Virus record (IMG/VR): IMGVR_UViG_3300030372_004329
Location: 1-45,834 of that record
DNA: 45,834 nt
Reading direction: 5' to 3' (one strand)
DNA from: a virus
Taxonomy: Duplodnaviria; Caudoviricetes
The translations under genes and the position numbers were made by a program. Below the pieces are notes generated by a model that saw nothing but the letters and a program-made list of their open reading frames with translations, had not been told where the DNA came from and did no database searches. Positions 1 to 45,834 of this stretch are shown here, one piece after another; the first letter of the stretch is position 1; every line of letters starts with the position of its first letter.

Positions 1-184
1 CGCCGGACAGGTCCGCGCCGGACAGGTTCGCGCCGGACAGGTTCGCGCAGGACAGGTCCGCGCCGGACAGGTCCGCGCCGGACAGGTTCGCGCAGGACAG
101 GTTCGCGCCGGACAGGTCCGCGCCGGACAGGTTCGCGCCGGACAGGTTCGCGCCGGACAGGTTCGCGCCGGACAGGTTCGCGCG
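1..184. repeat. 15-bp tandem repeat (GCG RAC CTG TCC GGC on the - strand) encoding pentapeptide repeats
   Basis: Directly visible 15-bp period with minor variants. Confidence 0.95.
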
Positions 185-253
185 GGCGCCTCCTTCGCCC
201 CTCAGCCACAAAACGTGACCGGCAAGTATCGTCTTCAGTTCGTCGGCAATCAT
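1..253 (-). CDS. Pentapeptide-repeat protein, N-terminal part; continues across the circular junction into 45834-45411
   Basis: ATG at 253 with upstream AGGAG. Translates [24 protein letters not shown]-([10 protein letters not shown])n. Not in the ORF track because it runs off the contig edge. Confidence 0.9.
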
Positions 254-280
254 GGGTCAGTCTCCTATCAAACTAACCCA

Positions 281-309
281 CCATTACCCGCTATTACCCG
301 TCGCGTCAA
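281..309 (-). promoter_or_regulatory. Sigma70-type promoter TTGACG-N17-TAATGG with tandem CGGGTAAT boxes
   Basis: Boxes at 293-300 and 283-290; lies upstream of the RBS of the pentapeptide gene. Confidence 0.7.
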
Positions 310-794
310 TCCTCAATCTGCGCTTTTTCGAGCAGTTCGGTGACGGTCGTCAGTTCGTCTTCGGTCAGCTTCGACCAGTCGTATTTCTGCACCGGCTCGC
401 CCGGCGTGGTCGTCACCGCCTGATGATCGACGAGGCGCGCCACACGCGACACCAGGTGGCCGTCAAGAACCTTCAGAAGTCCGCCTGCAATCAGCCCGTC
501 GTTTATCTCGGCCTCGATCGCTGACCATGTCGTTTTCAGATCCTCACGAGACGCAGCGCGCCGCACGGTGTCCTCACCGCACTGCACGAACGCGGCAAAG
601 CCCGGAACGGTCTTAGGACGCGGTACACGGCGCCCACGCGATCCGATCTCCATCAGGTTATCAGGGTCGGTCGTCCATTCCTTGTAAGCCTGCCAGTGGC
701 CCCACAGGCGGTCTGCGTCCGGGAACACGATATTGTTCGCAGGACGGTTGCGGGGCGGCTTTCTCGGCGCGGGCATCTGCGGCTTGTCGGTCAT
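306..794 (-). CDS. terS: Terminase small subunit, P22 gp3-like DNA packaging protein
   Basis: FPDADRLW..YKEW, RPKTVPGFAAFV and IAGGLLKVLDGHLVSR resemble the gp3 packaging family pattern; C-terminal DWSKLTEDEL is typical of TerS. Confidence 0.65.
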   Translation of the reverse strand: MTDKPQMPAPRKPPRNRPANNIVFPDADRLWGHWQAYKEWTTDPDNLMEIGSRGRRVPRPKTVPGFAAFVQCGEDTVRRAASREDLKTTWSAIEAEINDGLIAGGLLKVLDGHLVSRVARLVDHQAVTTTPGEPVQKYDWSKLTEDELTTVTELLEKAQIED

Positions 795-904
795 GTCGGC
801 CTCATCAGTTCAGGTCGGAATATAACGCACAGGAGCGGGACGGGGTAGTGAGTAATCACGCGTATGTGCGGCGCAGGGTCGACTATACGTGACAGCCATT
901 GGCA

Positions 905-1255
905 TGCCGAATAGCGTTAAATAGCGTTAAATTTACTAAGGGCACCTTTAATTACTAAGGGCACCTTTTTTCGCGAGGTGCCCTCTCTTTTTTCGTAACG
1001 TTTTCAGTGCTTTACACCCATTATTACCCGTTTAAGGGCACCTAGGGCACCTGTTTCGTACGGGGCTATATGAAAAGGATAAACACCCTCCTTCAGTAAT
1101 TTATAGTAATTTAATAAAACGGCATGTTTACGTTTTCGTCTCCTAGTATCTAAAACAGGTGCCCTTAGTGCCCTAGTGCCCTCTGGCCTTGAAAATAAGG
1201 GGTTTGAGAGAGGGCACCTAGATTCCGAAGGTGCCCTTAGGTGCCCTTAGAAAGC
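905..1255. other. Putative replication origin: AT-rich non-coding region with 11 GGGCAC(C)T iterons
   Basis: Iterons start at 940, 959, 976(r), 1036, 1045, 1157(r), 1167(r), 1175(r), 1212, 1229(r), 1239(r); region is immediately downstream of the primase-helicase gene. Confidence 0.75.
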
Positions 1256-1261
1256 CCGTTA

Positions 1262-1299
1262 AAATATAAAACGGGGCGTTAAAATAATAACGCCCCGTT
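1262..1299 (-). terminator. Intrinsic terminator after the primase gene
   Basis: AACGGGGCGTTA-N6-TAACGCCCCGTT hairpin followed by a T-rich run on the - strand. Confidence 0.7.
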
Positions 1300-1316
1300 C
1301 GGTAATTTATAGTAAT

Positions 1317-3839
1317 TTACCGAACGCCGTCAGTATTTTTAACGGGCTCCGGTAATTTACTGAACGGGACGATATTCCCCATCGGTTCCGGTTTTTTGTA
1401 TGGTTCCGCTTTTTTACCGCGTTCCCACCAACGTTGACCGTCAATTTTACGGGCGTGCTGCCAGCCAAGCGCCTTGAGGTAACGACTGATCCGCATCGAC
1501 AGGGCACGGTCGCCACGTTCGTTGCTGAACAATGCTTCTGCGATCTGCCGTGGCGTGACCTCCCCTTGGGTGTATCGCAGCCAGTCGGCCACCCGCGCTT
1601 CGTCCACGTCCTGAATGCGCACGTCGTCCTGCACCTGTTCGAGCGCAGGACACTCCCCCTGGTCGAACCACCAGCGCCACCCGGCCTCGAACAGGACGAC
1701 CGCTTCGGCCCACAGCTGGTCGCGGTCGGACGACAGTCGCGCGATGTCGACGGTCGACGTGACCAGCATCGGCCAGAACCGTCTGCCGCCGGTGGCATCG
1801 GCGAGGTATTCCTCGCCGTTCACGGTGCCTGCGAACACGGTCTGGCGCGGGATGGTCTCGGGCGTGCGACCGAACGGCGGGCGGTAGCGGTCAGTCGGTG
1901 TCGACAGGAAATTCTTGATGTGCTCGACATCCTTACCCTTCATGGATGCCAGTTCTGCGATCTCGGCCACCCACCGTCCGCGCATCCACTGCTTGGCGTC
2001 TTTCTCGGTCATGTCCGGCATGTCTTCACCGAACCAGTCTTCACCGACAAGCGTCTTGATGCCCGTCGATTTCAGCATGCCCTGTTCACCCGACAGCGTG
2101 GGCATTGTGTCCACCTTGCACCCGGGCCGGAAGATGCGGGCGACGGCGCCGATACAGAACCGCTGTCCGGCCGCTGCGAGGTAGTCAGCATGTCCTGGCA
2201 CCTCGGGGTGCGCCTGGCACGGGAAATAGTCCGTGAACAGCGTGTGAAGCCGCTGGACCCCGTCCCAGCGCAGACCTGCCAGGTATTCGCGCACCGGATG
2301 GAACGTCGCGTCCAGCGACGCCGTGGTGATGCCATCGCGGACCGTCACCGGCGAGACCGACGGAAAGATGCCGGACTGCAGGCGACCGGTGACGACCAGT
2401 GTGTCGGCGTCTTTCATCGGACGGCGCGTGCCGTTTTCCGTGACCCATATGTCACCGTCGAATTCCGATCGGGCAAACATGCCGGCGAATTCATCGGACG
2501 ATGTCAGCACGCGCCTGACGTTTTCCAGGTTCGGCACGGGCGACCCGTTCGCATCGTAGATCAGACCCGCCGCTTCCGTCGACGCGCGGCGCCGTTCGGT
2601 CTGATGTATCTTGATCGCTTCACGCAACGCCCCGGTAATGCCCATGCCGCGGATCTCGCGCAGGAGACGGGCGCGGTCGGCTTCGGACAGCTGCGCCGCC
2701 TCGGGCACGATCGACGCGAGATTACCGTTCGGATCGGGCTGCAGGATGTCGACGAGTTGCGTGACGATGTCGACCGGTGCGCTAGAGGGTGCGTTAGACG
2801 GAACCGCAGAGGGCGCGTTAGACGGAACCGTAGAGGGCGCGTCAGAGGGTGCGTTAGACGGAACCGCAGAGGGTGCAGGCATCACCGGGGCGTCTGTCAT
2901 GCCTGCGGGTCGATAGTCGCCCAGCGCGTTCGCCATGGCGGCAATCCGGTGTCGCTGTCCGATTGCCCGAAGATCAGCCCCGCCACGTCCCGCAGCTGCC
3001 GCGATCGTTCCGACGTTGTAGCCGCCCGACCCGGCGCGCAGGCCCGTGGCGTATTTGTCGGTCAGTTCGTCGGGGTCGTAGTCCTTGGATCGTCTCGACC
3101 ATTCGTCTGCAAGGGCAAGTCCGTCGTCGGACCCGTTCGTCGCTTCATGGATTGCCGCCACGATCGAGAACCACCCGTCGTAGCCGTCAGCGTCCGGGTC
3201 GATGTAGGTCAGCAGTTCGCGAATCTCGCCGTGCGACGTTGTGTTCGGATCACGGGGCGGCGCGGGCATCGAAGGGCGTTCTGACGCGGCGCGTGCCGCC
3301 GATAGCAGCCAGTCTGGGGCGTCTGCCACCGGCACGGACCACGGATCGCAACCGGCCTGCCACTGGTAAGCGCGCCCGTCGGGTTTGACGGACGGCGGCG
3401 CGATGACCATGCCGCCGTCGCCCCTGACGTCGATGCCAGGGGCGACGCGGGACGCACTGTTGCGGATGATGTCGCCAGCGTCTGCAGGCCATCGGAAATA
3501 GAAATGCACAGATCCGGAAGGCGAGACGCTGGCGACGGTATGCGGCAAGGTTCCGTGAGTAGTGACCAGCTGCCGCAATGACGCGTGTCCGTCGTGAGTA
3601 TGCCCCTCAGTCGTGTCGACGTCCAGACACCAGATGCCAGAAACCGGACCACATGCGACACCGAAATTAGCGTTCGGGAATTGCTGCCAGTATCGTGTAA
3701 GGGTGTCGGGGTCTGACGTTGCGCCCCAGCGCGTGCCGCCGTGCCTGAGACCTGCAATGTGCGATTTTTTCACTGTTCCGACCGGTGCCGGGAAAACCTG
3801 CCAGCCGAGGCGGGCGAGATTGAGTGCATCGGATGTCAT
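1317..3839 (-). CDS. DNA primase-helicase: Prim-Pol N-domain, PriCT-2 and VirE/VapE-like P-loop helicase
   Basis: GWQVFP, ANFGVACG..LDVD, SGSVHFYF, GIDVRGDGGMVIAPPS; YDGW..W.EWSRRS (PriCT-2); Walker A-like GEQGMLKST; DATGGRRFWP. Confidence 0.9.
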   Translation of the reverse strand: MTSDALNLARLGWQVFPAPVGTVKKSHIAGLRHGGTRWGATSDPDTLTRYWQQFPNANFGVACGPVSGIWCLDVDTTEGHTHDGHASLRQLVTTHGTLPHTVASVSPSGSVHFYFRWPADAGDIIRNSASRVAPGIDVRGDGGMVIAPPSVKPDGRAYQWQAGCDPWSVPVADAPDWLLSAARAASERPSMPAPPRDPNTTSHGEIRELLTYIDPDADGYDGWFSIVAAIHEATNGSDDGLALADEWSRRSKDYDPDELTDKYATGLRAGSGGYNVGTIAAAAGRGGADLRAIGQRHRIAAMANALGDYRPAGMTDAPVMPAPSAVPSNAPSDAPSTVPSNAPSAVPSNAPSSAPVDIVTQLVDILQPDPNGNLASIVPEAAQLSEADRARLLREIRGMGITGALREAIKIHQTERRRASTEAAGLIYDANGSPVPNLENVRRVLTSSDEFAGMFARSEFDGDIWVTENGTRRPMKDADTLVVTGRLQSGIFPSVSPVTVRDGITTASLDATFHPVREYLAGLRWDGVQRLHTLFTDYFPCQAHPEVPGHADYLAAAGQRFCIGAVARIFRPGCKVDTMPTLSGEQGMLKSTGIKTLVGEDWFGEDMPDMTEKDAKQWMRGRWVAEIAELASMKGKDVEHIKNFLSTPTDRYRPPFGRTPETIPRQTVFAGTVNGEEYLADATGGRRFWPMLVTSTVDIARLSSDRDQLWAEAVVLFEAGWRWWFDQGECPALEQVQDDVRIQDVDEARVADWLRYTQGEVTPRQIAEALFSNERGDRALSMRISRYLKALGWQHARKIDGQRWWERGKKAEPYKKPEPMGNIVPFSKLPEPVKNTDGVR
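2781..2878 (-). repeat. In-frame 12/24-bp tandem repeats encoding a PS(A/N/T/D/S)(V/A) linker in the primase
   Basis: Protein reads PSAVPSNAPSDAPSTVPSNAPSAVPSNAPSSAP. Confidence 0.9.
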
Positions 3840-3869
3840 AGGTGCCCCTGCTCAGACGTTGTGCCGGTG

Positions 3870-3898
3870 TTGACGCGCGGCACGATATGTTGTAATCA
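3870..3898 (+). promoter_or_regulatory. Antisense promoter TTGACG-N17-TAATCA
   Basis: Same architecture as other phage promoters here; points against the primase operon. Confidence 0.6.
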
Positions 3899-3903
3899 GG
3901 GGT

Positions 3904-3975
3904 CGAGCTGTTCGGATCTCGGCTCGTCCTCCCTGTCAGACTATAACGCCCCGGTTAATCCCGGGGCGTTTTTTG
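3904..3975 (+). ncRNA. Putative ~70-nt antisense RNA (ctRNA-like) overlapping the primase leader
   Basis: Promoter, then hairpin CGAGCTG/CGGCTCG, then UCCUCCCUG, then an intrinsic terminator; no credible + strand ORF. Confidence 0.55.
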
Positions 3976-3978
3976 TTT
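3945..3978 (+). terminator. Intrinsic terminator
   Basis: AACGCCCCGG-TTAATC-CCGGGGCGTT followed by TTTTGTTT; the U-tract is on the + strand. Confidence 0.8.
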
Positions 3979-4479
3979 GTGACGGCGTAGGGCGGCGCGA
4001 CCCGCTTCGGTGATGGTGATGGTTTGACGGTAGTTGTCCGGGTCTGGTGTACTGAGAACCACAAAACCTTTGTCGTGAAGAGAATATATGTCGGACACGA
4101 TCTTGGTAGGGAATATGGCATCGAAATTCCGAGTCCCTAATGGTGCCAGAAGTTCCAAGCACCAAACTTCATTCGCCGTCAGTTCCGGTTCATCGTCGGA
4201 CGTCAGCCCACGGCCCGCACATTCACCGGCCAGTGCTGCATAAGCCGCCGCGTCCGTGAAGCTGTCCGCCCGAAACGCGCCCTGGTTCGACCTGACGATC
4301 TTCAGGATTTCCATAAACTGCCAGCCTTGCTGCTCGGTCAGGCTGTGTCCGGTGATCGCGTTGAACGCTGCCACGGTTTTACCCATGGACCGTTCACCTT
4401 CGGGAGCGTCATAGGTTTTCGCCCGGTCGGCAAGCTCCGCAGCGGCTTGTGTCAGGATTTCATCGGCGCGGTGTGTCAT
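3955..4479 (-). CDS. DUF6378-like protein with C-terminal winged-helix-like extension
   Basis: A.EIL..A...ADR..TYD.PEGERSM..WQFM..LKIVR..DS..DAAAYAAL pattern; ATG 4479 overlaps the upstream stop. Confidence 0.65.
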   Translation of the reverse strand: MTHRADEILTQAAAELADRAKTYDAPEGERSMGKTVAAFNAITGHSLTEQQGWQFMEILKIVRSNQGAFRADSFTDAAAYAALAGECAGRGLTSDDEPELTANEVWCLELLAPLGTRNFDAIFPTKIVSDIYSLHDKGFVVLSTPDPDNYRQTITITEAGRAALRRHKQKTPRD

Positions 4480-4703
4480 GCCATCGCCTCCGATACCGCG
4501 CCGCGCAACTCGGCGACGGTCGGGAAATAGTGCTTCACCGTCCAGCGAGACGTCGGCGCTTCGCACGCATCTGCCACGCTGTCATAGGTCGCGTCATAGA
4601 CGCCGTGTTCGCCCGCTTTTGCCACGCTAACGCCCGCCCGAACGATCATGTCGCGGCGTTCGTCGGGCGTCAGCCGGGCACGACTGGTCGGTTTTTCGGT
4701 CAT
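4476..4703 (-). CDS. Small TetR-like HTH DNA-binding protein
   Basis: RLTPDERRDMIV..T...VA..C..SRWTVKHYFPT resembles the TetR N-terminal HTH; GAGGA RBS. Confidence 0.65.
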   Translation of the reverse strand: MTEKPTSRARLTPDERRDMIVRAGVSVAKAGEHGVYDATYDSVADACEAPTSRWTVKHYFPTVAELRGAVSEAMA

Positions 4704-4858
4704 CGCTGGTTCCTCAGATAGATGCGCATCGCGCTAAGGGTTGCAAGAAACGGGCGGTCACGTCTCGGGATGCGTTCGAGCGTGTCAACGGCGGCACGAA
4801 CCGCTTCCGGTCCCGCCGCCTCGCACATCCGATAAAGTGACTGTTGCGCCCAGGTCAT
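4700..4858 (-). CDS. Hypothetical 52-aa protein (MTWAQQSLYRMCEAAGPE...)
   Basis: Read manually; ATGA overlap with the next gene; ATG 6 nt after a predicted -10 box. Confidence 0.55.
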   Translation of the reverse strand: MTWAQQSLYRMCEAAGPEAVRAAVDTLERIPRRDRPFLATLSAMRIYLRNQR

Positions 4859-4864
4859 GCCTGA

Positions 4865-4893
4865 TAATTACCCGTTGTTGCCGCCTGTGTAAA
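4865..4893 (-). promoter_or_regulatory. Promoter TTTACA-N17-TAATTA with GCGGCAAC/CGGGTAAT boxes
   Basis: Member of the repeated promoter family; the -10 box overlaps the MTase stop codon. Confidence 0.55.
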
Positions 4894-6169
4894 GAGAGGA
4901 CGGAACGGGCATGACCGGTCGAGGTGCGGAAGGTGCTGGCATGACCGGTCGAGGCGTAACGGCTGCGATTCGTGCGCGGGCGATCTCGGAATACCCCTGG
5001 TCGAGTTCGATGCCGATGAACCGAAAGCCTTCCAGAACTGCCCCGCGCCCGGTCGATCCCGACCCGGTAAACGGGTCCAGAACGGTGCCGCCCGGCGGTG
5101 TCACGAGGCGGCACAGATAGCGCATCAGGTCGGTCGGCTTTACCGTCGGATGATTGTTCGCAGTCGGCTTCCAGCGCCCGTACGGGTTGCCGTCCTCGCC
5201 AGCAGCGGCACGGTCGGTGTGGTTCGGTCGGAATTCTGACGCGGCGGTCGGTTTCGGTTCGTGATCGGACAACCCGTCGTTGCGATCGGCTTTCGACGCC
5301 TTGGCGCAATAGAAAAACCGCGCAGCATCGCCGAACAGGTCCGTCGCGTCAGACGACCCGTCGTGGATTAGGTTCGCGGGGAAGCGTCCAAGTTTTTCGG
5401 CGCGTTCCACGTTCGATCTGACTTTTGCAGCCTGTTTTTCAAGAGCATTTGCGTCGTCCATCCATGGTCTGCGCCATCCTTCGTTTGTAAACTTTCCGGA
5501 CGTTTCGGCCTTGGTGCCGCCCCCTCCCAGTTTGTCATCCGTCGCCACACGACACCCGTCGATATTCACCGCCCCTGTCCCGTGTTTCAGGACGTTCGCC
5601 GCGACCGTACCGTCCAGAGGTTTTCGGGCGACGGTGATCGGTTCCAGCGCGGGTTTTAGAGCGGTGCCCCATCCCTGCCAGCGCTGGGCCTCTGGTGTTG
5701 CGGGTGCTGTGATGTCAGTTGACAATGTACCGGATCGTTCGCCGCCATACGCGTCGTCGAACCCGGACCGTTGGTTGGACCCATCTTTTGACATACCGGG
5801 TCGACCTAGCTTGGTTCCCACCACCTCACGCACCGCGCCAGCCGCCTTATCGATCCCCTTCGACACATCATGCGATTTCGGGAACCCCGACCCGTAAACC
5901 CATGCAATCATGTCGCGGATCTCGAAACCGGCGTCCTCGATCGCGCAGGCCATGCGGTGTTGCGTTCGAGTGCCGGCAAATGCCAGCAGATGACCGCCGG
6001 GCTTCAAGACGCGGAAAACCTCGCGCCAGTATTCCGGACCCGGGACGGCTTTGTCCCATCCCTTGCCCATGAACGACAGACCGTAAGGCGGGTCCGTGAC
6101 GACGGAATCAACCGAATTTTCCGCTATGTCTTGCATCACTTCGATGCAGTTTCCGGTTATTACCGTCAT
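4868..6169 (-). CDS. Orphan DNA methyltransferase (N6-A/N4-C, beta class)
   Basis: DPPY catalytic motif at the N-terminus; HPTVKP and VLDPFTGSGSTG SAM-binding motif at the C-terminus. Confidence 0.92.
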   Translation of the reverse strand: MTVITGNCIEVMQDIAENSVDSVVTDPPYGLSFMGKGWDKAVPGPEYWREVFRVLKPGGHLLAFAGTRTQHRMACAIEDAGFEIRDMIAWVYGSGFPKSHDVSKGIDKAAGAVREVVGTKLGRPGMSKDGSNQRSGFDDAYGGERSGTLSTDITAPATPEAQRWQGWGTALKPALEPITVARKPLDGTVAANVLKHGTGAVNIDGCRVATDDKLGGGGTKAETSGKFTNEGWRRPWMDDANALEKQAAKVRSNVERAEKLGRFPANLIHDGSSDATDLFGDAARFFYCAKASKADRNDGLSDHEPKPTAASEFRPNHTDRAAAGEDGNPYGRWKPTANNHPTVKPTDLMRYLCRLVTPPGGTVLDPFTGSGSTGRGAVLEGFRFIGIELDQGYSEIARARIAAVTPRPVMPAPSAPRPVMPVPSSLYTGGNNG

Positions 6170-7815
6170 ATCAAAGTCTCCCTGATTTCGTCCCGAAGTC
6201 GAATAGCGTCGGCGGTTTTCAGCGTCTGTGCTGTGAAAACGTCCACCCCGAACCGGTGGAAGAATCGCGCCTGCATGGCCGTGTCGTCATCGCCCGCTGC
6301 ACGACGCATGCCTCCCCAGACCTGCATGACCTCGGCAAGCGACCGGTGCGCCGACTGGCGATCACGGTGCAGATTTTCCAGGCGCCGAACCGTTGCCGCA
6401 TCGGCGCCGATCGGAACGCGCGGTTTTTCCGCCTCGACCGATGCGCGGGCCATCCTGAGACGTTCGAGCAATTCCGGTGACATTTCGGTCAGGATGCCGT
6501 CGACCTGTTCCGGCGCGGCACGACCTGTCGGTTCGTGCGCCGCGCCACAGAACGGACAGGCGGTCGAGATTGCCGGATATGCCAGACCGCAGATGCACGT
6601 CCGCATCGGGATCGCGTCGGGGTTTTTCGGAACGCCGCGGGTCGATTCGTCTTTCCAGAGCGTCCAGCGCCGCGGCGTGTCGGGCATCCCGTGCGTTGCT
6701 GCCATGCGCAGGACGTTCCCGACGTGGTCTATGACGACCCCATATTCCTTGCCGTCAGCCGGGCGCAGGCATCGTCCGATCTGCTGACAGAACAGCCCGA
6801 ACGACATGGTCGGGCGTGCCATAATCGTGACCTCGACGGCCGGCACGTCAAACCCTTCATCGAACAGGCCCGTGTTGATCAGGACGTCAAGTTCGCCGCG
6901 GCTGAACGCACGTACCGCGCGGTTCCGCGTGCCGTCGTCCGTGTTGCCGTCGAGCGCCTTCGCGCGAACACCGGCGTCGTTGAATTTCTCGGCCAGTTGC
7001 TGCGATGCCTCGACGCCGGTCGTGAATACGATCGCACGTTTTCCTGGCACGCGTTCAAGGTAAGTACGGACGATGTCACCGAACAGTTCCGCCCTGGTCG
7101 CCGCGCGCTGTGACGCTGACGTGAAATCGCCGGTGCTACCGATCTTCAGGAGTGCTTCGTTGATCGACGGTTCCGGGGCGATCACGCGATAATCGCACAG
7201 CGAGCCGTCCGCGATCAGTTCGCGCATCGACACGCCTTGAACCAGGTGGTCGAACGCGCCGCCCTGTTCGATGTGCAGTGACCGACGGTCGGCCCTGATT
7301 GGCGTGGCGGTGACGCCGAACCCGACCGCATTCGGGAACAGCTGCGCGGCGCGGCCCCATTTGTTGGCATCGTCCCACGGCAGCCCGACGCCAAGCATGT
7401 GGTGCGCTTCGTCGCAGAGCCATTTCACGACCGACTTGCACCACCGGTCGGACGGTTTGTGCCGCCGAATGAGCGTGTCGACGCCGGCGACAACGGTCTG
7501 TGACCGGTGGTCGATGAACGACCGTCCGAGTTCCTGAACGTGCTGTTCGATGATGCCGTTGACGACCGGCTGCGGCGCGGTGATCGCGTGACGGATGCCC
7601 GCTTTCGCGTAGGTCGTCGAGATCTGCGACAGGAGTTCCTGACGATGCACGATCGTACAAGCCGGCCCGTCGGTCTGGGCGACCTGTGATGCCAGCAGCC
7701 ATGTCTTGCCACCACCGGTCGACAGCTGGTTCAGCACGTAACGGTAACCGTCCGCGTAAGCCTGTGCGGTTTCGGCTTCCATCGCGCGCTGGTAGGGGCG
7801 AAGGTTGATTGTCAC
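6166..7815 (-). CDS. SF2 DEAH-box helicase
   Basis: LRPYQ, TGGGKT, DEAH, TATP, EGFDVP and QQIGRCLR motifs; C-terminal Cys cluster. Confidence 0.92.
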   Translation of the reverse strand: MTINLRPYQRAMEAETAQAYADGYRYVLNQLSTGGGKTWLLASQVAQTDGPACTIVHRQELLSQISTTYAKAGIRHAITAPQPVVNGIIEQHVQELGRSFIDHRSQTVVAGVDTLIRRHKPSDRWCKSVVKWLCDEAHHMLGVGLPWDDANKWGRAAQLFPNAVGFGVTATPIRADRRSLHIEQGGAFDHLVQGVSMRELIADGSLCDYRVIAPEPSINEALLKIGSTGDFTSASQRAATRAELFGDIVRTYLERVPGKRAIVFTTGVEASQQLAEKFNDAGVRAKALDGNTDDGTRNRAVRAFSRGELDVLINTGLFDEGFDVPAVEVTIMARPTMSFGLFCQQIGRCLRPADGKEYGVVIDHVGNVLRMAATHGMPDTPRRWTLWKDESTRGVPKNPDAIPMRTCICGLAYPAISTACPFCGAAHEPTGRAAPEQVDGILTEMSPELLERLRMARASVEAEKPRVPIGADAATVRRLENLHRDRQSAHRSLAEVMQVWGGMRRAAGDDDTAMQARFFHRFGVDVFTAQTLKTADAIRLRDEIRETLI

Positions 7816-7821
7816 GGCGTG

Positions 7822-7989
7822 TTACGTGCGCAGAATGCTGGCGATGAGTTGACGACGACGTTCGATGTCTTCGAAACATCCGCGAGCAATTTCAGTCAGA
7901 CACATGATGCGCGCCTGATCGGCCCGTGCCTGAAGCTTGGCGATCATGTCGAGTTCTTCGTTGACCTTGCGTTTCGTGTTCTTATCCAT
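7822..7989 (-). CDS. Hypothetical protein (MDKNTKRK...)
   Basis: ACAGGAG RBS; first gene of the leftward operon. Confidence 0.6.
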   Translation of the reverse strand: MDKNTKRKVNEELDMIAKLQARADQARIMCLTEIARGCFEDIERRRQLIASILRT

Positions 7990-8020
7990 CGTCACGTCTC
8001 CTGTCAGTATTTGCCGTTCT

Positions 8021-8092
8021 GGGATACACGATCCGTTATTTTGCTGCAAGGTAATAAAAGGCATTGACGGGCAATAACGTCACGCGTAGAAC
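8021..8092. promoter_or_regulatory. Divergent promoter pair: - strand TTGCAG-N17-TATCCC (8049-8021), + strand TTGACG-N17-TAGAAC (8064-8092)
   Basis: Lies at the divergence point of the two replication operons; both spacers contain AATAACG. Confidence 0.6.
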
Positions 8093-8126
8093 GGTCGGTG
8101 CAACACTGGACAGGAGAGACCTGACA

Positions 8127-8282
8127 ATGCAGACGTTCGAGATCACCGGCAGCAAGGACAGTTTTCTTGCCCAGATGTTTCGCACGAAAAACGGATGGGG
8201 CAAGCGTCGTCTGAACCGGTTCAAAACCGTGAACGGCAAGCGTTTCCAGCTTCATGCAACCCGCGGCTGGAAAGCCGTATAA
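8127..8282 (+). CDS. Small basic hypothetical protein
   Basis: CAGGAG RBS, ATG 8127. Confidence 0.65.
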   Translation: MQTFEITGSKDSFLAQMFRTKNGWGKRRLNRFKTVNGKRFQLHATRGWKAV

Positions 8283-8300
8283 CCCGAGAGGATACCGAAA

Positions 8301-8993
8301 ATGACCACCCTCACCGTAAACCTGCTGGACGACACGTCGGTTAATACCGCCTTGCGCGTTCTCGGCAACCTGACGCAGATGCCGTCGGAATCCCCGCGAA
8401 CCATGGAAATGACTGTCACGGACCCGCAGGCAGTCGCGCCCGAACCGGCGCCGACCGGCAACGAATCGGCGCCGACCGGCAACGAATCGGCGCCGACCGG
8501 CAACGAACCGGACACATCGCAGCCCGACACCAACGGACTAATGTGGAACGAAGCATTTTGCAGCAAGCCCGCCAGCCTGAACGCCGACGGTACATGGCGT
8601 GCTAAGCGCGGCAAGAAAGACGATTACGACGCCGCTGTCATTGCCGCGATCGCGCAGTCGATGCCTGAAGCGAAATCCCCGACCACACAGAACGAGACCG
8701 AACCGTCGCCAACGGCAACCATGCCGACGATGCCCGCCGCATCCATGCCCGCCGCGCCTGCACCGACGACCCCCGCCGCGCCCATCGAATACGACGCGAT
8801 GGCCCGTCGCTTCATGGCGATGATGGAATCTGGCGCGATTCAGGACTACAACGCCGTTTATCAGGCGCTGCAGATCGACTACCAGCAACTGGAAACGAAC
8901 CAGACCATGATTGCCGCACTGTGGCACTACATGGACGCCCTCGAATCCGGCGAGACCCACGACGCCGCGGTTCGCCACGCGCTGGGGTCGTGA
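8301..8993 (+). CDS. Hypothetical protein with Pro/Thr/Ala-rich linkers
   Basis: GAGG RBS; central LNADGTWRAKRG segment. Confidence 0.8.
   Translation: MTTLTVNLLDDTSVNTALRVLGNLTQMPSESPRTMEMTVTDPQAVAPEPAPTGNESAPTGNESAPTGNEPDTSQPDTNGLMWNEAFCSKPASLNADGTWRAKRGKKDDYDAAVIAAIAQSMPEAKSPTTQNETEPSPTATMPTMPAASMPAAPAPTTPAAPIEYDAMARRFMAMMESGAIQDYNAVYQALQIDYQQLETNQTMIAALWHYMDALESGETHDAAVRHALGS
8446..8510 (+). repeat. 21-bp tandem repeat x3 (APTGNES)
   Basis: CGGCGCCGACCGGCAACGAA(T) repeated in frame. Confidence 0.9.
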
Positions 8994-9247
8994 TGGACGT
9001 CGCCGGATATCTGCAGGAAGCGGCCTCTGCCGCTTCCGACATCGTCCGGAAACACCCGGTGTCGGTGCATCTGGACATCATCGTCACGGGCGTCCGGGTC
9101 GCAGTGATGCGACAGGACAAGTCCGATACTGACACGCCGTTCGTGCAGTCGGTGAATATCGTGACATGGGACGAAATTCGGCAGTCTACCGCGAACGAAA
9201 TCGCGGACCGCGTGCGGATCGCCGTTCAGGAGGTTTTACGGAAATGA
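8993..9247 (+). CDS. Hypothetical protein (MDVAGYLQEAAS...)
   Basis: TGATG overlap upstream, ATGA overlap downstream. Confidence 0.65.
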   Translation: MDVAGYLQEAASAASDIVRKHPVSVHLDIIVTGVRVAVMRQDKSDTDTPFVQSVNIVTWDEIRQSTANEIADRVRIAVQEVLRK

Positions 9248-10350
9248 CCGAAGATATCGTCACCCGACCGTCAGCCGCCCCGCGCTGGACCCGTTGCGCG
9301 CTGGCGCCGACCATGACGCAGCGATGCGGCGAACGCCCGGTGGGTGACGAGGCGCGCGAGGGAACGTGCGCGGCGTGGGTTGCGGAAATGGTGTTGACCG
9401 GACAGGCCGCCACGACTGCGGAACTGATCGGCGAGTCGCACGAAAACGGCTGGATCGTTGACGATGAAATGACGGGTCACGTTCAGGACTATGTCGACCT
9501 GATCCGCGGCATGTGCGGTAGCGTCTGGGCCGAGGTCCGTGTAGTGCTCGCGCCGACCGTCGCCGGAACGCTTGACGCAGCGGTTCTGCTGCCCGACGGG
9601 ACGCTGATCGTTCTGGACCTGAAATACGGCTTCAGAATCGTCAAGCCGACGTCCGAACAACTGGTGATCTACGCCGGTGCGCTCGCTCGGGGGCTCATTG
9701 AGTCAGGTGAGTACGTCACACGCGTCGTGACTGCAATCTACCAGCCGCGCGGGTTCGCATCGGGCGGGACATATCGAACACACGACTGGACGCTGGCCGA
9801 GTTGCACGACCGCTGTGACTGGATTATCGAGCGGGCCGCTGATTGTCGCGCGCCGAACCCGACCGCCACGCCTGGTCCGCATTGTCGCGACTGTGATGGC
9901 GCCGGTCGCGGATGTGACGCGCTCGCATCGACATCGGCGCAGATCATGGCGACGATACAGGACACCGACCACGGCGAATTGGACGCGGCTGGTCTGGCCC
10001 GGCAGCTGGAATTCTACCGCTGGGCGACCGACGTGATCAAAGCGGCATCGGACGGCGCGGAAACGGAAGCGATGGCGCGTCACAAATCGGGCGACACGCT
10101 GCCGGGTTACGGTTTGACGGAACGGATGGGTCAGACGAAAGTGACCGCATCCCGACAGGCGATCGAGGCACTGACTGGCGCGAAAATCCCGGTCAAGGAA
10201 AAGCCGCCTGCCGTCAAGGATTTGCGCGACGCAAAACTGTCCGATGCGCAAATCGCACTGTTCACACACCGCCCGTCGATCGGGTGGAAACTGGAACCGC
10301 TGGACCAGACCGAACTGGTGCGGCAATTCAAAGGGGTTGGGAATGTCTGA
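9244..10350 (+). CDS. DUF2800-family PD-(D/E)XK (Cas4/RecB-like) nuclease
   Basis: PSAAPRWTRC, EGTCA, GTLD..DLKYG, QL.IYA, PGPHCRDC. Confidence 0.8.
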   Translation: MTEDIVTRPSAAPRWTRCALAPTMTQRCGERPVGDEAREGTCAAWVAEMVLTGQAATTAELIGESHENGWIVDDEMTGHVQDYVDLIRGMCGSVWAEVRVVLAPTVAGTLDAAVLLPDGTLIVLDLKYGFRIVKPTSEQLVIYAGALARGLIESGEYVTRVVTAIYQPRGFASGGTYRTHDWTLAELHDRCDWIIERAADCRAPNPTATPGPHCRDCDGAGRGCDALASTSAQIMATIQDTDHGELDAAGLARQLEFYRWATDVIKAASDGAETEAMARHKSGDTLPGYGLTERMGQTKVTASRQAIEALTGAKIPVKEKPPAVKDLRDAKLSDAQIALFTHRPSIGWKLEPLDQTELVRQFKGVGNV

Positions 10351-10630
10351 CGATACGCCCGGGGTAGGGCACAACGACACCGTCGGTGCGGATCGGCTTC
10401 GGTCATTCATCGAACGTGTCGAACGTCTGGAAGAGGAAAAACAGGAGATTGCCGACCAGATCAAGGAAGTTTTTGCAGAGATCAAGGGCACCGGATACGA
10501 CGTCACGGCTGTCCGTGCGATCCTGAAACTTCGCAAACAAGACCCGGACAAGCTGGCCGAACAAGAGGCGGTCCTTGACCTGTATAAAGAGGCGTTGGAC
10601 ATGCCCGTCATGCCGCGCCCGACACGCTGA
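10343..10630 (+). CDS. gapR: GapR / DUF2312 (UPF0335) nucleoid-associated DNA-binding protein
   Basis: LRSFIERVERLEEEKQEIADQIKEVFAEIKGTGYD..LRK..E.EAVLDLYKEAL signature. Confidence 0.9.
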   Translation: MSDDTPGVGHNDTVGADRLRSFIERVERLEEEKQEIADQIKEVFAEIKGTGYDVTAVRAILKLRKQDPDKLAEQEAVLDLYKEALDMPVMPRPTR

Positions 10631-10658
10631 AACCCAAAGCCTGACAGGAGAAAACCAG

Positions 10659-11609
10659 ATGGCACAAGCACCGAAAGAATACTTCACGACGCCGGTCGGC
10701 CGCATCATCAGCGGCGACCCCTGGACGAAACAGACCACCGACGCGAACAACCGTCCGATTCCGGAAGAAAAGCAAAACTACTGGTTTGCACTGGCGGTCG
10801 AAAAGAACGCCCCGGGCATGAACGAACTGCTGGGCACGCTGCACAAGGCGGCATCGGCAGGATACGCCCACGCGCAGAACGTCATGGCGCAGGTCAACCA
10901 GGGGCTTGCCGCAACGGCGTTCAGCTGGAAGGTCGCCGACGGCGACGAACAGCGCCAGAACCCGACGACAGGGGCGATGGAAAACCGTTGGGCACACGGC
11001 GCCGGCTGTTGGGTTCTGAAGTTCTCGACGACTTTGCCGATCCGTCCGGCGAAATACCAGGGCAACGTTCCGACCGACTGCGCGACGTCCGAGATCAAGC
11101 GCGGGTATTACGTCCAGGTCGCAGGCTCGACCAGCGCGAACGGCAACACCGACCACACCGCCGGCATCTACCTGAACCCCCAGACCGTTTGCCTTGTCGG
11201 TTACGGTGAAGAAATCGTCGGTGGTCCGTCGCTCGACCAGCAGTTCACCGGCGGCCCGGGCGGTTATATGCCCGCCGGCATGACGCAGGCACCGCAGCCC
11301 CCGACCGGTGCACCCGGTGCCATGGGTCAGCCGCCCCAGCAGCCGCCGATGGGAAACCCGCAGGCTACCCCGGCACCGCAGCAGCCGCCTGCCTATGGCA
11401 GCGGGATGCCGTCGCCCAGCGCGCCGAATACGGCGACTGGATACCCTGGTGACCCGATGGGAAACGCACCGCAGCAGCCGACGCCCGCCGGCGGACCCTC
11501 GATGCCGCAGGGTGCCGGTGCGGGAATGCCGCAGCCGGGCGGAAATGCCCCTGACGGACAGCAGCCGCCGATGTATGGCGGCTATATGACCCCGCCGAAC
11601 GGTCAGTAA
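10659..11609 (+). CDS. ssDNA-binding protein (DUF2815-like) with long Pro/Gln/Gly-rich tail
   Basis: FTTPVGRI, FSWKVADGD, EIKRGYYVQV and GIYLN motifs; position between nuclease and polymerase. Confidence 0.7.
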   Translation: MAQAPKEYFTTPVGRIISGDPWTKQTTDANNRPIPEEKQNYWFALAVEKNAPGMNELLGTLHKAASAGYAHAQNVMAQVNQGLAATAFSWKVADGDEQRQNPTTGAMENRWAHGAGCWVLKFSTTLPIRPAKYQGNVPTDCATSEIKRGYYVQVAGSTSANGNTDHTAGIYLNPQTVCLVGYGEEIVGGPSLDQQFTGGPGGYMPAGMTQAPQPPTGAPGAMGQPPQQPPMGNPQATPAPQQPPAYGSGMPSPSAPNTATGYPGDPMGNAPQQPTPAGGPSMPQGAGAGMPQPGGNAPDGQQPPMYGGYMTPPNGQ

Positions 11610-11618
11610 GCGATAATG

Positions 11619-11645
11619 CGGGGCGGCTTCGGTCGCCTCGTCTCA
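11619..11645 (+). promoter_or_regulatory. Conserved UUCG-tetraloop hairpin element, copy 1
   Basis: CGGGGCGGCTTCGGTCGCCTCGTCTCA; 26/27 identical to 32252-32278 (-). Confidence 0.6.
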
Positions 11646-11660
11646 GGACAGGAGGGTGTG

Positions 11661-12050
11661 ATGTTGGTGCCGTTTGAAATTGAAAAGGTCGAATTGCATG
11701 ACAGACCGAATGACGCCGAAGGCGATGGCGTTTTCTGGCGTGCTGTTCGGTTCGGATACGAGGATGATCTGTCAATTCATCTTGAGAGGTGGGTTCTCGC
11801 AAAAAAGACACCAAAGGGCTGTTGGGTTCTGCCGGAATGGCTCGAAGGTGCTGAGAAGTATCGCGATGACTGGCGCACTTTTGCAAAATTGGTGATTTTT
11901 GATAGCCGTCGAAAGCATGTATATCCGACCAAAGATGAAGCGTTTGACGACCTGAAACGGAGAAATATCTGGTGGGGCAGATTTCTCAGACGCGATCTTG
12001 ACCGTTGTGAACGCATCAATAGGATACTGGAAGAGAGGGGTAAACAGTGA
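11661..12050 (+). CDS. Hypothetical protein, visibly lower GC than its neighbours
   Basis: GGAGG RBS; KTPKGCWV motif; GTGA overlap with the polymerase gene. Confidence 0.7.
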   Translation: MLVPFEIEKVELHDRPNDAEGDGVFWRAVRFGYEDDLSIHLERWVLAKKTPKGCWVLPEWLEGAEKYRDDWRTFAKLVIFDSRRKHVYPTKDEAFDDLKRRNIWWGRFLRRDLDRCERINRILEERGKQ

Positions 12051-14038
12051 CCAGCCCCGGCATCGGTCACTATCGTCCGCACATCGATTTCCCGTTCGAT
12101 ATCGAGTCATATCCGAACGTGTTCAGTGCCGTTTTTATCCGGCACGATACGGACACGATGTGGGTGTTCGAGGTCAGCGAGCGAAAGAACCAGTCGCGGC
12201 ATCTGATTGCGTTCCTGCATTGGCTGCGTGCGCATCCGGAAGTCCGCATGGTCGGGTTCAACTCGCTTGGATACGATTATCCGGTCCTGCACCATCTTCT
12301 AACGCAATTCCCGAACGGGTTCACCGCGGCGGACGTTTACCAGAAGTCCATGCAAATCATTGAAACCGACTGGAACGACCGGTTCCGCAATACCATCCGA
12401 CCGCGCGACGTGCTGATCCGCCAGGTCGATCTCATGAAGGTCCACCATTTTGACAACGCGGCGCGGTCAACGTCCCTGAAGAAAATCGAGATTGCGCAAC
12501 GGATGGACTGCGTGGCCGACCTGCCATATTCGCCCGGAACGGTGCTGACCGCCGCGCAGATCCCAGACCTGCTGGGCTACAACATCCACGATGTCCGGGC
12601 GACTGGCGAATTCCTGATTGAAAGCGCCGGCGCGCTGGAATTCCGCGACGAAATGTCGGCCGAACTTGGCGAGGATCTGACGAACGTGTCCGACACGAAC
12701 ATCGGGTCGAAGGTGTTCATCCACGAAATGGAACAGGTCAGCCCGGGAATCTGCGGACGTCCCGGATCGTGGCGGCAGACACCACGATCGCAGATCGCGC
12801 TGGCAGAATGCATCTTACCCACGGTCAGTTTTAGTCACCCCGAGTTTCGCCGCGTGCACGAATACCTGTCACGCCAGGTCATCACGAAGACGAAAGGCGT
12901 GTTCGACGGTCTGACGGCCAATGCGTTCGGCATGACGTTCGCTTTCGGAACCGGCGGAATTCATGGCGCGGTTGAGAACCGAACATGGCGGTCCACCCCT
13001 GAACGCGTCATCCAGGGGCGCGACGTGGCATCCTATTACCCGAACCTCGCGATCGCAAACCGCATTTACCCTGAACACCTGTCCGACGTGTTCTGCGACG
13101 TCTACAAGCGCCTGTATGATCGACGCATCGCGGTCGGCAAGAAAACGACACAGGGCGCCGCGATCAAGCTGGCGCTCAATGGCACCTATGGGAACAGTAA
13201 TTCGCAGTTTAGCCCGTTCTATGACCCGCAATACACGATGCGGATCACGATTAACGGTCAACTGTTGCTGTGCATGCTCGCCGAACGTCTGGCGGAGATC
13301 CCCACGCTTGAACTGATCCAGGTGAACACCGACGGCATCGAATACGCAGTCGACCGGATATGGGTCGGCGCGTGCGACCACGTCAGCGCGGAATGGGAAC
13401 GCATGACCGGCCTTGAACTTGAGGCGGAAAATTATGACCTGTTCGCACAGCGCGACGTCAACAATTACCTGTTGATCGACTCGGAAGGGGGCGTGAAATG
13501 TAAGGGCGCGTTCGAGTATCAGCACGCCATGGACCACCCCAAGCCGCAGGGGCAGCGCGACGGTTGGCATAAGAACCAGTCCGTCAAGATCATCGCCATG
13601 GCCGCCGAGGCGCTGATGGTTCACGGCACACCGATCGCAGAAACGGTCGAGAACTGTGACAACCCGTTCCTGTTCATGCACACCCTGAAGGTCCAGAAAA
13701 CCGACCGCGTGATGTTGGGCGGCGAGGTCGGCACCTATGAAGATCACCAGTCGCCGCCGGACGCCAAGGGTCGCCCTGTCAAGCGCAAGATACACCGCGG
13801 CGGTGTCGAACAGCAGAAGACGGGACGCTATTACATGACCCGCGACGGGGCGCCGCTGTTCAAGATCATGCCGCCGCTCGCCCGCTTGCCGCACCACTAT
13901 CGACCGCAGGCAATCCAGTCAGGGTTCATGGTCGCAATGTGCAATGACCTGCACGACTTCGATTGGTCTCGTCTGGACCGCGGGTGGTACGTCCGCGCCG
14001 CTGAAGACCTTGTGAAGTCGACCGGATTTTATGATTGA
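12047..14038 (+). CDS. Family B-like DNA polymerase with 3'-5' exonuclease domain
   Basis: ExoI DIE, ExoII GFNS..YD, ExoIII YN.HDV; polymerase motifs DVASYYPN, KLALNGTYG, NTDG. Confidence 0.9.
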   Translation: MTSPGIGHYRPHIDFPFDIESYPNVFSAVFIRHDTDTMWVFEVSERKNQSRHLIAFLHWLRAHPEVRMVGFNSLGYDYPVLHHLLTQFPNGFTAADVYQKSMQIIETDWNDRFRNTIRPRDVLIRQVDLMKVHHFDNAARSTSLKKIEIAQRMDCVADLPYSPGTVLTAAQIPDLLGYNIHDVRATGEFLIESAGALEFRDEMSAELGEDLTNVSDTNIGSKVFIHEMEQVSPGICGRPGSWRQTPRSQIALAECILPTVSFSHPEFRRVHEYLSRQVITKTKGVFDGLTANAFGMTFAFGTGGIHGAVENRTWRSTPERVIQGRDVASYYPNLAIANRIYPEHLSDVFCDVYKRLYDRRIAVGKKTTQGAAIKLALNGTYGNSNSQFSPFYDPQYTMRITINGQLLLCMLAERLAEIPTLELIQVNTDGIEYAVDRIWVGACDHVSAEWERMTGLELEAENYDLFAQRDVNNYLLIDSEGGVKCKGAFEYQHAMDHPKPQGQRDGWHKNQSVKIIAMAAEALMVHGTPIAETVENCDNPFLFMHTLKVQKTDRVMLGGEVGTYEDHQSPPDAKGRPVKRKIHRGGVEQQKTGRYYMTRDGAPLFKIMPPLARLPHHYRPQAIQSGFMVAMCNDLHDFDWSRLDRGWYVRAAEDLVKSTGFYD

Positions 14039-14063
14039 CGGGCCGGGGAATAGCGGGTAATAA
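14035..14063 (+). promoter_or_regulatory. Promoter TTGACG-N17-TAATAA with CGGGGAAT/CGGGTAAT boxes
   Basis: The -35 box overlaps the polymerase TGA; ATAGGAG RBS follows. Confidence 0.7.
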
Positions 14064-14089
14064 GAGGACATCAGATAGGAGAGACTGAC

Positions 14090-14341
14090 ATGAACCTCGC
14101 AGAACAGTACATCGCCGCAAAGTACGGAAACCCGACCCGCGCTGATCTGATCGCGCTTCGTAAAAAAGTCGGGGCAGAGATTGAGACCATCAAGGACGAA
14201 AAATCAGACGTCTTCCGCCGTTATACCGGCGTCCACGGACGGTTCCAAGAATCACAATTGGACGTGCTCGACATTCGCGAGCAAAAGGCATCGGCCATGT
14301 TTGACAACATCAGCGTTATGATCGGTCGCGCCTGCGCGTAA
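14090..14341 (+). CDS. Hypothetical protein
   Basis: Strong RBS and its own promoter. Confidence 0.7.
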   Translation: MNLAEQYIAAKYGNPTRADLIALRKKVGAEIETIKDEKSDVFRRYTGVHGRFQESQLDVLDIREQKASAMFDNISVMIGRACA

Positions 14342-14391
14342 CCTCAACAGCCCGGCCCAGCGCCGGGCGGCGCCCACAGGAGAACAGACCC

Positions 14392-14592
14392 ATGAACACC
14401 GCCGCAGATGTTGCACAGGACTTCGCCAGCCGTGAGTCTTCCCCGACGGGCATGACGCCGCGCCTTTACTTTTCGCGTGAACAGTGGGTCGAACTGCAAC
14501 GCTCATGCGGTCGGTCCCCGATGAAACTGAACTGCGGCGGATGGGTTGTCGAAATCTTCGTTCCGTCTCGGCTCATGGGGGTCCGCAAATGA
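14392..14592 (+). CDS. Hypothetical protein
   Basis: CAGGAG RBS; ATGA overlap with the next gene. Confidence 0.6.
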   Translation: MNTAADVAQDFASRESSPTGMTPRLYFSREQWVELQRSCGRSPMKLNCGGWVVEIFVPSRLMGVRK

Positions 14593-15098
14593 CCATCGAC
14601 ACCCTCGCTGACTGGTTCGCGCGCTGGTCCCGCTACATGCCGGCGCAGGCCGTCGAGGAATTCACGGCCTGCGCCGACCCATGTGCCGCGGTTATCCCTG
14701 AACCCTCCACGTCGTCGGAGGCACGTGTGCAGTCACAGGCACGCCTGACAGGATCGGCAGAATTCCGAACGCCCTTGTGGCGCAACAACAACGGCGCCAT
14801 GACGACGGACGACGGACGGCACGTCCGGTTCGGTCTGGGCAACGACAGCGCCGCCGTGAACAAGAAATGGAAGTCGGCGGACCTGATCGGAATTCGACCG
14901 GTGCTGATCATGCCGCACCATGTCGGCACGACGGTCGGCCAGTTTACGGCCGCCGAAGTCAAGGCGCCCGGATGGCGTCTGCAGCCGTCGGACAAACGCG
15001 CCCAGGCGCAATCTGCATTCATCAGGTCCGTCCAGTCGTTCGGCGGACGGGCCGGGTTCATTCAATCTGAAGATGACATCAGGAGACTTCTTTCATGA
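14589..15098 (+). CDS. VRR-NUC-like endonuclease
   Basis: SEARVQ, WRNNNG, RFGL, SADLIG, EVK, Q..F...V...GG.AGF. Confidence 0.8.
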   Translation: MTIDTLADWFARWSRYMPAQAVEEFTACADPCAAVIPEPSTSSEARVQSQARLTGSAEFRTPLWRNNNGAMTTDDGRHVRFGLGNDSAAVNKKWKSADLIGIRPVLIMPHHVGTTVGQFTAAEVKAPGWRLQPSDKRAQAQSAFIRSVQSFGGRAGFIQSEDDIRRLLS

Positions 15099-15355
15099 CA
15101 CCAAGGATCGAAGCTTATGCGTTCATGATCTGGCGGTTTGCCGCGGCGCGCGACTGGAACGTCAATTATGACGAGATCGCCCGCGCGACCGGTCTAGGAC
15201 GAAACGAAATCGGTCGCGCAATATACGTCAAAGGATGGGGCGGACGCATCCGATCCGCGAGGGGACGAGAACTGATCCGGCGCGCGAATGCCTTTCGGAC
15301 CAGTCCGCACAACATTGACCCGAACCTGTACGAACTGACCGACCTTATTCGATAG
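15095..15355 (+). CDS. Hypothetical protein, possible HTH
   Basis: YDEIARATGLGRNEIGRAI; last gene of the rightward operon. Confidence 0.6.
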   Translation: MTPRIEAYAFMIWRFAAARDWNVNYDEIARATGLGRNEIGRAIYVKGWGGRIRSARGRELIRRANAFRTSPHNIDPNLYELTDLIR

Positions 15356-15923
15356 GCTGGCGGTGCGATTTCCAGTCGGCAAGCGCCGGGTTGTCCGTGG
15401 TCTCGATAGCCGACAACGACAGATCCGCGTCACTCGTCTGCGCTTGCCCGATCTCGTCCCGCGCCTTGCCGATTTCCTCGATCTCACGCACTGCGGCGAC
15501 CGTGTCCCGAACGCGGTCTGGCTGCACCGCACGCATGTCGCGGGATTTCTGGATCTCGCGCGCGCCGAAATAGAACCCGACGACGGCGCCCAGCAGCCAC
15601 CACATCGGTTCCGGCATGGCCGCCAGTCCCGTCATGCGGGCAGCGAACCAGACGGGATCGACCATCGCCGTTACGAACAGCCCGATCGTTCCGAACGCCA
15701 TGAGTGGGCGCGGCAGGCGGTTCAGGCCGTCGATCAGGCTGTCGAACCAGGTGCGGCGCTGGGCGGCGAATTCCGCGGCGAACTGCTGCATCGCCGCCGC
15801 CTGCGCGTCGTGCGCGCGCTGGGCGTTGTGTTCGGCGTTTGCACGGAACACCTCGGCCGTCTCGGCTACGACGTTGCGCCCGTTCCCGAACACGGTCGAC
15901 AACAGGCGACCCATCACCCCCAT
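15345..15923 (-). CDS. Holin, GTA-type 3TM family
   Basis: NVVAETAEVFR, FDSLIDGLNRLPRP, DPVWFAARM.GL..PEP.WWLLGAVV.FYFGAR. Confidence 0.85.
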   Translation of the reverse strand: MGVMGRLLSTVFGNGRNVVAETAEVFRANAEHNAQRAHDAQAAAMQQFAAEFAAQRRTWFDSLIDGLNRLPRPLMAFGTIGLFVTAMVDPVWFAARMTGLAAMPEPMWWLLGAVVGFYFGAREIQKSRDMRAVQPDRVRDTVAAVREIEEIGKARDEIGQAQTSDADLSLSAIETTDNPALADWKSHRQPIE

Positions 15924-16528
15924 GACGCCACCCGTGCGCGGAACTCGGCGTCCGTCATGTGGTATTTCGGCGAAATGAATTCCTCGGCCCTCTTAATCCA
16001 GCCGCCTTTGCCACCGGCGCGCGTGCGGGCATATTTGCGCGACGCCGTCCGACGATCAGCGATCCTGAAATAATAGTTCCGGCGTGCGATGCCGTAAGCG
16101 TCCCGGATGTGGTTCGGCGCATCAGCGGCAGCGGCGCGGACAGCGGCCAGGGTCTTCGGACCGATCACACCGTCGGCAGTGGTCCGATAGCCCATGTCGG
16201 TGACGAGACGTTGCAGGATCTTCACCGAGTTCGCGCCGGCGTTGACGTTCATGTCGAACACCGTGTCGACCAGCATCGGCGGCAACTGGTCGATTTTCGG
16301 GTCGCGCAGATAGTGCTTCAGGAAGATGTCGACTGCGTGTTCTTTCGTCAGACGCTTGACGTCGTTCGTATCGACATCGCCATCACCGTCAAGGTCAATG
16401 CCGAGACGGCGCATCGTCCCGATCGTCACGCCCCATTTCGTGGCGCCGCCCGGATCGTCAGGGTCGTTCACATAACCGCCTTCACGTCCGACGATTTCTT
16501 CGGCGATCTCTCGGGGGTCTGTGGTCAT
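15914..16528 (-). CDS. Endolysin, GH108 N-acetylmuramidase with peptidoglycan-binding domain
   Basis: EGGYVNDPDDPGGATKWGVT, FDMNVNAG, DGVIGPKT, KGGWIKRAEEF. Confidence 0.9.
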   Translation of the reverse strand: MTTDPREIAEEIVGREGGYVNDPDDPGGATKWGVTIGTMRRLGIDLDGDGDVDTNDVKRLTKEHAVDIFLKHYLRDPKIDQLPPMLVDTVFDMNVNAGANSVKILQRLVTDMGYRTTADGVIGPKTLAAVRAAAADAPNHIRDAYGIARRNYYFRIADRRTASRKYARTRAGGKGGWIKRAEEFISPKYHMTDAEFRARVASWG

Positions 16529-16968
16529 CTGTATTTCCTTACCTGTTTGCGAAGGAAGTTCCGAAACCGGGCGGCGTTCTGAGACGGCGGGTATGTCGCC
16601 CAGGACAGGAACCACGGCCACTTCCGTTGATCTTCCCGCGGGATCAGCATGTGTGCCGCCAGCAGGCCGGAGTGCGTCGCGACGATGATCAGCAGCGATC
16701 GCACGGCATTGATCGAGTCGGGTCCGCCAAGAGATGCGACCAGCGAGCGCCATTCATTGTAGCTGAAGAACGCGGAAAACACATCCCAGAAACCGATGGA
16801 CGCCGCCAGGGCTGTCAGGGCACCGACCCACGCGATCGAGAAATGACGCAGCAGTCCGTTGCGCGACGGCATGAAAACCATTCGACCCCAGACATAGATA
16901 TTCGCCATCAGGCCGAACCACGCGACGCATGCGAGCGCGGTTGCAAGGTCAATGCTCGCCATTCTCAT
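16525..16968 (-). CDS. Membrane protein with about 3 TM segments, in the lysis cassette
   Basis: Three hydrophobic stretches; ATGA overlap with the endolysin. Confidence 0.7.
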   Translation of the reverse strand: MRMASIDLATALACVAWFGLMANIYVWGRMVFMPSRNGLLRHFSIAWVGALTALAASIGFWDVFSAFFSYNEWRSLVASLGGPDSINAVRSLLIIVATHSGLLAAHMLIPREDQRKWPWFLSWATYPPSQNAARFRNFLRKQVRKYR

Positions 16969-17140
16969 TCCCTTTACGTCGAGCATCTGCAAATGCGTCC
17001 AGCAGCTTGGAAATATCCCGACGTTCGTTTTGCACCGCGACTATAGCACGGTCCCGTTCCACCTGCATCACGGCCATTTTGCGGTCGTCCACGGGCGCAC
17101 GGCGGCGCAGCCTATCGAACACATTACCGACCACGTCCAT
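16949..17140 (-). CDS. Hypothetical protein
   Basis: AGGAGG RBS before ATG 17140. Confidence 0.65.
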   Translation of the reverse strand: MDVVGNVFDRLRRRAPVDDRKMAVMQVERDRAIVAVQNERRDISKLLDAFADARRKGNENGEH

Positions 17141-17378
17141 ACGCCTCCTGAATCGCCCTTTCGAGCGCAACTTTTACCCCTGATGTGACCTCAACGATTT
17201 CGCGGGACAGGTTGTTCGTGGCATCGGCGTGTTCGCGCCAGTCTTCCAGGCGCTTGTCTTGCAGGTCGTTGTTCCGTCGACGTTCCTGCACATACCCCCA
17301 TGCAAGCGCGACGATGACGATCGCCCCCAGCGGACCGATCGTCTCTGTCAGTGCCGTGAATATGACGGTCAGGTCCAT
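17124..17378 (-). CDS. Single-TM protein with coiled-coil tail (holin- or spanin-like)
   Basis: N-terminal hydrophobic helix, then a charged heptad-like region; GGAG RBS. Confidence 0.65.
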   Translation of the reverse strand: MDLTVIFTALTETIGPLGAIVIVALAWGYVQERRRNNDLQDKRLEDWREHADATNNLSREIVEVTSGVKVALERAIQEAYGRGR

Positions 17379-17454
17379 GTTAGGTCTCTCCCCGCGGTTT
17401 TTAAGTCAGCCCGAAGCCCGGTTCGACGTCGACCAGGGGTTCAGGTCCGCCACA

Positions 17455-20340
17455 TTACGAGACAATCGCGCGGTCGGTGACACGCCTCCAGTCCGTTCCG
17501 TCAGAAAAGGCGGGGATTGCACCGCCCGTTTCGTCGGTGACGTAGATCATCTGACCCGCCGGGGACACGCTCGGAAGTGTCGCAACCGTATAGCTCTGAA
17601 GGTTGATATCCGGGCGCTCTGCAACCTGCCACCATACCGATCCGTCAAAGCAGAGTGTAACCGTATCCCTGTGTGACAGAACCAGATCCGCAGCGTTGGC
17701 AAGTTCCACGTTGTAGAGAGCCCCATGCTTGACGGTTATAGTGTAGGAGGCGTCAGCGTTCAAAATTGTCAGCCGTTGCCCCACAGGCGCAGACGCTGGT
17801 AGCGCCCCAAGCGTCCTGTCTATGTCGGAAAACAGTTTGGCGAATATGACAGGGTCGTCCCGCTCGTGCAGCGGAATTTCATATCCGTCGCTTGTGATGT
17901 TACGGAGGATAAACTCGGTTCCCCCGTCACCCCCTGCGTGTTCCCAGGACCAACGGCTGTTGTAAAGCTGACTTGCCGCGCCCGTGATCTGCATAGACGA
18001 ACCTGGGTTATCACCCAGCTTTTGCGTCACGAGCCTCAAACCTTCGCCCGCGCTGTGCGAACCGGCTCCGGCTCTGTAGAGGAACGATAGAACGTCGTCA
18101 TCATCCATCAATCGCCATGTCCCGCCGTTCAGGGACGATCCCGTTCCGCCTCCGAGTTCGATGACCCCGTACTCCGTCGCGCCCGATGGGATGTCGCTAA
18201 GGTCCACATTGATCTGGGCGCCGCGCGCGTCGATTTCACTATCAACCGTTTCGATCATGCGTTTATTGTCCACTTCGGCGGGACCGCCGGGCCTCATTGT
18301 AATGTGCCCTTTCAGGGTCAGCGAGGCGCCGTCAACAACGCGCGCCATTTGACCATATTTCCGAGCGCGATAGGTGCCGCCGCTGATCTCAAGGTCGGCA
18401 CCGACAGCGCGAAACGCCTTGTCGTCTACGTCGATTTCGCAGCCATTCGCCCGAATATCGCGTGTCCTCCCGGCTCCGTCTTCCGTGTAGGCGTAAATGC
18501 CGTTCTTGCCGTTAATGCCGCGACAGTTGTTGAGGCGGTGCCCGACACCTCGCGCCACAAACTGCCCGCCGCCGGCTGTACCTCCGGACACAAAGCAATC
18601 GCTGAACGTGATGTAAGCCGAGCCATGATGCGTGTCGAAGCCTGCCTGGGTGTTGCCGTGGCTTTGCCCGGAGACGAGGGCAAAGCAGGCCGGACCATAC
18701 GCTGTTATGTCGCTGCTGTTGGCCGGGATTAGCGAGTGGCTGGTCGTGTAGCCATGCCGGTTCCGCCCGGCCACGACATGCACATTCGCGCCTTGGCTTC
18801 CGTCTCCGACTAGATACCCGTAATTGCCGTTGAACTGATCATTCTGAAGGTCACGTCCGAGGGCGCGAATACGAGGCTCGAAACACCCAAGCGGTCGGAT
18901 CGCCGCGTTGTATGTCTTTTCAATCTCTACATCCACGTCGAGGTCAGAGACTCCGGAGAAGATCATTGCGTTCCCGGTCCAAACGGAATCGTGCCCCTCC
19001 TCATAGCCGATCACGCCCCCTTTCCATTGGTAGTGACGACGCGGCATCCGGGCGATGCGCGGGTTGGTAGTGAAACTCCATTCAATCGGCACCGGGCGGT
19101 CGAGGATTACGTCATTTCCGCTGATGCTTTCAATGAAGCCCATGAAGCCCATACGGTAGTCGTTGGTGCCGTCGCCTGCTCGGGTGCTTTCCATCTTGTC
19201 GTCAGAAACGATCTTAACCAGATCGCCAACGGCATAGGCCGTTCCGTCGGTGACAGAGATGGTCTTGCGTCCGCCCCAATAATCGCCAGCCGTAATGCTG
19301 GAAGTCAGGGACTGAACGGCCTCCCATGCAGGGTCTTCCGCGCGCAGGAAATACACGTCTTCATCGACTGTGATATGCGCACCATCAGCACGGATAAAAC
19401 AACTGTCCGCACCGCCAATTTCCAGACTGGTCGAGGCTGTATAGTTCCCCGGCGGGAGACGAATGACGTGGCCCGGAAAATTCTGCACGGCTCGTGCCAG
19501 CGTTACGTTGATGTCGACGCCATCTGCCGCCGTCCGCAGGGCCAACACGTTGACCTCTTCGTCAGGCTCATATTGCAGCTTGAGCCCGCCGGCGGTTGTG
19601 ATGTGCTCGCCCGACGACACAACCCTATAAGCAAAGCCCTCGGCCCGAGTGCGGATGATCGTGTCGTCCGGCAGCGCGCCGTCAGGAATGCTGCTTGCCA
19701 AAAGGGACGCCGCATCCTTGTAGATCAGACTGAGCGGTTTGAAACGTCGACCGTTCGCCGAAACGATCACCTCCGGGGGGTTGTGGCTACTATCCGTGTC
19801 GGACGGGTCGAGAACCCAGGTTCCGCCTTGCCCGTCGGCCGGCGCCTCTCCGCCACGCAAGGCAAGCGTTTTCACCTTGTCGTTGATGACGGCAAGGTTC
19901 GCATCCGACCAGGTGTCGAATTCCTGGATGCGTTGTTCGGCCTCAACTTCGGCCTGCGTCAAAGACGTTTTGACCCATCCTGTCAGACCCGCAATGTCGG
20001 TGTTCCCGTCATCGTCGAACCGGTAAATGACGCCATCGACAAGAACGGTATCGCCGACCTCGTAAGGGTTGCCTCGAGCGACAGCCGACACGAACCGATC
20101 GAGAGACGAAAACAAATTGCCGTATTCCCACAACCTGACATCGGTGTTCGCGATGGTCTCGTCGAAGGTGATTGTTCCCGGCGGTGCGACCTCGAAATGT
20201 CGACCGCCGGAGATTCCGACGATCTCTTTTTCGTCAACGTCGTCGTAACTCAGGCCGGACAACAAGAGATCGTTCAGAGACTGATACGAAACCCGTCCCG
20301 CTTTGGTGTACCGCTGTTCAACAAACAGGAATGCAACCAT
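17455..20340 (-). CDS. Tail spike / receptor-binding protein, probable beta-helix depolymerase
   Basis: 961 aa at the end of the tail module; DINVTLARAV...IRLPPGNY beta-helix entry motif; C-terminal YTVATLPS..G.MIYV.D...FSDGTDWRR. Confidence 0.7.
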   Translation of the reverse strand: MVAFLFVEQRYTKAGRVSYQSLNDLLLSGLSYDDVDEKEIVGISGGRHFEVAPPGTITFDETIANTDVRLWEYGNLFSSLDRFVSAVARGNPYEVGDTVLVDGVIYRFDDDGNTDIAGLTGWVKTSLTQAEVEAEQRIQEFDTWSDANLAVINDKVKTLALRGGEAPADGQGGTWVLDPSDTDSSHNPPEVIVSANGRRFKPLSLIYKDAASLLASSIPDGALPDDTIIRTRAEGFAYRVVSSGEHITTAGGLKLQYEPDEEVNVLALRTAADGVDINVTLARAVQNFPGHVIRLPPGNYTASTSLEIGGADSCFIRADGAHITVDEDVYFLRAEDPAWEAVQSLTSSITAGDYWGGRKTISVTDGTAYAVGDLVKIVSDDKMESTRAGDGTNDYRMGFMGFIESISGNDVILDRPVPIEWSFTTNPRIARMPRRHYQWKGGVIGYEEGHDSVWTGNAMIFSGVSDLDVDVEIEKTYNAAIRPLGCFEPRIRALGRDLQNDQFNGNYGYLVGDGSQGANVHVVAGRNRHGYTTSHSLIPANSSDITAYGPACFALVSGQSHGNTQAGFDTHHGSAYITFSDCFVSGGTAGGGQFVARGVGHRLNNCRGINGKNGIYAYTEDGAGRTRDIRANGCEIDVDDKAFRAVGADLEISGGTYRARKYGQMARVVDGASLTLKGHITMRPGGPAEVDNKRMIETVDSEIDARGAQINVDLSDIPSGATEYGVIELGGGTGSSLNGGTWRLMDDDDVLSFLYRAGAGSHSAGEGLRLVTQKLGDNPGSSMQITGAASQLYNSRWSWEHAGGDGGTEFILRNITSDGYEIPLHERDDPVIFAKLFSDIDRTLGALPASAPVGQRLTILNADASYTITVKHGALYNVELANAADLVLSHRDTVTLCFDGSVWWQVAERPDINLQSYTVATLPSVSPAGQMIYVTDETGGAIPAFSDGTDWRRVTDRAIVS

Positions 20341-20342
20341 TT

Positions 20343-20486
20343 TCAGTCCTCTTTCGGCACGACGACAAGGCGTCCGTTTTCCACGACCAGTGCACCTGTC
20401 TCCTGGTCCCTGACAAGCCTGTAACCGAACGGCGGGGAAACCGTGTATCGGTCAATCAGGTAATCGAACGTGAACGTGCGAGCCAT
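20343..20486 (-). CDS. Small hypothetical protein, 47 aa (MARTFTFDYLIDRY...)
   Basis: Read manually; fills the gap between the fibre genes almost exactly. Confidence 0.55.
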   Translation of the reverse strand: MARTFTFDYLIDRYTVSPPFGYRLVRDQETGALVVENGRLVVVPKED

Positions 20487-20489
20487 GTG

Positions 20490-21410
20490 TCAGGTCTTGA
20501 TACAATACATCAGGGCAACGTTACGCGGTCGGGTTTCATCATCGCCCGTAACCACGTTGATGCTGTCGGGCTCTTTTCCGGAATCGTTAGCATCACGGTT
20601 GTCAACCGTGATGCCTTCACCGGTTTTCGAAACTCTCGAAAAACCAACCGCAGACGGATTTGTCGCGTTGCGCAGACCCTCGGTTGAACCATCTCCCAGG
20701 AGTCGCTCTACACTGGTCGTCTGGGGCGGGGCCGTAGCGTAATCCTGTTCGCTCGCGAACCCGCGGCTGGGATCGATGCCTCGACCATGGTCCCAGCCGC
20801 GAATGAACTCGCCGCGAAGATCCGGCAGGTTGAAGGTCGTCGACCCGTTGCCCGCCCCGTGGACCGTTCCGATCGTCGAAAACAGGTTGGCGTATACCGA
20901 ACGGCTGACGGCGGAACCGTCGCACTCGAGCCACCCGCCGGGGGCCGTCGACATGGCGAACGGTGCGACCATGCCTGTCAGGCCGGTCTGTTCCGCCACG
21001 GCCCCGCGCAGTTTCTCCGGAGAAATCAGCGACTCCGTCTGGATGACCCCGCCGTTCCAGTCCTCTTGCGACTGAGTCGGAGACGTCCCGGTTGAAATGG
21101 TCGACCAGTTCGAATTGCCGCCGGACGGTTCCGAACCCGTGTTGTCGGCGAGTGCCACCCACAGCGAACCATTATGTCCCACAGCCGCACCAGTGAGGTA
21201 TGTCGTCGAGCCGTTCCAGCGTGCAATACCCCACGACAGCATGTGGTTCAGCTTCTTGCCGAAAACGTTCTGGATCCAGTTCATGAATTCGAACGGGGGT
21301 TTTTCGCCCAGACTCCACCCCTGCGCGGTTTTCGATAAGCCCGGGTCTTGTTTGGTGCCGGTCGCGGCCCAGGTGTCGATTGTGGTGCTGTCACCGATTT
21401 CCTTGACCAT
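20490..21410 (-). CDS. Tail fibre protein with tail-collar domain
   Basis: PGGWLECDGSAVSRSVYANLFSTIGT..G.GSTTFNLPDLRGEFIRGWD...ETRPRNVALMYCIK. Confidence 0.9.
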   Translation of the reverse strand: MVKEIGDSTTIDTWAATGTKQDPGLSKTAQGWSLGEKPPFEFMNWIQNVFGKKLNHMLSWGIARWNGSTTYLTGAAVGHNGSLWVALADNTGSEPSGGNSNWSTISTGTSPTQSQEDWNGGVIQTESLISPEKLRGAVAEQTGLTGMVAPFAMSTAPGGWLECDGSAVSRSVYANLFSTIGTVHGAGNGSTTFNLPDLRGEFIRGWDHGRGIDPSRGFASEQDYATAPPQTTSVERLLGDGSTEGLRNATNPSAVGFSRVSKTGEGITVDNRDANDSGKEPDSINVVTGDDETRPRNVALMYCIKT

Positions 21411-21421
21411 CAGATTTTTCC

Positions 21422-22090
21422 TTATGCGAGTCCGACGAATTCACCGCTCTCGGTGCTGCCGGTTCCTGTCACATCGTCGAAGCCGCCGGGGCCGTCCGAC
21501 GGGGTTACGCTGTAGCTAATGTATCCGAGACGCACGCCCGCGGCTAGTGGCACCGTTTTGCGGATAAGTCGTGCCTCGGTCGGCGACAACGGACGATCGA
21601 CAGACAGGTTGACATATCCGACCCCGTCGAAGAACGACGCGCCTTCACCTAACACTGCTCGCGCGTAGCCGTTCAGGTGATCGAGCGTTGACAACCCGGA
21701 GTTCCCGAATATGGCCGCCCTCAGTAAGACGCGATATTCGTCATCCGGCATCGGGCCCACCACGATTCCGTCAAGACCGGTAAACCGGCCACCTTGATCG
21801 GGACGACCGATCCCCGAGAACCCGGCCCCCGCGTCCGGCCCGTCGAACGAAAACACTTCGGACGGGTCGATTTCTTCAGTGCTAGGTCGCGGTTGCCCGA
21901 CGATCTCGCCGATCCCGTCCAGTTGCTCGCCGAATGATGCGTCGATGTCGAGACGTGTCCGAAGTTCTTCGGTCGCTGCCCCGATGTCTTCGAATTCCGC
22001 AAGGACCGACGCAATCAGCGCCTTGACCTTCGGGCTGTTCTGGTATTGCCAGATCAGCCGCGCCAGACCGTCATCAGTCGAGTAGGACAT
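21422..22090 (-). CDS. Baseplate protein (DUF2612-like)
   Basis: LIWQYQNSP, A.GEQLDGIGEIVG, DDEYR.LL; follows baseplate J. Confidence 0.75.
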   Translation of the reverse strand: MSYSTDDGLARLIWQYQNSPKVKALIASVLAEFEDIGAATEELRTRLDIDASFGEQLDGIGEIVGQPRPSTEEIDPSEVFSFDGPDAGAGFSGIGRPDQGGRFTGLDGIVVGPMPDDEYRVLLRAAIFGNSGLSTLDHLNGYARAVLGEGASFFDGVGYVNLSVDRPLSPTEARLIRKTVPLAAGVRLGYISYSVTPSDGPGGFDDVTGTGSTESGEFVGLA

Positions 22091-23471
22091 TGATGTTCCC
22101 CGCAACGATCTGGAACCGTTGGTTTGTGTCGGCGATCAGATTGTCGGTATCTGCCGGGTTCTGCACGGTTCCGAGGGTGACGGAAGACACATAAGACCGT
22201 TCATCAATCACCAGCGATGCCGGCGTGAACAGGCGGTTCAGGATCAGGTTTTCGCCAATGCCGAATTCTTCGCCGAAATCGACAAGCGCGTTTCGGACAC
22301 GGGCGATATAATCGCCAGGGATCGCCGTCGATGCTGCGATGTTGACCGTGATGTAAACAGGCGTCACGACCGGACGGCTGAAGCGGATTTCGTACGGTTG
22401 CCCGGTGACCTCCGAGTATGCCAATTCGAGTTCGTCGCCGAATGTCCCGATCCCTCCCGCTTTCCTGCGGAATATCACGTCCGCGATTTCGGTGTCGGAC
22501 CCGCCTTCGACGATGCACCAGATGTGCTGCGGCGGCAGTCCGTCCGCGTCCGTAACCTCACCGCTGTTCTCGACCACTAGGGCGTCAAGGACGTCGTCAG
22601 TCTGTCTCAGTTGTGCGGCGATGCCGTCAATCGTGCTGATCGCCCGAAGACGGACGGACTCGTCCCTGCGAACCCTCAGTTCGCCGTCAGTTTCGACATT
22701 ACGTCCCAGCGTCCCGGCAGCCCTATTCGTCACGGCTTGCCAGCCAACGATGGGCGTTTCGATCTCGTCGAGCGATCCGATCGGCAACGCGATCGGGCCC
22801 GTTTCGTCGGCCTGAAATGTCCCTGTCGCAACGACGGTGTCGATCGACAAGTTCACCGATGTCGACACTGACCGCATGTCGGCGAACGTCAGTGTCAAGA
22901 CGCCTTCCGAAATGTCTTCCACCTGGTCGACAGGGATCGCCGCGCCAAGGGCTGTCAGGATCTCGCTTTCCGTTGCGCTGGCGTCTGAAGTCACCGTGTA
23001 ATTCACGCCGTCGATCGTCACCGTGTAGTCCGTCGCATTGGCGACCGATCCGACGCTGATTGTCGCACCATATGCCGTTGCCGTCGCACCCGTCACGCTA
23101 CCCTGAAGCGTGTACGTTTGGGCGCCATCCTTGGCACGACTGCCGGCGGGAACGGTCGTGCCGATCGTGACAGTCAGGTAACCGATCACCGTCGTCGGCA
23201 ATGCGAGTAGCCGCTCGATCCCGTTCAGGGCGACCAGCAGGTCAAGCGAATTCCCCGATGCGCTGCCCGGGTATTGCGATTGATAAATATCCTCGAGCAA
23301 CGCCCAGGTTTCGGCGAAAGCCTCGGACTCAATGCCGATCAGTTGCCCGATGATCGTTTCGGGCGAGAAATTCAGGTCCGTTCCGAACTGGTCGCGAAAC
23401 TCCTGTTCGAGTTCCTGCTTGATTTCGGGCAGACGCTTGCTCAGAAACCCTTCGGCTGTCAGTCCGGTCAT
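22074..23471 (-). CDS. Baseplate J/gp47-family protein
   Basis: A.G.SLD.L..L.G..R, ETDGELR.R, LPPQHIWCIVEGG. Confidence 0.85.
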   Translation of the reverse strand: MTGLTAEGFLSKRLPEIKQELEQEFRDQFGTDLNFSPETIIGQLIGIESEAFAETWALLEDIYQSQYPGSASGNSLDLLVALNGIERLLALPTTVIGYLTVTIGTTVPAGSRAKDGAQTYTLQGSVTGATATAYGATISVGSVANATDYTVTIDGVNYTVTSDASATESEILTALGAAIPVDQVEDISEGVLTLTFADMRSVSTSVNLSIDTVVATGTFQADETGPIALPIGSLDEIETPIVGWQAVTNRAAGTLGRNVETDGELRVRRDESVRLRAISTIDGIAAQLRQTDDVLDALVVENSGEVTDADGLPPQHIWCIVEGGSDTEIADVIFRRKAGGIGTFGDELELAYSEVTGQPYEIRFSRPVVTPVYITVNIAASTAIPGDYIARVRNALVDFGEEFGIGENLILNRLFTPASLVIDERSYVSSVTLGTVQNPADTDNLIADTNQRFQIVAGNINVLLD

Positions 23472-23830
23472 ATTGCAAGCCTCACGATCTCGTCGATTTC
23501 CGCGCCTGTCACCGTGGTCGCGATGAACGACACCGATATACCACGCTCGCCGCTTTGTGCCAATTCGAAGCCGGTCAGGTCCGTCACGCCCGGCGTCTCG
23601 CGAATGCGGGTCTTCAAGATGTCTTCGACGATATACTGTCGTTGACCCTTGACCAGAATTTCTTCCCACCACGGCGTTCCGGACGCCAGGTCAAGGAACC
23701 ATTCTTGCGTGAAGTGTAGCAACCGCTGCCTGATGTTCTGAACGATCGCCGCAGGGTCATTCACCGTCGACACGTCGCGGCCGGAGATGACAAGGTCGTG
23801 CGTTTCGGGGTTTAGTAACAAATCACGCAT
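23468..23830 (-). CDS. Baseplate wedge / sheath initiator (gp25-like)
   Basis: QNIRQRL..F..EWFLD...G.P; I..TPGV. Confidence 0.7.
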   Translation of the reverse strand: MRDLLLNPETHDLVISGRDVSTVNDPAAIVQNIRQRLLHFTQEWFLDLASGTPWWEEILVKGQRQYIVEDILKTRIRETPGVTDLTGFELAQSGERGISVSFIATTVTGAEIDEIVRLAI

Positions 23831-24369
23831 CAGACCGGCGTCCCTGTGTTACTCGGACCAGCCACGACGCCGCTGTGGATGTGCGTGTCGCCGATGTCGG
23901 TTCCATTGTGTGTGATTGTCCCGCCTTCGATCGTCACACCGTCACTGCTGACCGTGAACGTCACACCGCCCATCTTCAGAACGATGCCGTCGGATGGCGT
24001 GCCGTTCGGGTCCATGCCGACAAACGCCATCGCATCGGCAAGCCCGTGGTGCCGCGGGTCGGCCGGTGTCACGGTCCCGCCGCCGCCTTTCCACTCGTCC
24101 AGTGATCGTTCGGAGAAAACCAGAACGCACGGATCACCGGACTTGACCGGCCAGGTGATCGACGCGCCGCCGCCGTTCGGAAACCAGATCGGGATGTTCG
24201 GCACGATCGGCAATTCTTCGGTGCGACCGTCGCGCAATTGGCGGTTCAACGACGGCTTGACATTCACGCGCGATCCGTTCACCGACGCGACGGTTCCCGG
24301 GATTGCGGTGTGGATGTTTTCGAGGTTGGCTGCCATGGCGGCTTCCAGCAGGTTTCCAAGATCGCTCAT
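23830..24369 (-). CDS. Baseplate spike protein (Gp138/gpV-like)
   Basis: IHTAIPG, PV..GD.C.LVFSERS.D.W; C-terminal HIHSGV metal-binding tip. Confidence 0.85.
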   Translation of the reverse strand: MSDLGNLLEAAMAANLENIHTAIPGTVASVNGSRVNVKPSLNRQLRDGRTEELPIVPNIPIWFPNGGGASITWPVKSGDPCVLVFSERSLDEWKGGGGTVTPADPRHHGLADAMAFVGMDPNGTPSDGIVLKMGGVTFTVSSDGVTIEGGTITHNGTDIGDTHIHSGVVAGPSNTGTPV

Positions 24370-25205
24370 CGTTCGACCACCTCGATTCGAGATTCCCACG
24401 CATCGCCGCGCGTGTCGCCGTTGTGGTCGACCTTACGAATGCGGAATTCCGCTTCACTATAATCTTGACTGTCGATTACGACCAGCCCGCCCGGCTCATA
24501 GAGCGGGTTCAGCAAGGTCGTCACCATGATCCCAGGCGCTTCCTTGTCTTCCTTCAGGTCGTCACGGTTGTCGTCCATCGGTTCAGGACTTCCGATCAGC
24601 CCCGTCTGTGGTGTGATCAGGATCGCATCTGTCGTGTTCACACCGCGGCGTTCCGTCACCTGAATTTCCTCGTTCTGGATCGACCAGGACAGCCCGAACC
24701 GGCGGGTCACGGCGGACATCGCGTCACGCGCCGGTCCGACGAACGCCCATCCGCTTTGAAACTTTCCCGACAGGTCAGCCGCGGTGTCGCGAAGTTCCAG
24801 ACCGAACCGATCCGCGATGTCTTCGATGATCTGCCGCGCGCTGACGGCGCCGTCGTAGGACAGCGAGGCACGCGACGTCGCCAGCGTCAGCAGCCCATCA
24901 CCGCAGGTGGCGGTGGTGATCCGGTCCGGTGTTGCAAGCTTCGTGCTGCCACGTGTGATGTCGCCGACAGCGATCTGACGGATCTCGCCGCCCATGTACC
25001 CCGCAGTCAGAATGACCCGGTTGTCCGTCGTTTCCAGAACCTTCCGCGTGTCGGGCGCGGCGTTGTAGATTTGCACGTCCATCGTGTTCGCTTCAGCGTC
25101 GTCGGTCTTCGTGACTGAAAACGTGATCCTATGACCGCTGATAGACAGTCCTTGTCCGCCCGGCGGTCCTACGGTGACATTTGCAATGCGTCCGAAGTTC
25201 GTCAC
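24366..25205 (-). CDS. Baseplate hub protein
   Basis: Synteny; WSIQN, TGLIGSP, H.GDTRG..W motifs. Confidence 0.75.
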   Translation of the reverse strand: MTNFGRIANVTVGPPGGQGLSISGHRITFSVTKTDDAEANTMDVQIYNAAPDTRKVLETTDNRVILTAGYMGGEIRQIAVGDITRGSTKLATPDRITTATCGDGLLTLATSRASLSYDGAVSARQIIEDIADRFGLELRDTAADLSGKFQSGWAFVGPARDAMSAVTRRFGLSWSIQNEEIQVTERRGVNTTDAILITPQTGLIGSPEPMDDNRDDLKEDKEAPGIMVTTLLNPLYEPGGLVVIDSQDYSEAEFRIRKVDHNGDTRGDAWESRIEVVER

Positions 25206-25540
25206 GCGTCCGCCCCGCTCAGATCTGCAACCTCATCGGCGGTGATGTACGCCAGTACAGCCCGACCTTCCGTGAAATCGGTATATTCGTCACCGCGCGC
25301 GCCGGTGTCGTAAACGAACAGATCACCTGGCGGCAATTCGAGGTTCTGGAATTGCCGCAGCAGCGCCTGTCCTCGGACGAGACGCAACCCCGCCACCAGC
25401 AGGCGTTCACCCCGCGTCAGGACGTCGAGTGACCACGTGTTCGCCGATACGTTCCACCGTGCCCGAAGTTTGTAGGTCTTGCCGTCCAGCTTCACGGACT
25501 GAACCCAGCCCGGGGCGTCGGGGAACACGATGCGCTGCAT
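25202..25540 (-). CDS. Baseplate plug-like protein
   Basis: Synteny; LDG.TY.LR.RWN....W.LD motif. Confidence 0.65.
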   Translation of the reverse strand: MQRIVFPDAPGWVQSVKLDGKTYKLRARWNVSANTWSLDVLTRGERLLVAGLRLVRGQALLRQFQNLELPPGDLFVYDTGARGDEYTDFTEGRAVLAYITADEVADLSGADA

Positions 25541-26145
25541 TAGAATATCCTCGATAGCAGAGACCCCGACGAATTCGATGACCCGGACGATCCGGCAGAA
25601 CCGCCCGTTACAGACGACGTCGGAATGCTTGCCGTAGGCTGCTGTCCCGCGTTCACACCGTTCGCTGCGGTGCGCGGGTTCGTGACATTTCCGGACGCCA
25701 GTGACGAGTCAGCAGAGTTGCCGCCTTGCACGGTCGTGGCGGCTGCCGAAGTCAGCGTGATTTCCTTCATGGTCGCGCTGAACCGCAGGGCGCCTTCCAG
25801 CGTCTTCGGCATCGTCAGGGACTCGAACGCCATCCGAGGGTAAACGTGCAGCCCGGAAATCACGACCGTTGGTAAACCTTGCGACCATGTCAGGTCGAGC
25901 AATTCATACGCACCTTGCACGCCGAACGATGACCCAATCAATGGTGTGTCTGTCACGTAACCTTCTATCGTCAGTTTCCGCGGCATGCGGGCGATATGAT
26001 CCTGCATCATTGAACCGCCCTCGATTGGATGGTCTGTAATGCGGCTTGATCGATCGTGAATTTCCGACAGCGTGGCATCAAGCCTCAGAAGCCCGATGCG
26101 GTTCCGAAAGCCGGCGGCGCGAAACAGGAGAGACAGAAGCGCCAT
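25540..26145 (-). CDS. Dit-like / tail tube initiator protein
   Basis: LDATLSE.H....TDHPIE.G...DH; follows the tape measure gene. Confidence 0.7.
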   Translation of the reverse strand: MALLSLLFRAAGFRNRIGLLRLDATLSEIHDRSSRITDHPIEGGSMMQDHIARMPRKLTIEGYVTDTPLIGSSFGVQGAYELLDLTWSQGLPTVVISGLHVYPRMAFESLTMPKTLEGALRFSATMKEITLTSAAATTVQGGNSADSSLASGNVTNPRTAANGVNAGQQPTASIPTSSVTGGSAGSSGSSNSSGSLLSRIF

Positions 26146-27953
26146 TATTCAGCCCTCGGATAATTCATCATCGTCTTCCGGATCTCATTTCCCAGAAGGT
26201 CACTGAACATCTGCTGGGCGTTAGTCCGAAGGATCTCGACTTGATCAGACGGCGTGCCGGGCGGAACCTGCATCGTGACATTGGCGGTCAGGTTGTTCGT
26301 GACCCCTCCACCGCCGGACGACGCCGACAGCGTGCCTCCCATCAGTGACGATGCCTGTGACGCCATGCCCAGCATCGACCGTAGTGCACGGTTCGTCGCC
26401 ACGAACGCGGACCGGGACGGAAAGATCGCTTCCGTGCCACGTTCGTTGATCGCGTAACCCATGCCGCCAGTGATGTTACCGCCCAACATGCGACCGTTGT
26501 TCGTCAGGGCGTCCCAATTCCCTTGATACGGATTGATGCCCTTGTTTTCGAGCGCCTGAATTCGACTCAGGGTTTCCTGTTCGCCCTGGTTCGTGGCGGT
26601 CGGCGTCACGATTAAACCAGCGGCAAGCCCCGGAACGCTGCCAGCCGCCGCAGCGGCGCCACGAAGCACGCCCAGTCCTTTGACCGCACCACTGGCCGCC
26701 AGTGCCGTCAGACCACCGGCAAGCGTCGTCAGCCCGCCGCCCAGCGCGGCTGTGGCGGTCGCAAATGCGCCGACCGCCAGTCGGTATCCGACCAGTCCGG
26801 CGAGAACGGTCGTCAGGCTGGAAATTCCGGAGATCAGGTTTTCAGGAACACCGATCGACGCAAGGAAGTTCTCGAACGCGTCCTGCATCGCGCCGACTTT
26901 TTCGACGAACTGGTCGTAGGGTCCGAACAGCCTGCCAATCAACGATTCCTGACCGGACACCCATGCGGCGAGATCGTCGAGAACCAGGAACGCCACAAAC
27001 CCTTTCATCGCAATCCGCGCGAGACGGGAATACCGCCATAGGCTCAGGATCGCGGCGGCAAGCGGAATTGCCGCGGATTCCAGCGTGTCGAACTCGCCCG
27101 CCAACGTCATCACGACATCGGCGACACGTCCGCCTGCTGTGAACAGCCGGTCCAGGAACCCTGAAATCTCGGCAATTGCCGTGTCGACCCCTTGGCCGAT
27201 CACCTCGGCGTTCGCATCGTACCAGTCCAGAAACGCGTCGGTCGTCGCGTTGATGCGCGGCAGCAACTGTTCGCCGATCTGGAAACGCAAGCCTTGCGCG
27301 ATTAGTCCCAGCGACTTCAGGTTGCGATGGAATTCCTCACCCTGCTTGATCGCTTCGTCGGACAGGATCGCGCCGTAACGTTCGGCAGCGTCGGCGATTT
27401 CGTTCAAGCCGGATGCGTTGTTCCGCAGGAGTGGCAGGAGCGCGGTGGATTCGTCCGCGATCGACTCCATGTAGAACGTTAGTTCAGCTTGCGTCAGGTT
27501 CGCTTTTTCAAGCGTGTCGACATATAGCTGCAGCGCCTGCGGACCGGATAGATTTCGGAACTGTTCGGCAGTCACCCCGACTTTCGGCGCGACGTTTTCG
27601 AAAAACTGCGCCATTTCACCGCCGCCGGTCGACAGAAAGTCACCGACACGGTCGTTCATGTCCTTCAGGATGTCGGACAGTTTTTCGTTTTCGATGCCAA
27701 CGGTCTGGGCGCCGACCGCGAACCGCTGGAATTCCTTTGTGGAAGCGTTCGCTAGACGGGATGCACGAGCGATCTCGCGTCCAGCGTCTGCCGTCTGCCT
27801 CGCCATGGTACCCAGCGCCGCGCCAGCCACGCCCGCGGCGGACACGACTGCAAGAGCTGCGGCACGGACACTGCGCAATGCCTTTTCGTGGCGTTCGGCG
27901 GACCGGTTGTCGGCGTCAAAGCCCAGCCGGGTAATGAGTTCGCGAACGATCAT
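26145..27953 (-). CDS. Tape measure protein
   Basis: Ala-rich helical protein, MIVRELITRLGF start, follows the tail chaperones. Confidence 0.85.
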   Translation of the reverse strand: MIVRELITRLGFDADNRSAERHEKALRSVRAAALAVVSAAGVAGAALGTMARQTADAGREIARASRLANASTKEFQRFAVGAQTVGIENEKLSDILKDMNDRVGDFLSTGGGEMAQFFENVAPKVGVTAEQFRNLSGPQALQLYVDTLEKANLTQAELTFYMESIADESTALLPLLRNNASGLNEIADAAERYGAILSDEAIKQGEEFHRNLKSLGLIAQGLRFQIGEQLLPRINATTDAFLDWYDANAEVIGQGVDTAIAEISGFLDRLFTAGGRVADVVMTLAGEFDTLESAAIPLAAAILSLWRYSRLARIAMKGFVAFLVLDDLAAWVSGQESLIGRLFGPYDQFVEKVGAMQDAFENFLASIGVPENLISGISSLTTVLAGLVGYRLAVGAFATATAALGGGLTTLAGGLTALAASGAVKGLGVLRGAAAAAGSVPGLAAGLIVTPTATNQGEQETLSRIQALENKGINPYQGNWDALTNNGRMLGGNITGGMGYAINERGTEAIFPSRSAFVATNRALRSMLGMASQASSLMGGTLSASSGGGGVTNNLTANVTMQVPPGTPSDQVEILRTNAQQMFSDLLGNEIRKTMMNYPRAE

Positions 27954-28204
27954 TTCCGACCTCTTTCCTTATCCGCCTGCGCTCGCAACGCGTCCTGGTA
28001 ATCCAGCACCGCCGTTCCGTCCAGAATGTCGTCTAGCGACCACGCCGTGTCAATTTCCGTCAACGTGGCGACCCGTGCTGTCACCAGCCGCCACACCATT
28101 AAGTCCTGTTCGATCTGGGGCGTCAGCGTGCCGACGTTTACCCCAGACCCTCCGCCCGCTGGTCGGCGACCCCGGAAACGCTCGCGACCAGTCCGGAAAA
28201 ATTT
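27950..28204 (-). CDS. Tail assembly chaperone extension (gpGT-like), probably made by -1 frameshift
   Basis: Open -1 frame from the slippery A AAT TTT (28204-28198) to a stop overlapping the tape measure ATG; ATL.E....WSLDD motif. Confidence 0.6.
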   Translation of the reverse strand, partial: KFFRTGRERFRGRRPAGGGSGVNVGTLTPQIEQDLMVWRLVTARVATLTEIDTAWSLDDILDGTAVLDYQDALRAQADKERGRK

Positions 28205-28569
28205 CCGAAATTCACTTCGATCACGAAAGCGATGATTTTCGGAAGCTTCCACAGGTCGGGACCGGCGAAAACCTCGTCGAACTGGTCCGACAGCGGACGG
28301 TCATTTACGAATGTCGACGACAGTAGATCATCGACAAGTCCCGTGACGACCCGCGTGTCCATCGAATTGAACAGAACCTGACCGATGCGGTCGATGTCCA
28401 GGTCGGCGTTCATCAGGTCTTCCGTCGACTTCACGTTACTGCCGGCTGCCGCCATGGTCGGTCCGACGACCTTCGCGATATTCAGCAGCAACGAAAAATT
28501 CCGACGACCCGCGAATTGCGTCACTGCAACGTCGAGACCTTCAATGTTCTTGCGCTTCGTTTCAAGCAT
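28138..28569 (-). CDS. Tail assembly chaperone (gpG-like)
   Basis: Between tube and tape measure genes; ..V.EVNFGNF motif near the end. Confidence 0.75.
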   Translation of the reverse strand: MLETKRKNIEGLDVAVTQFAGRRNFSLLLNIAKVVGPTMAAAGSNVKSTEDLMNADLDIDRIGQVLFNSMDTRVVTGLVDDLLSSTFVNDRPLSDQFDEVFAGPDLWKLPKIIAFVIEVNFGNFSGLVASVSGVADQRAEGLG

Positions 28570-28994
28570 CAGGTGTTACCCCCCGCCTGACCGTTGAGCG
28601 CGTCGGTATCCAGAACCCATTCGCGATTCTCGGCGTCCTTGCCGAACCCTTGCGACGGCATCTGGCGCACCCATGCGTTCTTTGCGGACCAGAGCGTGCG
28701 GCCGGACAGGTCACGCAACAGGATTGGACCCTGACCGTTGTTCGACACGCGGTCGGCGTTCCACGCGGCGGACAGGACATCGTTCGACGGCGACCCGTTC
28801 AACAGGGTCACGGTGATGTTGCCGGCATAGTTGCCCGTCTTCGATCGTTGCGTCAGACCGTCGGCGCCAGTGGTCTTGTTGAACTGCTGTTCGTCAAATT
28901 CGACCGTGATGAATGTGCCGTCGGCGAACCCGCTGATCGGGGCGCCGTTGAACACCAGGATCACCTGTGTGGCGTCATAGTTTGCGAAGCTCAT
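28569..28994 (-). CDS. Tail tube protein (DUF3277-like)
   Basis: YD..QV....G..ISGFADG, GADG, SPSNDVL, REW. Confidence 0.8.
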   Translation of the reverse strand: MSFANYDATQVILVFNGAPISGFADGTFITVEFDEQQFNKTTGADGLTQRSKTGNYAGNITVTLLNGSPSNDVLSAAWNADRVSNNGQGPILLRDLSGRTLWSAKNAWVRQMPSQGFGKDAENREWVLDTDALNGQAGGNT

Positions 28995-30040
28995 GCCGAA
29001 ACCTCCCCGCGAACGGCGACTTTGTGAACGGCGCCGACCAGGTTCGCGGTCCAGGTGCAGCCGTCAAGGAACCGCGCTTCACGGTCGGTCTGATCACGTT
29101 CCGCATAGAGCGGGACATTGACGGTCCATTCTTCGTCGTCAACGATGATATCCTCGTCGATCGACTGCAGGATACGGGCGCGAATGACGTTTTCGACCAT
29201 CACCGATCCGCGGTCGTCGCCGGGAACCTTTCGTTCGCTGGTCAGCAAGACCAGGATGTCCTCTGCCATGCGCTGGGCGACATAATCGAGGCCGCGGCGC
29301 AGATCCACGAACACCGCAGGGCGCGAGACGTAGCCGCCGAACGTCCGGGTGATACCTTGGATGTTCTCGATACGCGTCACGCGTTTCGCTTCCAGTGCTG
29401 TGATCTGGGCACCAGTGAACACGTCGGCAGACACACCCGGCACTCGCTTGAAAGCCCAGGTCGTGCTGCCGGGGTTCTCGGGCAGCTGTCCGCCGGCCCA
29501 TGCCATTTCCGGATATTCGGTCGCGGCGCTTCCGGAATAGATCAGCGCGGTATGGTCGAATTCGCTCGCCAGCAGCGTGGAACCGATGTCGGTGTCGGTC
29601 TCGGGGTCGTCGACCGGATCGAGAACATCGGAGTCGGCGGTCTTCGCAAGGAACAGCTTCGTCCGTGCCTGCACCCACGTCGCAACATCGGTGATGTCGG
29701 TCGCGTCGGCGCTGTTGATCGCTAGTGCATACCATTCGTCATCAACATCAACGATCGCGCCCAGGGCTTCCGCCCACGTCTCGCTGTCGAGCTTGTAGCC
29801 GACCTTGACCCGCGGCGACCGGAGGTCCCCGGAGAAATACGCGGTAACGGCCGCTTTCGACTCGGCGTCGATGTCGGCGTTCGCATCCGCTTCGTCGGCG
29901 TCCGAGAATTCCAGCACGCGCGAACCGGGTTCCGACCCGGACGCATATTCCGAGACGAACATCATCGTCCCGAACCCGACGCGCTGCAGCCCGGACACCG
30001 CCAGGCTGATCTGCACGTCAACGACGTCTTTCAGTGCCAT
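28991..30040 (-). CDS. Tail sheath protein (DUF3383-like)
   Basis: VVDVQI, GFG, PGSTTWAFK..PGV, GAVH.V.V.G; GGAGG RBS before ATG 30040. Confidence 0.8.
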   Translation of the reverse strand: MALKDVVDVQISLAVSGLQRVGFGTMMFVSEYASGSEPGSRVLEFSDADEADANADIDAESKAAVTAYFSGDLRSPRVKVGYKLDSETWAEALGAIVDVDDEWYALAINSADATDITDVATWVQARTKLFLAKTADSDVLDPVDDPETDTDIGSTLLASEFDHTALIYSGSAATEYPEMAWAGGQLPENPGSTTWAFKRVPGVSADVFTGAQITALEAKRVTRIENIQGITRTFGGYVSRPAVFVDLRRGLDYVAQRMAEDILVLLTSERKVPGDDRGSVMVENVIRARILQSIDEDIIVDDEEWTVNVPLYAERDQTDREARFLDGCTWTANLVGAVHKVAVRGEVSA

Positions 30041-30041
30041 G

Positions 30042-30539
30042 TCATGCACCTCCTGTGATTGCGCCAGCCCCGGACGCGTTGCCGTCGCCACCGTCGTGGG
30101 CGACTGTTTCGATCAAGCCGACGTCGTCGGTAATGTCCCGCGCGGCGCGGAATTGAATGTCCATGTTGGCCCGTTGCTGCCATGTGGTCCCGGTGATTTC
30201 CGGGACGTCCTGTGGTTCCGACAATACACGGACATATGCGAAACCGCTAGACCGCAGGTCGCGTTGAACAGTGATGCGTTCGAGCGAGTCGCGCAGCCCC
30301 TGAACCGCACCGGTCACACCCTCACCGTAGACCTGCAGGGACAGCGTAAAAAGTTGCCCCTGTCCGATGACGACCAATCCCGTTTCGTCAACCTCGCCGA
30401 TATACGGCAGACCCTCACGAGACGTGGCAATGACGTTCAGCGTCACATACGGCGGTTCGGGCTGCGGTCCGTTCTGGTTCGCCCATATCACGGGCAGACC
30501 GGTGTTCGCTTCCGCCCAGGTCCACAGTTCCGAGATCAT
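30042..30539 (-). CDS. Neck / tail terminator protein
   Basis: Synteny; VIWANQNGPQP..PY.T motif. Confidence 0.65.
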   Translation of the reverse strand: MISELWTWAEANTGLPVIWANQNGPQPEPPYVTLNVIATSREGLPYIGEVDETGLVVIGQGQLFTLSLQVYGEGVTGAVQGLRDSLERITVQRDLRSSGFAYVRVLSEPQDVPEITGTTWQQRANMDIQFRAARDITDDVGLIETVAHDGGDGNASGAGAITGGA

Positions 30540-30856
30540 GGCTGCACCTTCGTGGCGATCCCGAGATAATGAGGGATGACCCCGTTTTGCCAGACCTGCC
30601 GTTTCGTGACTTCGTGGTCTTCACCGTAAATGTCGAACACGTCACCTTCAAGGATCTCGGATTTCGACCGCAGCGTATACGCTCCGTCCTCGCGCCGACC
30701 CTCGGGCAGCAGCTTCAGTTCCTTGTCCGACGACGGCTGAACGCTGCTGCGAATGACGATCGGCGTTCCTGCGCTGGGCGTCCACACGCCGTTCACGTAT
30801 GCACCACCCGACTTGCGCGTTCCCGTCAGCGTCTGATTGAACTGCTCGAACGCCAT
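30536..30856 (-). CDS. Head-closure (stopper) protein
   Basis: G.YVNG.W, SVQP....L..LPEG.R; synteny. Confidence 0.65.
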   Translation of the reverse strand: MAFEQFNQTLTGTRKSGGAYVNGVWTPSAGTPIVIRSSVQPSSDKELKLLPEGRREDGAYTLRSKSEILEGDVFDIYGEDHEVTKRQVWQNGVIPHYLGIATKVQP

Positions 30857-30858
30857 CG

Positions 30859-31314
30859 TCAGTTCTCCACATCGTAACGAATCGAATTGACCATCTGACC
30901 GCTGTCAATCAGCGGCTTGGATGACCCCTTCATGTCCACCGTTGTCGGACTGTTCGGCGCGAACGGGCCGTTACGGGCTTTCTGTTTCACCTGGTCTTCG
31001 TGACGCTGTCCAAGGATGTGCGCACCGCGATCTGCCGTCAGCCGCCCCAGCTTTACACCGTTCCAGATGCGGTCAACGGTGCGGTCGATGTCCTGCCGAT
31101 TTTCGTCAAACCCCGCACGGATAAAAGAACGTTCCGGAATTTGTCGCGTGCCGTATTCGTTCCAATACGCTTTGTCGACGTTTCGGACGCCTTCGTCATC
31201 AGAACCCGAATCGGACTGAAGTCCGACGGTGACGGTCGTGTGTTCGAGACGCCTCATTTCGCGCAGGATGTCGCCCCAGCCCAAGTCGCGTTCGGTCACA
31301 CCTTTACGGGCCAT
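30859..31314 (-). CDS. Tail completion / neck protein
   Basis: NEYGT..IPERSFIR, PNSPTT...KGSSKPLIDSGQM. Confidence 0.75.
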   Translation of the reverse strand: MARKGVTERDLGWGDILREMRRLEHTTVTVGLQSDSGSDDEGVRNVDKAYWNEYGTRQIPERSFIRAGFDENRQDIDRTVDRIWNGVKLGRLTADRGAHILGQRHEDQVKQKARNGPFAPNSPTTVDMKGSSKPLIDSGQMVNSIRYDVEN

Positions 31315-31637
31315 GCGGTCCTCGCACTGAAGCCGTAACAGATCCGATTGAGGCGCTGCAGTTCCTGACCGTAGCCGGTCGACCCCAGCGTTCCTGCCGC
31401 AGCTTCCGGCGATGCGAATGATCGCGACAGGCTTCCTTCGGTCTCCGACGCTACCGCCCCGCCTGTGCCACCGCGTCCGGCGGTCGTCAGGATGTGGGCG
31501 GCAAGATAAGCGACCGCTTGTTCTCGCCGACAGTGATCCGCCGCGACCTGATCTTCCGCCATCACAATTGCGCCGGTCAACTGAGGGTTGTCGACCAGTT
31601 CGGGTGCAATGACGGGGATCAGATCAACGGCGGCCAC
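31296..31637 (-). CDS. Head-tail adaptor (DUF4054-like)
   Basis: YLAAH.L, SETEG.LSRS, T.YGQE. Confidence 0.75.
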   Translation of the reverse strand: MAAVDLIPVIAPELVDNPQLTGAIVMAEDQVAADHCRREQAVAYLAAHILTTAGRGGTGGAVASETEGSLSRSFASPEAAAGTLGSTGYGQELQRLNRICYGFSARTAWPVKV

Positions 31638-31641
31638 TGGA

Positions 31642-31965
31642 TCAGTCCTTGTCGAGTTCTTCCAGGCGCGCTTTCGCCGCCTTAACCTCAGGTTTGCGGC
31701 CGTCGCCGGACGCCATCATCGTCAGACGGTCGCGATCTTCGGACGTCTCGATTTCTTCGACGGTCATCTGCGTCGGGTCTGCACCAGGCATCTTCGGCGC
31801 TTCAGGCTGACCCTGCGCGACGATCTTGCCGGTCGCGATCCGGTGCTTGACGCCTTTGTTCGCGAGGAATTTCTTCGCGATCTCATCGGGCACGGTGTTC
31901 GGACCGGGCATCAGTTCGACACCTTCGGCACCGTAGATCCGTGCCATGTTGTTCATGATTTGCAT
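31642..31965 (-). CDS. Hypothetical virion-associated protein
   Basis: GGAG RBS; position in the head module. Confidence 0.65.
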   Translation of the reverse strand: MQIMNNMARIYGAEGVELMPGPNTVPDEIAKKFLANKGVKHRIATGKIVAQGQPEAPKMPGADPTQMTVEEIETSEDRDRLTMMASGDGRKPEVKAAKARLEELDKD

Positions 31966-31978
31966 TTCAGTATCTCCG

Positions 31979-32230
31979 TCAGGCAGTGATGTGCCGAACA
32001 GCCCGCATCACTGCGTCTTCGGCGTGGGTGTTAGAAAGGGAGAGATCCCGCGAAGCGAACCGATCTCCGTCAGCATCCGTCCCGCCGATCTCGTGAAGCT
32101 TCGCGATGAACGCAGCACCCATGTCTTTTACCTCCTGCATCTGACGCTTTTCGTCATCGGTCAGCGTCCGGTAGGTGTGGCGCACTGCATTATTCTTCGT
32201 CCGGTCGTCGCTCGCACTGTCGGTTTGCAT
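31979..32230 (-). CDS. Acb2/Tad1-like cyclic-nucleotide sponge (anti-defence) candidate
   Basis: YRTLTDDEKRQMQEVKDMG and SRDLSLSNTHAEDAVMRAVRHIT resemble the two helices of the Acb2 family as I recall it. Confidence 0.6.
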   Translation of the reverse strand: MQTDSASDDRTKNNAVRHTYRTLTDDEKRQMQEVKDMGAAFIAKLHEIGGTDADGDRFASRDLSLSNTHAEDAVMRAVRHITA

Positions 32231-32251
32231 TTCAACATCTCCGTCAGAATA

Positions 32252-32278
32252 TGAGACGGGGCGACCGAAGCCGCCCCG
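32252..32278 (-). promoter_or_regulatory. Conserved UUCG-tetraloop hairpin element, copy 2
   Basis: CGGGGCGGCTTCGGTCGCCCCGTCTCA directly after the major capsid stop. Confidence 0.6.
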
Positions 32279-32284
32279 ATGCGA

Positions 32285-33226
32285 TCAGATGTCGTCCAGG
32301 AACGCACAGGCCAGCGGATAGTACACTAGCACGCCGGCGATCCGCGAATGACACGGCACTACGTATTCCAGACCACGTTCCTGTGCAGGCAGCTGCTCGA
32401 ACATCTGCGGCATTTCCAGCGTCAGGACGTCCGGGTCGCGACGGTAGACGAACGCGACGTCGCCGCTGAAGTCGGTCACACCGTTCGCTGCCAACTGCTC
32501 CGCTGTCAGTTCGTTGGCCCACTCAACCGACGTGATGAAAGGGCTGTTCTGCAGGAAGTATTCGAGAATCGTCGTGTCCGACGTCGACGAACGGGGCGTG
32601 GTCGAGATCAGCGTATACTGGTCGATCGGCAGAACCATCGTGTTCGGCGTTTCCGCGCCGTTGGTCCGGCTGATGATGCCGTTCGCAAGCGCGTTCATGT
32701 CGATCAGGATTTCATCCGGCGTCTTCGTCGACCATTCCGGCGTACCGCCTGCGCCGTTCGGCGCGGACGATGCGGGAATGTTCGGGTTCGTCAGGAAGCC
32801 GGGCAGACCGTGGGTTTCGTCGCCATAGAACGCAACGCTGTTCCACAGTTCCCGCTGTGTACGGGCAGCAGCGTTCGCCTTGCGCTGTTCGAGCGATTTT
32901 CCGGCCATCCGGGCGGCCCGGACTTCCTGCAGCGAGTAGCCGTAGCTGTTGCCGACCGACCGGATCTTGCCGACGAACTCCTTGCCCTTGACGTCGGCGC
33001 GCGGAAGGTCGTCGGCGTAATTGGCGATGATCTTCGCCATGCCGGTGATGTCGTACTGCTCATAGGCGATCGACTCGGCACCTGCGCCGGCGGTCGAGTC
33101 GACAGGAAACAGTTCGAACGCCTTCAGCGGCGCCTTGACGACGTCGTAGGTCTGCGATTTGCGGTGTTCCAGTTCGCGCTGGAAAAACAGCGTCTCGCCC
33201 GCGTCGAGGTTCACGAATTCGGGCAT
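32285..33226 (-). CDS. Major capsid protein (DUF2184 family, HK97 fold)
   Basis: FFQRELE, AKIIA.YADDLPRAD, YGYS..E..AA, W..KT.DEI..D, GV.VYYP. Confidence 0.9.
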   Translation of the reverse strand: MPEFVNLDAGETLFFQRELEHRKSQTYDVVKAPLKAFELFPVDSTAGAGAESIAYEQYDITGMAKIIANYADDLPRADVKGKEFVGKIRSVGNSYGYSLQEVRAARMAGKSLEQRKANAAARTQRELWNSVAFYGDETHGLPGFLTNPNIPASSAPNGAGGTPEWSTKTPDEILIDMNALANGIISRTNGAETPNTMVLPIDQYTLISTTPRSSTSDTTILEYFLQNSPFITSVEWANELTAEQLAANGVTDFSGDVAFVYRRDPDVLTLEMPQMFEQLPAQERGLEYVVPCHSRIAGVLVYYPLACAFLDDI

Positions 33227-33229
33227 GTG

Positions 33230-33688
33230 TTACGCCTCCACTTGGACGGCGACGAGTTCGTCTTCGCCGCTGGTGATGAACTTGCCAATCAGCAGGTTGT
33301 CCGTGCTGGTGGCGGTGGCCTGCCCCTGTGTGGCACCGGCGGCGACGATCGCATACGCGGCGGCACCTGCCGTCACCGCGCCGACCGCTTCCATCCACAC
33401 GCGACCGTCGGAGACGACGGACACCGTGTCGGTGTCGGCATAGGCGGCGTTGCCGGTCGCGGGGAACGTCTGTTCGATCGTGTGCGTGAACAGCGACACG
33501 CCGAGGAAGTCGCCCGCATCGCTGTCGGCGACCTGACACTGATCGTCAGCAGTTCCGCGGATCACCGCAACGCCGAACGGAACCGCGCCTTCAGCGGCAA
33601 AGCTGTCGACGGTGTCGAACACCAGGTCGACCTTCTGACCGGCCTGCGCGACGGTCGAGATGTAACCATATCCGGTGGTCTGGCTCAT
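33230..33688 (-). CDS. Capsid decoration / cement protein
   Basis: Between protease and capsid genes; PFG.AV, G.VW motifs. Confidence 0.7.
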   Translation of the reverse strand: MSQTTGYGYISTVAQAGQKVDLVFDTVDSFAAEGAVPFGVAVIRGTADDQCQVADSDAGDFLGVSLFTHTIEQTFPATGNAAYADTDTVSVVSDGRVWMEAVGAVTAGAAAYAIVAAGATQGQATATSTDNLLIGKFITSGEDELVAVQVEA

Positions 33689-34800
33689 TTCTTGTCCTTC
33701 CGCTTCCACTGGTCGCGCATTGCGTCGAATGCGGCTTTCGAGTCGGTACGGGTTCCGCCGTCGGCGTCGTTCCGCGGCGTGGTCCTCTGCACCTGACGCT
33801 TGGCCGGTTCGTCACGGGCGGCTTCGATGATGCCGTCGTAACGGGCGGTCACGTAGTCGTCGGACTTGCCGGACAGGTCGAGACCGTCATATTTCGTCGC
33901 AATCACCGCTTCGCGAATTTCGCGGTCGGACTTGCCGACGAGATCCGCCGCATCCTTGACGATCGTACCGGCCTCGGCCAGCAGCGTCACGCGCTGTTTC
34001 ACCTGATCGGCGATGGCGTCGTCGGAACGCTGCTTCAGCTGTTCTTCAGCTTCGTCCAGCTTGGCCTGCACCTTGTCGATTTCGGCCTGCATGTCGGTGC
34101 GAACCTTCTGCGCGTCGACTTCGGCCGCGTCGGCGCGGGCGGTTTCTTTCGTCAGTGCCTGGGCAACCTCGGGCGCGGCCTGATACGTCAGGCTGTCCAG
34201 ATTGACCGTCACCAATTTCACATCGTCCGGCATGCGGTTCTCCTGTGATGTGGTTTCGATTTGGACGGACGCGCCATCCAGGTTGATGCGTGCCGCGTTT
34301 CCGACGCGTCCCGCCACACACACCGCCAAGTGGTTGACCGTTGTACCGGTCTGACGATGCGTGAATTTCTGCCCGTTGTATTCGCCGTCCTGCCGTTTCA
34401 GATCGGCAACACGGTATCCCAGCGACAAGCCGCGCTTACCCGCCTCGATTTGACGGATTGCCTCGGCGTCGGTGACGGTGAAGTTTGCGATGATGTTCGG
34501 ACCGTCGATGCGAACATTGTCGCCCACGTAGCCGATCGTCAACGATTTTGCATTATCCGCATTCACCAGTTCCGAAGGGTGGTCCATCGTCACAGGAATG
34601 CCACGGATCGAATCGAGCGTGTCTTGTGTCAGGATGTCGTCGGGGTGACGCAGTTCGTACCGCAACGATCCGTCGTCGTTGCGGTACGGAAAAACGCCGG
34701 TTCGCGACACGACTGCTTCGCCGCGCAGATAACCTTCCGGCGTTCGCTCGAAACGCAGCAGGTTGCCGCGGTCCAGTCTGATGTCGTTGGTTACGGTCAC
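33685..34800 (-). CDS. Prohead protease-scaffold (DUF2213)
   Basis: TPEGYL...RTGV..Y, PVT.DHP, LS.GY, NHLA....GR.G; coiled-coil C-terminal half. Confidence 0.88.
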   Translation of the reverse strand: MTVTNDIRLDRGNLLRFERTPEGYLRGEAVVSRTGVFPYRNDDGSLRYELRHPDDILTQDTLDSIRGIPVTMDHPSELVNADNAKSLTIGYVGDNVRIDGPNIIANFTVTDAEAIRQIEAGKRGLSLGYRVADLKRQDGEYNGQKFTHRQTGTTVNHLAVCVAGRVGNAARINLDGASVQIETTSQENRMPDDVKLVTVNLDSLTYQAAPEVAQALTKETARADAAEVDAQKVRTDMQAEIDKVQAKLDEAEEQLKQRSDDAIADQVKQRVTLLAEAGTIVKDAADLVGKSDREIREAVIATKYDGLDLSGKSDDYVTARYDGIIEAARDEPAKRQVQRTTPRNDADGGTRTDSKAAFDAMRDQWKRKDKK

Positions 34801-34825
34801 GGAAATCCCCGATAAATTCCTGCAC

Positions 34826-34889
34826 AGGATACGTCATGCACAAGGCGCTGTAAATAACGGTTGACGGGATGGGGAATATCGGGTAACGA
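34826..34889. promoter_or_regulatory. Divergent promoters: head operon TTTACA-N17-TATCCT (-, 34854-34826) and regulator TTGACG-N17-TAACGA (+, 34861-34889)
   Basis: 17-bp spacing in both; the + promoter carries TGGGGAAT/CGGGTAAC boxes, with CGGGGAGT just after. Confidence 0.65.
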
Positions 34890-34914
34890 CGGGGAGTAAT
34901 GACAGGAGAACAGC

Positions 34915-35421
34915 ATGCCGTCCAAATATTCCGACATTCGCGACCTCGACACTGCGAACATGACGATCCACGACATTGCGGACCACTACGGCGTGACCTA
35001 CAAGGTCGCCAATCAAGCGGTATGGCGGCACAATGTTCCCTACAGCAGCGGCCACGCGCCTAGTATTCGATCACGCGTCGCCGATATGAAACCGACGGAC
35101 GCTGTCGAATACTTACTGCAGTGCTTGGAAGACATGTCCGAGATACTGACCGGCAGCACTTCGACACACCCGGTTGACGACTTGCCTGTAAAGTTCGGAC
35201 CGAAAGAACGTCGCGCCATGGCAGTTTTGTGGGACGCCGAAGGTTTGCTAGTGTCACATCAGAACTTGTTCAAAGCCTACAACTTCGGGGATTTCGATAA
35301 GAGCGATATGGACTCGCTAAATTCCCGGATCAAAGGAATGCGACGGAAGCTCCCGGAAGACATGAAGATCGTCAACGTCACCGGCGAGGGGTTCAGACTA
35401 ACCCGACCGGGTGTGGAATGA
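34915..35421 (+). CDS. Transcription regulator: N-terminal HTH plus OmpR/PhoB-type winged-helix domain, no receiver domain
   Basis: MTIHDIADHYGVT; FGPKERRAM.VL...VSH..L...SLNSRIKGMRRKL...IVNVTGEGFRL. Confidence 0.7.
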   Translation: MPSKYSDIRDLDTANMTIHDIADHYGVTYKVANQAVWRHNVPYSSGHAPSIRSRVADMKPTDAVEYLLQCLEDMSEILTGSTSTHPVDDLPVKFGPKERRAMAVLWDAEGLLVSHQNLFKAYNFGDFDKSDMDSLNSRIKGMRRKLPEDMKIVNVTGEGFRLTRPGVE

Positions 35422-35452
35422 AAACGGCCCGGCGTGTGATGCGCCGGGCCGT
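35421..35452 (-). terminator. Terminator hairpin between convergent genes
   Basis: ACGGCCCGGCG-N7-CGCCGGGCCGT with a short T-run on the - strand. Confidence 0.7.
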
Positions 35453-35538
35453 ATCGTCTCGGGGTTATTTGAAGCCGCCGACCCCTGGCAAACACACGCA
35501 CGGCTTTGAGACGGTGGACGCATACCCATTAATATCCG

Positions 35539-36399
35539 TCAGATCCCGAGTTCGTCAAGCAATTCGTCGGTGTTCGAGCGTGCCCCACACCGGCAATTGA
35601 TGTCCTCGCCCGGCTTCGACACGGTGCCTCCGATCGACGATCGCTTACGCCATGTACTACCGCCGTCGTCCGAATAAACGCTGTCGTCGTCCCAGCGACA
35701 CAGCTTGCCGTTCATGGCGCGATGCGATTTCCGCACTCGCTCGTCACCGGACGTATCCCAATAATACGTTCGGATGCCGACGGACTGCTGACGGCGCGCG
35801 GTGATTTGCCCGTTCAGCTTCGACACCTGGTCGCGCGCAATCAACCGGGCGCGGCGTTCGGTGGTGTCCATCTGCTCGACGATCTGCGATTCGAGTTCGC
35901 GCGATGTCAGACCAGACCGGACGCCCCGCTGCACGATGCCCTGAACGTTCGTCATCGCCTTGTCGGAAATGTCCGTGATCAGAGACGCATTTTCCGCGGC
36001 GAATGACTTCAATTCATCCGACAACCACGGTTCGTTTTTCAGGAAGTCTACACCGACTGCGGAACGCACGACACGACGCCATTGCGATTCGTTGAAATCG
36101 GCAACCTCTTGTCCGATCATGACGACTTCACGTTCTACCGCCCGTTCCGTTGGGTTCATCGACAGGCGAATGCGCGTCACGGCGGCGACCACGTCGTCAA
36201 CCCACGAATCCGTCCGTGTCTGCAGGTCACGTTCTGTGACGTACATCGGCAGCGCGGCGATCAGGTTGTCTCGAACCGACGCGCGCAGATGGTCGACCAG
36301 GTCCAGTAACAAACGGCGATAACGACGCTCGACCTGGTCCGGCCGGGCCATCTTTGGCGGACGACCGGGACGGGCGCGGCGCTTACGTCTCGTCGCCAT
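35539..36399 (-). CDS. Minor head morphogenesis protein (SPP1 gp7 / Mu F-like)
   Basis: RARLIARDQ..KLN, Y.W.T.GDERVR.SH, PGEDINCRC. Confidence 0.9.
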   Translation of the reverse strand: MATRRKRRARPGRPPKMARPDQVERRYRRLLLDLVDHLRASVRDNLIAALPMYVTERDLQTRTDSWVDDVVAAVTRIRLSMNPTERAVEREVVMIGQEVADFNESQWRRVVRSAVGVDFLKNEPWLSDELKSFAAENASLITDISDKAMTNVQGIVQRGVRSGLTSRELESQIVEQMDTTERRARLIARDQVSKLNGQITARRQQSVGIRTYYWDTSGDERVRKSHRAMNGKLCRWDDDSVYSDDGGSTWRKRSSIGGTVSKPGEDINCRCGARSNTDELLDELGI

Positions 36400-37735
36400 C
36401 GTCTGGTTCCTGCGGTGCGCTGGGCACCGGCATCACGGGCGGGTCGGTTTCGTTTTCTGGCGAAGTCTTAGAACGTTCCAGCAATTCCCATTTGCCAGAC
36501 GACCCCAGACGTTCGCGAATCTCGTCAGCGTCGAGCGCGCCGGACTGCCAGTAAATTTCAGCCGTTTCCGCTTCGGTCTTGTCGGTGGCGGCCTGTTCTT
36601 CATCCGTAGGCGTGTATAGCGATGCCCATTTGATCTGCCATTGGTCCGGCTCGCCGCCGCGCGCAAGATACACGTCGCGCACCATATCCTCGGCGACGTG
36701 ACCGACCTGCGCGTTCCGTTCCGATTCCAGCATCCCGTACCAGGATCGCGTTTCGCCGGACCCGCTCGAATTCATACCGGCAGGCGACCGTCCGAACAGT
36801 TCGGTCATCGGCATCCGCGCCGCGCTGCAAAGCGCCTCGGCGTGACGATCCATCAGATCCGCAACGCCCGCGACACTAGACGCGGATTTCATGTAATCTT
36901 CGCCGTCTGCGTCGATCACCATGCCGTTGATGATCGACCGCGACAGGTCCAGCATCGACAGACGTTTCCGGACAAGATCGTCCTGTCCGTTCGCCAACAT
37001 GTCGGCCAGGTCTTTGACCTTCAGAACCGACTGGACGAAATCACGTAGAATGTTCGAGGTGTAGCCGTAATTTGCGCCGACCCTCATCAGATACGAAAAC
37101 ACACCCTGTAATGACGACGCGCCCCATCCGTTATTGCGATCCCGAACGCGCTTCGGCAACCGCATGCCGTCAATGATTGACAATCGCGAATGGTGAATGC
37201 GATACGGCACGGCGCCGACCGATCCCGGCTGGATGCGGTAAATCTCCGGCTTGCCGTATTGTGGTGACATGGCGTCGATGTTCAGATCAGCCGTCGTCCA
37301 GGTAATGTCATATCGGTCGTGTACACGATAGCCAATCACGCGACGGACCCTTTCAGGGCGCAGCGGGTCTTCGAGGTTCCCACCGTCATCAATCAGCCTG
37401 ACGATCCCGGCGCCACCGTAGAGCCGCGCCCACACGTAAGCCTCGGTCAGCGCCGCCTGTGCCTTCAGGGTTTCGAGATCCCCGACCACGTCTTCACCGT
37501 CATCACCTTCGACGGTGAACCAGCGTCGCAATGCTTCCTCTGCCGGTTTCTCGACAATCTTCCGACCGATGCCGTCACCGTAAAACACCGACTCGACGGC
37601 GTACTGCGTCATCAGCGATTCGGCGCGATATTGCGTGTGCGACGCGACGTCTTTTTGCGTCCCGAGACCGGACATGACGTTAATCATTCCGTCCGTTCGG
37701 TCCGCGCTGGGCGCTGGCATGGTCGGTTTTTGCAT
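36383..37735 (-). CDS. Portal protein (DUF1073 family)
   Basis: N.MSGLGT, WARLYGG, YGKP..Y, IH.SR, P.T.LFG.SP.G.N. Confidence 0.88.
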   Translation of the reverse strand: MQKPTMPAPSADRTDGMINVMSGLGTQKDVASHTQYRAESLMTQYAVESVFYGDGIGRKIVEKPAEEALRRWFTVEGDDGEDVVGDLETLKAQAALTEAYVWARLYGGAGIVRLIDDGGNLEDPLRPERVRRVIGYRVHDRYDITWTTADLNIDAMSPQYGKPEIYRIQPGSVGAVPYRIHHSRLSIIDGMRLPKRVRDRNNGWGASSLQGVFSYLMRVGANYGYTSNILRDFVQSVLKVKDLADMLANGQDDLVRKRLSMLDLSRSIINGMVIDADGEDYMKSASSVAGVADLMDRHAEALCSAARMPMTELFGRSPAGMNSSGSGETRSWYGMLESERNAQVGHVAEDMVRDVYLARGGEPDQWQIKWASLYTPTDEEQAATDKTEAETAEIYWQSGALDADEIRERLGSSGKWELLERSKTSPENETDPPVMPVPSAPQEPDDGDET

Positions 37736-38022
37736 TAGATCCCGTTCAGTGTCAGAGCGCGGTCAGCGCGTTTTTCGGCACGCTCACGCCATCCTGCGCG
37801 AACGATCAGGGGTGCCACGATCAGTCCGACGATCGGGAACAATAAGCACACAACCAGTGTCACCGCAGCGCGACCCCAGAACCCGTGCCATGCGAAATAG
37901 ATCGGACCAAGCAGGAACGCCCACAGGACGGACCAGCGAGAATCGGCACGGTAATGTTCGACCAGTTCGTCGATCTGGGCGCTACGGTGGCGTTCGGTTG
38001 CAATAATTTCGGCGGATGTCAT
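37735..38022 (-). CDS. Small membrane protein (DUF2628-like) between terL and portal
   Basis: W...AFLLGPIYF...G.W motif, two or three TM segments, its own promoters. Confidence 0.6.
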   Translation of the reverse strand: MTSAEIIATERHRSAQIDELVEHYRADSRWSVLWAFLLGPIYFAWHGFWGRAAVTLVVCLLFPIVGLIVAPLIVRAGWRERAEKRADRALTLNGI

Positions 38023-38041
38023 GGCTGTGTCTCCTATGCGG

Positions 38042-38107
38042 ATGATACGGGTTTGAAGGTTGCGTGTAAATTACCCGACTGTTACCCGTAATTGCCCGCT
38101 GTGTCAA
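38042..38107 (-). promoter_or_regulatory. Tandem promoters TTGACA-N17-TAACAG and TTTACA-N17-TATCAT with three CGGG(C/T)AA(T/C) boxes
   Basis: Boxes at 38091-98, 38081-88 and 38070-77; the first -35 box overlaps the terL stop. Confidence 0.65.
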
Positions 38108-39552
38108 GTCACCAACGCGGCCATGCGTTCGGCACCGCCCGGCGTCGTCATTTCCGAAATCGCGTCAAACATCGGGTCAAGCTGGTCGTCATGGACGCCA
38201 TTCGGGAACGCGGACGCTTCTGCCAGTAGTCCCGACAGGAATGACGCATTGCGCGGCAACATTACGTTGCCTGCTTCGATCTGCGGTGCAGCGTCGAGCG
38301 CGCGGGTGATCTTGTCCGTGTCCCGCTGGATAGCCAGCATCGGAATGCCTTCGCGCTTCAACGTCTGGATCAGACCTGTGCCGCTGACCTTGTCTTCGAC
38401 CTTGAACGCCCGCAGCGCGCCGATCATCCGCGACTCGCCAGGGTATGACTTATGCTTGTTCCAGAACGCCCGCGCTTGCGTCAGCAGTTCGGGCGCTTCC
38501 CATTTGCCACGGACCTGGTCGATCAGCACGATTTGTCCCGTCTCGCGAATTTTGCCCCAGCACTGGAACACTGACCAGTCGTTCTGTTCCTTCGTTTTCT
38601 GAGCGGTGTCGGCGTAGATCGTTCGATGCGTTAGACGTGGCAAGACGTCGTAATAATTCCACCATTCGTCCTTCAGGATTCCGCCGCCTAGCGGGCTGGG
38701 ACGCTGTTGCATTTGACCCGCCCATGCGTAAGCGCCCATCGCTTTTTTGTCGCGTTCGATCACCTCGGGCGGGAACCTGACCGGGTCCAGCAATTCGCCC
38801 GGTTCCGTCCGCGGATCTGTCCAGCCGATCGACGTGTAATGGCGCCGTTCCGGCTCGAACTCCATCGGAATGCAAAGGTGGTCGTATCCAAGTTCCGACG
38901 CGATGATGTGACCGGACGGGTCGCCCTCGTGGAGTCGTTGCATGACGACGGTGATGTTCGACCGCGCCGGGTCGTTCAGGCGCGTCGGCACGGTCTCGGA
39001 CAGGATACGAATCGCCGTTTCCCGTTCCGTTACGCTGTGCGCTTTTTCAGGCGACAGCGGGTCGTCCCATGCGATCGTATGACCGCGACGGCCGGTCATC
39101 GACTTCACCGCGCACGCCTGCCGGAACCCGCGACGTTCGTTCTCGAAATACAGCTTTTCGTTCTGGTCGCCTTTCAGTCCCAGCGGCCAGATCGACTGAT
39201 ACCATTCCGACGTGATCAGTTCACGCATCATCCGGTTATCACGGATCGCCAGGTTCTGTTCATGGGCCGCCCCGATGTACCTGTGATTCGACTGTCCCGC
39301 CGGACCCCACAACCATGCAGGGTACATCACGCCAATCAGCGTGGACTTACTGGTTCCAGGCGGAACGTTGACCAGCAGACGCTTGATGTCGCCGGTCGCA
39401 CACGCTTCCAGGTGTTCGCACACCGCCTCGATGTGCCAGTTCCATTGCAGACGGTCGGGGATGATCTGCGACCATGCGCGCCGGACAAACCCTGCCAGCG
39501 ATCGACTGGAAAGTTCGCGGTCGATCTCCCGCATGTCCGGTGTGTGGATCAT
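38104..39552 (-). CDS. terL: Terminase large subunit (alternative in-frame start at 39681)
   Basis: NVPPGTSKS Walker A, TGRRG..IAWDDP, VMQRLHE.D, nuclease DTA.K and HDDQLD. Confidence 0.92.
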   Translation of the reverse strand: MIHTPDMREIDRELSSRSLAGFVRRAWSQIIPDRLQWNWHIEAVCEHLEACATGDIKRLLVNVPPGTSKSTLIGVMYPAWLWGPAGQSNHRYIGAAHEQNLAIRDNRMMRELITSEWYQSIWPLGLKGDQNEKLYFENERRGFRQACAVKSMTGRRGHTIAWDDPLSPEKAHSVTERETAIRILSETVPTRLNDPARSNITVVMQRLHEGDPSGHIIASELGYDHLCIPMEFEPERRHYTSIGWTDPRTEPGELLDPVRFPPEVIERDKKAMGAYAWAGQMQQRPSPLGGGILKDEWWNYYDVLPRLTHRTIYADTAQKTKEQNDWSVFQCWGKIRETGQIVLIDQVRGKWEAPELLTQARAFWNKHKSYPGESRMIGALRAFKVEDKVSGTGLIQTLKREGIPMLAIQRDTDKITRALDAAPQIEAGNVMLPRNASFLSGLLAEASAFPNGVHDDQLDPMFDAISEMTTPGGAERMAALVT

Positions 39553-39584
39553 AAAAATCGCCCGTGATTGCTCGTCACGGGCGA
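39553..39584 (-). terminator. Terminator-like hairpin directly before the terL ATG
   Basis: TCGCCCGTGA-N7-TCACGGGCGA-TTTTT-ATG. Confidence 0.6.
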
Positions 39585-39677
39585 GAATAGCACGACCCTG
39601 AAGGGGTGTCACTTGGCCCGATAGTGCGCCAGGATCGTTGCAATGATTGCCGCTGCCGGATTGGTCGTTGAGGTGGG

Positions 39678-40019
39678 TCATGTCGGCTCCTGCTCTTTGA
39701 GGTCATCGAAAACGAGTTCCCACGCTCCGACGCGGATGGTCGCATCCACCCGGTCCAGCACCTCGCGGGCCTTCTCGCGATGACCCCAATCCACGATCAC
39801 GGTTCGCTTCTCGAGGTCTCCGTGTCCGCAGCACGATCCGTAGGTCCAGACGTGCGCGTCCCAGAGCGCCTGAACTGCGTCAGCGATGCACGCGTCCACG
39901 CAGATCGTTGGCCGGGCATTCTGAAACAGAGCCATTGCCCAGTCCGGGCATTGCAGCACCCGCTCCTGATCCGTCTGCCATGGCCTCGGTTGGTTGTAGC
40001 TGATGCACTTGCAGGTCAT
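39678..40019 (-). CDS. Hypothetical Cys-rich protein
   Basis: CVDACIAD.V..LW...V.T..SCCGH; GGAG RBS. Confidence 0.7.
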   Translation of the reverse strand: MTCKCISYNQPRPWQTDQERVLQCPDWAMALFQNARPTICVDACIADAVQALWDAHVWTYGSCCGHGDLEKRTVIVDWGHREKAREVLDRVDATIRVGAWELVFDDLKEQEPT

Positions 40020-40497
40020 CTGTTCCCTCTCCTGCTCTCCGGCTCCTTGAATGTGTCCATGCTGAATTTGACCAGGATCGCTGCGATGATTGCCGATGCG
40101 AGCATTTCCCCCGCGCCGGACAGCGGCACAGGCGAGGGGGTGACGATGCGAGCATTTCCCCCGCGCCGGACAGCGGCACAGGCGAGGGGGTGACGATATC
40201 GGGATCAACCGAGACCGTCGTGGTAAAGTGGGGCGTCAGGCTGTCTCCGAAGTCGGAGCAAAGCCGTCCGTCAAGCACCGGGATCAGCTCGTCGCCGTTG
40301 CAGATGTAAGGGATGAGCCAATTTGGAAGGGCATTGACGGGCTCCGGCTGGGAAGCCACGTCGATCTGCCCGCATGGGATCACCGCAGCCTGAAATTTGC
40401 CGTCCATGCACTGATTGCCCGGCCTGCTGAACGACACGGTGCCGTCTGGATGGTGAACCTCGACCAGGGGCTCCGTATCGTGGGGCGCGGTAGTCAT
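40016..40497 (-). pseudogene. Gene frameshifted by a 50-bp tandem duplication; the intact form has a VPLPA-CTERM-like tail
   Basis: Removing one copy gives a 143-aa ORF ending PSPVPLSGAGEMLASAIIAAILVKF...NR with an ATGA overlap to the next gene. Confidence 0.65.
40094..40197. repeat. Perfect 50-bp tandem duplication
   Basis: 40094-40143 equals 40144-40193, with CGAT microhomology at the junctions. Confidence 0.95.
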
Positions 40498-40498
40498 G

Positions 40499-40714
40499 TC
40501 AGTCTTCCCTCTGGGATTGCAGGGCGCGCTTGATTGCGCACGGCTCGTCATCGGCCTCTGGCCCGCCGTCGAACATGGCAAAAAGTGCAGACGAAAGCCG
40601 CTGCGCCTCTCTGTGCTCTAGGTCTAGATTCCCGATGGCTCGCGACAGCATCCATCGGGTGTAGGCGTCCTCGACAGCTTCAAGCTGCTCTAGGGCGGTA
40701 TCGGCGTCACCCAT
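40499..40714 (-). CDS. Hypothetical protein
   Basis: GGAGG RBS. Confidence 0.6.
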   Translation of the reverse strand: MGDADTALEQLEAVEDAYTRWMLSRAIGNLDLEHREAQRLSSALFAMFDGGPEADDEPCAIKRALQSQRED

Positions 40715-41048
40715 CGGAGCCTCCCTGGTCGGAGAGGGCGCGGAGGCCTGCGCGGAAGACAAACACCCATTCTTCGGTGCCTTCTGTGTCCGCTTCACCG
40801 TCCATCGCCGCTTGAATGAGGTCGTCAAGCTCGCTTTCTTCATTGAGTGCATTCAGCAGCACCTGCGCCGCCTCCTGCACCGTGGGCTGGCGGGCCATCA
40901 CGTTCTGCGCGGCGTCGGTGCGGACGTATTCTTTGGCGTTTGGGTTATCGCAATCGAACCTGTCCCATTCCCCGCAATCATTTGTGTTGCCAGTTTCGTC
41001 CGGCGCCGCCCAAATTCGCTCAGGCATTTCCTTCTCGCGCTCAGTCAT
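40707..41048 (-). CDS. Hypothetical protein
   Basis: AGGAG RBS; MPERIWA...EYVRTD motif. Confidence 0.7.
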   Translation of the reverse strand: MTEREKEMPERIWAAPDETGNTNDCGEWDRFDCDNPNAKEYVRTDAAQNVMARQPTVQEAAQVLLNALNEESELDDLIQAAMDGEADTEGTEEWVFVFRAGLRALSDQGGSDG

Positions 41049-41409
41049 GGCTCTGCTCCTGTGGAGCCTTCGGCCACGGCCCGCCGCCGGAAATATCCGG
41101 CTTGCCATGGGGGCCCTGAACTTGAGGCGCGAATGGCAGGCTCTTGCTCTCGGCGCCGCAGTGTGAATAGCCCTCGCCAATAGCCAGCGCGTTCGCGATC
41201 ATCCAGCAAACCGATCCCGAATGCTCACGCGGCACGTCAATTTCAAAGCGGCGGTCAAGCGTTATCGTGATCTGGTCGCTGCGCTCGTAGACCATCAGGC
41301 GCGGTATCTCGCGGCCATCCACAACGGCGGTGTATCCAGCGATGCGGACGCCGAACGATACGACACCCGCTTCAGGGTTATGAAGGTTTGTCACGTTGTC
41401 AGTCATCAT
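41041..41409 (-). CDS. Hypothetical protein
   Basis: GGAGG RBS; overlaps both neighbours by a few bases. Confidence 0.7.
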   Translation of the reverse strand: MMTDNVTNLHNPEAGVVSFGVRIAGYTAVVDGREIPRLMVYERSDQITITLDRRFEIDVPREHSGSVCWMIANALAIGEGYSHCGAESKSLPFAPQVQGPHGKPDISGGGPWPKAPQEQSHD

Positions 41410-42136
41410 TCATATCCTCCACGGCTTGCGCTGCCATAGTCATTAGATCGGCGGCTAGATTTGCGGCGGTATCGGGCGGCATGACGTACCACTGCCATTC
41501 GCCATCATCGGCCATGGCGCTGAGCATGACTTTTCCGTCGCCCTCGGTGGAGACCTCGAAGCGTCCGCCACCCATGTTGCTGTCTGTGGCCTCGCCGTCG
41601 GCGTAGCTCTCCGTCTTGGCTATTTCGATCTGGTCGCGCAAATCGGCAAGCTCCGCTTCGTAAGCGGTAAACCCGGTAACTCGAAGCTCCTTCTCCGCGT
41701 CATAGAGGTCCCGGCGAATATATCTCGTAGGTGCGCCTACGAAGCCTCCGGGCTCAGCTTGGGCGTAAATGTCTATGGTCTGCGCACTGACATCCTCATC
41801 AGCTACAGCCCAGATGTCGTCTGGCATTCTGTCAATCATTGACTGTATCCCCACGTGGTCGCTGCTGCCGAGACCTCGCTTCGGGCTTGTGACCTGCGGA
41901 TGCATTCCGTTGACCCGCTTGCGGTATTGCTCGGTAACATCGGCCAGCCGGTCTGCCCGCGCCTCCGCTTCCTCCGCACGGCGGGTGGCGGCGGCAAGAT
42001 CGGATAGCAGCCGCTCGATCTCGTCAGTCATCAACCGGACTTCCTCGTCATTCAGGACGTGACCGCGCTGCATGACCTCTCGCGGGTACTCCACCCAGTA
42101 GGTCTTCGGGTTTTCGAGATCATCGTGCATTGTCAC
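41399..42136 (-). CDS. Hypothetical mosaic protein with coiled coil
   Basis: GGAGG RBS; contains MPDDIWA...YIRRD, similar to the motif in 40707-41048. Confidence 0.7.
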   Translation of the reverse strand: MTMHDDLENPKTYWVEYPREVMQRGHVLNDEEVRLMTDEIERLLSDLAAATRRAEEAEARADRLADVTEQYRKRVNGMHPQVTSPKRGLGSSDHVGIQSMIDRMPDDIWAVADEDVSAQTIDIYAQAEPGGFVGAPTRYIRRDLYDAEKELRVTGFTAYEAELADLRDQIEIAKTESYADGEATDSNMGGGRFEVSTEGDGKVMLSAMADDGEWQWYVMPPDTAANLAADLMTMAAQAVEDMNDD

Positions 42137-42324
42137 TTCCTCCGTTTTGCCATCATGCGCTGGCGGGATTTCCGCAGCGTGTCGTGACTCTTGGCATGTA
42201 TGCCGCAGTAGTCAGACCCGGGCAGCGCGACGTTCAGGCATGGCGCCCGGTCGTTGGACTTGATCGCCTTGCACTTGGGGATGTTTTCGCCAAGAAGCCA
42301 GCTTTTGGTGGGATCATCTATCAT
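42133..42324 (-). CDS. Small Cys/His (Zn-finger-like) protein
   Basis: C.A......C.........C..H pattern. Confidence 0.6.
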   Translation of the reverse strand: MIDDPTKSWLLGENIPKCKAIKSNDRAPCLNVALPGSDYCGIHAKSHDTLRKSRQRMMAKRRK

Positions 42325-42345
42325 GCTCGACCCGCCGCTGCATCA

Positions 42346-42444
42346 TCATCCGACGTTCCCGTCGCCGAGGTCGTCGGCGTAGTAGAACATGAAGCCCAGC
42401 GTGCCGATAATCAGCGGACCCAGGGCGAGGTAGGTGATGAGCAT
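42346..42444 (-). CDS. 32-aa single-TM peptide (MLITYLALGPLIIGTLGFMFYY...)
   Basis: Read manually; fills an operon gap. Confidence 0.45.
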   Translation of the reverse strand: MLITYLALGPLIIGTLGFMFYYADDLGDGNVG

Positions 42445-42456
42445 GTCGGCGGCCCT

Positions 42457-42819
42457 TTATGTTGAGGGGGTTTCGCCGTAGCGGATACCTGCCAACTGAT
42501 TGCTCAGTTCCAGGCGGGCGACGACGTGCGGGAAGTGTCCGCGGAGAACGTCACAGTCGATCTGAAATTCCCCACCGTCCGAAATCATGTCGGAAAGCGG
42601 GGGCACGCCATCCCAGCAGTCGAAGTCCGTCACCTTCGTGTAGTGGTGAGACGCCGCATTGCAGTCCAGGTGCGAGCGCAGCGTGTAGATCGTGTCGTCG
42701 GCTTTCTCTGTGAAGAAATAGTGCCGCGCGCCTGCGGGGATCATGTGGTAGCAGTCAAAGCACTGGTGCGCCTTCCGCCCCACGCGCTCGCCGCGGGCAA
42801 GTTCCTCCGGATATGACAT
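42457..42819 (-). CDS. Hypothetical protein with CxxC...HxxC
   Basis: RKAHQCFDC...I..G..H and HLDC; AAGGA RBS. Confidence 0.7.
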   Translation of the reverse strand: MSYPEELARGERVGRKAHQCFDCYHMIPAGARHYFFTEKADDTIYTLRSHLDCNAASHHYTKVTDFDCWDGVPPLSDMISDGGEFQIDCDVLRGHFPHVVARLELSNQLAGIRYGETPST

Positions 42820-42860
42820 TGGCCGGTCCTTTCTCGGTTAGCGAATGTGAAGGCCGCGCG

Positions 42861-43019
42861 CTACCAGATCGCAGCGCCGAATCTCTTCTGCTCCCTGCCC
42901 ATGGCGTCGGAAATTCCGACGCCATCCTTCTCATCGTCATCAAGAACGGGTTCGTCCGGCGCTTCGCCTTGACTAATTGCCTCCTGCATCTGTTGTTCTT
43001 CATCCGGTGCGTGTGGCAT
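42861..43019 (-). CDS. Possible 52-aa acidic protein (MPHAPDEEQQ...)
   Basis: Read manually; reading frame uncertain. Confidence 0.35.
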   Translation of the reverse strand: MPHAPDEEQQMQEAISQGEAPDEPVLDDDEKDGVGISDAMGREQKRFGAAIW

Positions 43020-43031
43020 GATCTGGCCCTT

Positions 43032-43151
43032 TCAAAACAGTTGTACGGAAACGGCAATCGCCAGCCCAATGCAGACGATGATGGCCTCAATAATCAGCGC
43101 GACAATGATGCCGCGCGCCGGGCCGAGGGGGTCGTCTTCGGGTGTGGGCAT
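43032..43151 (-). CDS. 39-aa single-TM peptide (MPTPEDDPLGPARGIIVALII...)
   Basis: AAGGA RBS; hydrophobic helix. Confidence 0.55.
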   Translation of the reverse strand: MPTPEDDPLGPARGIIVALIIEAIIVCIGLAIAVSVQLF

Positions 43152-43163
43152 GGGGCGTCCTTT

Positions 43164-43526
43164 CTATGCTTCGGTCATCGCCGCGAGCGCGCGGCGTTCG
43201 TATTCTGCTGCCTTGAGGCATCGCGCCCGGTTCTTTTCGGTTGTCGCTGCGTCTGCCTTTTCCTTCCATGCGCTGATCGCTTCGCGCCGGCGCTGGATGC
43301 GATAATCAATATCCCGCTGCGCGAAGGCGACTGCCTCGGCGCGCGTCTTGAACGTGACGCCGCGAAAATGCTTCGTGACTTCGCTAGGCCCACTGTAAAA
43401 CTTAGTTTCGGCCTGAATTTGAAACGTCTTGGACCGCTGGCCGCATATTTCTGTCCGCCCTGACGCGTGGCGGATCATCGGCTTATATTCCCCGAAAGAC
43501 TTGATCGCGGTGGGTTTCACAGACAT
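43164..43526 (-). CDS. Hypothetical basic protein
   Basis: AGGAGG RBS. Confidence 0.7.
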   Translation of the reverse strand: MSVKPTAIKSFGEYKPMIRHASGRTEICGQRSKTFQIQAETKFYSGPSEVTKHFRGVTFKTRAEAVAFAQRDIDYRIQRRREAISAWKEKADAATTEKNRARCLKAAEYERRALAAMTEA

Positions 43527-43539
43527 ATTCTCACCCTCC

Positions 43540-43719
43540 TTAGTTGGACTGGCCGAGGATTTCGCGAGCCTTGCCGCGCACGAAGTCAGCGTAGCCGCCC
43601 ATGTCCTCGATTTCGTTTGCCACTTGCCGCAAAGCCTCTTTGTCCTCGGGTGTCAAATCGTATCCAAAGCCCACCTTCGACAAGCGCCGCAGCACCGATA
43701 CCAATTCATCACGTTCCAT
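43540..43719 (-). CDS. Hypothetical protein (MERDELVSVL...)
   Basis: AGGAG RBS. Confidence 0.6.
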   Translation of the reverse strand: MERDELVSVLRRLSKVGFGYDLTPEDKEALRQVANEIEDMGGYADFVRGKAREILGQSN

Positions 43720-43729
43720 GCCTTCGCTC

Positions 43730-43891
43730 CTATTCAGACTCGGACAGACGGTATATCGTGCTGATCGCTGCGGAAGCCATCCGTTGATATCGGTCGTGGT
43801 CTGAAACCGCCTCGATCCAGTCGGCCCGCGAGGCGTTGCCGGTGTCGGCGGTCCACAGCGCGAACGCCACCTCATCAATTTCATCAAGCAT
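43730..43891 (-). CDS. Hypothetical 53-aa protein (MLDEIDEVAFALW...)
   Basis: Read manually; fills an operon gap. Confidence 0.55.
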   Translation of the reverse strand: MLDEIDEVAFALWTADTGNASRADWIEAVSDHDRYQRMASAAISTIYRLSESE

Positions 43892-43892
43892 A

Positions 43893-44012
43893 TCACCATC
43901 CTATGTAAATCCCCAAGGCAACGGCACAGATCGCCAGCAGTCCCAGGATGTCGACTATCGTGTGGCGGATCTTTCCGCGGTTCGGTTTGCGGGGCGGGTG
44001 TTTCCAGGTCAT
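43893..44012 (-). CDS. 39-aa single-TM peptide, probably leaderless (MTWKHPPRKPNRGK...)
   Basis: ATG 6 nt after the -10 box; basic N-terminus plus TM helix. Confidence 0.55.
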   Translation of the reverse strand: MTWKHPPRKPNRGKIRHTIVDILGLLAICAVALGIYIGW

Positions 44013-44018
44013 ATTTTA

Positions 44019-44047
44019 TTATTACCCACTGTTCCCCGAACCGTCAA
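44019..44047 (-). promoter_or_regulatory. Promoter TTGACG-N17-TAATAA with CGGGGAAC/TGGGTAAT boxes
   Basis: Member of the repeated promoter family; the -35 box overlaps the upstream TGA. Confidence 0.7.
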
Positions 44048-44256
44048 GGAATATCGCGCTTGTTCCGGTTCTTTTTCTTCCGGCACTGACAGGGGTGTTT
44101 CGCATCTTCAGACCGAATGCGTCGGACCAGTCCACACCCCGCACCTTTCGACATTGCGAAACGACGAGACGCCTCGGCGATACCATGACGCGCCGCTGAT
44201 TTCAGGAACAGCAATTCACGTTCGTCGTCCGCCCGGGTCGTGATTCGCCTGCTCAT
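44044..44256 (-). CDS. Small basic HTH-like protein
   Basis: IAEASRRFAMSKGAGCGLVRRI; ATGA overlap. Confidence 0.55.
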   Translation of the reverse strand: MSRRITTRADDERELLFLKSAARHGIAEASRRFAMSKGAGCGLVRRIRSEDAKHPCQCRKKKNRNKRDIP

Positions 44257-44522
44257 GTGACCGACTCCGAAACGGCACGGCCCGCGGCGGTGTGTTCCAA
44301 GTAGAACTGGAACGATGCGTCCTGCGCTTCCTCGCGCGTGTCGCACGGGCGGCTGAACGATTTCACGCGGTTGTAGGTCAGCACCGCCACGAACTGTCCG
44401 GTGTCACACGACTGGAACAGTTCGATGTCGGGGTTCAGGCGCCGCCGCGGTGGTCCGGACGTCTCGCGTGATGACGGTTCGGCCGCGGCAGGCGCTGGCA
44501 TGGTCGGGGCGGGCATCTTCAT
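44253..44522 (-). CDS. Hypothetical protein with N-terminal MPAPTMPAP
   Basis: GAGGA RBS; ATGA overlaps. Confidence 0.65.
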   Translation of the reverse strand: MKMPAPTMPAPAAAEPSSRETSGPPRRRLNPDIELFQSCDTGQFVAVLTYNRVKSFSRPCDTREEAQDASFQFYLEHTAAGRAVSESVT

Positions 44523-44680
44523 GGGTCAAGATCCTCGATGATTTGTCCGAGTTCGTTGCAGTGACGATCGGACAGTTTTTCGGCAAGTCGGGTGAGTTTC
44601 GGCACGGCCACCGCGATGCGCCGCTCGGCGCTAGGCGAATCAGGTTGGGGCATCACGGGACGCGGCATGGATGGGGTCAT
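44519..44680 (-). CDS. Hypothetical protein with N-terminal PSMPRPVMPQP
   Basis: ATGA overlaps on both sides. Confidence 0.6.
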   Translation of the reverse strand: MTPSMPRPVMPQPDSPSAERRIAVAVPKLTRLAEKLSDRHCNELGQIIEDLDP

Positions 44681-45030
44681 GTGTTGCTCACCGCCGCCCA
44701 TAAGTCGTCAGAGATCGACTCAAGAGAGGTTTGAACCGTGCCGCTCATGTCGTCATCGGCGACCAATTTATCGACACGGGCTGCAGCCGATTCGATGACC
44801 CCGCGCAGATACGTCATGTCTTTTTCAAGGTCTTCGTACTCGTCAGCAGGAACCGTATACTGATCGCTCGTGCACGCTCGCAATTCGTCGAGTTCGTCCC
44901 ATACACGTTGCAGTTCGGGATATTTTTCACGCGCAGCGTCGGTTGTGTCCGACTGGTATTCGATTAGCGCAGCGTCGAAGTCGAACCGTTCAGACGCTGG
45001 TCGGGGCATCACGGGACGTGGCATCTTCAT
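44677..45030 (-). CDS. Hypothetical acidic protein with N-terminal MPRPVMPRP
   Basis: GGAGG RBS. Confidence 0.7.
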   Translation of the reverse strand: MKMPRPVMPRPASERFDFDAALIEYQSDTTDAAREKYPELQRVWDELDELRACTSDQYTVPADEYEDLEKDMTYLRGVIESAAARVDKLVADDDMSGTVQTSLESISDDLWAAVSNT

Positions 45031-45116
45031 CAGAACACCCTCCCCGAGATCGCGCAGGCAAGCAGGACGCAGTAGAGCGCAACCTGACTGATCAGCAGAA
45101 CATCGTATTTACTCAA
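45030..45116 (-). CDS. 28-aa hydrophobic peptide (TTG start, [28 protein letters not shown])
   Basis: GGAGG RBS; TGATG overlap with the next gene. Confidence 0.45.
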   Translation of the reverse strand: MSKYDVLLISQVALYCVLLACAISGRVF

Positions 45117-45414
45117 CGCGGAACCCTCCAATGCCGACAAGAATTTCAGCGGCGTCGACGACGCGCTGGCGAATCGGTCCGACCGCTATGGTCTCGCCGG
45201 TAAACCGCGACACGGCACGGAACTTGCGGACCTGCCCGCATGCGGGCGGTTCAGGGTCGTTCATGTCCCACACAAGACCGCACGGACGGCACGCCATCTG
45301 ATCGCTGACCTGCACCGCCTGGCATTTCGAGGCGGACAAGCGCGGAATGAATTCGGAAACGTGGCGCCATGTATCTGCACCGGTCACACGGGCAACGTCT
45401 TCGTCGGTGGTCAT
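45109..45414 (-). CDS. Hypothetical protein with Cys cluster (C.A.Q.SDQM.C..CGL.WD..D)
   Basis: GGAGG RBS; ATGA overlap. Confidence 0.7.
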
Positions 45415-45834
45415 TTCGAGTCCTCCGATTTTCCCACATGACCGGTCGGCGAGGCAGGGCTGACGTCAATGATCTGCAGGACGATTGCCAGGTATTCATC
45501 AGCCCATTTCAGTGCGTCAGTGTCCATGCGATCAATCCAGACGCGACCCTCCTCGGTATTCCATTTACGCCACTTGTCGATCTCATGACGCTGGCATCCG
45601 ATCTGAAGCGTCGTATCGGTGTATCCGATTTCCCACGTTTCAATCTGCATGGTTTTAATGTGGGTCATGTTGCCGAGGCAACGCAGGTTCGCGCCGAACA
45701 GGTTCGCGCCGGACAGGTCCGCGCCGGACAGGTTCGCGCCGGACAGGTTCGCGCCGGACAGGTTCGCGCCGAACAGGTCCGCGCCGGACAGGTCCGCGCC
45801 GGACAGGTTCGCGCCGGACAGGTTCGCGCAGGAC
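45411..45834 (-). CDS. Pentapeptide-repeat protein, C-terminal part (about 207 aa when joined to 1-253)
   Basis: [10 protein letters not shown] repeats run in frame into ...LQIGCQRH...W; frame matches 1-253 across the 53-bp overlap. Confidence 0.88.
45782..45834. repeat. 53-bp terminal overlap identical to 1-53 (circular assembly junction)
   Basis: Direct comparison of the two ends. Confidence 0.85.

Follow-up and report, generated by a model that had tools for sequence, protein, structure and literature searches.

A short proline-rich peptide, P-x-M-P-x-P, recurs in eight unrelated and mostly DNA-acting proteins encoded by the window, meaning the whole stretch of DNA analyzed here. The window is the entire record of an uncultured marine phage, 45,834 bases long, and its class is that of complete genomes with direct terminal repeats. 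The peptide is a real, selected, and lineage-evolving tag tied to the replication module of the phage. Since it travels with the replication genes, it most likely docks proteins onto one shared partner. The explanation that we favor, with a probability of roughly 0.6, is that the peptide is a short linear motif of the polyproline type that arose from the linkers of the SSB and of the conserved protein g8301 and docks DNA-acting proteins, here with TerS and the portal among them, onto a candidate reader linked to the replication module.

The window combines a myovirus-type virion module with a replication module containing a primase-helicase, an SF2 helicase, g8301, a DUF2800 exonuclease, GapR, a gp2.5-like SSB, a family-B polymerase, and a VRR-NUC protein, and the Pfam and PHROG matches bore out the gene labels proposed in an earlier note that had been made from the letters alone. 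A cultured close relative was not found, and the best phage matches reached 32% identity for the portal, 45% for the polymerase, and 41% for the SSB, with none for g8301. The host is probably a member of the Rhodobacterales, judging from GapR, from a holin of the GTA type, and from a contig of a Rhodobacterales MAG that encodes a 66%-identical polymerase. Marine metagenome contigs from the runs of two studies align to positions 1–11,700, with long pieces free of differences; run X3 possibly stems from the source sample of the window, and run X4 covers this region piecewise only. A metagenome scan returned just two contigs, both identical to the window.

Six-frame translation of the window contained 14 copies of P-x-M-P-x-P, 12 of which were in frame within 8 of the 64 curated ORFs (13,661 aa), while two lay in noncoding frames (2632, + strand; 33447, − strand). 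Every copy listed in the earlier note was found at its reported place, and the count against shuffled proteins that the note had suggested came out strongly in favor of the motif. Over 1000 shuffles, the mean was 0.09 when whole proteins were shuffled and 0.30, 0.44, and 0.59 for local windows of 40, 20, and 12 residues, with a highest count of 3 in any shuffle, compared with the 12 in-frame copies observed. The third residue of the 15 P-x-X-P-x-P matches in window proteins was M in 12 cases, A in two, and Q in one. In an unbiased scan of all 4-residue gapped motifs, P-x-M-P-x-P ranked first, with a −log10 p of 15.6 against null maxima of 4.9–6.1 from 6 shuffles.

Outside the window, the motif was scarce. 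Among 720 proteins called on 800 kb of a 4.8-Mb Rhodobacterales genome, 241,462 aa in total, there was one copy, a density approximately 200-fold lower than in the window. Three phages whose replication module is of the same kind served as controls, HMSP1-Susan and 7-7-1 over their first 50 kb (of 52 and 69 kb, respectively) and BcepB1A over its whole genome, and in none of them did any motif rise above the null of that phage. When viral contigs were scanned for the extended motif as a DNA pattern, 103 stretches matched, and among the 80 examined, 72 had one copy, seven had two, and one had four. Apart from one tail-fibre match, these 80 showed no relationship to the window, and we read them as chance singletons.

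Table 1 Sites of the strict P-x-M-P-x-P motif and of its looser forms in the window
Feature	Position	Strand	Motif	Remarks
TerS N-terminus	765..782	−	strict, PQMPAP	gene 306-794; phrog_606
Primase linker, PriCT-2/VapE helicase domain	2871..2888	−	strict, PVMPAP	Pfam domains
Primase linker, Prim-Pol/PriCT-2	3258..3275	−	strict, PSMPAP	Pfam domains
MTase C-terminus	4901..4948	−	two strict copies, 4948-4931 and 4918-4901	motif search
g8301, conserved protein	8301..8993	+	M-P units in Pro-rich linker ahead of C-terminal domain	phrog_11133, E = 3e-4
GapR C-terminus	10604..10621	+	strict, PVMPRP	gene 10343-10630
gp2.5-like SSB	10659..11609	+	three loose copies in Pro-rich tail	phrog_7011; DUF2815-type PDB matches 4jg2, 4klk
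Small gene after major capsid gene	31642..31965	−	loose, PKMPGA in linker	motif search
Portal C-terminal tail	36422..36439	−	strict, PVMPVP, then SAP	motif search
Portal N-terminus	37709..37726	−	strict, PTMPAP	motif search
Accessory gene g44253	44253..44522	−	tandem M-P-x-P units at start	strict copy at 44507
Accessory gene, 53 aa	44519..44680	−	two strict copies (44674, 44659)	ATGA overlaps on both sides
Accessory gene, acidic helical	44677..45030	−	tandem M-P-R-P units at start	strict copy at 45015

The copies were concentrated at protein ends (Table 1). Ten of the 12 strict copies lie at most 20 residues from a terminus, for comparison with the 22% of positions that lie within 30 residues, and the remaining two occupy the inter-domain linkers of the primase. 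Strict copies were absent from the capsid, tail, baseplate, and lysis proteins of the window, in agreement with the earlier note, which had seen none in capsid, sheath, tube, or baseplate proteins; its looser copies in the SSB tail and g8301 were likewise recovered by the motif search. The loose motif was present in 8 of 15 DNA-acting proteins versus 2 of 24 virion or lysis proteins (Fisher p = 0.003), where the two classes were drawn post hoc by the analyst and the portal was counted as DNA-acting. For g44253, an AP2/Arm-like DNA-binding fold emerged as a lead only, from an atlas match under the 0.9 bar.

The motif is a peptide rather than a DNA repeat, since its wobble bases are free. Between copies, third-base identity at the three Pro codons was 0.26, where codon usage predicts 0.45, and both TCN and AGC encode the Ser found directly after several of the copies, which substantiates the conservation at the peptide level that the earlier note had suggested from a few codon differences. 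The DNA upstream of the tagged starts had nothing in common beyond ribosome-binding sites. At the protein level, the surroundings are partly shared, with Arg or Lys just before 7 of the 12 strict copies and S-A just after 4 of the 12. A DNA repeat or recombination boundary element was excluded by the wobble identity, the in-frame placement of 12 of the 14 copies, and the unshared flanking DNA.

Fourteen viral loci encode polymerases 61–70% identical to that of the window, and their SSBs group with the window SSB with 100/99 support; they are referred to here as the clade. The earlier note had proposed alignments of homologues as a check. For TerS, the strict copy is shared with both homologues found (2/2, 65–69% identical), where it is kept amid variable neighboring residues; no viral contig matching the TerS alignment was found. 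For the portal, GapR, and the MTase, the strict copies were confined to the window among the sequences compared: 0 of 119 other portals carried the motif (120 listed sequences, including the window's own, of 142 found), as did 0 of the best 150 of 7,039 GapR homologues, and the C-terminal copies of the window MTase are missing from the tails of related MTases. The nearest portal homologue (P0002, 60%) has KMPRP at its N-terminus, and the GapR proteins of clade relatives end in MPTGP. GapR of phage 7-7-1 ends in a similar IPMPS tail.

Within the clade, looser forms of the motif (M-P-x-P or P-x-M-P) occupy the tail of the SSB, the linker of g8301, and the two linkers of the primase, and they are also present in VRR-NUC and in a clamp-like protein. 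The homologue of g44253 starts with such a form, as do members of two other methyltransferase families, the C5 MTase and the ParB-fused MTase. Primase relatives have QMPAP or PVMPAP in the linker matching the Prim-Pol/PriCT-2 site and MPSP or MPGP in that matching the PriCT-2/VapE site. The VRR-NUC linker contains P-x-M-P in 13 of 14 clade relatives versus any MP in 2 of 46 distant ones, and the VRR-NUC of the window, unlike these relatives in the clade, has lost it. The clamp-like protein is tagged in 9 of 11 clade contigs. Seven C5-MTases from the clade start with M-P-[RL]-P, while all eight distant homologues listed start directly at the YYNE block, and the ParB-fused MTase of the clade starts with M-P-A-P or M-P-T-A-P. 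Homologues of g44253 start with MMPAPRP and those of the acidic helical accessory gene with MQMP; several tagged starts in relatives read ATG ATG CCN. The 53-aa accessory gene had no homologue among the fetched loci, and the PKMPGA of the small gene behind the major capsid gene was absent from the homologues listed for L110–L113.

Leaving aside SSB and g8301, 37 loose-motif proteins were counted in 16 clade loci versus 8.5 expected, the loci being close relatives so that the counts are not independent, compared with 4 (7.7 expected) in 14 distant loci and 10 (12.2 expected) in another 19. Distant loci had no excess of tagged proteins beyond SSB and g8301, even where their SSB tails were M-P rich. 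Genome-wide, the loose motif exceeded the shuffle null in G006 (6.5 vs. at most 4.7) but not clearly in G001 or G002, which makes the window the extreme case.

The tag follows the replication module, as indicated by the tagged clade with other virion genes together with an untagged phage, G013. The clade relatives combine the same polymerase/SSB/primase module with virion modules unrelated to that of the window, in which neither TerS nor the portal is tagged. G013, a complete phage of 47.7 kb and 64% GC, has the virion module of the window from TerS to fibre (identities of 75% for the major capsid protein, 70% for the sheath, and 54% for the portal) and no match to its replication genes; six-frame translation of G013 contained no strict copy, and neither its TerS nor its portal is tagged. 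The motif is also absent from G010 and L110–L115, which have the same head module, and a link of the motif to the head module was ruled out by these genomes. Most likely, TerS and the portal gained the tag after the virion module had joined this replication module. Since both are untagged in relatives, the packaging link would be specific to the lineage of the window.

The likely ancestral home of the motif is the SSB and g8301 linkers, as both proteins have long Pro-rich linkers across the wider family. In 32 loci, Pro follows 51% of the Met residues in SSB tails and 63% of those in g8301 linkers, and the number of M-P units per SSB tail is 4–8 within the clade and reaches 11 outside it. The M-P densities of SSB tails and g8301 linkers were correlated across the 32 loci (rho 0.56). 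Sister pairs did not bear this co-variation out, with 6 concordant, 4 discordant, and 5 tied pairs (p = 0.38), and it was rejected as a robust signal.

In the mechanism that we propose, the docking motif would be [R/K]-P-x-M-P-x-P with the core M-P-x-P, exposed in disordered termini and linkers. It would form a polyproline-II (PPII) strand whose Met and Pro side chains enter a hydrophobic groove of one folded reader, and this reader would belong to, or be recruited by, the module of SF2 helicase, g8301, DUF2800 exonuclease, gp2.5-like SSB, and family-B polymerase. Starting from M-P units that were ancestral to the phage family in the tail of its SSB and the linker of its g8301, copies would have been gained repeatedly in one clade of Rhodobacterales phages by the primase-helicase, resolvase, methyltransferases, GapR, and clamp-like protein. 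The tagged DNA-acting proteins would thereby be recruited to replicating phage DNA, and the additional tagging of TerS and the portal in the window lineage may couple packaging to the replication site. A motif that is Pro-rich, Met-specific, position-independent, and gained by newly acquired DNA-acting genes resembles the ligand of one reader. The earlier note had postulated a phage-wide docking or localization tag that recruits DNA-transaction proteins to a common hub; the phage-wide tag on such proteins is upheld by its conservation, repeated gain, and module linkage, while the hub is a partner that we infer.

As to the identity of the reader, our guess is either an untagged core enzyme or one of the folded domains in g8301 and SSB, the latter with its OB fold. 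The polymerase, helicase, and exonuclease are candidates since they are the core proteins without the tag in a linker or tail, and g8301 is a candidate for both the source of the motif and its reader. A Pfam search of 17 core and small proteins detected no SH3, WW, or GYF-type domain at E ≤ 1, and the g8301 alignment gave nothing credible against PDB and Pfam and only atlas leads under the 0.9 bar. A phage clamp was rejected as the hub, because the complete genome had no match to phrog_947 or phrog_3007. The clamp-like protein of the relatives also had no tblastn match in the window at E ≤ 0.01. The lack of a clamp in the window and the tagging of the clamp-like protein itself argue that the reader is not a phage clamp. 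More speculatively, and with the odds rather against it, the phages of this clade may encode a clamp-independent hub that reads a eukaryote-style Pro-rich motif, possibly g8301 with its small Trp/His domain, and may build a replication-packaging compartment on their DNA that new genes join by means of a six-residue tag.

A reader of host origin is unlikely. A general host protein such as DnaK, the host β-clamp, or RNA polymerase would then read the motif, which would serve as a handle for hijacking the host rather than for a network internal to the phage. Pro-rich peptides bind DnaK, and the absence of a clamp gene from the window, the tagged clamp-like protein of the clade, and the tail of 7-7-1 GapR would all fit such a reader. 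However, the motif is nearly absent from host proteins, as the single copy in the Rhodobacterales sample indicates, and distant members on Rhodobacterales-labelled contigs (L137, L155) have not spread it beyond SSB and g8301. It also departs from the β-clamp consensus, given as Q-Φ-x-[L/M]-[F/L] in the available text of PMC11139829.

It is more doubtful still that the Met-Pro units act as "stickers" without any folded reader, so that a condensate of SSB and g8301 on phage DNA would take up the oligomeric clients. Many of the clients are oligomers, and the SSB tails carry numerous M-P units. The accessible part of PMC7584906 describes linker-dependent, partner-concentrating condensates of E. 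coli SSB. Nevertheless, the fixed spacing, the strict Met (12 of 15), and the single copies kept in TerS fit a pocket better.

We also consider it improbable that the motif is merely neutral linker vocabulary, in which the Pro/Ala linkers of the family are rich in M-P and copies were spread without function by slippage, gene-start fusion, or short homologous exchanges. The frequent Met-Pro pairs of the SSB and g8301 linkers and the ATG ATG CCN starts in relatives are compatible with this idea, as is the tandem duplication of motif units in the MTase and the three accessory genes. Yet even local 12-residue shuffles reach only 0.59 copies, the wobble identity is at or under chance with dissimilar upstream DNA, and the 14 distant loci have equally MP-rich SSB tails without any spread. 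The retention of the motif in TerS homologues is likewise at odds with neutrality.

A proteolysis or modification signal, which the earlier note had offered as an alternative, is disfavored and very improbable. Such a degron, processing site, or site for glycosylation or phosphorylation of the following Ser would suit the terminal, exposed positions and the P-S-A extension on four copies, but the motif does not favor one kind of site, being found at either terminus, on the portal even at both, and in internal linkers, most copies lack the Ser, and no modifying enzyme or protease tracks with the motif, the head protease being common to the untagged G013. A capsid-targeting sequence like that of T4, suggested by the portal copies and by the three small accessory proteins that begin with the motif, has hardly any claim left, given that G013, G010, and L110–L115 lack the motif despite having the same head module, while it is present in relatives with unrelated head modules and is internal in the primase and SSB.

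The docking motif favored here would have a close functional parallel in the clamp motif, which the available text of PMC11139829 describes as one short linear motif, Q-Φ-x-[L/M]-[F/L] or a form with one spacer, in disordered tails and loops of many unrelated DNA-acting proteins. Like the motif of the clamp/gp45 hub, that of the window recurs in disordered parts of several DNA-acting proteins; unlike it, the window motif consists of Pro and Met, the complete genome has no clamp gene, and the clamp-like protein of relatives is a tagged client. In T4, packaging is coupled to replication and transcription, the tie to replication running through gp17-gp55-gp45 and gp17-gp32 contacts (PMC9026906, available portion), whereas the portal and TerS of the window carry the tag directly. 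The same portion presents the T4 capsid-targeting sequence as a short common peptide with which unrelated small proteins of the phage begin; the window motif differs in being also C-terminal and internal and in following the replication rather than the head module.

Similar to the E. coli SSB hub, the window SSB has a motif-bearing tail, and the partners are DNA-metabolism enzymes. Unlike in E. coli, the clients carry the motif of the SSB tail rather than bind it, and the acidic IPF tip is missing from most SSBs of the clade, the window SSB ending in a Pro/Gly tail. Among the SSB tails listed, only those of L002, L009, L013, L073, and L099 end in IPF. The proposal that partners bind PxxP in the E. 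coli SSB linker, which in sequence comes closest to our motif, was experimentally rejected, according to the available text of PMC10164576, which calls for caution in reading our motif. The ligands of SH3, WW, and GYF domains resemble the window motif in having a P-x-x-P core in a disordered segment, and the Abl/Fyn SH3 ligand 3BP-1 contains the tetrapeptide P-T-M-P (PMC13671646, available portion), suggesting by analogy that such a strand may be readable by a small domain. SH3, WW, and GYF domains were not detected in the 17 phage proteins searched, and the resemblance to 3BP-1 implies no homology.

The earlier note had known of no described system of this kind. For the motif and the phage themselves this stood, as no description was found in the main text of open-access literature, but networks of DNA metabolism built on a hub and a short motif, such as β-clamp motifs and the SSB tip, are well described. 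Short-motif networks are textbook knowledge in eukaryotes, and in phages they are known mainly from clamp-binding motifs and acidic SSB tails. Here, a small clamp-less phage appears to run such a network with a Pro-rich motif, whose gain and loss of clients, the packaging machinery included, can be followed in the comparative data. If the reader turned out to be a new proline-binding domain, it would also provide a portable recruitment tool.

The C-terminal ends of the gp2.5-like SSB differed between close relatives, with the loci L002, L009, L013 and L099 on one side and L003-L005, L008 and L010 on the other. Two end types were found among these related proteins, which carried either a host-like acidic IPF tip or GGMPGA. 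In other branches of the family (loci L018, L026, L034, L124, L135, L140 and L146), the SSB tail was closed by a small domain of the type Y-x-x-x-Q-L-x-x-x-G-W-T, for which no name was found. The L135 homologue of g8301, the conserved protein with a Pro-rich linker, likewise terminated in this domain, which may fill the role of the window's M-P units in those branches.

The closest named homologue of g8301 (P0122, 55%) is filed as 'Skeletonema virus LDF-2015a', a filing which suggests that the record in fact belongs to a bacteriophage out of algal culture. The DUF1073 portal homologue P0032 bears the name 'anti-CBASS protein Acb1' in its source, probably a misannotation stemming from portal-Acb1 fusions.

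The P-K-M-A-R-P of the head morphogenesis protein is a near-miss of P-x-M-P-x-P. The regulator gene lies within the head module but on the strand opposite to the head genes, and the Acb2/Tad1-hairpin gene is an insertion immediately 3′ of the major capsid gene.

TerS and TerL genes are usually adjacent; here they are separated by around 20 small accessory genes (39681-45834 and 1-306). Because the start and the end of the record both fall inside the 15-nt array of the pentapeptide-repeat gene, the assembly may account both for how many repeats the gene shows and for the record's label 'direct terminal repeat'.

Judged by their sequences, the four related intergenic repeats look like a common sigma-70-type promoter. 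The 34-nt inverted repeat lies where primase and TerS are separated by non-coding sequence, and is a candidate origin or packaging site. One copy of the 27-nt sequence lies 3′ of the SSB gene and the other 3′ of the major capsid gene, and this hairpin-like sequence is probably a terminator common to both.

Locations of features in the window and in related phages
Feature	Location	Strand	Details
Acb2/Tad1-hairpin anti-defence gene	window:31979-32230	-	PF24729, E=2e-16
Regulator	window:34915-35421	+	N-terminal HTH-like part, Trans_reg_C winged helix
Head morphogenesis protein	window:35539-36399	-	N-terminal P-K-M-A-R-P
Pentapeptide-repeat gene across both record ends	window:1-253 and 45411-45834	-	
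Tandem duplication, accessory region	window:40091-40190		50 nt, near-perfect
Related intergenic repeats	window:283-316, 14028-14063, 44004-44047, 4850-4882		TTGAC ... TAATAA
Inverted repeat	window:955-988 and 1207-1240		34 nt, arms 218 nt apart
Hairpin-like sequence	window:11619-11645 and 32252-32278		27 nt, identical
7-7-1 GapR	L123:11656-11961		C-terminal IPMPSGKK
Small gene after capsid gene	G006:9033-9212; G001:28208-28387		C-terminal PVMPS[GA]KK

In two phages of the clade (G006 and G001), the capsid gene is followed by a small gene whose product ended in PVMPS[GA]KK, compared with IPMPSGKK in the GapR of 7-7-1.
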